From Azolla caroliniana (lineage: Eukaryota > Plantae > Polypodiophyta): a stretch of 64,000 nt of DNA. Shown one piece after another: positions 1 to 64,000 of this stretch. The notes below the pieces were generated by a model. That model was not told the origin of the DNA, did not search any database, and was given only the letters and a program-made list of their open reading frames with translations. Position 1 is the stretch's first letter; each line of letters begins with the position of its first letter. The stretch covers positions 18,786,001-18,850,000 of the forward strand of contig JBHGNT010000005.1 of assembly GCA_043228905.1 (NCBI GenBank), read 5' to 3'. Both the position numbers and the translations under genes were made by a program.

Positions 1-30
1 TGTGTGTATGTATGTATGTATGTATGTATA
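1..30. repeat. (TG)/(TATG)n microsatellite upstream of the putative AAPT 5' UTR
   Basis: Sequence reads tgtgtgtatgtatgtatgtatgtatgtata. Confidence 0.9.
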
Positions 31-951
31 CCAGATGTCCCTCAGATCTTTCTCTCCTACTGCGCCTGTCTGTGGATCTCTCTGTAGCTTCCTGGATCAG
101 CTGCTTCTTCATCGCCTTCTCATACATAGGTAACCCTATCCATTTTCATCTTCATCTCTTTCTTTCTTGTTTCCTGTTCATTGTTCACTCTCACTCTCTC
201 TCTCTGACTCCTCACCTCACTTCTCATTTCTTTTGCACATTTTCAGTACATGTTTAACCTGTTTTCCCTCCTGATTCCTTCATTTGTGATGGGCTTATTG
301 CCCCCTTTTTTCTAGATTTGTTTTTCACCTTTTTGTAATTTTCTAGGTTTCCATTCATGGTATTTTTTTTTCCTGGTATTTCATTCATAGGATCACGTGT
401 AATTTAAGTTCTTCTTCTCATTTTATATCCACGGTAAGTAGTTTTCTTGTGTTTCTTCGTCATGGTTCATTTTTCTTGTTTTATTTTTTCACTCATGGTT
501 TCAGAATCTTCAGCTCTTTTTCTTTGATTCATCGTCTTGCTTCTTAATTTTTGTTTCTTTATTTTGTCCCTTTTGAATTTTGTTTACTTTATCTCCATCA
601 GTTTGACTTCTTTGATGGAAGGAAGTTTCATTAATCTGCTTCAAAAAATGTTTTCTTAGAGTTTAGTTTAGTTTAATTTTAGTTCAAGTGTTTTTTCATT
701 CTAGCACAGTTAACTTTCTGTAGTTCTAACACCATCAATTTGATAAAAAAACTTCATCATTTTTGTATATTTTCTTTGATTGCTTTCATTGACTTCAATT
801 TTGTGTAAAAATGCAGATGATTTAAGGCTCTGAACTTCTCATTTCTTTAAGTTGAGAAGAGCAAGAAGAAGAAGAAGAAGAATCCAGGTGCTCAGGACAG
901 AACTTCCAAACACTACATAAGCCAAAATAATAAAGAAAAGAGAATCAAAAG
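31..951 (+). other. Putative non-coding 5' UTR exons of AAPT (approx. 31-130 and 817-951)
   Basis: CT-rich leader ending AG|GTAACC at 130/131; T-rich intron-like sequence; TGCAG| acceptor at 816 and AAAG|GTAATA donor at 951/952; CAG| acceptor at 5713 just before the AAPT ATG. Confidence 0.45.
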
Positions 952-1440
952 GTAATAAACTTTCATCAAAACATCGTTGAAATGCTTAATGATAGATATC
1001 TCAATATTTTCTAAAACATCTTTCTAAACTTTCGAGGGTTTTTCTACCTTGAATTTCAAACTTTAATATGCTCTAAACGTGATAGTTGTTCTTTTCCCGA
1101 ACAATATGAATCTATCATCATTTTTTCCTTTAATACCCATATGGCATGCTCCCATTTATGACAATCATGGGTTTGCTGGCTTATGGTGTTCAATGTGCTT
1201 TGTGGTGTGAACATCAACTATGGTTAAATATAACCAAGGTATGTCTACAATATCTTGGTACTCTTGATTATTGACGTAGGTGGGGAGGTGAATCTCATTT
1301 ATGTAAAAGGGTATATTTTTTATATGAAAAGAATTCCTTTCATAGAAAAGTATACAATGGGATATGTCCTTTAACTTTTAAGTCTCTTCATTGGTGTTTG
1401 GAAGTAACAATTGGCAACGGTTTGGTTTGGATTGAGAGGG

Positions 1441-3556
1441 TCAACGCCGATCGTCGGCGTTTGAGCCGGTCCCCATACATCCGAGTGTATGACGTCGAGG
1501 AGGCCTTTGCTTGCGGAGCTCTCCTTTAGGAATGGGAGTCGATGTTGTTTGCCGAGTTGACATGCTTCGCATACTCGGTCGACTCGAATGTCGGAAGTCC
1601 GATGATGACTCCCTTTGTTTGCATAGCTTAGAGCCGTTGGAGGTTGATGTGGCTGATTCTCTTGTGCCACAACTCGATGTTCGTCTCGGTTTTGAGACCT
1701 TTAGCATACATGGCCGATTTCACCTCGTTCGAATCGAGGATGAACATGCGACCATCTCTTTGTCCCATGGCTATGAGTCGGCCATCTTTCTCGATGAAAC
1801 AACCTTCGTTGTTGAAGCGGACTTGCATGCTTTGCTCCACGATTTGGCCGACTGAGACCAAATTCTTCGTTATTGTGGGAACGTGCAAGACATTCTTGAT
1901 GCAAGTTTGTTCACCGTCTTTCCCGAATGGGACATTGCCGATGTGCTGAATGGGTTGTGTGGTGTCGTCACCCGTCTCTATGACGCCGGGTCGATCGGGT
2001 GTGCGCAAATCATTGAACCACTCTGCGTGGGATGTCATGGGGTGAGGCGCTGGAATTGACGAACCACACGTCTTCTGAGTTGGAGGTGCTTGTGGAGTCG
2101 GAAGCTGTCATAGAGTTCACTCTATCTCATTACGAATAGACCACCGTAGTCGTCGTATTCGAAATTGTTGGCGTAGTTTGTCAGTTGTCAGCTTGTCGAA
2201 GCCGACTCACTTCTCTTTTTCCAACACTCCTCTTTGCGGTGGCCGATTTTGCCGCAATAATTGCAAGTTGTGGGCCTCGTTTGCCGACCTTGTTCGACAT
2301 GGAAGCTTCCCCTTCTTCCGAAGGTTCCTTGATGGCTTCCGTCTTGTTGTCGAAGGTTTGAGTTCCAGTCGTGTGATGTTTCGAATCGACCTCTTCTACC
2401 GCCTCGACCTCGTCCTTGGCCACCATCCAAACTCGAGAAGAACATTTGTCCTTCCGACGTCTTGGTCTTGGTTCGAACGTGGTTCTCTTCGACCAATAGC
2501 ATTGATTGAAGGTCGAAACAAAGGAGGGTTTTCCCTCGCTAAGATTGCCGTCCTCAACGAGTCGAATCGTTGTGCGAGGCCGCCCAAGCATACTTGAACC
2601 ATCTCGTCTTCGTCGACGTTTATGTTGATGGAGCCAAGCGAGTCGCAAATGCTCTTTGTCTTGGTGGTGTAGTCCGACATAGACATATCTTCTTGCCTAA
2701 TGTTGTTCAACTCTTGTCGGAGTTGAAGCTTTCGAGTAGTCGTATTGGCGGCGAACATTTTCTTTAAGTTCGCCCACGCTTCTTTCGGCGTCTTGGCGTC
2801 TCGAATGTGGCTAAGCATGTGGTCATGGACACATGTTGCCAAGCAATACATGACTCGACGAGCCGCTTGCTCCCATGTTGAGTAGTCGGCGTTCTTTGGG
2901 TTGGGTCGATTTTCTTGTGGGCCGTTGATGTAGCTCCAATACCCTTGGCCGACAAGGTATTGGTTCATCTTGTACTCCCAAGATGAATAATTACTCCGGT
3001 CTAGCTTTTCACTAGGGAGCGAGCTACCCATTTGTGTGTTCATTTTAACGTAGTTTCTTCCTTCTCTGCTTTCTTTCCTTTGATCACGTGCTACATAGCG
3101 GCACTACAGTAGTCGATAGCTGGATTTTGTCGTTGGCATCTTGAACACAATCACAGAGTTGGGTGAGCTTAGGGAATTTTCTAAACCACACGTTCTGATA
3201 CCATGTTAAGAATTAGGTAATTAAGCAAGGGTTAATTAGTACCTAATTATGTGATTAAGTTAAGTGCGGAAGATTATGTGATATGTGTGTATGTGTGTGA
3301 GAGGAAGAGAGAGAGGAAGTTACACTTATGAACAACACAAGATGGGGGATGATTAACTCTATATTAAATTAGCATCATCGAATACAAAAATACCTACAAT
3401 GAGGTATATATATATAGATCTCATGTGCAAGGGTGCACATGTGTGAGGAGAATATAGGTACAAAGGTGTAAGTCCTATATTAAATGTACTTGGGAGTGGA
3501 GGATCTAGAATATTCCACTTAAGTACAAGTTCCTATTTAAGGCGTTATAGTTAACA
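1441..3556 (-). mobile_element. Truncated Ty1/Copia LTR retrotransposon (5' LTR, PBS, gag, protease, GAG-pre-integrase; 3' part missing)
   Basis: LTR 3204-3556 with TGTTAA...TTAACA ends; PBS TGGTATCAGAAC (3192-3203, - strand). gag ORF MNTQMGSSLPSEKLDRSNY; CCHC knuckle CNYCGKIGHRKEEC; ELWHKRISHIN; CEACQLGKQHR...LDVIHSDVWGP. Frameshifted; no RT or 3' LTR. Confidence 0.9.
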
Positions 3557-5200
3557 CTTCCAACTTGATTCTATCTAGGTAACTACGAAGTTACATGGTT
3601 GACTAACTAAACTAAATTGAGCTTGATCTCTCAACACTAATGAACTCTCTATTTGTGTTCATGTGTACATGGGAAAGCTTAGAGCCCATATGATTGCATT
3701 GTACATGAGGGCAAGGGTGACCATGATGTGAACTAACCATATTTTGATTCGAGGCTCTAGGAAGTGTGCCTATTGGCATTGTCATTCTAGCATCACTAAA
3801 GCTGCATATCCTTGAGGTAGCCAATCTTTGGCAGCTTAGGTCATAGAGAAGCGCCCATTTGTGCTTGTAAATGTGACTCCGATATATTCATTGGAATCCA
3901 CTACTTCAACTTGCCCACTTGATAGGGTGAAGACAGCTTGTGGGCAAGTCAACTGGCTGCATGGAAGATCGTGGCCTTAGTTCTTCTTAGGTTTACCAAG
4001 AGCCCCTTTTTTGGCAAAAAGCATCCAGGGCATTGAGATGGTATTGTAGACCAACATGAGATTCAGAGACCAAGATTATGTCATCAACATATAGATAGAT
4101 AGATAGATAGAAAGATAGATAGATAGATAGATAGAAAGATAGATAGATAGATAGATAGATGGATGGATTCTATTATCGTCTTCGGAGGTCAAATATGACC
4201 TATGAGACCAAAAATATTACATTTCACGTGATACGTGTGAAAGTGAGTAGCGATTCTCGATGTTCAAGAACTTTACCTGGCCGAAGGTTGCAATCGACAA
4301 TGCACATTGTGGTTGTGAGAGAAATTCGTGCAAGGGTTGGGCTTGGTTGAAAATGTGTGGAAAGCATGGTTGAATATGATCAAAAGGCAGAGCATTGTAT
4401 CAAAGTGCGATATTGAGACTCTCAAACTTGTTTAGGGCAAAGTGTGCATAGTCGACCACTCTCATCACTTGTTTAGAAGAATGTGAAAGAATGTACCTGA
4501 TATGTTGATTCCCATGCCGTCTCCAAGTGTAATGTAGTCCGCTACCTTGTCAATGTAACATTCAAAGAGGATAGGGAAGAATGGACATTCATGCTTCATG
4601 GCAAAGGGGATAGTAATTATCTCTGAAAGGCCCCTTGGACACCTCACTTGTCCCAACACATAGTGCATATAGAGCCCACACCATGTCAAATAAAATTTTG
4701 ATTGCATGGAGGTTTTAGAGGACATGTGCCCTTGGTTCAATATCAAATGCTATGTGGAAATCTACAAAGCATCCATACACACTTCTTTTGTGACTATCTT
4801 GGTCCACCAAGCAACGTAATGTAAGGATGTGGTCGGTGGTAGAGAAAGCTATCCCAAATTCCACTTGGCGGAGCCGTATCTCTTTGATCTCATTCTAAGT
4901 GTTGAATTTCGCTTAAATCACAGCCCCATAAAGTTTGGCAAGCCTGTGGCCTATCATGATAGTTAGATAGCTCACTGGTTGTAGGAGGGTCACGTACGGA
5001 TAGAGACAGTCGTGTGCATGGTCCATGTGTTGAGAAAGGCCTCTACTAAGGTTCTTTGAAATTTGAAAGTGTGTGCAAGGATAGGAGCAAGCGTGCTTAC
5101 CATATATATGAGGTATTTGGCCTTGTAGTCCTGTATGGGTGGATGATTGTGCATGTTGCGAGAATGATAGCATTCTAATATACACGTATTCACCTCTTGA
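3557..5200 (-). mobile_element. Degenerate LINE reverse transcriptase fragment
   Basis: Minus-strand peptides LFECYIDKVAD...FHILL (ORF 4465-4746) continue as YVDDIILVSESHVGLQYHLNALDAFC left of 4092; YRPIMIGHRLAKLYG-like motif near 4920-4970. Confidence 0.75.
4091..4473 (-). mobile_element. 5'-truncated LINE 3' end with an (ATCT)n tail, inserted into the older LINE RT
   Basis: Reverse complement of 4165-4473 aligns by eye to 25795-26080 (e.g. GGTAAAGTTCTTGAACATCGAG and CGAAGACGATAATAGAATC); (GATA)n at 4091-4160 forms the tail. Confidence 0.85.
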
Positions 5201-5728
5201 AAGCTTAATGCCTATATCGTATAAGGGAATTTTCTAATATATGGAAGGAGTCATCTTTTGAAGTCATGAAAAACTATAAATTATTGAGATCTTTGTGACA
5301 TTGACATTCGGTAGGCTAAAAAATATAGTCATCCCCAAACAAATTGTTCAAATTTCTTCTGTTCTAATGTTGTCAAATAGCTTGTGTGTTTTTCATGATG
5401 AATGTATCCTTTTTTCTATGGTACTTGCATGAATTATTAGGTGGGATTCCAGTCATCCATATTTTAAATCAACCTTGTGAGATTTACCATAAAGTCTGTT
5501 TAAGATTCATTATTTTACATGTTAGACTCGATGTATTTTCATAACACACTAGTTTTACTAAAATAAAACAATTTTTTTTTCTTAAACCAATACTTTTGTT
5601 TATTCTTTTATAAATTTTAATGTTGAGAACGTGGATTCAATGTTTATTCTGTTAAATATTTTAAGGTTGACAATGTGGATTTGATCATTATTACTCATCA
5701 GAGTTACTTTCAGGTTGATGCTATCATC

Positions 5729-8700
5729 ATGGGATACATTGGAAAGCATGGAATTGAGGCATTACATAGGTATAAATACAGTGGTGTGGACCGATCTTAC
5801 ATGGCAAAATATGTCTTCCAACCTTTCTGGAGCCGTTTTGTGACACTTTTTCCTCTATGGATGCCGTGAGTAGTCACACTGTATATTTGATATGCTATTT
5901 TTATTTTGCATGATAGTTTTGTATAAAGACTTTCTTACACAAATTTGTTTTTCTTTACTTTTTTTTAAGCCTCAATGAAACTTTATTTCTAGAATCACAT
6001 AGAGATCATAATTTTCTTCACAGTTTCTATATTTGCTAACTCCTATTCTCTTTTTGTGCTATGTGGATATTTCTCCATCAGGCCCAATATGGTAATGAGC
6101 TGCTTTTATCTTAATGTGCTGTAAGGCATTTTCTTATAGGAAGGCTAGGAAATACAGCTAAAATTGAAGAAAAGCATGTTTATGAATTCTTCTGCAGATC
6201 ACCTTGACAGGATTCTTATTTGTTGTCGCATCTTCCTTGCTCAGCTATGTAAGTGCTCATTAGAATATGAAGATTTTACTGGTGCACATTAACATTTCAT
6301 ACAAATATGAAAATATAGTCCAACTGATTCTCCTTAATATTAATTCATCTTTGAACTTTTTTGATACCATCATTATATACAGATTTATAATCCAAGTTTT
6401 AAGTATCCCTCTCCAAAATGGGTGCACTTTCTTCATGGTCTGCTGCTCTTTTTATATCAGGTTTGCTTAAGATTTAAGTGAAATATTAATCTAGAGGAGA
6501 ATTTATATCAATCATGTAATAAGAATAAAATATTGAGGTGAAGATTTATAACAAAGAAAGCATAAGGAGAGGAACAAACAACTGTGGAGGATTTTGGGTC
6601 ACCTCCACTAACTAAACAATATCTTTAAATCCATATAGCAATTAGAAAAAAAGATGAAATTTCGGAAAGTTAAAAGAATGCATAAAATTCCAACAAGTTA
6701 AACATCATACATAGGCTCTAGTGTTTTCTTCCTATTATCCGAATTTGTGCAATTTTCAGAAACCTCCCTAAACTAGTCATAAATGCTTAATTGAAAATCC
6801 ACTCCAGCTTGTAAATAATATGTGTGTGTGTGTGTGATGTATGAAAATGCAATATATTTTTATTTAGTTATGAAATCATTTTGGATTTTTTGAAAAACGA
6901 AAATCGAAACCACAGAACTTGGGCAACCACAGAAGGTTTTCTTAAGAGACTAGCTGAATTCCAAAGCATAAATTTAGGCTGGATTGGGTATTGATTGCTG
7001 AGTTCTTATTAATTGTTTGCCAGACCTTTGATGCTGTTGATGGTAAGCAGGCTAGGCGCACAAGCTCATCCAGTCCCTTGGGAGAGCTTTTTGATCACGG
7101 TATATATCCATTACTTGGTTTTTATCATACAATGGATGCTTCTATTTTTTACCCATGGAGTTGATGCTCTAACCAACTTGCATTTGTTTCAGGTTGCGAT
7201 GCCCTTGCATGTGCAGTAAGTAGATATTATTGCCTATTTTTCCGTAACCATTATTATAAGAAATTATCTACTCCTGAGCATGATTTACTTTGATGCATAT
7301 GCAGTTTGAGACGTTGGCTTTTGGGAATTCTGTAATGAGTGGAAAGCACACGTTTTGGTTCTGGGTGATAGCTGTCATTCCCTTTTATGGTGCAACATGG
7401 GAACAGTATGTGTTATATATTGGTCGAGTATAGAAGTTCATTGATGAGCTTATTTTCTCTTGAGTGGGATATTGTTTTTTAGTGAAATACATATATCATA
7501 TGCTAATAAATTTGAATGGACTTGTAGCTTTTTCACAAATACACTTATTCTGCCAGAGATCAATGGGCCAACTGAAGGCTTAATGCTAATATACCTATGT
7601 CATTTCTTTACAGCTATTGTTGGTAGTGCTCTTAACAATCTATTAATCATTCTTCTTAAGTTTAAGAAACTATAGAGAAATTAATACTCTTGATGTTATA
7701 TGCTGTGTTGAAGGGCCATCATTTTGGTCTCAAAGGTTTGGTGATATTTTCAGTATATTTGCAGGCTTTCCATTTCTTTCTGGTCAGTGCAATGTGTTTC
7801 ATTAATATCCTATTTGGCTTTTTAATATGGAAAAATGTATTTATGGCAATTTCTTTGATCTTGTCTTGGGCAGGTCTAGTATTATATGACGTCGTTATTA
7901 TATCAATGATGCTATTTGCAGTCACACCTACAGTGAGCTATAAGTATGTTTTCTGTTTCCTCTCTGTGATTCTATGGCGGAGGCTCAAATGGACACTCTG
8001 ATTCATTGGTAGAAGGATTTCTTGACTATTGGATTTGCATTTTTTCATGCTCATGATAGTGTCTACAATGTATACACTGTGGTGAAGAACAAAAATGGAA
8101 GCATGACGCTGGCGTTGGCTATGGTAGGGTTAATACAGCTTTATATTTGATTTATTTAGTGTTTTGGGTGGTAAACACCAGTTATATTTTCTAGATATTT
8201 TTACAGGAATAAATGGCATACTCAATGCCATATATTTTGACCCTATTCTTATTTATGTTTCAGCTTTTTCCTTTCTTCTTGCTGATAGCTGGAGTTTCAA
8301 CATGGTATGCAATTAAACCATATGCTATATGCTTAATTTTTTCTCATTTGTTATCTCAACAGAACAACATTTTGTGGACAATTGAAAGTTTGTTCTCTTT
8401 TTAATGTGGTATTGTTGAGAAGACGAGATAAGTATCCATGGTTTGTTTATTCCTCTATTTTACTAGTGTGATATATATGTTGGTTATATTTTTAATAGAA
8501 GGTAAAGTATAGATAAAGAAAAGAGTGTATAGAGAAGGATCATAATGTCTCATAGACTTAATATATTTCATATTATTATCACGCGCAATTTCATTTGTGA
8601 CAATGCTCCTATGATATTTCTCTCATTATGTTTTTTCACGTATTCAATGTGAGCTGAGAGTATCTTATACCTAATTTGTTGTCTAGTGCATGCATGATAT

Positions 8701-10526
8701 GGGGGATGGCAATCGTAGACTCATCTAAGTAGTTTGGTAATTTTATAACTGACTTGGTTGCCTTAGTGGTATAGCTAATGAGCCTAAACAAAGATATCTT
8801 TGATTCGAGTCTAGAAATGTTCTTTGTGCTTGTGTGTTTTATTCAACCCTATATTATATATTATATATCTGTGTGTGTTTTTATAGGTTTTGAATACATT
8901 GTCACTAGGGATGCTTATGTGTTTTTAGAGATTTTGTCACTTAAATATTTTCACCCATCTCTTTCAGGGGATTACTGTCACCATCGGACATACTGCAGAG
9001 TCAACCTCACCTGGTCATGGTTGGCAGTGGTTTTGCATTTGGCTATCTTGTTGTAAGCCCCTTTATTGCCATTCATGATCTGCCCTGCACTTGGACTCAG
9101 ATGGGACGGAATGATCATTTTGATTAGTGACTGATACAATTTTCTCTTTGTAATTTATCGTAGGGGAGGTTGATCCTAGCTCATTTATGTGATGAGCCCA
9201 AAGGGTTAAAAACCGGCATGTGTGTGGTAATTATTAATGCCCATAACTTCTCCTTTCTATTCTATATGTATATGTTTTCTTTATGATTCTGACTGGCTAA
9301 GAGCCATGTCCCAGTAGGAATGGGTTAGTTGCACCATAAAATAAAAATAGAAAACAAAAACATTTTATATTCTAGCCTCACCATAATCTAGGATATAAAA
9401 AGAGCAAAATGGATTCAAAGTGGAAAGTTTTCCACTTTTACTTCAAAAAGTGAGGAGTTTTAATTTGTTGAAACTAATCATCCTCAACACATGAATGATC
9501 GAAGTTTAAATAGTCTTAAAAATTCTTTTTAAATTTTAGTGGTCTTAGTAAAGTAAAAAGAGAATAAAAACCTTACAAATGTGAATAAAAAACATGAAAA
9601 ACCGGTTTGAGAACTATTTTTTGATAAATCTGAAATTTATTAAATAATATAATCCTCTTACAAATGTGATGGGATGTGGCATTCTGAACATTAATCTCTC
9701 CTGCTATGGTTAATGTATTTTTACAGTCATTGCTATTCCTTCCACTCGCAATAGCCAATGCTTTGTCTGCAAAGCTGTTAGGGGGGTAAGTAACGATATT
9801 TGCCTAAAATGATGTGCTTCAACACCCTTTATACATATAGATCAATTTATTGATCAACATATATATCTATCTATATGTATCCTTCTTAAGGAATTTGTTA
9901 ACACATTCTAGGTTTACGCTGGTGGATGAACAATGGATTCTTCTTGGTTATTGTGCATTTACAGGTAAAACTGTTGCTCAAAAAGTTATTTACTCTTTGA
10001 AAAAGCATAATTTAGATAGTAAAATGCTGAAGGCTTAAAAGTAGTAGAAGATTTGCTAACCGTTTCCATGTTTGTAAAAAATCTGTTATCCATCGTAATG
10101 CTGTGGTCAAACTTCTTTTGCACTTGATGGAGAACTTTGTTGCTAAAATTTTCCGTTAGTTCTTTCTAAAACTTTATTCATTTCTACATTGTTTGGAAGT
10201 AATGTCTTTGGTTTTTTACTTAATTTTGGTTCAGGGTCTTTAGCTGGTGTGATTCTATTGGTTGTTTTTATTTATCTCATAGTAGTTTTTTTTTAATTTG
10301 AAGGTAATTTTTTGTTTTTCTTCCAGTATCTTTGTATATGCATTTTGCTGTTAGTGTCATTCACGAGATTACAGATGCCCTTGGGATACATTGCTTCAAG
10401 TAAGAGCTATTATATATCTCATTTCTTGTCTTTTCTCTCTATACATTTGTTATTACATATGGCAAAACGTGAATCATGAAAATATGTTCTTTTCTGGCTT
10501 CCAGAATTGGTAGGAAAGAGGCGTAA
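5729..10526 (+). CDS. AAPT1: Aminoalcoholphosphotransferase (choline/ethanolamine phosphotransferase), 18 coding exons
   Basis: GT-AG exons 5729-5865, 6082-6091, 6198-6248, 6383-6460, 7024-7099, 7193-7215, 7305-7405, 7528-7622, 7714-7782, 7874-7943, 8060-8123, 8264-8304, 8968-9052, 9164-9226, 9727-9785, 9912-9964, 10327-10399, 10505-10526 join in frame. Protein reads [21 protein letters not shown]..., CDP-alcohol motif [42 protein letters not shown], and ends KIGRKEA*. Confidence 0.96.
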
Positions 10527-11799
10527 CTTCAAGAAATCATGTACATGATTAATGATGGGCACACTGAAAAAACAGGGGATTAATTTTCTCACCATTTTTT
10601 AGAGGAAAGAACTGGAAATGAATGAACATTTGCTATCAGAAGTTTTTTGGTGCATCACGTTTCAAGAGAGAGCCAATGCTGTATGAAAACTGATATATGA
10701 TGTAAGCAATATGGAAGAGAGAGGTCGCATTGATTCTTGGCATTCATCATTAATGTGTTTAATGGCTGCCAAAACTGCGTGAAAGGTTTCTGCAATAATG
10801 TACTCATTGCATCGAAATCTTCTGTGGGGGAGCCTGATTTCAATTCACAATAATAACTGTAGAAGAGTGTGACAAGTTTGAAAAATGGCTCAAAAGTAAA
10901 TGGGCGAAAAGTTTTATATTTTTCTCCAGTTTGACAACCCCAGCTGGATTGGTTTTGCCAAGATTCATTTTCCATTTAAAATTTTGTACTTACTATTGTG
11001 ATTTCTATTATTTTTTGAATGTGGAAAGGTTAATTCATAAAGGGTATGTTTAGGAAGTTCTCCAGTAAACAAAGAACATGAAGAAAAATGAAATAGAAAA
11101 TGTGTTTATCTATTTGTTCTATATATTTATACCATTATGAATTTGAAATGCATTCGTAAATCTTGCAAAACAAGTTTTTTCACCAAGGGATCTTAATGGA
11201 GATTCCAAAAAATTAGGTAGGTAACCAAAAGCTTGTGGAGAAGGCTGTAGCTGTTTATTGCATCCAGTTCATTGTGTCTTGAGGAAGGGTTTTATGAACT
11301 AGTATGTCTTATCATTTTTCCTAAATCATTTCAAATCAATCGATTTTTTAAAGTTCTAGGTTAGGGTTTATTGGTTTGCTTGGGCAGGTTCTATGTAGAG
11401 GTTGGTTGTTATCAGTTGTTCCATGTTTTGGTTTAACTGTAATAGATAATGGTACTTTGGTTTAGTGTGATGATTCAGTAGTTTGTGTGTTTTGGGTATT
11501 GAAATGGTGAGATTTTAGGTATCCAAGTGTTGACAGTTAATGATTGTGTTATATTCTAGTGTGATGAAGGTTATTTATATCGTGTTGTGTATTGATGGAA
11601 GTTGCATGGTATCAAGGTGTAATTTACATGTAAATTTTCAATATTGCTTATTGGTAGTAAAATTGGTTTTGTGGTTGTCAACTATTGTTTGGACCTTAAA
11701 GTTTCTATACATAGCCCAATGAGTGCTTCATGCACAATGTGGTGTGTTAAAGAAGCATTTAGGAAGCATTTACTTTTCTATTTCAAAACGTTTTGATGA

Positions 11800-12600
11800 C
11801 AACATTTCACACCATCTAAAATCCAATTGAACCTTAGACTATTCATACATTTGCTTGGTACATAGAATACACCCATTATATTTAATGGTAGATCCTGTGT
11901 TCAAATATTGGGATGCATAGAGCACATTTATTAAAGAAAGGGGAAATATTGTCAAACATGAACCCAAATAGGGTAAGGTGTGAAAAACCTCAATAAAGAA
12001 GTGGTGCTCATGTTTCTTTAACAATAATCTAGCTAGTATGTTGAATGACTCCATGCACTAGAGTTCAAATCTCATAAAGTAGATGCCACTCCATACTACA
12101 TAGTGATATGTTGTGTCTATCATAGAACATTACCGTTTAAGTTTGTAGTTGGATAATAACAGGAAATCATAAAATTGATAGAATTCAAGTTCGATTGTCA
12201 CCATGGGCTCAACCCTATCCCATTCACAATCAATCTCCTATTGATATTAGTGGTAAGAAATAGTTTTATTAGGAATAGCTTCAAATCATGCCAATAACAC
12301 ACTAATATCATCGTGTAATCAAACCATGTATTCCAATAATAACACTCTAGTACCTCAACAATGCATTCGGGTACTCAAATTTAATAACTAATTTACTTAG
12401 TAATATGAGTGATGAAACATAATGGTAAGCAATGGAAAACCCAAAAGCTTCACAAGAATAGTAACTAAATATGTCTTCTTAAAATCTATAGAAATGAATG
12501 CAATGTTTGTGGAAACATTTGGAACAATCTCGAAAAGGCCCCTACAAATGCATGTCAAATGACATGCTAAAATTCTATTTTCCATGTCATATATATTCTC
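11800..12600 (-). mobile_element. Highly degraded LINE-like RT remnant
   Basis: FISIDFKKTY (DFxKAxD-like) in ORF 12397-12585 and an HDDISVLL (YADD-like) stretch near 12290-12320; otherwise decayed. Confidence 0.35.
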
Positions 12601-12729
12601 TATACATATGTCACTTATTATAGATATTATGAGTGTGTATAATAATATATATTATATTATATTATATTATATGTGTTTTGTATAGTCTCCTTATTATAGC
12701 TTCCTTGTATAGTCCCCTTGTAAGAATCC

Positions 12730-13140
12730 TTCCTAACTAATGGGAAAGTAGCTTCATTTTGGAAAAAGAAAATAAATAAATTATATTATATGTGTTTTTG
12801 TTTTTCCAAAAAATTATATGTAACATGCTTAAAATAATATCATAATCATGTAATAATGATATACATATATTCTCAAATATTTATTCTTTACTAATAATAC
12901 TAGTTGAAATTTGGTTGGAATTTTAAACAATAATCTTTATTAAATACTTTAAGAGTGTAAACTCTAGGTTTGATTTTAACGTTTTAAGTTTTAAGTTAAA
13001 ACTAAATTTTTTACTTACCTAAAATTTTAAGTAAAACAATTTTTTTCCAAAAAATAACCTTTTTTTCATACTTATTTGTAAAAACATTAACACAATTTTT
13101 ATTTTTTTACAAAAAAATTCTACTTCCATTAGTTAAGAAA
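12730..13140. mobile_element. Possible AT-rich MITE
   Basis: TTCCTAACTAATGGGAAAGTAG at the left and CTACTTCCATTAGTTAAGAA at the right are imperfect inverted repeats around about 370 bp of AT-rich DNA; no clear TSD. Confidence 0.35.
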
Positions 13141-15846
13141 AAGTACATAGGATAATATACAACTCATATGTTACAAGCCACTTTGCAATGGCTACAAGAA
13201 AACATCATGTATATAAATGAAGCAACAAAGCCTCGTCACATAATTACTCGACAAACTCCCCTCAACATGAGCCTCACACAACCCACATTTAGCAAAGACA
13301 CCCTCCAATCTTTTCACAACATCTTTGTGTACTTTCTATAGTAATGAAATGTATAACAATGAAGCATGATATAAAGCTTTTCATTATTAAAATTTATACA
13401 TCAAATGACATGTTAGTTTTTGCACTCTCATGTCATATAACATACATCTTTAAAAAATGCACGTCAAAAAACTTTAATACTAACTCGTCAAATTCGAGCC
13501 TTGATTCTATTGAACACCATTTTTCTTATTTCATTTTGCAGTATGTTTAAATACATACTCTATTTTTGCATGACGACTAATATTTTTACCATAGATTAAC
13601 ACATGCGTGATATTTGTCATATTCTCTATGCGTGATATTTGCAATATTCGAGAATACAAAATGGCCCAAAGAATATTATAAAATCATTTGTTTTACAAAA
13701 TAAATATATAAATAAATAAATAATTCATTTTTTTATTAAAATAAATTTAATTGACCAAAAAAAGAACACTCATTCATTAATAGATTTTAAACATATGATT
13801 AGTATTAACTCTCCTTTATAGTGTCAAATAAAAAATAGGGAAGTTTATGAACCTTTATTTTAATTAATTAATTAAAAAAAAACAAATATTTGAATATTTA
13901 TTATAGAAATATGATTAGTGTGAAGTCCAATTTTTAATGCCAAAATAAAAATATCCATAAATTTTGAGAGAATAAAAAGTGAGGAATTAATGATCCTTTA
14001 TTTTATTTTATTTTATTATCTATTAAAAATAAAATGAATACTTTTATATTTATTATAAAAATTTATTAGTGTAAAGTTCCTCTTTTAATGTCCCTTTTTT
14101 TAATCTTATGAAACTAAAAAAGAAGGGAGTTCTTGTACTCTTTTTTGGGGGGGAGGGGTTAAATGAATACTTGACCATGCATTCATATGCGTATTCATTT
14201 GATTTCGAATGGAAACCCCATGAATGCGAATATGTCAATCTATGATTTTTACTTTCTCGTATTTCAAGATCGATGATATGAGCAAATAATATTTTGTCTT
14301 TTGAAGGAGATAAGATACGAAAAATAAAGCACATGCATGATCTTTAAGTTGTTACTAAGTTTATACTATACAAGACTTTCTAAGAAAAATCTGATTAGAA
14401 GAATTGCAAGCCAAAAACAAATGCATATGGTAGTTTTCTTAGAAGTTACGTTCTTAGAAACACCAAGCTAAACACATCATTCATAAAGGTGAGGAATAAT
14501 GTACAATAATGACAATATTTTACAATTGCCTGATGTCTACATGGAGGGATTATCCCACACTTTTTCTCTACGAGATTATTGCATGATGTCTATAGGGAGG
14601 GATTATTCCATGTTTTTTCTCATGAAAGTAAGAAAATGTGCCTTCCACAAGCCTTGGACTCAAACAAGCAATTAGTCATTTACCCTTTAATCAGGAGGAA
14701 ATGTATGAAATAATGACGTCACATTTGACACTTCTCAGAATGAATATACCGGCGGAGACATTCCCATAAGTTTCAACGATTGGTTAAAGGTGACGCTTTT
14801 CATCCAACCAAAGTAGTGATTAAACACATCATTGAAGAATTTCCAATGATAATATTGCTAATGGGCCATTTTCAAAGTATACATTAGCTACAAAATTGCC
14901 GACCAATTCTCTCGATGTTATGTCACTTTTGCAAATGCCCCTAGTAAACCTCCGAACCAAAGTAATTAAGAGAGACAAAGATATATATATATAGATATAG
15001 ATATAGAGACAAAAAGAGTTGAGCCAAGTTTTTATTGACCCTGGTACTACTTCAATAGAAGCCTCTAAGGATTGGATGTAGGATGTAGGCCCTCGATGTA
15101 TTACTATATATTCTACACTAGATAATCCATTATTGTCTACTCTACACACAACTTACCCACGGAGCTACAATTGTCTAGATGTTCGAGAATTGAAAGAACG
15201 TGAACGACGATCAAAGAACATTGTCATCCATGAGATTAAAGTGGAGAGTATGGAAACATGCACATCCCTCGAAAAGGCTATTGGTGAATTCTTTAGCATG
15301 GATTATGTTATGTCGGATGTGAATGTATATGGGGCACATTGAGTTGGGAAACATGGTGTTGCTCACTCTAGGGAAAGGCCTATTGTATGCACAATGACGG
15401 ATGATACAAAGAGAAGGATCATACTAAAAAATAGTTGGGTATACCTCAAAGATACACTAGTATGCGTCCTGAGTGAAGATTGTACTACCTCAGAACGAAA
15501 TGCCCGTCGTAAATCATATGAAGAAAAATTGAAAAATAAGGTTAAGGATGTGCATAAAGACAAAAAAGTAGAAAAATATGGACACATGACCTATGAGACT
15601 AATCCACGTCTTCTACGACTATGTTTTCGAAATTACAATTGATACCCATGGAATGCAACATTTGGTATAGAGGAGTTCACTGATGACTCAGATATCACAC
15701 TTCTTAGTGAAACATGGGAGCATGATACTCAAAGGATTCAAGGTTTAGGAAACTCTAATGTACACTTTTTGATATGGGCCAAAAAACTAAGACAACGAAG
15801 AGGACAAGGAGGGGTTTCATGTTTGATTAAAACAGAAATAGAGATA

Positions 15847-16188
15847 TGTTGAGTGATCAAGCTCAACCGGATCCGGATTGGCTGAATAAGCCAGAGCCGG
15901 ATCAACATCCGGAAGGATGAGCGGGATCGGTATCGGTATCTTGATGGTATCCAGAAAAAACCGGCCAGATCAGGGAGACGGATCAAAGAGCCGGATTCGA
16001 GTGCGAACCAGAAGCCTAGTAGTAGCCTAGACTACTAGGTAATCATTGTCTCGTAGTTAGTGTCAGTCTCTCGTATGGGCATTGAAGTACATAGTACTTT
16101 TGTCAGTCCTTTTGAGGACTTGTATAAATAGTGATGTTTAGCATGTTGTATGTATAGAGTTTCAGAGTGATATTTTGAATTGAGTTTA

Positions 16189-16227
<39 letters not shown>

Positions 16228-19200
16228 TGCGTATTCTCTGTGTTAAGCTCTCCATTAAACCTTTTCTCATTTTCTGTTGCTATCCTACTGAGCCGGTTTG
16301 TCTAACACTTCCGCACGCTAACTTTTACATGGTATCAGAGCGCAAGGGTTGAGAACCTCTGTAGCCAACAAACGCTTTCGAAGACAAACCCTAATAACCG
16401 GTAACAACAGACAGAGAAAGGTATCGACAGAGGTATGGTGAGTTCACTTCCAACAGAGAAGCTCGACCGGAGCAACTATGCGTCCTGATCATATAAAATG
16501 CACTAGTACTTGTTGGGGCATGGTTATTGGAGCTACGTGGAAGGAACTAACGAGGTAGCACCAGAGCCGGCACACAAAGACTTCCCGGTATGGGAGCAAG
16601 GAGTGAGCCGAGTATTGTACTTCCTCGCGTCTTGTGTGCACGATCAGATGCTCGGCTACATAAAGGTTGCAAAGACGCCAGAGGCCTAGGAAAATCTACG
16701 GAAGGTTTTCGCCGCGAGTACCACAACCCGTAAGTTGCAGCTCTGGCAAGAGCTGAACAACATCCGGTAAAGAGACATGTCGGTTACGGATTACACCACC
16801 ATGATAAAGATTTGTGACACACTTGGGTCCATCAACGTGACGGTGGACGAAGACGAGATGGTACAAATCTGCCTCGGTGGTCTAGCGCAAAGGTACGGGC
16901 CAATCCGGAAAGCGATCTGCACTCGGGAGAAGCCATTGTCCTTCTTCAACTTGTAATCAATGCTGATGATCGAAGAAAACCACGCGACTGGGTCCAAGAC
17001 CACTCAAATCGAACAACCGGATGCTGAACATGGAGACAGATCGGCCCCATGGACGTGATGGACAAGGTGGGTCGGCACACAATGGAGGCGCCCGGCAGGA
17101 GCAGGACCGATGGCACAAAGGTAGTGCCGACAGCAGTTCCAGACCCTCCACAAGTAGGGGGATTCAAAGCGGCGCCGGAAGCCGGCAAGGAAAAGCCGAC
17201 ACGGAATGCTGGTATTGTGGCAAAAAGGGCCACATGGAAAGCGAGCATTGGAAGAAGCGCCCTTATTCAAACAAATCCGGATCTGGCAAGGCCGGTCGGG
17301 AAAACCAACAAAGCTCGCACTACGTAGAAGGATCGGAAGGATCCAGAATCAGGAAGACCAGTAAAGGGCCAACCTTCGTGATGAAGCACAAGGCTAACTC
17401 GATGAAGAAGACTACTTCCAAATCGGAGGAAGTATGGTTCGTTGATTTCGGAGCGTCCAACCACATGACGAGCCATGAAGAGTGGTTCTCTTTTTTGGAA
17501 AAATCGGAACAACCGGGGATTGTTGAAACCGGAGACGACACCCCTCATCCGATTGTGCATGTCGGAGAAGTCCCTTTAAGCCATGTCAGACAAAAGGGGA
17601 AGCTGATGAACGTACTACACATTCCGACTATCACAAAGAACCTGGTGTCGGTTGGACAAATCGTCGACCAGGGGATGCAAGTGCAGTTTACGCACCTCGG
17701 GTGCTTCATCAAGGAAGAAGACTGGATAATTGCGCAAGGGTGAAGGGAAGGGAGGATGTTCATCCTCAACACAAATGACGTTGGCACCGCCATGTTTGCC
17801 AAGGGACAGAAGATTGAATTAGATATCGATCTCTGGCATAAGTGGATCGGCCACATCAACTACCGAAGGCTTTAGGACTTGCAATCGAAACAAGTTGTTT
17901 TCGGTTTGCCAAAATTTAGCGGCCAGAAGGCCGAAATTGTGAAGCCTACCAACTCGGGAAGCAACACCGGCTTCCATTCCCCACCGAACGAAACCGGAGC
18001 CGTAACAAGCTCGATCTAATACATTCGGATGTATGGGGACTGACACAGAACGTTAGTCTTGGTGGGAGTCGATACTTCGTCTCCTTCATTGACAACTACA
18101 GCCGGCACACGTGGATCTACCTCATTGAATGAAAGAGCAAAGTCTTCAAATGTTTCCGGAACTTGCAAAGCTTAGTTGAATGGGAAACGGAGAGGAAGAT
18201 CAAGTGCTTGCAGTCGGATGGAGAAAAAGAATACTTTTCCGGCCAATTCAACAGTTATTTGCAATAGAACGGAATTTGGAGAGAATTCAGCTGCCGATAC
18301 ACACCGAAACAAAACGGTATGGCCGAGAGGAAGAACCTGTCGATTGTCGACACGGCAAGGGCAGTGCTAGAGGAGAAGAGCATGCCCCAATTCTACTGGG
18401 ATGAGGCGGTTCGGACGGCCATCTACATCCAAAACCGGATCAGAGATAAGGTGTCAGCACATGAGCTATACTTCAGGCAGAAGTAGAATTTGAGGCACCT
18501 TCGGATATTCGGTAGCATAACATATGTGCATGTACCGGATGAGAAGCAGAGGAAGCTGGATCCGAAGTCGGAGAAGTGCATACTCGTCGGCTACCCGCAT
18601 GAACAGAAGGGGTATAAGTGCTATAACCCCCAGACTAAACAGGTTCAAGTAAGTCGAAATGTCGAGTTGGATGAGTCGGCATCATGGTACCCCCTACGGA
18701 CTCCTACTCCAAACGAAGACCCGATCTCGGAGGATGACGCTAGTGAACCCGGAGAGGTTCAAGTAGAAGATGAAGATTTCGGCACTCTAGAAGAGAGTCC
18801 GATCTCATTCCAGCTAAGTGGACCGAATGAGCGGTTGAGTCGAGATGACCACCACATCTCTCTAGAATCGGCCAATTGATGGCTCAATAAAGAGTAAAGT
18901 GGCATAGGTAAGCGACATATACCTCGTTAAGGCCACAACATCCCATAGAATCGGCCAAGTGATGGCTCAATAGAGAGTAGAGTGGCATAGGTAGGCGACA
19001 TACACCTTGTCAATACCACAACATCCCATAGAATCAGCCAAGTGATGACTCAATAAAGGGAAGAGTGGCATACTCAACATCATATGCAAAAGGGCCATGA
19101 GGTGAGCGTGTGCGATTAGGCCAAACACGCTCGACCCGATGCACAAGAATAATTATTATCGTAAGAGATGGCTCAAGAGAGGGGAGAGTAGGAGATACAT

Positions 19201-20382
19201 CGCAATATGCAAAAGGGCCATGAGTTGAGCGTTTGCAATTAGTGCAAACACGCTCGACCCAATGCATAAGTAGATTAACATCGTATGATGGTAGAAAGAA
19301 GAAAGAAAAGAAAAGAAAACGTAATACCCTTTCCATATGACCAAGAAGAGAGCATCACAGAAAAGAAAAGAGAGATCAAGAAAGAAGAGTATTGGGTTAA
19401 GAATGTTGTTTTGATCCTGTGAAGAGCATGACGAGCCTTGTTAGATCCCCATCGCTGACACGCAAAAAACATCAAAACAACAAAAAACATTGTTAGTAAA
19501 TGCTTTGATACCACTGTTAAGAGTCTATTACTAATCAATAGACCAAAGTATAGTAAAAGAAGGAAAATAGATTGGATAGAAGAACCCGTTCCACCCGACC
19601 ACCCCCGAGCTATGATCTAGACATAGCCAACCTACCACCGAATATTAGGATGACTAATACCTTGGAAGAGATAAACACGATCATTGAGATGAAAGCCTAG
19701 CCCGCACCACCGGTGTCTAAGACAACAGCCTTCCGACGTCATGTGATTATGAGGGTAGCTAAGCCTCATATTTATACATTTTCCTAGGCCCCTTGAATAG
19801 AAGTGCGTTTCTAAAAGGCTCTACATTCATTGGTTGTCCAAATCATGATAGTGCATGCACCTATCATTCTTTCTATCCAATCATTAGTCCCCAAGTCGGC
19901 ACATCCACACAAGTCGGAGCAAGTGGTAGCGGCGGCAGAGTCAAGAAGGACAAAGCCAACCGGAAGAAGGCCAAGACTCGGACGTGGTCCAATGTGGTGA
20001 AGGGCCTAAAAATGGAAGATGAGTTGGAGACTACCAACTCGGACAAGAGTTGGAACGAATCGGAAGAAGCCTAGTAGTAGCCTAGACTACGAGGTAATCA
20101 TTATCTCGTAGTTAGTGTTAGTCGCTCGTATGAGCATTGAAGTACATAGTACTTTTGTCAGTCCTTTTGAGGACTTGTATAAATAGTGATGTTTAGCACG
20201 TTGTATGTACAAAGTTATAGAGTGATATTTTGAATTGAGTTTATGTTCTACTCTCTCTCTCTCTCTCTTTGTCTCTCCCACGCATATTCTCTGTGTTAAG
20301 CTCTCCATTAAACCTTTTCTCATTTTCTATTGTTATCCTACTGAGCCAGTTTGTCTAACGCTTCCGCATGCTAACTTTTACA
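15847..20382 (+). mobile_element. Copia LTR retrotransposon (gag-protease-integrase; RT/RNase H missing)
   Basis: TG at 15847 and CA at 20381-82; TSD AGATA/AGGTA (one mismatch); 5' LTR 15847-16329 followed by PBS TGGTATCAGAGC. gag MVSSLPTEKLDRSNY, CWYCGKKGH, WFVDFGASNHM, integrase HSDVWG and LDPKSEKCILVGY. The 3' LTR matches the 5' LTR from about 20066. Confidence 0.92.
18851..19580 (-). mobile_element. Opposite-orientation LTR-element leader fragment with tandem repeats, inside the 15847-20382 Copia
   Basis: PBS TGGTATCAAAGC on the - strand at 19502-19513, next to an LTR end (TG at 19515); three ~83-bp repeats (18863, 18946, 19029) and two ~124-bp repeats (19082, 19206). Confidence 0.6.
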
Positions 20383-21740
20383 AGGTATATATGTTGATCA
20401 TACAAAATGATGAATATAAATGCTACATATGGCTCAAAATAGGAACACCCAATAATTTGCCCATTTTTGTAGTTGGATGTTACATTCCTCATCAATATTC
20501 AAACTTTTATGCTTGTTTGGATAAAGATAAACCTTTTGTCAATCTACAAGATAATATTACTTATTTCAAATCCAAATAGGAAGTTATTGTCTTTGGTGAC
20601 ATGAATGCTCGTATAAGAAGTTTCCAACTAGTTGCACAACAATCTTTCATGCCACATATATGAAAGATGTAAGAGGATATTCAAACGTATAGCCACTCTT
20701 CTAGTGATGAAAAAGATCTGAACAAATTTGGGAACTTACTCCTACAAATGTGCAATAATACTAGATTGCTTATTGCAAATGGTGTATCCTTATGGCCCAA
20801 AACTAATGGTTTTACATGTAGAAAACACAAGGAAATAGTGTGATTGACTATATGTTACTTTCTAAAGGTATTTTGGGTTGTATACATGAATACTCACATG
20901 GTGAATGGACACTAAAATCCAATCATAGGACTTCATGTATTGACCTCAATGTATGCATATGTTTGATTGTGACGAGGCCATTGAAGATTATAAACAACTA
21001 CACTTGAGCATGAACATTAAGTGAGCACCCATGTATTCCAAGATGGTTGAGGATATGTTACAAATGACAACTTAGATACAACATGGTGCCACACTAGAAT
21101 GCGAATAGGAAGCTTTAAGAAAATCATTCTCTCATGCACAAACAAATGTTTTTCGACCAAGCATGCATCTTGGAAATGCACCAAGAAATGTAGTTCAAAG
21201 AAAAAAGGGTTTGATAAAGAATATCATGAAGCTAGGAAGTGCCTTATGACTTTGGATGTAGTCAAGGATACAAAAAATAACCAAAAGCATTTGCATGAGT
21301 ACAAAAGGCTTATTGAAAGAAAGGGAAGATTATGGGAAGGTACTCAACAATATCTCGAAACACAAAAGAAAGCACATGCATGTGCTAAAATTTGGGGAAA
21401 TCTAAAGGTGAAATGTGTTGAGAGTTATGGTAACTTAAATCTTCTTGACTTATCTATACATTGTAAGAATTTATATGAGTTATCTCTTGCCGGAAAGATG
21501 ATGTGTTATGGTTGTCTTTCACATATGTCTCCCTTCTTTACAATAATTTGAAGATATATGAATAGGACTTACAAAATTGGGCTCTTGAAAGGCATATGAC
21601 CTTAACGTATAAAGGTTGAAATGCTCACATAGATACAAAAGGAAGCACATGCATGGATAAGAGATATGTTTAATCATGCATTACAATATGGCATGTCGTA
21701 CAATTGGATACAATTTGAGATGTAAATAATGTAAACAACT

Positions 21741-24411
21741 TGTTGGCATAAAAGGCAGACTCCTTCCAAATTGTATCCGTCCGAGTGTGAACTCGTTAAT
21801 AAGTTAGGGCTTAGTATATAAGCGAATACCTAACATTGTAATGAGTGATGACGAGTAGAGTATTGTATCTCTGAGAAAGAACGAAGTAAGAAGAAGCTTT
21901 CCATTAAAGCTCCATATGTGTAAGTCTCCACGCCTATTCTATTTTCTGTATGTGTTGTTTGTTGTCCAGTACCAACTACAAATCCAGACACGTTTCCGCA
22001 CCTAGCACTCGTACTCACAACTAGTATCGGAGCCGAATTTCTTTTGTTGTTTGGCGGCAACAAGAAATCAAAGACACAACCGAATTGACAAGAGTCGACA
22101 AAGGCATAGTTGCTAAGAGGCCAGTAAGAACCAAGTCGACAACAACACAAGGGAGAACAACCAGACACCACCGAAATCCCAAACCGAGGGCAGGACACCT
22201 AAAAAGACTCCTGACGCAACTGGTTCAACAAATACCGATTGTCAATCTGAACCGATTGAAGAACTCGAACCAGATATTACAGCATCCAGGAGATTTGGAC
22301 GAGCTCGAAGGCAAATAAAGTTTTATCAACCAGGCCTTGACTATGTTCACTACACGGATGCATGCGAACCACGCACGCATGACGAAGCTATGGCTGCACC
22401 GGACACCGAAACATGGTTGCAGGCCATGAAATCCGAAATGGACTCGATTCATCATAATCAGACATGGGAGCTGGTTGAACTACCAGCAGGAAGAAAGCCA
22501 CTACCTTGCAAATGGGTGTTCCGATACAAGTATGTATCCAACTCAGAGAAACCCAAGTACAAAGCTCGGCTTGTCGCGAAAGGATTCAAACAGGAATACG
22601 GGATCGACTACGACGAGATATTCTCACAAATAGTCAAGATGACCACCCTCCGACTCCTACTAGGAGTCGTGGCGACAGAAGATCTAGAGCTTGAGCAGAT
22701 GGACATAAAAACGGCATTCCTACACGGAGATCTGGAACAAGACATATACATGTCTCAACTGGTAGGCTTCACGGCAATGGGGGAGGACAATCACCTCGTA
22801 TGTCGACTAAAGAAAAGTCTATATGGCCTAAAACAAGCACCGAGAATGTGGTACCAGAAGTTTGACTCCTACATACGGCAGCTTGGATACAACAGATCAG
22901 ACTCTGACCCATGCACGTATGTTTGGCAACTGGCCAACGAGTCAAGGATCTATCTAATCCTATACGTCGACGACATGTTGATTGCATGGAGCAATCAAGC
23001 AAAGATCGGTAAGCTGAAGCGGAGACTTCACGCAAAGTTCGTGATGAAGGAACTCGAACAAGCCCGACACATATTGGGCATGAGGATAGAGTGAGATCGG
23101 ACGACCAAAACTCTCCGACTCTCCTAGTCTGAATACATCGGCAAGGAGTTGAAGCGCTTCAACATGGAGAACGCAAAACCAGCACCGACACCGCTTCCGA
23201 CGTCGATCAAACTATCGGATAGAGACTCTCCTACAATGGACAAGGAGAGAGAGCTTAATGGAAAGATACCCTATGCATCGGCAGTAGGAAGTATCATGTA
23301 CGCAATGGTGGCGACCTGACCTGACCTAGCCTATGTTGTAGGGGTGGTCAGCCAGTACATGTCAAACCCAGGAAAGAAGCACTAGGAGGCCGTCAAGCAC
23401 ATCCTTAGGTATCTAAAAGGAACCACGGATGCACAGCTGACTTTTGGACTAATAATCTTAGCCGAAATCGAAGGCTACACCAACTCCGATTATGCCGGGA
23501 ACACAGACAATCAGAAATCGACTGGCTACATATTCACCTATGGTGGCGGTGCGATATCATGGAGGTCGAAACTTCAAGAGTGCACGACCCTGTCTACCAT
23601 AGAAGCCGAGTATATAGCAACATCGGATGCAACGAAGGAAGCGATCTGGCTGCACTGACTGACTGCTGACTTCGGAACTACAAACCGAATAAACAAACCA
23701 ACGCCGACTATCTATTACGACTCACAGAGCACAATACGCCTCATCAACAATCTCATCTACCATGCGAAGAAGAAGCACATTGAGGTGTTGTATCATCATA
23801 TCTGGGAGCTCGTGACCGAGAAGAAACTCGAAGTCCGGAAGATCGACACCGAGGTGAACATCGTCAATTGCCTAACGAAGCCACTCCCAGATCAACGCTT
23901 CGGAACAGTAAGGACGAAGATGGGGCTACGACAAACGACCGAGCAGAAGAAAGCCGAATGAGGAGCAGAAGGGAAGAGCTGACCGACACTCATACTATAC
24001 CTCTGCCAACTCGGCTACTTGCCAACAGACTTGTAACATAAGATCTAGTTAAATATGTAATCTAGGTTTACAGGGGAGATAACCCCAAGCACTTGTACAT
24101 GCAAGAAAGAGTGGTCCTTTTAGGAGGGAGTTTGTTGGCATAAAAGGCCGACTCCTTCCAAATTGTATCCGTCTGAGTGTGAACTCGTTAATAAGTTAGG
24201 GCTTAGTATATAAATGAATACCGAACATTGTAATGAGTGATGACGAGCAGAGTATTGTATCTCTGAGAAAGAACGAAGTAAGAAGAAACTTTCCATTAAA
24301 GCTCCATTTGTGTAAGTATCCACGCGTATTCTATTTTCTGTATGTGTTGTTTGTTGTCCAATACCAACTACAGATCCATACACGTTTCTGCACCTAGCAC
24401 TCATACTCACA
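21741..24411 (+). mobile_element. Internally deleted Copia (RT and RNase H only)
   Basis: 279-bp LTRs 21741-22019 and 24133-24411 (TG...CA, about 15 differences by manual count); TSD CAACT; PBS-like TAGTATCGGAGC; PPT AGGAGGGAG. RT YKARLVAKGF...KTAFLHG...SLYGLKQAPR...LYVDDML; RNase H to about 23940. Confidence 0.95.
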
Positions 24412-26195
24412 CAACTATCAAGCCATCATGGTTGGCTCGCTAATGGCAACACTATTTGGATGTATAATGAAATCAAAGATAAGTCATAAGACTGAAAAAA
24501 TGGTAAGAGAGTTGATGGACAAGTTGACCTTTGAAAACACCATTGATCACCTTATCACCCTTCGAGTATTAATGGAACAAAGTATCCTTAAATGTAAAGG
24601 TTTATATTGTTGCTTCATAGACTTCAAGAAAGCTTTTGATATAGTACCTTGTGACCATCTTTGAAAGTGAATGGAAGAAAACGAGGTGTCAAGTGAATAT
24701 ATGTTTGCCATTTCTTGAAACTATGAGAAGGTTATATGTTGTATGTATGAGCGACAGACTTTTAGATTTTTTTCGATAGCGCTTTTGGCGTATGACCGAT
24801 AGACTTTCATTAACTCTATTTGGTCTATGCATTCATGAATTGGAAGAAATGGTTGCCAAGTTTATAACAGAAGAAGTTGTTATTGAGAATGTAGTCATTA
24901 TGCTTTTGTTATATGCAGATAATGTAGTGCTTTTTGCAAATACTTTAGGAGTTACACAAAAGCTAATAAAGGCATTGGAACAATTTTGCATGCATACTAA
25001 ATTAATTGTCAAGACTCAATAGCTCTGAAACTAAGATTATGCTTGTGACGAGCCAAAAAAAAGATTTAAATCTTTTTTTTAAAAACCATGCATTATGTAC
25101 AATAATGAGACACCTGAATGTGTGGAAAGTTTCAAAAATCATAGCCTTGAAGTTCCTTCAAATCATAGATGGAATGAATGTGCTACACGCTGCTTAAAGG
25201 TGGGAAAGAGAGCATAGTATGCATTGAAGAACACTTGCAATCATGCAAATATTAAGTGTTGGGTCCTCAAGAAATACCTTTTTGACACTTTGATGACACT
25301 AGTGCTTCTCTATGGGGGTTGAAGTATGAGGTGGTAGTGTCCCAAAATCTACTTTGAAAGAGTTTGAAAATGTCCAAAAACATTTTCTTACAAAGTTTCT
25401 ACGAGTTAAGAACTAATCGTCATACATCTTCCTCTCATAAAGTCCCTCGCATCGACTTCCTAAAATTGCATGGGAAGCAAACAAAAAGATCCAAAAGACG
25501 CATAAAAGCAAAATTTTGTGTTCTTATTAGATACAAAATATAGAAAAATGGTTTGGTAGATAGGATGCAACACACTTCATGATGCATCACTAGATTCCTC
25601 TGTAAACGAGGATTTTTGTAACGCCAATATATCATGACATGGGACAAATGTGGAGGCTCATGCTTCACACATTATACAAATATGTTGCACCCAATTACAT
25701 GTTAGAGCCCATCACATTGTTTGCCATTCTAACCATTGTTTTCATATAACTCATCTCACATGCATTGCGATGTGAGACAAGGCGTTGAGGCACAAATGAT
25801 AAGAGTGGTCGACTATACACAATTTGCCCGAAACAATTTTGAGAGACTTAAGTATTACAATTTGATACAATGTTTTGCCTTTGATCATATTCAATCATAC
25901 TTTCCACGCATCTTTAACCAAGCCAATCCTTGCATAAATTTCTCTCAACACCACAATGTATACTCTCGATTACAACATTCATTGGTAAAGTTCTTGAACA
26001 TCGAGTCGCTATTCACTTTCACGTGAAATGTAATATTGTCTCATTGATCATATTTTACCTTCGAAGACGATAATAGAATCTCTCTCACACATTATGATCA
26101 TAATATACATATTACATTGGTTTGTGTAAATCATAGACATTAGAGCAAGCTCATATGTATATATTGTTTTTTCCGAATTTTTGTTTGTTTTGGGT

Positions 26196-28031
26196 TTAAG
26201 CGTCTTCATCACTGCTTAGTCTTTTTGCCACTTTAGAAAACAAACTCCTCATAGATATGAGAAAAGCATCCTCCACATCCCTTAACTTCGAATTAGGCCT
26301 AGCATAAACCAACCCTGGCATTATTTCATAAATGATCCTAACCCTCATCTCTTGCCTTACAGACATTGCAATCTTTTGTAGTTCATGGATAACATTAACT
26401 TTCCCTTGTCGAATGTCAAAGGCAGGGATATAAACTGAATACGAGGTTGGGTCGGACGGAAGGTGCCATGGGTATTGATAATAAGCAGTGAAAGGGTCAA
26501 ACAAGACCGGGATACATCCAGCAATGAGAGAATCGAACAAAGACCTCCTCGTGACACTATGGTCTCCCGAAGGCTGGAGACAAAACTCGGAATGCAAGAG
26601 GAAATGCATGATAGAGGGGGGTTGGGTGCACGGGTCTGAATTATCAGCATCTTCCCCTCCACATGCCGAATAGATGCACACCCCTTTGGGCCCATCCAAA
26701 CATTGTCTTATCAAGAAGGGGTTGATATTCTCATCGTGGTATGGATGTACGGAAGTTTGTTGGAGTGCATTGAGACTTATAAGGCGTGTCCTCTCGGACC
26801 CATCCACAACCCCTTGCCAGTCCCTCACATCTCGATCGATCCGAGGGTGGAAAAACGTTGGGTACGGTACCCCCACGTCGTGTGGGTGCCACGGTTGGCG
26901 TTCGATCAAGAGTTTAGTGATCTCTTGCATCTCAGGCTGAAGCAAAAGATTATTGCCCCACCCATTACTATTAGCACCACCACTACTACTACTATTGTCA
27001 TTGTTGTTATTGTTGGGTCTTCTAAAATCCCATGAAGACTTACCCAACACGAGAACATGGTCTTTCCCTTTGTTTCTTCCCCATGTGGGTTGCTTTCGAA
27101 GCCAATTGATGAGCTCTAGCCCTAGCCGATCCCGTTGCTCGAGGCTGGCATTGCCGCCCGAGAAGACGTGCCATCGAAGCACATCAAGCCCTCCATAGTA
27201 AGGTATATAAAAGAGGTTGGCTTCCGCAGGATTATTGGAAAGGCATTGGAATCTCTTCAATCTCTCGTGAAAGAGTATCTCAAGGGAGAATTGATGGGTA
27301 TCAAACCATTGCCCTAAAGGCATCATTTCAGCAAATGGGTTCTTGAATTTCCCCATTTTCTTTGTTCGGGTCTTCTCCAAATGGGCACTCAATTTACCCT
27401 TTTCTTTCTGTGTCTGGTTATCCACATCCATCACTGATTTGCCCATCCCTGAATTGGAGAAGAAATCACACATACTAGTCCAAGGGATCAAGCTCTCACA
27501 CAGCCCAACAAGCTCTACATTGAACATAGCAGGAAGATCATATATATAGACCTTCCTTCCTTCACAAGAGGAGCTTATACCGCGAGAGAGGAGCGCGGCA
27601 TCATCTTCATTCGGGTGACCATCACCGTCGTAAACATCAGCACTTCGGCGAAGCTCTTCCATAAGCCTCTCCACATCTTGATGGGCCATGTGGGCCTTCT
27701 CATAAGAAGAAGAAGAAAGGACATTTTCTTGCAGAGATTGAGTGTGACTCTGGACCTGGAGAGATAAGTTATGCTGATGGGTGTTGGGTAAGGGATCATC
27801 GTCTTTGAGCCATGGCAGGGGGTGGGAGGTTAGATTAAGTGGGTTCTTATCACTGACAGCATCATCGTGTTGATGGCCATGATGATGGTGTTGGCCAGCA
27901 AGTATGGTGGTGGTGGTGGTGGTGGTGGAGCTCTGCAGGGTTCTTCTGTAGAGGAAGGGGAGGATGACACAGAGGGTCCAGAGGCAGAATACGAGAGCGA
28001 GGCACATGGAAGCCACATTCCTCATCGGCAT
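26196..28031 (-). CDS. XUT1: GT47/exostosin-family xyloglucan glycosyltransferase, XUT1 (galacturonosyltransferase)-like, intronless, 611 aa
   Basis: N-terminal signal anchor; CEGRKVYIYDLP, THQFSLE, FYIPYYGGLDVLRWH, KDHVLVLGKSSWDFRR, LLIERQPW, PYPTFFHP, SEFCLQP, FDSLIAGCIPVLFDPFTAYYQYPWHLP. Family call is strong; the XUT1 subclade call is from recalled motifs. Confidence 0.88.
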   Translation of the reverse strand: MPMRNVASMCLALVFCLWTLCVILPFLYRRTLQSSTTTTTTTILAGQHHHHGHQHDDAVSDKNPLNLTSHPLPWLKDDDPLPNTHQHNLSLQVQSHTQSLQENVLSSSSYEKAHMAHQDVERLMEELRRSADVYDGDGHPNEDDAALLSRGISSSCEGRKVYIYDLPAMFNVELVGLCESLIPWTSMCDFFSNSGMGKSVMDVDNQTQKEKGKLSAHLEKTRTKKMGKFKNPFAEMMPLGQWFDTHQFSLEILFHERLKRFQCLSNNPAEANLFYIPYYGGLDVLRWHVFSGGNASLEQRDRLGLELINWLRKQPTWGRNKGKDHVLVLGKSSWDFRRPNNNNNDNSSSSGGANSNGWGNNLLLQPEMQEITKLLIERQPWHPHDVGVPYPTFFHPRIDRDVRDWQGVVDGSERTRLISLNALQQTSVHPYHDENINPFLIRQCLDGPKGVCIYSACGGEDADNSDPCTQPPSIMHFLLHSEFCLQPSGDHSVTRRSLFDSLIAGCIPVLFDPFTAYYQYPWHLPSDPTSYSVYIPAFDIRQGKVNVIHELQKIAMSVRQEMRVRIIYEIMPGLVYARPNSKLRDVEDAFLISMRSLFSKVAKRLSSDEDA

Positions 28032-28096
28032 GGCTCCTCTCTATCTCTCTCATGAAAAATGACCTAAATAAGAATCAGTTATAAACCCACATCTTC

Positions 28097-28258
28097 ATAT
28101 ATATATATATATATACATATTGTATGTATATACATATATGTAATAATGTATAAGTACATGTATATGTATATGTGTATGTATGTATATGTATACAGTGTAT
28201 GTATATACATCTACATCTACATGTATATACATACATATAGATATACATATGTAGATGC
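28097..28258. repeat. Compound (TA)/(TATG)/(CATA) low-complexity tract upstream of the GT47 start
   Basis: Alternating purine-pyrimidine repeats read directly. Confidence 0.85.
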
Positions 28259-30126
28259 AAGTGCAAGCCCTCCATCACTACAAGTTCATTTTTCTTGATA
28301 AATGGATCCATCATGCATGCCATTCATAAAAACACTAGAGTGGGAACATCATGGTGGTGATTAGGCTCTCCCTCACCACACTCTCATCCACACACGCTAC
28401 AAGAAAAAACATTTGTGCCTCATATTCGGCATCCTAGGATGATAGTAACATCTTTTTGACCTCTCTCCAGATGTAGATATGTATAGATCTATATATCAAC
28501 CTTCTTGCACGATCTTTTCGCCTATTTTATATTTTACTCATGCATATACTTTACATGGTTGCTCTCTAGTTCTATTTCCTCATCATACCACTATTTTTTT
28601 TTGTCTTTATCATTGGAAATGCCCTTTAACGTTGACTAAAATGAAGCCATGAAAATCATCTCTTAATCATCGTACCTAATGAGGGGCTATGTAGACTCAA
28701 ATCATGTAATACTAGGATGTGCATTTTTGGAAATGAACAAATGTTAGTCATGGTATTGTTACAATTCATCTATGACAATACATTCAAATAAATAAACTAT
28801 ATTTGATTTAATGCTCTTTGTGATGTAGTTTCTCAATCATGGGTTTCCTTGATTAATAATCCTACCATTAACTATAGAGACAAGTTAACATTATATATAC
28901 CGATATTTAACTTGATCACCTAGCTAGTAATGGCCTAAGTTACAGAGTCTACTAATCCATCTTAGTGGTGGTAAGATAATATTGAGCTATCTCACACAAA
29001 CTTTTAATAGCCTTTTTTTTATCTAAGTAGCTTAATCTAGAAAATATTGATTAACAAGGAGATTTGTATTAACAAAATCAATAACAAACATACCGTTAAA
29101 ACTCTCTAAAACATCCACTATGCAAATGAACTGGATTAAAAGAATAATGTTCCCTCTTGCTTCTTTATTTCTTAATAGATTTAGATATTGCTTTACCATG
29201 AATTGACTTGAAATTAAAAGAACATGGCTACCATCTTCATATATGTTTTATGGTACATTCAGATCGTGCTTTTGTAGAAAACTTTTGTAGCATTAATATA
29301 CAATATCTTAACCAATATTGAAACTTTTATTGTAGCCTCAATTTGTTTGCTACATGTTATGCAAACAATAGATTATAGTTGAGAGTATTGAGACCAAGAT
29401 ACATAGAGACAACTGAGATGCTAACATGCAAGCATCCCTGTAGAATGACAAAATGATATATAGTAAAACAGTTTTAAGTAGTAATTTTGGCAAGTCGAAA
29501 GTAAAGTTTTACACATTGTTTAGACATTATTCATCTGTTAATCCTTTTCACTTCATCATTAGCATACACATTTTGCTACTCCCTGATTGAAGCCCCTGAG
29601 ACATACGAAACAGATATTGTGTTAAGAAACACAACTTTGAAACAATCGTAAATTATGCATATAACAATTGACTAAATGAATCATGATACATGTCTTTGAC
29701 AGAAATACATAATTATTTAATGGAAAATATTCATGTGTCCATCAAGAACAATTAGTTGTCTCAGGTTTCTGACCTACAATAATTATCTCCAATATCAATG
29801 AAATTAAATACGAGCACAAAGTGTATTCCATCACTGAGACACATGCAAAATATTCCAAACTGAAAATTGATGATATACGATTCACGAAGCTTTCAGTCAT
29901 CAATGTGATGTGACTTGCTGTTGACACCGAACAGGATACAGTATCATCTTTTTTACTCCAGCATAATGTAGTCTCCTCATTTTAAATGTAGCTTCGCTTA
30001 ACCTTCTACCAAGTGTAGAATATTCATGGTTGCAAATGATCATACACACTGATTTACTCAAGAATTGGTATATCAGCAGTGGCTCACTTTCTCATAGTTC
30101 AAGAATACAAAACAGTATAATTCTGA

Positions 30127-33100
30127 TTAAGGAGTAGGACCATTCGGATTATGAGTTTCGATATCAACATATCGAATACCAGGAACTAATCTTTGGATCT
30201 CTCTTTCCAGCCTATCAACTTCGCTGCCAAGAGCTAAAACAACTTCTTCTCCTGTAACATATTAAAAATAGCTGTCATATTCAAGTTCGTTTCCCTTCTA
30301 AACTAGAAGCATATTTACACACCCACACCATTTATTTACCATAATTTGACATTGCTCGATCCAATGCCAGCCCATCGTTACCATTGACAGCTTGCCGAAA
30401 CTGCTTAGAGACGATGAAAATAAGCAGAGCTCAAAAAATGTGCATGATATGAATGAAGAATTCAAGTTACTCGTATTTACCTCAGCAGCCCATGCATCGC
30501 GACCCACACTTTTGAGATAATTCTGTACAATAACTACACCATTGAAATCTGTATGAATTCAAAATGTTAGGGATACATCATATACATGTATACTGATGCT
30601 TTCACAATTTTTCAGTTCACTTTGATAAATGATCTATATATACACATTAGCTATTCCAGGCTAGCCAGAAGCATCCTCGAGGAACTGCCATCCTGAAATT
30701 ATAAACAAAGTTGCTGACATACGTTGTATTGCTGATGCTTACCAATTTCTGCTTTGAATCGGTATGAACGTGGTCCAATAACCTCACTTTTGCAGTCATA
30801 AACTGCATCCACTACCTAAAGCAGTACAAAAAGCGTTATCCAAATCGACACCAGTTTCATGTAGCTGTGCGAAATTGTATTCATTATGATTATGAAAATA
30901 CCGGATCAGAAGCAAGAAAATCAAGCACGAGCTTCATGTCTTGATTGTCCATTGCCCTTCCTAACAATGCATGACGATTACGCTGTATGAGAAAGACAGC
31001 AACCTGACACCAAATATACAATTAGTCCACACGAAAAATGACATTTCCTCTAAAACTAGAGTGATGGTGTTTAACAACAGTCAAGATGGGAAACAAGATC
31101 AAAACCGAAATTCTTTTTGGGAGATAATAAATGCAGCATACACAATCCTGCACATACCCAGGAGAAACATTCACAGGACATGGTTTTCCTCACTAGAGGC
31201 TGCCTGTGTTCGACTTTCTGGTGTATATGTAGCCCATGGTGCCCATGAGATGGATTTATCATCGGTTCTCTTATATGGATACACATCTCTCATTCACATC
31301 AGTTAGAGATGAGACAGGGACACACGAACAGATCCACCAATTGTGTGATTGCGGTGTGAAATTAGAGCAGCACTATGTTCTCCATTATACTGTTTTAAAA
31401 GAAACAAGGGATAGATATACCACACCTCTTCCCACAAGACTTTGGCCCAATTTATAATGTAATGGAATATGAAGACCAACAATGCATAATATTATTCTTG
31501 CTAAGAAATCAAAAGACAGTGAGAAGTTGTTGAACAGCTGCACAGCTACGAAACTACATCAGCAATGAACCCTCACCACCTCCTTTAGCAACATCATCCC
31601 TCCCCATGCTACAATCAATTAGGGGCTACACAAGTAGGGTCTTGACCAAAGCATTTGAAAGGAGTTACATTAGATTGATTGTTATCCGTATGAGATGTAC
31701 GGAGATTGATAAGTGTTATGTGTTACCCGTATGAGATGTACGGGGATGGATAAGGGTGAAAGTCTATAGTTTTGTTGTTGTGTATGTGCAAATGTACATG
31801 AGAGTGAAAGTGTGAGTATATGCGTAATTGTGTGTGCATGTGGGTAGATAGGAAAGGGTGTGAGAGAATTGTGTGTGTGAATGGATGGAGGGGTATGCAA
31901 CCCTATGTATCTAACCCTCATTGTACTATTTAACCCCCTTACGGGGTATGCATAATAATAAGAAAAAGCTTCCTCTCTCATTTCTGTCTCTCTCTTCTCT
32001 CTCTCTCCCTCATGTTAACCCCCTTGAGTGGGGGGTGGAGCCATTCTAGGCGCCACTCCCCACCCCATCAACACTCATCAACACCCCATTATCATGTGGC
32101 GACAGCCATTCTCATAACACCATTAACATTGATCAATAGCTATTTGTCACATAGGCCATGTCTAGTGGACCACAGCCTTACTACCCTCATTATCAACAAC
32201 TCAAGGCCATATTCACCTGACATTGAAGGGTCTTGAATGATGCATTTGAAAGGGGTTAAATAAAATTGATGATCATGCATGTCGGCCACATCCATCTGAA
32301 CCAATGCCTCTTCACCCTCATTATCAACAAATCACAGACATTTTCATCCAGAGACCTCTCCATCTTTGATTGGCCTATGTTGAAGATCTTTGAAGAAGTT
32401 TCAGTCCATCTAAGCTCCCAACATTATGCGTTTGGTTAAAGTAAATACATGGTACCTGATGCAGTCTTATCAATTTATGTTTAATTTGTAGTGTTGTTTT
32501 TAATTTATGTTTCACAATGAGATCATATTTTTTTATTTCTCATGTAATCTCTCATTTGGCCTTATGCGCCCCTTCTGGCCTCTTAAGAAACATTGATATT
32601 TCTTTCTTTCTAGCTTTACTCACAAACAGCAAACAATTCCACAATTGTAATCCATTCAGCTTTACACACTACAATTCAAAAGCTACATTACCAACATGTA
32701 AACCTTTGTGTATCTCTTTCAAACATCATCCTTCCTCAACAGTCAAAGTTCAATGATTCTACATTTAACTTTATGCACACAAATTTCAATGCTGGTTAAG
32801 TATTGGGAAATGTCATCTTACCATTCCAAGCAAGTTCCCCACAAAAATTGAGCCAATGGGATCATAAATAGGATTTCCTGTTATAGACACTGCTATAAGA
32901 GACATTGATGCAATCACCAGGCCAGCAACAGCTGCTCCATCCTTCACATGAATAAAGTTACACCTTAAACTATTGCCTAATATTGTAATGCCATTTGCTC
33001 CTTCACAAAGCCTTCAAAGTCTTCCTAATACCTCCATCATAACAGCAACAGCAGTTGGATCATGGCCTCGCCAGCAGTAATCCCACAGACTCATACCTTC

Positions 33101-36100
33101 AGCGGATGCACCATTTTTCACAGCCTTTATTGCGACCAATAGAGAAACACCTAGCAGCGAATAAATAAAATGGAGTCAAAATTCAATAGTTTTTCTTTAT
33201 CGTGAAGCAAACAATATCGTGAACTTTCTTCCACAGGATAGGTAAAATTTCTTTCTCACTTATCAGAAAAGTAAATGCTATAATTATCCGGTTTTTTCAC
33301 TGGTGATTTGTGCCATTCCATACCTCATATGGAGTAAGGCAATAAGTGCTTTTGTTGGGCCTTTATCAAAGACATAGTCTGTACCCATGAAAGCTTTTAA
33401 CGAAAACTTCTGAGGTAGTTTCTTACCATTGATCTTGCATCATGCATCTCTATGAGAGACCTATTATTCCCCTCAACCTAATCATTTTGTAGTGGTATGT
33501 ATGGAGTGGTACATGGATGGATGATACTTCTGACCTTCAAAAAAGCATTGAACTCTTTTGACATGTACTCCCTCAAACCATCCATGTGGAGAGTAATGAG
33601 TTTATGAGTTTATGGAACGGGAATTCTTTGAAACCTTGAAAGACAGGAGACTTCTCCTTCAGAGGATAGACCCAAGTTTGTCTGATTGCATCATCGATGA
33701 ATATACGAAAATGAGTCTCCAATAGATGGTCTCTTCATGGAACTGGATACAGTTGAAATTTTCTTGTTTCTAAAACATTTGCATTCTAAGGATGCTACAC
33801 AAGGCCACTGAAATTTAAGTGGCCAAACCAGACATGCCAAAGCTCAGTCTTCCTGAGTACTCGAGTAACCACCACCAATGCACTTTGGCCATCAAATTTC
33901 CGATATATGTCAAGCCTGTAAAGCTTTCTGACCAAGCTAACTGAAATAACAATGGTATCGCTATTTCTATGATCATGGACTGTGAATTTGTCATAGAAAG
34001 AAAGAAAGAAAAAAATACTAAAGTCTTTAAAGAGGCCAAAATGGTCTAGGAGTCTGAACAAGAGATTATATCTTAAAAGGTTTTCTCGATCTTTGAGAAC
34101 AAAAGAGATAGATATTGGGTACTAATGCATCTAGTTATCACAAAAGAATCATAAGTATAGAAAAATATTGAGAAAAAGTACAGGATAACCAAGCATAGAA
34201 ACAGTGGGAATAGAAAGAAGATTTTTCTGTATACCCCAGACATAGAGAACATTGCACGAGGAGACAAGATACTCCCATTGGCTGCTGTGCTATGAACTTG
34301 ACCAATGCTTCAAATGATATAAGAAACATTATTGGCACAAGTAACAATCACACCCTTTAGGAGGATCTTCAAAACTAGAAAAGAAATTCTTACAAGAGGT
34401 TATGTGCAATTTCTTCAAACTTTCCCTCTTTTAACCTTGATCCTAGTATGAAGTGATATTCTAGGTGCAAGTACCCCTAGACCCACCATATTCATAGCTG
34501 ATGGAACTTATATAGACATATTGTAATCTTGTAAATTTATACGCATCATTTGTTAGTTGGTTTCTTACTCTCACTCCCAGATGTAGTTATGATTTTGAGC
34601 AATTCTTCATAAACATACTTGTTGATCATATATCAATAATGACTTTTGTAAGTGTGAGACAACTATCACAATAGAACTACATAGCTTTCAAAAGGATTCA
34701 CCAATTGAGTGCACCAATACAGAAACCTGTGCAACATGTGATGTTTCTATTAGGTAGAAGAGCATCAATTCTGTGTTCATAAACGAAGCAAACAGAACAA
34801 GTACAGAACCACCCTATTATTACGGTCACATAGCCTTGTTTGCAATTCTAAGATAAGAGGCAGAGAAAAAATGAAGCACTAAAAAAGGAATGGGAGCAAA
34901 TACTGTAAACATACACCATAGACGCAAACACAAAAACATTTATACCAGAGAAATAGGGGACAGAGAGGATAAACACAATGGAATGCCTAAAACAGAGGAA
35001 AATATAACTCTTAACGTCAAAAGAATGTGTCAGGAGGCCGTGATCTACCACTACAATTCACATGTGACATGTAGAAATTGAAAGGAATGCAATATATATG
35101 ATCCATACCTTCAATAATCATAGATCCAGCAAGCACCATTGCAGCAATAGAAATGTTCTCTGGAAGCTGTCAAATTAATAGTAAAATCAGGATTAGAAAT
35201 TGATTCCTTTACAAAATATATCAGCAGAGAATAAGGGTTGAACCTCTGCTATCCACAAATTCGAAAATCCATCAACAATTGTGGCTCCAGATCCCAAACA
35301 AAAAATTCCAACAGCAGAAATAAGGGACCAGACAAACCTCTCCTTCGAATATCCATACCTGAAAGACATGAACAAACTAGTCATTGAATTACTTTATCCA
35401 TCCAGGTAATATCCTTCTCATGCATACCTATGTCAACATTATTCAAACGGTGTGAGTAAAAAGCAGAAATATGAACATTATAATTCACTCCTTCTACAGT
35501 TGAGAGCAGGCTGGTTACACACGGATGCAGTTCATCTGGTGCTCGCCTTGAACTTACAAGGCCATATGCCAATAATGCCTGTACAGTAAGATGATGTTAA
35601 AGGAAACGTGCTTTTAAAACACCATGATGAAATTCCAAGTTATATCGTTGCCATGATACTTTGCATATATTATTGCCTATCTCATGAATACATTTACTTG
35701 CAGTTCCTACTCCTTACCTGATTAGCTATATCAGCAAGAGAATGAACCGTTTCAGCCAGCATTACATGACTTCCAGTGACTGCCCAAACACCGCACTTAA
35801 GGCAGAAAACTAAAAAATTGCACCATAAAGCAATCGTGACTGCTCTTTGACTGTGGCACACACAAAAACAGCATAAGCTTGATTAATTGGAAAAGAAATT
35901 TACATCAAGCATAATGCAACCACATGCTTGATTTATGATGCACATCTAAAACTTCAAATTGTGGACACATGCAATTTATAGCCCAGACATAGGACTGATT
36001 AGCTTGTTTGGGCAAATTCCAATATCTGCGCAACCAGAGGTGGACCCACACCCCCAGGCCACGAGAGCAAGCAAGAATCCCTACTAGAGGGAGGCCGCCT

Positions 36101-37090
36101 CTTTATATATCAAATTCATGGTTATGTCCGTGACATAATTGTCCAGACTATATGCCTATTCGTCTATGTTAGCCCTAATTTGACAACTCGTGCATAATTC
36201 CAAGTTAATGCCCAGTTCTTTTCCTTGCCTGGCTCATGTACTCCTACAAAGTTGTATTAATGTAATATTAAAACTTTATAAACCAGAAAAGTCATAGATT
36301 TGCAATGACGAGTGTGAAATAGAGTGAATCCATGGAAGAGAATAAGTATATTAACACATTTAATTAATTGAGTAAGTAGATGACAAAAGTATATAACTAG
36401 ACAAATATGAATGTGAATCTGCATAGAAATCTACCTAAATCAGTATAGGTTTCCTCAACCACTTCATTTGATCTTCCCACTTTCAATTCAGTATATCTAT
36501 TGAGCATTCACAATGAATATTAATAGTATAGATTGAGCTTTGTACCTGTGATCTTGAATTTCTGGGTCAACAAGCTTTTTACTGCCATTATTTGCAGCAT
36601 CCGAGCTGTACACTGTTAGATGGTGGATCCAGAAAATAGCAAGAGTAAGCATCCTCATGCAAAAGCGAAAAACAAGCATGAGAAAACATATAATACAGCA
36701 AGGAACCACTCAAATGTACAAGTGAGTACTATCCAAGTATAGACAGGGAGAAAGACCACCAGAATTAGGAGAATAGTTATAGAATCTTGTCCTTTCAAAG
36801 ATTGGATCCTTAGATAAAACCACATTATAAGTTACAAATGAAAATGAAATTCGATGACAATGAATTCTCATGAAAAACAGCACCATAAAATTCTCTATTT
36901 GAAGGGCATCTTGACATTGTGGCTGTTGAAGCAGCTGTCATAACAGAAAGAAAGAAATATAAAGTTTTTTTACTGAGGCTGAAATCATCCTATGAGACAA
37001 ATCATTATTACAAATATGGGTTAGTTCAGGTTACAATTACAAATATGGGTAGCCTCAAGTTATCCTTTATAAACATGGGCAGCATCTTCA

Positions 37091-37135
<45 letters not shown>

Positions 37136-39349
37136 TATATTAACATCTTTTAAGAGACCAAAACGGCCTATAAGACCAAACAAGAGATTACATCTAAGTG
37201 TTGTCTCATCTTTGAGAACAACAAATCAAAATAAAATAAATATTACTAAGTAAATTAGATAAAAAGAGACGAAAGATAATCACATTTATGTGTCGATGAC
37301 AAGGCTGGTAAGGTCTTGGTCCATGTGGCCAGGGCCTACATGCACGATAAATTGCTATTGCCTATAAATTGTTATTGCCTGACCTATTGTAACCCCTTTG
37401 TTATATGTCCTGGTCAAGAGCCCATTTGTGCCGCCCTTGATTGACTTGTCGCATTAACAGTGATGGGGCTACAGAAAGTTGTGATTGTTCTTTGTGGATG
37501 AGCTTTTTGTGACTATATTGTTGTCCTTAAACAACTTTTCCTATGTCTCTTGAGTTCTAGCAAGAAAAGTCCTAGGCACCGTTGGGCCTCTTGCGTAGTG
37601 GGTCAAAGACTTGTTTAAAAAGGCAATGGTATCTCCCTCTTAATTCATAAAAAACACTACAATGACAAACATGGCGTTCTTCAAATTCCACTCTTTGATG
37701 ACACAATTGGCAAATTCTTTCTTCTAGAGGTATTCGTGCATATCTGCCTACCTCAATAAGAGCGAGTGAAAGAGAGAGAGAGAGAGAGAATGGAATTAAG
37801 AGATACTTTTAACATCTATTAAAGGCCAAAATTGTCTTACGAGACAAATCAGATGTACAAAGATGTGCGCACATCCTCTATAGGGAAATTTTACCTCAGA
37901 GTGACCTATGAGACCAAAGTGAAACATTTTTGCATAGTTTGTATAGAGTTTATAAGAGACTCTCAAATGTTCATGAAGTTTACTAATGAAAGCACATTGT
38001 GACTGAGAGAAATGTGGATAGGGATTGGTCAAGGTTGACAATGTGCGGAAAGCAAACGTGAAGGCGGGATAGAGTGTTATAATAGAGTGTTTCTCAAAAT
38101 CGCAAATTTGTTCGAGGCAAAACATTCAAGAGAATATGAGCTAAGCAAAATGGAAGCAATGGTACGTATTGTGGGCAAGGGGATGGGGATGGGCTCCAGC
38201 ATGCATTACTGAGTGAGGTTTATCCATTCAGTGAAGTTGTTTCTGTAATTTATTGCAACATAAGTATTATATTGAGTGCAGTATAAGCCTCCACATCTTT
38301 CCTATACCATGATACATTAGGTATTGCAAAAAGAAAACATTTTTTACTGAGGAATTAACTAGGCATCAAGAAGCAAAGGTAATGCACCCCACATTGCACC
38401 CCACATTGCAAACCATTTCATCAATAATACAGTAATGGCAACAAATGAGAAAGATGTAAGGTCAAAACACACATAAAAAAGTGTAAGTCTGCATTGGTAG
38501 CATATGAGAAAGATGGTATGTAGTATAAATGTTCAAAGATTAAGATCAACAATGCACATAATATGCATTTGTAGCGTATGAAATAATGATACACAATCAT
38601 AATGAAAGCCATAAACTGTGTAAAAACTTATAAGAACACAGCATTGTATTTCATACAGAATGAAGTAATGAAACAATGAAACAATTGAAAATTGAAAATT
38701 TATATTACATTTACTATAGAAATAAGAATAATGCAATGATAGCCAAATCAAAGAAAATTTGCTTACATCTTGAGAAGGATAACCTTGTACTGAAATCCCG
38801 GATGACATTCGAAGGCCTGAAATTCTGAGACCTGTGCCAGCCTCCATCTCTCCTTGATCTGTAATGTTCCATACTTTTTTCAAGGGCTATATCTTGGCTG
38901 ACTTGCGAGATGCTTTTACAATCTAAAATTTGTTTACGACCACCCTGCCAGATGCTGTCATAGCTCATTTCCCAAATGGCAGGCAATGTGCTTTTCTCTC
39001 CATGACGAGAAATCTCTTGAAAATATTTCTTAACAAGAATGCAAGCTGAAACTGGTAACAATTTCAACAACCTCTCTTTCTTGCCATGATTATAAATCTC
39101 TGAAAGATTTCTTTGACCAAGAAACCAATCCAAAAGTGATAATCTTCTCTGAAATTTGGACAATGAGCCTTTTTCTCCACAATGAGAAACATGCGGAAGA
39201 TATCCATGGTCAGCAGTAAATGGGATCCTATTTTGGAAAACTCTCTGGCCTGCTTTGAAACCAGCATCCCCACTCAAAGAGGAACCCTTCTTTGCATTTG
39301 CCTTTGCATTCGAGAAGGCTCGCCTGATATCATTTTTAGCTATCCGCAT
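30127..39349 (-). CDS. MTPC4: Metal tolerance protein C4 (MTP7, CDF family, ZnT9/SLC30A9-like)
   Basis: Exons 39349-38767, (possible 36935-36884), 36612-36546, 35850-35718, 35578-35523, 35358-35244, 35166-35109, 33150-33032, 32941-32822, 31003-30902, 30815-30743, 30548-30481, 30400-30340, 30251-30127. They give HSQRAVTIALWCNFLVF, HSLADIANQ, HPYGYSKERFVWSLISAVGIFCLGSG, DPTAVAVMMEDGAAVAG and ALGSEVDRLE...VDIETHNP. N-terminal exons are less certain. Confidence 0.93.
31230..31679 (+). mobile_element. LINE 3' fragment in an MTPC4 intron
   Basis: SHQLEMRQG...QLCDCGVKLEQHYVL resembles the LINE C-terminal Cys motif; 31606-31675 resembles the reverse complement of 37381-37455. Confidence 0.55.
33300..34000 (-). 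mobile_element. Degraded Copia integrase fragment in an MTPC4 intron
   Basis: ELWHVWFGHLNFSGL (GAG-pre-integrase) and IFIDDAIRQTWVYPL (integrase core start). Confidence 0.7.
37094..38330 (-). mobile_element. Stacked LINE 3'-end fragments with (CT)n tails in the first MTPC4 intron
   Basis: LIEVGRYARIPLEERICQLCHQRVEFEERHVCHC on the - strand at about 37650-37760; (GA)n tracts at 37094-37130 and 37767-37790; GTGACCTATGAGACCAAA shared with 4196-4213; 37140-37225 resembles 34015-34100. Confidence 0.7.
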
Positions 39350-39881
39350 TATATAATCTCTTGAGAGTGAGAGAGGAGAGTCTAAGTCTCTACACAACAG
39401 GGAGAAAAACGAACGAGAGAGAGAGAGTAGGAAAAGCCTCTCCCTGAGAGGTATAAAATCTCAATACGGAGAGAGAAATCTTCTCTGCCAGAGACATGAA
39501 AACGTCAAGAGGGAGGACTCATCTTCTTCTCTCTGTCTCTACAAGAGAGATCTCAATCTTGAGGTTAAGACTCTCTCTCTCTCTCTCTACAAGATCAAAC
39601 AAAAAAAAAAGATCTAGCATTAGCAGGAAATCAGGTGCTGAATTCTGGCTTAGATAGGGGAAAGGGGGGGGGGGGAGGAGAAAAAACTGTACCTTGAGTG
39701 CTCTGCGGACCAGGAGGAAACCTGTTGGCTGCAATGAGTATGAAGAAGAGAGAACATCACTTACACGACGATGGCGACTGATTGGAAGCTTGGGAGCTTC
39801 TCCATAGCCAGGAGGCATGCAGAAGCCGGAAGCTACAGATCAAAACCTTGGGCTACACCAGAATTCCTGTGTATAAGCATG

Positions 39882-39972
39882 GTATGTATTGTATGTATTG
39901 TAATTTGTATGTATTGTATGTATGTATGTATGTATGTATGTATGTATGTATTGTATGTATGTATGTATGTAT
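39882..39972. repeat. (TATG)n microsatellite with TATTG variants between the MTPC4 upstream region and the first MULE
   Basis: Read directly. Confidence 0.95.
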
Positions 39973-42900
39973 CGTGACTAACTGCTACCGAATATTAAAG
40001 AGGGCAAGTGAGGGAATCGCGGAGAGGGACGGTGCAGGTCGCACCGCTGATGGCGCGTTCGATCTCCACCGTCCAAGATGGATAAAAAGTTGACAGCGTC
40101 TGTCACTAGGAGCTCAACTCTGTGAAAAGGAGCCCAACTCTTTGAAGCCTCTGTCACCAAGAGCCCGACTCTGTCAAAAGGAGCCCCGTTATCAGACAGC
40201 CTCTGTAAGCAGGAGCCCGACTCTATCAGAAGGAGCCCCGTTGTCTGACAACATCAGTTAGAAGGAGCCCGACTCTGTCAAAAGGAGCCCCGCTGTTTGA
40301 CAACCTCTATCATCAGGAGTGACTCAGGGAAGGAGCCCGAATTAAAAACAAATATCTAAAACTCCAAAAAAATGGTAAGTGTATGTAAAGAATCGGGTAT
40401 GATTCTTGTGTAGCGGAATAGGTGAGAGATGTGCGTTATGTGAGTGTAAGAGAAAGAGAGTGAGAGAGACAAGGAGTAAGACACAGAGAATACGCAAGGT
40501 GGGAGGAGAAAGACTCAACATTATACAAGGTGGGAGGAGGGTGCTTTATATAGTCACCCTCTCTCTTCATTAACTACAAGACTCATGGAGCATGGGGAAT
40601 GTGAAAGCTCATAAGTTATATGTCATAGAATATGATTCTATGACTCATACTAAATGTTAGAATACAAAGTGGTGACATAATGGTGACTCTTGACCGTTGG
40701 AGTGTCTATTCACTCTCAAGGTGAGTTCACACACTAGACCAAGTTGAGCCTGATTCTCAACACGCCCCCTCAAGCTCAAGTCGGGTCGATTTCAGACGGT
40801 ATCCGAAATCCGCTTCGACTCGCATTCTGGAGTTCGCGTCGACTCGCATTTATGCGGAGTTGCGGAATACATGCTCCAAGTTGCGTTGTGCGTAGTTGCG
40901 AAGTCTATGCTTCGGCTTGCGTCTTTCGTTGCAGCTTTGCGCGGTAGATCGGCTCTTCGCGGCTTCGTTGCGTGGTTGCGGAATCCACGCGCTATTGCGT
41001 AGTGTGCACGGGTTGCGGAATCCACGCGTTATTGCGTAGTGTCTTCAGTCCTCCCCCTCAAGCTTGGTAGGTCAGGGATCGTCAATCCGAGATCGGTCGT
41101 GAATTGCCATAGCTTGTCGGCTCCTACAGCTTTAGTGAAGATGTCGGTCGTTTGAAGATTTTGTGCTAATGTGTTGTAGGTCGACATTGCCAGCCAGAAC
41201 GCGCTCTCCAATGAAGTGATAGTGCACTTCGATCTGCTTTGTCCGCGTGTGGAACACCGGGTTCCGAGCCATATAGATACTGCTCATGTTGTCGTAGTAA
41301 AGGGAAGTCAGATCCTTGAGTATCCTTTTGAGCCATACGGCTTCACATGCAGCCACTGTCGCGCCCCTGTATTCCGCCTTTGTGCTCGAAAGAGCGACGG
41401 TTGGTTGCTTTTTGTTGCTCCAGGATATTGCTCCGCTGTCGAGGGAAAAAACAAATCCGAAGGTTGATCTTCTATCGGCTTTGTAGCCAACCAAATTGGG
41501 GTCTATGTACCCCTCGAGTCGTATTGGCATCACGGTCTTGTAGAGGATGCCGCAATCCATTGTGCTGCTCACGTATCGTAGAACTCGCTCAGCGCAATCC
41601 AAGTGAGTATCACGCGGTGTTTGCATGAATTGACTACGGAGACCGACCGGATAACTGAGATCGGGTCGTGTGATCGTGAGGTAGATGAGACTCCCGATGA
41701 GTTGCCGATACTGCTTCGGCTCACACGCTTTGGTGCCGGAGTTTGCATCTAGTTTGAGATTGCGATCGAGTGGGGTTGCCGCGGATTTGCACTCAGCCAT
41801 ATCGAACTTGTATTACAAGTTGAGGATGTAGTGCCGTTGAGAGATCATGATTCCGACCGAAGTCCGAATTACCTCAATGCCGATGAAGTAGTGGAGCTCC
41901 TTCATGTTCGTCATCTCGAACTTGTCGGAAAGGAGGGATTTGACCTTATTGATTTCGACGAGATGCTCACCTCCAATGACTAGGTCATCCACATATAAGA
42001 TGCTGACGATCGGACTTGCGGAATCACTTCGTATGTAGAGGGAGTTGTCCGATTTTGACATACGGAAGCCAATTTGATGAAGATATTGCGTTATCTTCGA
42101 ATGCCAAGCACGTGATGCTTGCTTGAGGCCGTAGAGTGGCTTCTTGAGTTGGCATACAACTTTTGGATGGGTGCTCGAGTTGAAGTCGGGTGGTTGTATC
42201 ATGTACACCTCCTCTTCTAATTCGCCTTGTAGAAAGGCGTTCTTGACGTCCATTTGATGGAGGTGCCACCCTTTCGCCGCGGCAAGCGCAATTATGGTCC
42301 GTACCGTCGTCATCTTTGCCACCGGGGCAAAGGTCTCCTCGTAGTCAACTCCGTGCGTTTGTGCGTAGCCTTTCGCTACGAGTCGCGCTTTGTAGCGGTT
42401 GACAGAACCGTCGATGTTGTACTTCACTTTGTAAATCCATCTGCATCCGATCTCCTTTTTGTGTGGTGAGGTGGGAATGAGATCCCACATCTCGTTCTTG
42501 CGTAGTGCCTGCATCTCCTCGTTCATGGCTTCGATCCATCGCGGATCCTTGGCTGCTTCGGAAAATGTTTATGGCTCGCATATTGTTGCCTCCTTCATCA
42601 TAAAGGCATAGTGATATGCCATGTAGTCGTTGTAGCTGAATCGGATGACCGGATTCTTTTTACGGGTGGAGCGACAGAGCTTTTCACTTGCAGAGATGAG
42701 GGCTTTCTTAGCTTTGATTGGTACATCGAAGCCGCCAAACTCACTGTCAAGTGAGTGAGTCGACTCATCATCGTCGAAGCAATCATCTTCGTATTCCGCC
42801 ATTTTCGCCTTGCCTTTGTCCATCTTCGGGTTAGGCCGTGATGTGCTTTGATCGCTCAAAGGCTCTTGTGGTCCGCTCAGTCGAGTCATGATCAGACTTT

Positions 42901-43977
42901 CTTCAAACATGCGCGTAAGGCTATCTTCATCCTCTATCTCTTGTTCGGCGGATTCTGGGTCAAGCGGAGTCGGAGTCGGAGTTATCTCTGGTGCGTACCA
43001 GGATGCAGACTCCTCGAAAATGACGTCTCGACTTACGCGAGATTTTCGAGTTGAGGGGTTGTAGCACTTGTACCCCTTTTGCTCCAATGAGTATCTTATG
43101 AGGATACATTTCTCCAACTTTGGGTCAAGCTTTTGACGCTTCTTGTCGGGGATGTGCACGTACGCTATTGCGCCGAATATCCGGGTGTGCGATAAGTCCA
43201 ACTTCTTTCCAAAGTATTTTTCGTGCGGAGTGACCTCGTGCACGCCGGATGTTGCGCACCGGTTCATTAGGTAGACGACCGTATTTGCAACTTCGGCCCA
43301 ATAAGACTTGGGCATATGCTTCTCGTTCATCATAGCCCGCGCTACTTCGAGGATGTGCCGATTTTTGTGCTCGGCTACTCCGTTTTGTTGCGGAGTGTGT
43401 CGGCAAGTGAATTCTCGCCGAATTCCTTCCTTTCGGAGATACGCCGTGAAATCGTCCGAGAAGTACTCCTTGCCGCCATCCGATCGAAGGCATCGTACAT
43501 GTCGGCCCGTGGCTTTCTCGACTTCATTCTTGAATTTTTGGAAGTGTCCGAACACTTTTCTCTTTTGCCGCATCGGGTAGATCCAAGTGTGCCAAGAGAA
43601 GTCGTCGATGAAGAGCACGTAATATCGGCATCCGCCGAATGTAGCCGTCTGCGCCAATCCCCATACGTCGGAATGGACTACGTCGAGTAGACCTTTGCTC
43701 ACGTTCTGCTCTTTCGGGAATGGGTGTTGGTGTTGCTTGCCGAATTGGCACGCTTCACATACACCTTCAATCTCCTTCTCTTTGAATGTCGGGAGTCCGA
43801 TGACGACTCCTTTCGATTTCATTGCTTTGAGTTTGTTGAGATTGATGTGGTTGATTCGCTTGTGCCATAGCTTTATGTCGGAGTTGGCTTTCGTGCTTTT
43901 TGCGAGCATGGCGCGAGAATTGAGAATGAACATCCGGCCCTCTTTTCTTATGCGCGCGATGATTCAACCCTCTTTTT

Positions 43978-44781
43978 TGTTGGGAGACAGGTCCCTCCGG
44001 ATGGGAAGGGTGAAGAACAGTGCCGATGAACAAACTCGGCCGAGGCCGAAACCGTATGAGGTGCAGACCCGGTATGAACCGGATGAGGAGTACCCGGCTA
44101 CGGAGAGCCGGATGGTGCAGACCCGGTATGAACCGGATGAGGAGTAGCCGGCTACGGAGAGCCGGATGGTGCAGACCCGGTATGAACCGGATGAGGAGTA
44201 CCCGGCTACGGAGAGCCGGATGGTGCAGACCCGGTATGAACCGGATGAGGAGTACCCGGCTACGGAGAGCCGGATGGTGCAGACCCGGTATGAACCGGAT
44301 GAGGAGTACCTGGCTACGGAGAACCGGATGAAGAGACATATTCATAAATATGTTTTCTGATAGTCCACCGAGGCTATATTTGTAAATAGCCGAAAAGTCA
44401 TATTAGTATAAATATGACTTAGGGCAAACTAGTAACTGTTGTTCTTTTCATTTTGTTTGTGCAAGAAGAAAAGAGAGCACGTAACAGTGTACAGAGAGTG
44501 AGAGAGAAAGAGGTCGTTGCCTCTGTTGTAACCGCCGCCTGTGGCGAAGATCGTGAGCACGAGGTCATTGCCTCAGTGAACTCACTGTTGTACATTCTTA
44601 CATAGTGACAGTTTGCAGCCTGTGGGCTGCCGTGGTTTTTCCCCTAGTTTGGGGTTTTCCACATAAACCTCCTGTGTATCTTCCTCTTCTTTGTGTCGTG
44701 TTTTATTTCCCGTTTTCTGTGTATCATTCTAAGCTCGGTTGTGGCCGAGCGTTGTGCATAAGGAGCGTTGAGTTCTTGTCA
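43978..44781 (+). mobile_element. Solo LTR nested in the Copia pol region
   Basis: TGTTGG...TGTCA ends; TSD TTTTT; removing it restores GCFIEKEG; homologous to 48500-49212. Confidence 0.9.
44061..44330 (+). repeat. Five copies of a 54-bp tandem repeat inside the solo LTR
   Basis: Unit GTGCAGACCCGGTATGAACCGGATGAGGAGTACCCGGCTACGGAGAGCCGGATG at 44061, 44115, 44169, 44223 and 44277. Confidence 0.95.
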
Positions 44782-46793
44782 TTTTTCGATGAAGCACCCT
44801 TCTTGGTTGAATCATACTTGCATCCCTTGCTAAACTATTTGGCCGACTGAGACCAAATTTTTCGTGATGGTGGGAACATGCAAGACATTTTTAATGTATG
44901 TTTGCTTACCTCTTTCGCCGAACGGAACATTGCCGATGTGCCGAATCGGGTGCGTAGTGTCATCTCCGGTTTCGACATAACCGGGTCGCTCCGGCTCTCG
45001 AAGTTCGAGAAACCATTCTTTATGAGATGTCATATGGTTTGAGGCTCCAAAGTCAACAAACCATACGTCCTTCGGATTGAGGGCACTTGTTCAGGTAGAG
45101 GCCGACATAGAGTTTGCTCTATGTTTCATCGTGAACATTCCGCCATGATCTTCATAGTCGGAGTTGTGCCTGTACATTCCGCTATGACCTTCGTAGTCGG
45201 AGTTGTGTGTGTAATTCATGAGTTGTCGACTTGTGGAAGCCGATTCGCGCTACTTCTTTCGGCACTCTTCTTCGTGGTGGCCGAGCTTTTTGCAATATCC
45301 GCATTCGGTTGCGTTTTGACGGCTCGGGCCGGAGTGGAAGCTCCCCCTTCTTGTGAAGGTTCCTCGTTGGCCTCCGTTTTGCGGGCGAACTTGGGAGTTA
45401 TTGTCGTAGGTCGGACCTCGTTCGCCTTGTCCTTGGCCGAATCGACCTCTTGCTCTTCCGCGTCCTCTTCCTCTGTTTGAGTGCGTGTAGAGCATGTGGT
45501 CTTCCGACTCATTGCTCCTTGTACGCATGTGGTTTTCTTTGACCAATAGCATTGATTGGAGCTCGAAGAAGGACGGAGATTTCTCCCGTGCTAGAACGAC
45601 GGTTCACATCGCACCGAACCGTGGTGCGAGGCCGCCGAGGCATATTTGCACCATCTCATCATCATCGATATTTACGCTTATTGAGCTGAGCGAATCACAA
45701 AGCTCCTTGATCTTCGAGGTGTATGTCGTGATGGACATGTCACTTTGTTGAATGTTGTTCAACTCTTGGTGGAGTTGAAGCCTTCTTGCGGTTGTGTTCG
45801 CTGCGAAAATCTTTCGTAAATTTTCCCATGCCTCCTTCGGCGCCTTGGCTTCGCGAATGTAGTTGAGCATGTGATCGTGAACACATGTCGCCAAGCAATA
45901 CATCACGCGGCTTTCAGCTTGCCCCCATGTCGCATATCCGAGAGCCGCTTCGGCGGGTCGGTCTTCGTGCTCTCCTTTGATGTAGCTCCAATAGCCTTGT
46001 CCGACAAGGTATTGATGCATCTTGTACTCCCAAGATGCGAAGTTGTTTCAATCCAACTTCTCGGTAGGGAGAGCGCTCCCCATTTGAGTATTCATTATGT
46101 CGATTCTTCTTCTTCTTCTTCTCTCTTCGAATGCAAGCTATGTAGCGAAGCTACGATAGCGATGAGCCGGTTCTTGGTCATCGGCGTAGAGCACAACACA
46201 CGATCACGATGAGGCGAATGGGCTAGATCGAGCTACCAAATCGCTCTAATACCATGTAAAGAATCAGGTATCATTCTTGTGTAGTTGAATAGGTGAGAGA
46301 TGTGCGTTATGTGAGTGTAAGAGAGAGAGAGTGAGAGAGACGAGGAGTAAGACACAGAGAATATGCAAGGTTAAGTATATTAACAAAGGAGAAAGACTCA
46401 ACATTATACAAGGTGGGAGGAGGGTGCTTTATATAGTCACCCTCTCTCTTCATTAACTACAAGACTCATGGAGCATGGGGAATGTGAAAGCTCATAAGTT
46501 ATGTGTCATAGGATATGATTCTATGACTCATACTAAATGTTAGAATACAAAGTGGTGACATAATGGTGACTCTTGACCGTTGGAGTGTCTATTCACTCTC
46601 AAGGTGAGTTCACACACTAGACCAAGTTGAGCTTGATTCTCAACAGTGTACAACAAATATTTGCCATGAAAATGATCATAAAATTTCTCAAAAGAACCTA
46701 AAGATTCAAATAACAAGTCTTACATAAAATATTAAAATGTCAAATGTTGACAACCCTAAAATGAAATATGAATATACACATTACATATTAAGA

Positions 46794-49700
46794 TTATGGC
46801 TCATGTCGGGATGATTGCAAGATGCAACCACAATTTTTACAACATGTAACATTCGAGTCCCTTGAAGTCAAGGTCAAACCATTTCAACACAAACACCGAA
46901 CCTTCTCATGGTCACATATTGGCAATCACCTCTTAGCCCGACTTGCACCTCTTTGTTGTTTTCCAGAGTGGGATTTGGAAGTGTTTTGGGAGTTGCCAAT
47001 AAGTTCTTGCGAGATGTCTATTGTTGCACTTCTTTTGGCACCAATTTGTTGGTTGCGACTTATTGATCTGCCATCTTCTTCATTGGTTGATTTTGGTGCA
47101 CCAATGCGATACACCTTCTCAACCACATCTTCCAGTGTTTGTATACCTTCGACAATAGTTCCACGGTCGAAGGTTCCTAACCCTTGCTCAAGACATTGAA
47201 GTGCTTTCATGACCGTGTGTATTTTGGACTTGAATGATTCAATCTCGGATGTTGTGGGGTTTGTCTCCTCGACTTGTTCTACCTCTGCCTCCACTTCTAT
47301 TTCTGTATTATGGTCCATTAGCATTTGGGTCACGTGATCTATAAAAGGCAACGAGCCACATAAATGTGGCATATGCCTCTCAATAATCACTCGGATACCG
47401 AGTAAATGCTTAAATTTACTCGCAATGTCTTGGCAATCACAATATGAGCATTGGAGTGAGACATTATACCATAGAGTGGGAGTCGTCATGCTCAAGATTC
47501 TAAATCAACATCGGGCCTCGTCGACAATTTCCATTATGGAAGTATCGTCGACATACCTTTCCAATATTCTCTCCGCTTCTTTAAGTCAGGACCTTTGATC
47601 CCTACAATTCGCACGGGGTGCAAACCGACCACTCTCACACATTTCTTGTTGTTGCTTGTACCACTCTATTACTGTTCCTCCTATGCAAGTGCTAGTTTCA
47701 TTGTCCTTGATTAAGACATGAAGAAGGTCGGTAATTGATCAGTTTATTCTTCCTCTCAAGACAGTATACTTGATAAACTACCAATGTCTTTCCACAATAT
47801 TGGTAGTGTCAACGTGTCCATAGTTGAACATTCTACCAAATCTTGGGCCAGAGTTTCCTACACACATGTCAAACCACACCATCCTCCTTCTATATATTGC
47901 CAAACACCGGGCTTGTCTGCATATTCTACCTTTAACTCCTCACAAATCGCATTGAATGCGGATTCAATAATGCATTGCATCAGTTGTCACATTCGTTGAT
48001 AAAGATGGCTTCTCTCAGTTGCACTTACTTTTGGCAACAAGTTGTCCACCCATGACTTTTTGGCGTGAAACTAACACAACAAAAGTCAACAATGTGTTTG
48101 CGACTGTTGCCCATTTACAACAATCCAAGATTGACGGTCTGTTGCAACCACATTAGTTATGGCATTATATGATGTCCAACATTTATCAATCACTATCGCA
48201 TTTGGCCTCACCGTGGGCATCCTTGCGAATATGGCTCTCAAACAAGTTTCTAATGCGACTTGCTCATGGTTTGACCCCTTATCATAACTACAAAGCATGT
48301 ACCATAACGGGATCCCAATTCCCATGGCGTTGGGGGCAACATCTGCATATAATGGTAGCCCGAATTGGTTTGTTTGAAATGTCGAGTCAATTGCCCAAGA
48401 GTTGTTTAGGGTTAACCACTCACACATTTCCAACATCCATTGATCTTGAAGTATCAAGATAAATGGTTGTCTAGCGGGAGATCCTGGTTCACCAGGTAGT
48501 GTTAGGAAACAAGTCCCTCCGGATGGGAAACCGGATCTCGAGTACCCGGCTACAGAAGACCCGGTGAGAACCGGAAGAGGAGTACCCGGCTACGGAAGAC
48601 CCGGTGAGAACTGGACGAGGAGTACCCAGCTATGGAAGACCCGGTGAGAACCGGATGAGGAGTACCCAGCAAGAGCCGGATGGTGAAGACCCAGTGAGAA
48701 CCGAATGAGGAATACCCGACAAGAGCCGGATGGTGAAGGCCCGGTGAGAAGTGCTCACCGGATGAAGGGACATATTCGTAAATATGTTTCTTGAGAGGCC
48801 ATCGGGGCTATATTTGTAAATAGCCGAAAAGTCATATTAGTATAAATATGACTTAGGGCAAACTTAGGATAGGGTGTTGTTGTTATTCTTGTTGGCGTAA
48901 GATTAGAGAGCGCGTAAGATTAGAGAGAGAGGAAGAGGTCGTTGCCTCTGTTGTTACCGCCGCTTGTGGTGAAGATCGTGAGCGCGAGGTCGTTGCCTCC
49001 GTGAGCTCACTGTTGTAACCATTGTGATATAGTGATAGTTTGCAGTCTATGGGTTGCCGTGGTTTTTTTCCCTAGTGTGGGTTTTCCACGTAAACATCCT
49101 GTGTACTCTTCTCTTCACTGTGTTGTGCGTTCCATTCCCCGTTTTTTCTGTGTATGATTCTAAGCTCGGTTGTGGCCGAGCGTTGCGCATAGGGAGTGTG
49201 TAGTTCCTGTTAGGTAGGTAGGGTTGAACATGAGCCACTTTCCCAAGATCTCGGAGTGCATAAGCATCTTGCATCATCAAAGCCCAATCAACCTTAGTCA
49301 TGGCACTTCCGATTTTTAACCTATTTGCCATGTTATGGACCTCCTTTGGCATCATAAAGAACCGATAACTAACAAGCTGTAATGGACTAGCCTTGGACTT
49401 ATGATATGCTTCCTTACACATGCCTTGTACTGGCAAATGGTACACATATGACCTACTACATGGTACATGACCACTATGAGGTCCATATATTGAAATGGTA
49501 AGTGTCTCATTGTCAACAACGTCATTCATTCTAACGTACACATGGAATGTGCACCCACATCGGGGTGTGCACATGCGTCGTCGAGTGGAATTAGATGCAA
49601 ATCGAGATGTCCCAGCACGATGGCAACTATACCTAGTCACACGCATACCCTTGTTGACTCCTTTCCTTAAATGTGTGTGGTACTTGGTTTGCAAATCTGT

Positions 49701-50360
49701 GAGCACATCATCTAACTAGTGGGTTTCTACCTTGATCACTTCTATGGGTAGGGTCTTGTTATATTTGGCCATGCTTGATCCCAAACCTTCTATCGGGTCG
49801 ACCATCGATACCATTTGGCAACCACAACTTGTAATGAGTGCTTTTACGTACTCCGGTGTGATGCTATAATCACGTACATCAGTCGCATAAACTAGCTTTA
49901 ACTCTTTAAGAGTCTTTGGAAACGTGTGATGGGATGTGCCACCATGTGACGCTAATACTACTTCCCTCCATTTCTCAACGTATACTACTTGAAGATTAGG
50001 TGATGCTTTAAGGTAAATTGCACTCTCATTCTCGAGTATGAGATGACTCTTCATGTGCCTCCATGCATGAAGTGAAAGTGTTGCACCCCTTGCGACATCA
50101 CGTAATGCTTCCAATGTTACCTTAACTTGTCCTAATAAATCTTTAACCATCAAATTATATGTACCTCTTGAAAATGCAAAATACATGGGGGAACAATACA
50201 TGAAGGGATTCACCGCCTCATCCTCATGATCGGAATCTGATGACTCAAAAGGAATATCCAGTTCGTCCTTAGATACAAACGATGCATTGGACGACCATGA
50301 CGTATCCTCCGATTCATATTCCGACATGGCAAAGACACCATGATGCATTGTGCTCATCAT
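46794..50360 (-). pseudogene. MULE transposase (H2C2-like, WRKY/FAR1-like, MULE DDE, SWIM), disrupted
   Basis: VLASHGGTSHH...ITSCGCQ; YSCHRAG...RCGC...HSGH; WAIDSTFQTNQFGLPLY; IVIDK; TTNIVERHW; YNVSLQCSYCDCQDIASKFKHL. Interrupted by stops, deletions and a solo LTR. Confidence 0.85.
48500..49212 (+). mobile_element. Solo LTR, same family as 43978-44781, inserted in the transposase
   Basis: TGTTAG...TGTTA (CA>TA); TSD GGTAG, with the empty site in copy 2 at 56696-56700; internal 40-bp x3 and 50-bp x2 repeats. Confidence 0.9.
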
Positions 50361-51287
50361 AACAAATACAATATGATCAAGAATGCCAGTGATTGAGGTG
50401 AATGAAGTGAATGTGAGAGATTATGCGAATGAATGAAATGAATTAATTCAAATAATTCACTTGAATGGAGTGGATTATTTCAGCTCTTCTTCAATGATTT
50501 AGTTCGAGAATGTTTAGGGCTATTAGTGAATGATCGAGAAAGCGGGTGAATGAAATTAGTGCGAGTGATTAATAGACCGTTAAGGAAGGGAAGGAATTCA
50601 ACCCTTAGTGAATGAGTCTACCTCTTAGTGCATGCTATTGAATTTGGTGAATCAATTTAGTGTAGTCGTTAGTATGATCGTTGAAACACCATCATTATAC
50701 GTAGTTGGGCACTTGACTATTAATGAGTCGGGCTCCCTTTTTGAAATGAGTTGGGCTCCTCATTAATCAGTCGGGCTCCCTCTTTTGTAACGAGTCGGGC
50801 TCCTCATTAATCAGTTGGGCTCCCTCCTATAACATTGTTGTACATTGCTTTGTCTACCTTTTCCATTATTGACTAGTATTGCGTTATTGTACATTGCTTT
50901 TGAATAAGATTCACATTGAGTCACACACTAACCAGAATGAGATTCAAATTGAGTCATATACAACCAGAATGAGATTCAAATAATAAGACTCACAACCAGA
51001 ATGTTCATCAAATTGAGTCATATACAATCAAAATGAGATTCAAATATTGATTTGATATTACAAAATGAGATTAAGATAGAGTCCACATTGAGTCATATAC
51101 AACCAAAATGAGATTAAAATATTGATATTATATTACAAAATGAGATTCAAATAGAGTCCACATTGAGTCATATGCAACCAAAATGAGATTCAAATATTGA
51201 TTTGATATTACAAAAAAGTTGGCAATCCGCATGAGATAGTACATCGAAATCATATGTTTGATGTTAGAAAGTACAACATGCTAGTGA

Positions 51288-53322
51288 TTAAAATAACCCT
51301 AAGCCCAGAGTCCTTCGTGACCATTTTGCCATGATTTTCCGAAGGAGCTCCACGTCTTCGAATCCAAACCATTGCTCCTTACCCTACACCACAAGATGCC
51401 ATCAACCTAAGCCCTTACAAAAACAAATGCTCAAATTCAATTCTCATAAATACTTACAAATTGATCGGACTCAAATCCTTGAACGAACTCCTCGACCAAC
51501 ATTCGAATGGTTTGCATCACGTAATACCCACAATACGTCCCATTAGGTTGGGTTGGGATATGCAATACATGGAACCGCTCATTGTTGATGATGCAATGGT
51601 CATGTGTGGTGCTAGAGATATGTCGTACATCCAAATTACCCAATGTCTTCATGTCAGCAGTCAGATGATTATTTAGTGGATCGCAGAAAACAATTGGGCT
51701 CCTCACCTTGGCATTGAGACTGGTAGGAGTCTGTCACATCTTCATCCAAAGCACCCAATGCCCTGAGTGCAATATTGGAATGAAGACATATTCCCGTTCA
51801 GGGATCCGAGTGAGTATGTCTTCTACCTTATCACTTTGGCCATCAAATGGTTGTACCCATAGTGGATCCATAATATGAAACTGCTTGTTGATCTCGGGGG
51901 GCAGTGAGTACTCCATCCATAAGTGGAAGAGGGTCATCATCCATGTGGATGCCATCTCCCCTATAGTGCACAGCAAACATAGTTCTACCTCTGTAAAAAA
52001 GACCGCTAGATCTAGTCGTCAACAAGCCACCTAAAACCTATTTATTATGCCAGATTAGTAACTACAAAAAAAACATGAAGTTAACTATTGATCTCGTGCC
52101 CCCACCATAATGGCATACCTAGTGAACTTATTTCCTGTTGTGTTATCCCATGTTTTCGTGATTGTCCCAGGACCAACGTAGACAATCCCAATGTCTGCAC
52201 CCTCATCAGTGTCAGATGATGTAATGAACGACAATTTACCAGGGTCCACTTTTTTCTTGCGAATTTGGATTTTAAGCCTCCTTGGTTGTCGATTCTGACA
52301 GTTGGTCTTGACCACCATCAATCTCGACATGTGCCTCATCTTCTGGCATGGGAAGCCCATGATTCTTACATTGAAATTCATACATAAGATTCACACATAA
52401 TCATTCACACACTAGATTTAGACTCACATAAGATGCACACATAATCATAAAGCATACTTACATAAGCTTCAGATGTAGCCGCAATCTTCAACTTCAATTT
52501 TGCCATCCTATGTTCCTTCCCCCCGTCATACCTGGCCATCTCTTGGCTGACGAATTGGGCAATGAAATCGGCCTCCTTGGATGTTCGAAGTGTGTCTGGA
52601 GTGGCTTTGAAGATCTTAATTGCTCTTGTCCTCAACTTCCTCATGTGTGATTGGTGTGATCTATTGTACTTTAGCTCTGGATCCAAAAAACGCTTTATTG
52701 ATCGTTGTATTTCGTAGTGGTTGAAGAATGACGTGGTTGTGCTCCTCATGGAGGTCGATTGCTCTTCTTCTTCTATCTTTAGCCCCCAAGGTAGTATTAC
52801 ATGGATGCCATGTGCTTTCTGTAAGTGAGCCTCCATGTCAGCTTTTTTGCGAAACCTTCATACCTCTTTTCTACAGGAATCTCCAATGATACATGTGCGA
52901 CATTTGATACCTGTCGAGTCTCTTCCACACTTGAAGAGGGACATAGGGTCCACTACAACAATGGTGTGACATTTGCATTAGAAAAAACCAATATATACTT
53001 ACTTCAATAATGATTACAAGAAAGTACATCAACTCACCATTTAGTTTGATATCTTCAACACTGGCCCCACGTCATGTATGGGGTTCGTATCCATGTTCGA
53101 GTCTTCAGTAATGATGTTTTCAACATCCATATCGTTGAATTTGGGGCACCTAGCACCCTTTCTTACAAAAACCCTAAACCATCATTCAAGTTAGCACACA
53201 AACATCACAATTTATACACAATATATAGTTGAGAAATGATTCAGGCCATAACTCCCTTCATAAGGTATTGTTTCACCCCAATCTGCATCAAAGTCTATGA
53301 AGGTCTTGGACCGACTAGCCAT
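51288..53322 (-). pseudogene. Spliced accessory gene of MULE copy 1: C2H2-like zinc finger plus Ulp1/C48 SUMO-protease domain
   Basis: Starts MASRSKTFIDFDADWG; CRTC...FRKKADMEAHLQKAH; FHIMDPLW, VFIPILHSGHW, FCDPL, TQPNGTYCGYYVM, WFGFEDVELLRKI*; GT-AG introns; internal stops. Confidence 0.75.
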
Positions 53323-54019
53323 CTGTACAAAACACATGCCATCTTCAAAAACCACCAATTTGTGCAACCCACCCAAGCAGTACATGATTGAAGGTTCAAG
53401 TCTTTTTTCTTCTTACTCTGTTTCATATTAATATGGATTCCATATTATCTTATCAAGATTCTAAATATAATTCCATATTATCTTATCAAGATTTTTACTC
53501 TGGCATGCAGTGGAGGTCAATAATAATATGGATTCCAGCTACGAGGAAAATATGATTTCAAACACAAAACTCGAAGGTATAACCTCCACAAAGTCTGGTG
53601 ATACATACCTCTAGATAGCAGGACAACAAGTGCTCGCGGACAATAGGACAACAGGTGGTGCGCCTCGCTGAAGATGCCTAAACCCTAAACCTCTAGCTTC
53701 CTATTTGAAAACAGGCAAAAATGACAAGTATATGGGTTTTTATACTCATCACAAACTAATGAGTCGGGCTCCTTTTCACAGAGTGGGATCCTTTTCACAA
53801 TGAGTCGGGCTCCTTCTTTAGTGAGACAGGCTCCCCAAAAAGAGAACTTTTGATGGCGTGCTTTTTCGCGCTTTTTCTTCATCCACATTGGACAATGCAG
53901 ATTGCACGCGCCCTCATCTAGCAACTTGCACTGTCCCTCTCCGGGATTCCCTCACTTTCCCTCATAAATATTTGGTAGTAGTTAGACACGTCGATGTATG
54001 TATTGTATGTATGTATGTG

Positions 54020-54154
54020 CGGCTTGTGACTAACTACTACCAAAAATTTAAGAGGGCAAGTGAGGGAATCACAGGCGCGGACAGTGCAGGTCGCACCGTT
54101 GATGGCGCGTGTGATCTCCACCGTCCAATGTGGATAAAAAGCTGACAAACGACT
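54020..54154. repeat. Orphan copy of the MULE left terminus (135 bp) between two TATG tracts
   Basis: CGGCTTGTGACTAACTACTACC...TGACAAACGACT recurs 158 bp later as the start of copy 2, with about 10 differences. Confidence 0.9.
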
Positions 54155-54853
54155 GTATGTATGTATGTATGTGCGTGCGGCTCGTGACTAACTACTACCA
54201 AAAATTTAAGAGGGCAAGTGAGGGAATCACGGGCGCGGACATTGCGGGTTGCACCATTGATGGCGCGTGTGAACTCCACCATCCAATGTCGATAAAAAGT
54301 TGACAAACAACTATCATGAGGAGCCCGACTCTGTCACAAGGAGCCCCGTTGCCTAACAACCTCTATTACCAGGACCCCGACTCTGTCACAAGGAACCCCG
54401 TTGCCTGATAGCCTTTGTCACCAAGAGCTTGACTCTGTTAAAAGGAGCCCCGTTGTCTACCAACCTTTGTCACCAGGAGCCCGACTTTGTCAAAAGGAGC
54501 CCCGTTGTCTACCAACCTCTATCACCAGGAGCCCGACTGACTCAAGGCAGGAGCTTGACTTAGATACAAACATCAAAAACTCCAAAAAATTGTAAGTGTA
54601 CAACAAATATTTGCCGTGAAAATGATAGATAAAATTACTCAAACAAACCCAAACTTCCAATTGCTCTCAAAACCTAAATTTTAAAACTCAAAAATCACAC
54701 AAACTTATATCTCCAACCTTCAAGTAACAAATCAACTTAAAGATTCAAATAAAACGTCTTACATAAAAGATTAGAACATCATATTGATAATGGGAATAAT
54801 CCAAGCCTTGGAACCCTAAAATGAAATATGAATACACACATTACATATAACAA

Positions 54854-57800
54854 TTATGGCTCATGTCCTGATGATGGCAAAATGCAACCACAATTTTTAC
54901 AACATGTAACAATCGAGTCTCTTGAAGTCAAGGTAAAGCCAACACAACGCAAACACTAAACCTTTTCATGGTCACATATTGGCAATCGCCTCCTAGCATG
55001 ACTTGCACCTCTTTGTAGATTTCCGATGTGGGATTTAGAAGTGTTTAGGGAGCTGCCAATAAGTTCTTGTGAGATGTCTATTGTTGCGCTTCTTTTGGCA
55101 CCGAGTTGTTAGTTAATACTTATTGATCTGCCATCTTCTTCATTGGTTGATCTTGGTGCACCAATATGATACACATTCTCATTCATATCTTCCAATGTTT
55201 GTATACATTCCAAAATAGTTGCACAGTCAAAGGTTCCTAACCATTGCGTGAAACATTGAAGTGCTTCCTCAGCCGTTTGTATTTTAGACTTGAATGATTC
55301 AATCTCTGATGTTGTGGGGTTTGTCTCCCCCACTCGTTCTACCTCTGTCTCCACTTCTATTTCTGTATTATGGTCCATTCGCATTTGGGTCGTGTGATCT
55401 ATAAAAGGCAATGAGCCACATAAATTTGGCATATGCCTCTCAATAATCATTCGGATACCGAGTAAAGGCTTACATTTACTCGCAATGTCTTGGCAATCAC
55501 AATATGAGCATTGGAGTGCGACATTATACCATAGAGTGGTAGTCATCATGCTCAAGATTCTAAACCAATATCAGGCCTCGTCCACAATATGCATTGTTGA
55601 AGTATCATTGACATACCTTTCCAATATTCTCTCGGCCTCTTTAAGTCGGAACCTTTGATACCTACAATTTGCACGAGGTGCAAATCGACCACTCTCACAT
55701 ATTTCTTGTCGTTGCTTGTACCACTCTACGACCATTCCTCCGATGCAAGTGCCAGTTTCACTATCCCCGATTAAGACATGCACAAGGTCAGTAATTGATC
55801 TGTTTATTCTTCCTCTCAAGTGCAAATCGACCATTCTCACATATTTCTTGTCGTTGCTTGTACCACTCTACGACCATTCCCCCGATGCAAGTGCCAATTT
55901 CACTATCCCCGATTAAGACATGCACAAGGACAATAATTGATCGGTTTATTCTTCCTCTCAAGGCACTATATTTGATAAACTGCCAATGTGTTTCCACAAT
56001 ATTGGTAGTATCAACATGTTTGTGGTTGAACATTCTACCAAACTTGGGCCAGAGTTTCCTCCACACACATGTCAAACCACACCATCCTCCTTCTATATAT
56101 TGCCAAACACCGGGCTTGTCTGCATATTCTACCTTTAACTCCTCACAAATCGCATTGAATGCGAATTCAGTAATGCATTGCATCAGTTGTCACATTGTTG
56201 ATAAAGATGGCTTCTCTCAATTGCACTTACTTTTGGCAACAAGTTGTCCACCCATGATTTTTTGGTGTGAAACTGACACAACAAAGTTGACAATGCGTTT
56301 GCGATCGTTGTCCATTTACAACAATCCAAGGTTGACAGTCAATTGCAACCACATTAGTTATGGCATTATATGATGTCCAACATTTATCAATCACTATCGC
56401 ATTTGGCCTCACCGTGGGCATCCTTGCGAATATGGCTCTCAAACAAGTTTCTAATGCGACTTGCTCGTGGTTTGACTCCTTATCAGAACTGCAAAGCATG
56501 TACCATAACGGGATCCCAATTCCCATGGCATTAGGGGCAACAGTTGCATATAATGGCAACCCGAATTGGTTTGTTTGAAATGTCGAGTCGATTGCCCAAG
56601 AGTTGTTTAGGGTCAACCGCTCACACATTTCCAACATCCATTGATCTTGAAGTATCAAGATAAATGGTTGTCTAGCGGGAGATCCTGGTTCACCAGGTAG
56701 GTAGGGTTGAACATGAGCCACTTTCCCAAGATCTCGGAGTGCATAGGCATCTTGCATCATCAAAGCCCAATCAACCTTAGTCATGGCACTTCCAATTTTT
56801 AACCTATTTGCCATGTTATGGACCTCCTTTGGTATCATAAAGAACTGATAGCTAACAAGATCTAATGAACTAGCCTTGGAATTATGATATGCTTCCTTAC
56901 GCATGCTCATTCGTGCCACATGCCTTGCACACCCAACATCAAATAGGCCATCTTTGCAACAACTTATGACATTGACGTGTGTTGGCAAATGGTACACAAC
57001 CGACCTACTACATGGTACATGACCATTATGAGGTCCATATATTGAAATGGTAAGTGTCTCATTGTCAACACCGTCATCCATTCTAACGTCCACATGCAAT
57101 GTACACCCACATCGGGGTGTGCACCTGCGTTGTCAAGTGGAATTAGGCGCAAGTCGAAATGTTCCAGCACGATGACAACTATACCTAGTCACACGCATAC
57201 CCTTCTCGACACCTTTCCTGAAGTGTGTATGATACTTGATTTGCAAATATTTGAGTGCAACATCTAGCTGGTGGGTTTCTACCTTGATCACTTCTATGGG
57301 TAGGGTCTTGTTATATTTGGCCATGCTTGATCCCAAACCTTCTATTGGGTCAACCTTCAATACCATTTGGCAACCACAATTTGTACTGAGTGCTTTTACG
57401 TACTCCGGTGCGATGCCATAACACGTACATCAGTCACGTAAACTAGCTTTAACTCTTTAAGAGTCTTTGGAAACATGTGATGGGATGTGTCACCATGTGA
57501 CGTTAATACTACTTCCCTCCATTTCTTGACGTATAATATTTGAAGATTAGGTGATGCTTTAAGGTAAATTGCACTCTCATTCCCGAGTATGAGATGACTC
57601 TTCATGCGCCTCCATACATGAAGTGAAAGAGGTGCACCCCTTGCGACATCACGTAATGCTTCCAATGTTACCTTAACTTTTCCCAATAAATCTTTAACCA
57701 TTAAATCATACGCAGCTCTTGAGAATGCAAAATACCTTGGGGAACAATACATGAAGGGATTCACCGCCTCATCCTCATGATCAAAGTTAGATGACTCAAA

Positions 57801-57911
57801 AGGCATCTCCAATTCATCCTCAGATACAAACGATGCATTGGACAACCATGATGTATCCTTCGATTCATATTCCGACATGGCAAAGACACCATGATGCATT
57901 GTGCTCTCCAT
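54854..57911 (-). pseudogene. MULE transposase of copy 2, frameshifted
   Basis: ORFs 57396-57911, 57133-57366, 56227-57099, 55788-56183, 55571-55840 and 55109-55555 parallel copy 1; 142-bp tandem duplication at 55679-55961. Confidence 0.85.
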
Positions 57912-58069
57912 AGATGGTTGTGGTCTATTACTACGGTGATTGAAGTGAGCGAATACAATGTGATCGAGAATGCTAGTGATTAAGGTGAATGAAGTGAATG
58001 TGAGTGCTTATGCCAATGAATGAAGGAATGAATTCAAATGAATGCCAATTATTGTATTTCAAATGAAAA

Positions 58070-60492
58070 CACGTTCGCGTTCACAAGTGGAAGGATCGTG
58101 CATTCCATTTATAGATTCCTTTTATAATCTCGCGATTTTAGACAATTTTCAAAAACTTGATACACCAGTATCACATGTTTTTAATAGCATGTAAAATTTG
58201 CTAATTTTTTGAGATTTAACAAGTTTCAAAATGATAATTTCTAAAATTGAATAGTTTTTTAGTAAATGTTTAAATGTTGATGGTTTGCATATATGAAATG
58301 TAGTTAACTTAAAGAAATCACAATGGTTAACTCAAGGCACAAGTTAAGATTAATGTTTTCACCATCTTGATGAGATTAAGATTACATCTTTTGTTAGACT
58401 TGAAAACGTTTTAAGTATAAGAGGTATCATTGCAATCCTTAATGTCATCATCTATAAATTTAGTGCTCATTAACATCCATAAATTCACAACTCAAGAAAT
58501 GTAGACAATATTCATAAACAATTTTGATAAATCCACAACTCCCAAAATGTAGATGATATTCATAAACTGTCAAACTTTAGATGTGAACATTAATATATCA
58601 ATTTGAACATATCACACAGTTACTAGGGTATCTACAATGTTATCCTCTTCTTCCTTTTGAGAATTCCCCTACAAAATTTGTGAAGAAAATGGCATTTGCG
58701 AAGTTCAATTACCATCAATACAATTATTAATGGTTTTTTGCTAATCAATGAAGCCTATGTTCACCATAAGGTATCTTGTTGTGCAACATACATCTTTGCA
58801 ATATCGATATGCATCTTTTTCTCTTGTAAAAACATAGATTTCAGTATCATTTGAGTTCATGTTTAAAAAACCTCTTTTATTTGAAAAACAAGAATTTTTT
58901 TAAACATGAACTCGATATGTTGTATCAAGTTGATGTAAAAAACCGAGTTTTGATCATAAATCCATACAATGTATTGAATTCATGTTTAAAGTTTTTTTTA
59001 CTAGATTTAAAAAATAATAATAATAATAATAAGTTGAGCTTGAGTTCATATAAAAACCAGATTTTTTATCACAATTCAATACAATGTATCGAGTTCATGT
59101 TTAAAGTATATTTTTCTAATTTTTTCCAATTTTTTTGATTTGTTTTTATTTTTTTCAATTTTATATATGGAAAAAAATAATTTTAAACATGAATTCAATA
59201 CATTGTATTGAATTGTGATGAAAAATCTGGTTTTTATATGAACTCAAGCTCAACTTATTATTATTAATTTTTTTAAAATCTAGTAAAAAAAACTTTAAAC
59301 ATGAATTCAGTACATTTTATGGAATTATGATAAACTCGATACAACATATCAAGTTCATGTTTAAAAATCTTCTTGTTTTTCAAATAAAAGAGGTTTTTTA
59401 AACATGAACTTGAATCGTACTAAAATATTTGTTTTTAGAAGAGAAAAAGATGCATATCGATAGTGCAAAGAAGTATGTTGCATAACAAGATACCTTATGG
59501 TGAACATGCGCGTCATTGAATAACAAAAAACCATTAATAATTGTGTTGATGGTAATTGAACCTTGCAAATGTCATTTACATGGTCCATAAAGTATTCTCG
59601 TGGTTCTCAATGACCACTTCAAGCACTCAATGTTGATCTTCATAGTTTGGTTCATCTACAACAGAGAAACATTTATGTGGAACAAAGGATGACAACACGA
59701 GCATAACTCAGGTGACACGGACACTTGCAAGAACTCAAGGTGGGGATATTAATAACTACACATGTAGATGGCCATGAGCTATGGTACCAATTCTACATTG
59801 GTAAAGTTTTGGACGTGATGATCCATTAAACCTTTGTAATACATCTATCATTGACATTAATTAGGTGTATATCATTGTGTATGACTTTACACTGACAAAA
59901 GTTGGATGTTTAAGGACAACAACGATATATATAATAAAAGAGATATTACCAAGTCTAGAAGATATCTCATAGTGAAGGTGAAGAAGATTTACTACACACA
60001 ATTTGGAGACACCATTTGGTGAAGACAATGATTTGATTGGTACATTTGAAAATGAGGAGGAAGAGTCACAATTGTATATTATCTATAGTAGTGATTCTCA
60101 TGAAAAGAATGATGATATTTATGCAAATAACTCCCAAATGTATTAGTTGTGCAACTATGTGTAACAAATTTACACAACATTTTATCGAATGAAATAAAAA
60201 CGTTCATTGTTTTGAAATCCTCTCCTTTTGATTGCTTTAAGATCTAAAAACTTATTAGTAACTGTCATTTTTCTTAAAAATACACAAAGTTACTTTTCGT
60301 ATCTGACCAAAATTTGGTATTTTTCAATTTTACCAAATGGTGAAATTTTCAACTTTTTCATCAAGTTTTAGAGAACATGTGATACCAATATCAAGGTGTT
60401 TTGTGAAATGGTAAAAAAAACCCCAAAATCAAACGGAATATTCCTTATCCTTCCACTTGTGCGCAATCCTTCCACTTGTGAACGCGGACATG
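58070..60492. mobile_element. Non-autonomous TIR element inserted between the two genes of MULE copy 2
   Basis: ~32-bp TIR CACGTTCGCGTTCACAAGTGGAAGGATCGTGC / GCGCAATCCTTCCACTTGTGAACGCGGACATG; segment absent from copy 1; TSD not resolved. Confidence 0.7.
58687..59577. repeat. Long inverted repeat (foldback), ~430-bp arms with a ~50-bp spacer
   Basis: Left arm AAATGGCATTTGCGAAGTTCAATTACCATCAA... is the reverse complement of the right arm ...TTGATGGTAATTGAACCTTGCAAATGTCATTT, with scattered mismatches throughout. Confidence 0.92.
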
Positions 60493-61520
60493 TTTGAATT
60501 CAATGTGATCAATAATGCACATGAATGAAGTGGATGATTTCAATTTCTTCAATTATTTAGTTTGAGAATAATTTCAGCACTTTGAGAATGATTTCAGCTC
60601 TTACTGAATGATCGAGAATGCCAACTGTTTGCGAGTGATTGAATCTATGGTTTGATTAATCACTACGGTGAATGAAATCAATGTGAGTGATTAATAGACT
60701 GTGAATGAAGTGAATGATTTTAACTCTTAGTGAATGAGTTCACCTCTTAGTGCATGCTAGTGACTTTGGTGAATCAATTTAGTGTGATCGTTAATATGAT
60801 CGTTGCAACGCCATCATTTCACATAGTTGGGCACCTGCTTATTAATGAGTCGGGCTCCCTCCTTTGATATAAGTCGGACTCCTCATTAATCAGTCGGGCT
60901 CCCTCCTTTGATATGAGTTGGGCTCCTCATTAATCAATAGGGCTCCCTCCGTTGATATGAGTTGGGCTCCTTACTGGAAAAATTGGAATGTTGAAACAGT
61001 TAAGCTTCCAAGTGATATATACCATTAATTGATTTATTAGGATTTCGAACATAATCTTCAACTCCTCGTATAACATTATTGTAGATTAATTTGTGTGCCT
61101 TAATGCAGTGTTCATAGAGCTTATCTTCTTCATTATTGACTTACTAGGGCGTATGCAACACTAGCAGAGCATGATTTCAGCTCTTTGAGAATGATTTCAG
61201 CACTAGGAGAGCATCTGCTCCCCCACATTAATATCATAAATTGATAAAAAAGCTCATCTAAGAAGACCCGCAACCAAGAAACATGCTTTTACTAAAGCAT
61301 TGCATACACTGTTTATATAGGGTTTACAAAATATTTATTTGATATTACAAAATTAACCATATTGATATGGCCAAGAATATACAAAAAGTGCCTGACTTGA
61401 TTCCAAAATACAAAAAAAGTTGGCAACCTTGGTTCCAGAATATACAAAAAAAGATGGCAACTGCATTAGATAGTACATCGAGATCATATATTTGATGTTA
61501 CAAATTACAACTCCGAATGA

Positions 61521-63009
61521 TTAAAATAACCCTAAGCCCAGAGTCCTTTGTGCCCATTTTGCCATGATTTTCCGAAGGAGCTCCACGTCTTCGAATCCAA
61601 ACCATTGCTCCTTACCCTACACCACAAGATGCCATCAACCCTAAGCCATTACAAAAACAAATGCTCATATTCAATCCTAAGGGATACTTACAAAATAATT
61701 AGACTCAAATCCTTGAATGAACTCCTCAACCAACATCCGAATCGTTTGCATCACGTAATACCCACGATCTGTCCCATGAGGTTGGGTCGGGATATGGAAT
61801 ACATGGAACCGTTCATCATTGATGATGCAATGGTCGTGCGTGGCACTAGAGATATGTCATACAACCAAATCACTCAATGTCTTCATGTCGACAGTTGGAT
61901 GATTATTTAGTGGATCACAAAAAACAATTGGGCTCCTCACCTTCTTGGCATCGAGACTTGCAGGAGTCTGCTGCATCTTCATCCAAAGCATCCAATGCCC
62001 TGAGTGCAATATTGGAATGAAGACATATTCCTATTCCAATGCCCTGAGTATGTTTTCTACCTTATCACTTTGCATTGATAGTTGTACCCATAATGGATCA
62101 CCAATATGAAACCGCTTGTTGATGCCAAGGGGTAGCGAGTACTCCATCCATAAGTGGAAGAGGGTCATTGTCCACGTGGATGCCATCTCCCCTACAATGC
62201 ACAACGAACATAGTTCTACCTCAGTAAAAAAGACGGCTAGATCTAGTCTTCGGCAAGCCACCTGAAACCTGTTTATTAGGCCAGATTAGCAAGTATGAAA
62301 AAACATGGAGTTAACTCTTGATCTCATGCCCCCACCATAACGACATACCTAGTGAACTTATTTCTTGTTGTGTTATCCCATGTTTTCGTGATTGTCCCGG
62401 GACCAACAAAGACAATCCCAATGTCCTCACCCTCAGCTATGTCGGATGATGTAATGTCTTGCAATTTGGCTGGGTCCACTTTTTTCTTGCGAATTTGGAT
62501 TTTCGGCCTCCTTGGTTGTCGGATTATCGATTTTGATAGTTGTTCCTAACCACCATCGGCCACTACATTTCCCACATCGTTTGGCATGGGAAACCCATGA
62601 TTCTTATTGTGAAATTCATACATAAGATTCAAACATATTCATTCACACTAGATTTACACTCACATAAGATGCACACATAATCATTTACCATACTTACATA
62701 AGATTCAGATGCAGTCGAAATCTTCAACTTCAACAAATGGCCCACGTTGTGTATGGGGTTTGTATCCATGTTCGAGTCATTCATAGGCTTTTCAGTAATG
62801 ATGTTTTCACTATCCATATCGTTGGATTTGGGGCACCTAGCACCCTTTCTTACAAAAACCCTAAACCATCATTCAAGTTAGCACACAAACACCACTATGT
62901 ATACACAATATATAGTTGAGAAATGATTCAGGCCATACCTCCCTTCATAGGGTATTGTTTCACCCCAATCCGCATCAAAGTCTATAAAGGTCTTGGACTG
63001 ACTAGCCAT
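61521..63009 (-). pseudogene. Ulp1-protease accessory gene of MULE copy 2, zinc-finger segment deleted
   Basis: Colinear with 51288-53322 (FIPILHSGHW and DPL retained); about 560 bp missing at the 62730 junction. Confidence 0.75.
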
Positions 63010-63640
63010 CTATACAAACCACGTGCCATTTCAATAACCACTAATATGTCCATTGCATTAAAGTTCGAATATGGAACCATGTGATCAAATGTAAATGAAA
63101 AGAAACCCTAGAAACGATTTAAAAAATAAAAATAACCATGAAAATACATACCTATTATCGCCTTTGTTTTGCGGATCGAATGTAGGTGGTTGGGAAGTGC
63201 TCATTGGTAGAAAGTGGTGCTCCTCTTGGATTTTGGCAGAAAGTGGTGCACCTCTCTGATTTTGGTGGAAAGTGGTGCTCCTCTCTGATTTTCCCTCCAA
63301 ATACCTTAAAACTCTCTTTTCAAAACAGTTTCAAAATGAGTGATTCAGGGTTTTTATAGTCAGTGCTCATTAATAATGACCGGGGTTCCTAGCCCGACTC
63401 TTGATTAATGAGCGTGGCTCCTTTTGAAAGAGTCGGGCTCCTAGTTACAAAGGTTGTCAAACATCGGGGCTCCTAGTCAGGCTCCCTAGTAAGTGACGAT
63501 TTCTTCGCGCGTTTTTTTTATCCACATCGGATGGTGCAAATCGCACATGCCCTCGATTGAGTGACCTACATCGTCCCTCTCCGCGATTCCCTCACTTGCC
63601 CTCTTCAGTTTTTGGAGGTATTTAGACACGTCGGTACGTG

Positions 63641-64000
63641 CGACGTGTCTATTATGACACAAATCATTAATAGGGTTGGGGAGGGAATCACGGCCCCTGG
63701 ACGGTGCAGGTCGCTCGAAGCATGACGCGTGCAATCTACACCGTCCGATTTGGATAATAAAAAAACGCGCGACGAAAAATGTTGTAAGAGGTCACCCAAC
63801 CCTATCAGAGGTTGCCCAAAATTACCTATTGTGGTCACCCAACCTACATATTTTGGTTTCCCAACCTACCTATTGTGGTTGCCCAACCTCTATAATATAT
63901 GTGGTTGCCCAACTTGTCATTTCAGTTTGGTCACCCAACCGACTTTAAATGTGGTTGCCCAACCTATCATTTAAGTTTGCTCACCCAACCGAGTTTCAAT
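63641..64000 (+). mobile_element. Terminus of a third, related MULE subfamily, apparently tail-to-tail with copy 2; runs off the window
   Basis: Starts CGACGTGTCTA (inverse of the copy 2 right end); TIR core GAGGGAATCAC...GGACGGTGCAGGTCGC...; different subterminal motif GGT(TG/CA)CCCAACC repeated about 8 times. Confidence 0.75.

What the first reader, a model, noticed from the sequence alone, without database searches (positions are those of the whole stretch)
39882..64000. Tandem array of two-gene MULE-like transposons whose ends all abut (TATG)n or related RY-alternating DNA: candidate microsatellite-targeted family
Seen: copy 1 (39973-53993), an orphan left end (54020-54154), copy 2 (54178-63633) and a third related terminus (63641 onward) are packed together. 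They are separated only by short alternating purine-pyrimidine spacers: (TATG)n, ATGTATGTATTGTATGTATGTATGTG, GTATGTATGTATGTATGTGCGTG and GTACGTG. No conventional unique 8-11-bp MULE TSD is visible. Established: most MULEs show little target sequence specificity, while microsatellite-targeting plant MITEs (Micron/MiM type, in (TA)n) are known. Inference: this is an autonomous-type family that targets TAYG repeats (TATG possibly from CpG decay of TACG) and piles up at one site.
Basis: partly seen in the sequence, partly recalled or inferred. Interest (0 to 1): 0.85.

Follow-up and report, generated by a model that had tools for sequence, protein, structure and literature searches.

The report
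Fern transposons that target TATG microsatellites
In a fern, a high-copy family of Mutator-type jumping genes sits mostly in or beside TATG-repeat DNA and stacks up there end to end, likely because its enzyme is drawn to these repeats, a four-letter variant of a habit already known for TA repeats in flowering plants.

Summary
Real, and mostly of a known kind. The array exists: two decayed MULEs (Pfam MULE transposase plus a Ulp1-type protease gene), a 132-bp orphan left end and the end of a sister family, parted only by TATG-type spacers. The targeting holds outside the window: of 33 non-redundant termini from 34 public contigs, 22 have TATG-rich flanks against 22 of 1328 background windows; a purine-pyrimidine run lies within 15 nt of 24 of 33 (background 30 of 793), in both orientations. 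Two first-reader claims fail: with the left ends set at 54022/54180, 9-bp TSDs appear (copy 2, 8 of 9; one exact unique pair), and TACG is not enriched. Microsatellite-targeted, array-forming MULEs are published (MuTAnT, SaTar/AgS-MULE, Ac-mMITE). What differs: a tetranucleotide target, a fern host, a transposase clade whose named relatives are fern, lycophyte, algal and amphioxus proteins, an intact 959-aa transposase, and TSDs that overlap a neighbour's end. No empty site was seen, and the two copies share a nonsense change. New variant of a known kind; interest 0.45.

The parts
39882..39971 (.). (GTAT)n microsatellite with GTATT interruptions; last 9 nt (39963-39971, ATGTATGTA) = left TSD candidate of copy 1
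   Evidence: the unique flank runs into this repeat in runs X1 and X2
39972..53993 (-). MULE copy 1 (first 2 bases of the left TIR lost); TIRs about 39972-40090 and 53878-53993; 52-bp subterminal repeats 40091-40319
40384..46645 (-). Copia-type LTR retrotransposon nested in copy 1, 5-bp TSD GTGTA, LTRs identical at 367 of 392 columns (12 gap columns)
46815..50348 (-). decayed MULE transposase gene of copy 1 (10 stops, frameshift, 713-bp insertion 48500-49212 with 5-bp TSD GGTAG)
51437..52857 (-). second gene of copy 1: Cys/His-rich exon (52405-52857) and Ulp1-type (Peptidase_C48) protease domain (51491-52000), broken
   Evidence: PF02902, E 1e-5, above cut-off
53994..54021 (.). TATG-type spacer; first 9 nt ATGTATGTA = right TSD candidate of copy 1
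54022..54153 (+). orphan left end, 92% identical to the left end of copy 2 and 80% to that of copy 1; likely a local duplication of copy 2's end with its flank
   Evidence: (period 158)
54154..54179 (.). TATG spacer ending in the left TSD of copy 2 (54171-54179, GTGCGTGCG)
54180..63633 (-). MULE copy 2; TIRs about 54180-54298 and 63515-63633
54878..57899 (-). decayed MULE transposase gene of copy 2
58687..59577 (.). foldback (long inverted-repeat) insertion in copy 2
61640..62733 (-). remnant of the second (Ulp1-type) gene of copy 2
   Evidence: homologous to 51212-52497; motif seen in translation, not scanned with Pfam
63634..63642 (.). right TSD of copy 2 (GTACGTGCG): 7 nt of spacer plus the first 2 bases (CG) of the third element
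63641..64000 (+). terminus of a sister MULE family, cut by the window end; 76% identical over 456 nt to the terminus in L026, whose contig has the length (8457) recorded for transposase P0002

Best explanation
This is a stack of decayed Mutator-like DNA transposons from a high-copy fern family whose ends lie mostly in or within about 15 bases of (TATG)n repeats, likely because the transposase complex is drawn to these repeats and then inserts by ordinary cut-and-paste with a mostly 9-bp target duplication. Shown: MULE identity, two genes, flank enrichment in both orientations, 9-bp TSDs, mixed-family junctions. Inferred: the tract is there first and recruits the complex (by its sequence or by its alternating purine-pyrimidine structure); each insertion splits the tract and leaves targets on both sides, so later copies land beside, not inside, earlier ones, sometimes clipping 2-7 bases of a neighbour's end into the TSD. 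Inferred order here: third element first, then copy 2 at its very end, a local duplication of copy 2's left end, and copy 1 in the remaining tract.
For: Pfam MULE in both copies; intact relative P0001, 959 aa, with D435, D502, E634 and C539-x-x-H542 conserved in most of 15 aligned proteins; top five fold matches are the IS256-family transposase ISCth4. Flanks: 6 or more TATG-class 4-mers in 30 nt at 22 of 33 termini vs 22 of 1328 window bins (p 5e-28) and 38 of 1063 distal bins of the same loci; 11 of 16 in low-coverage contigs alone. A 10-nt alternating run abuts 16 of 33 (background 1 of 793) and lies within 15 nt of 24 of 33 (30 of 793). The same terminus type is flanked by TATG in some loci and CATA in others, so the repeat is not part of the element. 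TSDs: copy 2 8 of 9; L017/L009 exact non-repetitive 9-mer, the only such match among all pairs of 45 termini, lying 13 nt from one TATG tract and 108 nt from another. L016 (first 7 nt of another terminus in its flank) and L026 (2-nt spacer) fit a 9-bp TSD that overlaps a neighbour's end (other end not held, so inferred). Loose-end consensus before 54180 in runs X1 (7 contigs) and X4 (12 contigs) is TA/CATA-alternating.
Against: No empty site was seen, so 'tract first' is not shown; one search skipped the repeat and bridged nothing. 8 of 33 termini have no alternating run within 30 nt (two of these are the L026 head-to-head pair). The 34 contigs are short-read metagenome assemblies of the same or a related species, about half collapsed (coverage above 5), and were picked by one TIR motif. 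The base next to the end is a pyrimidine in 22 of 31 GC/CG-type ends, where a uniform 9-bp TSD in alternating DNA predicts half, so some TSDs are probably 8 or 10 bp or the join is more complex. Copies 1 and 2 share a nonsense change at residue 568 and a few other derived changes, so they are not fully independent in ancestry. No experiment ties any protein domain to targeting.
Confidence: 0.78

Rival explanations
1. Insertion has only a weak, short preference and the TATG tracts grow afterwards (slippage during gap repair or from the TSD), or copies in repeats are simply retained longer.
For: Tract expansion after insertion is reported for TAFT and MuTAnT (PMC5907723 discussion; PMC4486113 Table 1). 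No empty site was available here.
Against: L017/L009 has a non-repetitive TSD yet lies between two TATG tracts; tracts are compound and interrupted, and the GTATT variant occurs on both sides of copy 1; retention alone would need about a 40-fold bias.
Confidence: 0.1
2. The SaTar model: excised elements circularise with repeat filler and integrate into tracts by homologous recombination, not by transposase strand transfer.
For: Proposed for SaTars because flanks often did not fit a TSD and were of varied repeat types. The excess of pyrimidines at the joins here does not fit one TSD length.
Against: 9-bp TSDs at copy 2 and at L017/L009, one of them overlapping a neighbour's terminus, are the mark of strand transfer; both tract orientations occur for one end type.
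Confidence: 0.07
3. The array is a local segmental duplication or an assembly artefact of one element.
For: Shared nonsense change at residue 568 and shared K439Q and V486A in both copies; the orphan end does look like a local duplication; no contig spans the junctions.
Against: Each window terminus is closer to a terminus in another contig (66-69 of 72) than copy 1's are to copy 2's (57 of 72); the copies are 91% alike with private insertions; homology stops at the termini; copy 2 has its own TSD; like junctions occur in four other contigs. Mosaic ancestry or gene conversion explains the shared changes better.
Confidence: 0.05

Closest known systems
SaTar / AgS-MULE and ArS-MULE elements (guayule, rice, sorghum, citrus; PMC5907723)
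   Same: MULEs flanked by microsatellite in most copies, a minority with ordinary TSDs, non-nested mixed-family arrays that include defective autonomous elements; flanking repeats noted as variable and often non-TA.
   Different: SaTars are mostly 0.4-1.7-kb non-autonomous elements in (TA)n with 10-bp TSDs; here the members are about 7.7-8.5-kb two-gene elements, the dominant repeat is TATG, TSDs read 9 bp, and the host is a fern. Their Fig. 4 and supplements, which I did not see, may show TATG-like flanks.
MuTAnT / AutoMuTAnT (Medicago truncatula; PMC4486113)
   Same: Autonomous MULE with microsatellite targeting, 9-nt TSD at non-repeat sites, frequent loss of the outermost terminal bases (as at copy 1).
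   Different: Targets perfect (TA)n (204 of 218 copies), foldback TIRs starting GGGG, one Jittery-like ORF of five exons; here a single-exon transposase plus a Ulp1-type gene, termini GC.../CG..., TATG target. Direct sequence comparison with AutoMuTAnT was not run.
Ac-mMITEs (pineapple; PMC8449440), TAFT (maize) and Micron (rice), the last two known to me only as cited
   Same: Mutator-derived or MITE families in microsatellites, clustered by adjacent insertion; 9/10-bp TSDs in Ac-mMITEs.
   Different: Dinucleotide targets; no autonomous partner found for Ac-mMITEs.
ULP1-carrying MULEs (KAONASHI-MULE, grapevine Mutavine families; passages of PMC2528002)
   Same: MULE transposase plus a Ulp1-type cysteine protease domain.
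   Different: KI-MULE is non-TIR with ULP in reverse orientation; here both genes are on one strand and TIRs are present. No microsatellite targeting is mentioned in that paper (0 occurrences of the word).

Membership tests
Mutator/MULE superfamily | MULE-type DDE transposase with CxxH motif | tested here: met
   PF10551 above cut-off in both copies and P0001; D435/D502/E634 and C539/H542 conserved; ISCth4 top fold match
Mutator/MULE superfamily | long imperfect TIRs | tested here: met
   about 115 bp, 75-86% complementary
Mutator/MULE superfamily | 8-11-bp TSD | tested here: met
   9 bp at copy 2 (8 of 9), copy 1 (9 of 9, in repeat) and L017/L009 (9 of 9, unique); junction parity hints at other lengths too
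SaTar-type behaviour | most termini flanked by microsatellite, a minority by ordinary TSDs | tested here: met
   22 of 33 TATG-rich flanks; published range 62-95% of elements
SaTar-type behaviour | non-nested mixed-family arrays | tested here: met
   window array plus L012, L014, L025, L026; overlaps of only 2-7 bases with a neighbour's end; nested insertions seen are of other classes
SaTar-type behaviour | (TA)n as the main target | tested here: not met
   TATG-class 4-mers 343 of 891 (background 1841 of 35856), TA-class 36 of 891 (657 of 35856)
MuTAnT family | Jittery-like transposase and MuTAnT TIRs | tested here: inconclusive
   No direct comparison possible; named full-length relatives are fern, lycophyte, amphioxus and green-algal proteins (20 of the 150 listed profile hits were looked up), FAR1 match only E 0.06; termini differ from the GGGG ends described
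Repbase/Dfam fern or Selaginella MuDR families | sequence match to a deposited consensus with a noted target | not testable with these tools
   neither library is held

The most novel reading that the evidence does not exclude
A deep-branching MULE clade of ferns and lycophytes evolved microsatellite targeting independently of the angiosperm TA-targeting MULEs: its transposase reads (TATG)n, or alternating purine-pyrimidine structure, through an extra N-terminal domain (residues about 42-180, integrase-H2C2-like by weak hits) and is tethered there, inserting in or a few bases beside the tract. With an intact single-exon transposase in hand, this would be the first microsatellite-targeting DNA transposon whose targeting domain can be swapped and tested, and it would settle the transposase-versus-recombination question left open for SaTars.
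Probability: 0.2. Interest if true: 0.72.

Novelty: new variant of a known kind. Interest (0 to 1): 0.45.

Why it matters
It extends microsatellite targeting by MULEs from dinucleotide repeats in flowering plants to a tetranucleotide repeat in a fern and to a distant transposase clade, which suggests the safe-haven strategy arose more than once. The readable 9-bp TSDs in and beside tracts favour ordinary strand transfer over the recombination model proposed for SaTars. An intact, intronless 959-aa transposase (P0001) and three relatives at 70-75% identity (P0002-P0004) give material for a direct test of how a DNA transposon finds a microsatellite. In practice it warns that TATG markers in this fern often sit at transposon ends.

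Tried and rejected
Genome-wide flank count: no assembly held; replaced by one scan of metagenome contigs. Fetching the far end of L026 failed, record not held. Empty-site and junction-bridging test by laying contigs on 39600-40120: the tool skipped the repeat 39903-39979, nothing bridged, X4 and X6 lacked the unique flank; no conclusion. Table 5c (joints 54172 to 53994) was not used, as it may reflect microsatellite alone. Summed contig depth over the TIR core against the unique flank (54829 vs 28 in X1, 18228 vs 17 in X2) suggests some 10^3 ends but is no copy number. TACG-decay idea rejected. Repeat as part of the element rejected (both orientations). L016 first looked intact but lacks about 48 codons and has D502E, so only P0001 is called intact. 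One of the stops counted for copy 2 (559) lies in an out-of-frame stretch beside a 1-bp deletion. ESM Atlas hits for the Cys/His-rich exon were under 0.9 (BED-finger clusters), a lead only. Rows dropped before counts: 6 of 39 termini (L023, L029 x2, L031 duplicates; L021, L028 flanks under 7 nt). Two look-ups of earlier findings returned nothing. Paper searches for a fern or TATG-targeted MULE found none relevant; subscription papers and Repbase are outside the library.
Full report
Observation. The junctions are in the sequence as described. Repeat searches pair three left-type ends (39973, 54026, 54183) with two right-type ends (53990, 63630) as imperfect TIRs of about 115 bp and show that 46689-53366 and 54728-63052 are homologous at 86-95% in blocks. 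The host is a fern: the best named hits of a host GT47 gene (26196-28040) are Adiantum proteins at about 50%, and the best named hits of the transposase are Adiantum proteins at about 40%. No genome was held.

Anatomy. Both copies carry, on the minus strand, a MULE transposase (Pfam PF10551 above cut-off) and upstream of it a second gene with a Cys/His-rich exon and a Ulp1-type protease domain (PF02902, E 1e-5). Both are dead: copy 1 has 10 stops, a 713-bp insertion and a nested Copia with a GTGTA TSD; copy 2 has frameshifts, stops, a 142-bp duplication and a foldback insertion. An intact single-ORF relative exists (P0001, 959 aa; its DNA in L020 is 95% identical to copy 1 and 92% to copy 2), with D435, D502, E634 and a CxxH motif; its model (mean pLDDT 65) matches the IS256-family transposase ISCth4 best. 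Three further relatives at 70-75% identity occur in the same kind of source. A profile search gave 143 proteins at E 1e-30 or better; of 20 looked up, the named ones that cover the catalytic region are Adiantum, Selaginella, Diphasiastrum, Branchiostoma, Chlorella and Prasinocladus proteins, while the Medicago, Sesamum and Panicum hits match only the N-terminal third. That N-terminal part has weak integrase-H2C2 similarity, a lead only.

Test of targeting. One scan of metagenome contigs with a 24-base TIR motif returned 34 loci; a profile found 39 termini in them. They fix the ends as GCTCGTG... or CGACGTG.../CGTGGTG..., which moves the window's left ends to 54022 and 54180. After dropping 4 duplicates and 2 flanks under 7 nt, 33 remained. 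Six or more TATG-class 4-mers in the outer 30 nt were found at 22 of 33, against 22 of 1328 bins of window 1-39850 and 38 of 1063 distal bins of the same loci; among low-coverage contigs, which are least likely to be collapsed, 11 of 16. A perfectly alternating 10-nt run abuts 16 of 33 and lies within 15 nt of 24 of 33 (background 1 and 30 of 793). TATG-class words make up 343 of 891 flank 4-mers (background 5%), TG 66, TA 36, CG-containing alternating words 12; GATA and GA are not enriched. TACG is essentially absent. One end type is flanked by TATG in some loci and CATA in others, so the repeat is target, not element. Only 2 of 39 termini sat at a contig end, so loss of TA-flanked ends by contig breaks seems limited, though short-read bias against (TA)n cannot be excluded. 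Laying four public runs of three organism labels on 53700-54450 gave 421-746 contigs each and alternating loose-end consensus before 54180 in two of them.

TSDs. With the corrected ends copy 2 shows a 9-bp TSD (8 of 9) whose right copy includes the first two bases of the third element; copy 1 fits 9 bp inside the repeat. Among all pairs of 45 termini and lengths 7-12, one exact non-repetitive match appeared: the left end in L017 and the right end in L009 share a 9-mer, and that site lies 13 nt from one TATG tract and 108 nt from another. L016 and L026 fit a 9-bp TSD made of 2 repeat bases and 7 bases of a neighbour's end (the other ends are not held). Against a single rule, the base beside the end is a pyrimidine in 22 of 31 GC/CG-type ends, which suggests some 8- or 10-bp TSDs.

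Arrays. Two related termini face outward across 2-54 bp in L012, L014, L025 and L026, so stacking is not peculiar to this window. The third terminus matches that in L026 (76% over 456 nt), whose contig has the length recorded for P0002, so it is probably a sister family. The orphan end is 92% identical to copy 2's left end, shares its GTGCG flank and ends in a TGT microhomology with the repeat: most simply a local duplication.

Evidence against. No empty site was seen and no contig bridged the repeats. The contigs may come from a related species. Copies 1 and 2 share a TGC-to-TGA change at residue 568 and derived K439Q and V486A, although their ends are each closer to ends elsewhere (66-69 of 72) than to each other (57 of 72) and copy 2's private differences vary from 4 to 21 per 200 nt. 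I read this as mosaic ancestry or gene conversion, not plain duplication; it does not touch the 33 outside termini.

Mechanism. Most likely the transposase complex is recruited to TATG tracts and inserts by cut-and-paste in or just beside them; each event leaves tract on both sides and so renews the target. Identity, enrichment and TSDs are shown; recruitment, tract-first order and the role of any domain are inferred.

Comparison. MuTAnT (PMC4486113; abstract, results and discussion read) is an autonomous, Jittery-like MULE in (TA)n with 9-nt TSDs. SaTar and AgS-MULE elements (PMC5907723; abstract, first parts of results and discussion, passages) form non-nested mixed arrays, mostly in (TA)n but with variable repeats. 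Ac-mMITEs (PMC8449440; passages) cluster in dinucleotide repeats. ULP1-bearing MULEs are known (PMC2528002; passages). Dada (PMC3706591; passages) has 6-7-bp TSDs and RNA-gene targets and was set aside. Supplements were not read; those of PMC5907723 may show TATG-like flanks. Searches found no paper on a fern or TATG-targeted MULE; Repbase and Dfam could not be checked.

Verdict. A real microsatellite-targeted MULE group that works like SaTar/MuTAnT but with a tetranucleotide target, in a fern and in a distant transposase clade: new variant of a known kind, interest 0.45.

Noticed in passing
window 4091-4472 and 25792-26080: A (GATA)n tract abuts one arm of a 308-bp inverted repeat (81%) whose partner lies 21.6 kb away; possibly a second, unrelated TIR element with one end in a microsatellite. 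No P0001-like coding sequence lies between.
   Followed up: partly
window 1-29: The window begins inside a (TATG)n tract; another member of the family may lie just upstream.
   Followed up: no
window 43964-44780 and 48500-49212: Two related ~0.7-0.8-kb insertions (77%) with internal 40-54-bp tandem repeats, one in the Copia and one in the copy-1 transposase with a 5-bp TSD; perhaps solo LTRs or a small non-autonomous family.
   Followed up: partly
L033 1-882 (-): An RtcB-family ORF lies about 400 bp from a family terminus; chimeric assembly, or a gene of bacterial type in the fern.
   Followed up: no
L030 774-2851: A terminus in a TATG/TGCA tract lies about 170 bp before a PPR gene ORF, so insertions can sit in promoter regions.
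   Followed up: no
proteins P0081, P0106, P0123, P0079: Uncharacterised 480-650-aa proteins of Medicago, Sesamum, Panicum and Selaginella match only the N-terminal third of this transposase clade (E about 1e-36 to 1e-47); possible domesticated genes derived from it.
   Followed up: no
window 58687-59577: 0.9-kb foldback element with 248-nt arms at 90%, inserted between the two genes of copy 2.
   Followed up: no
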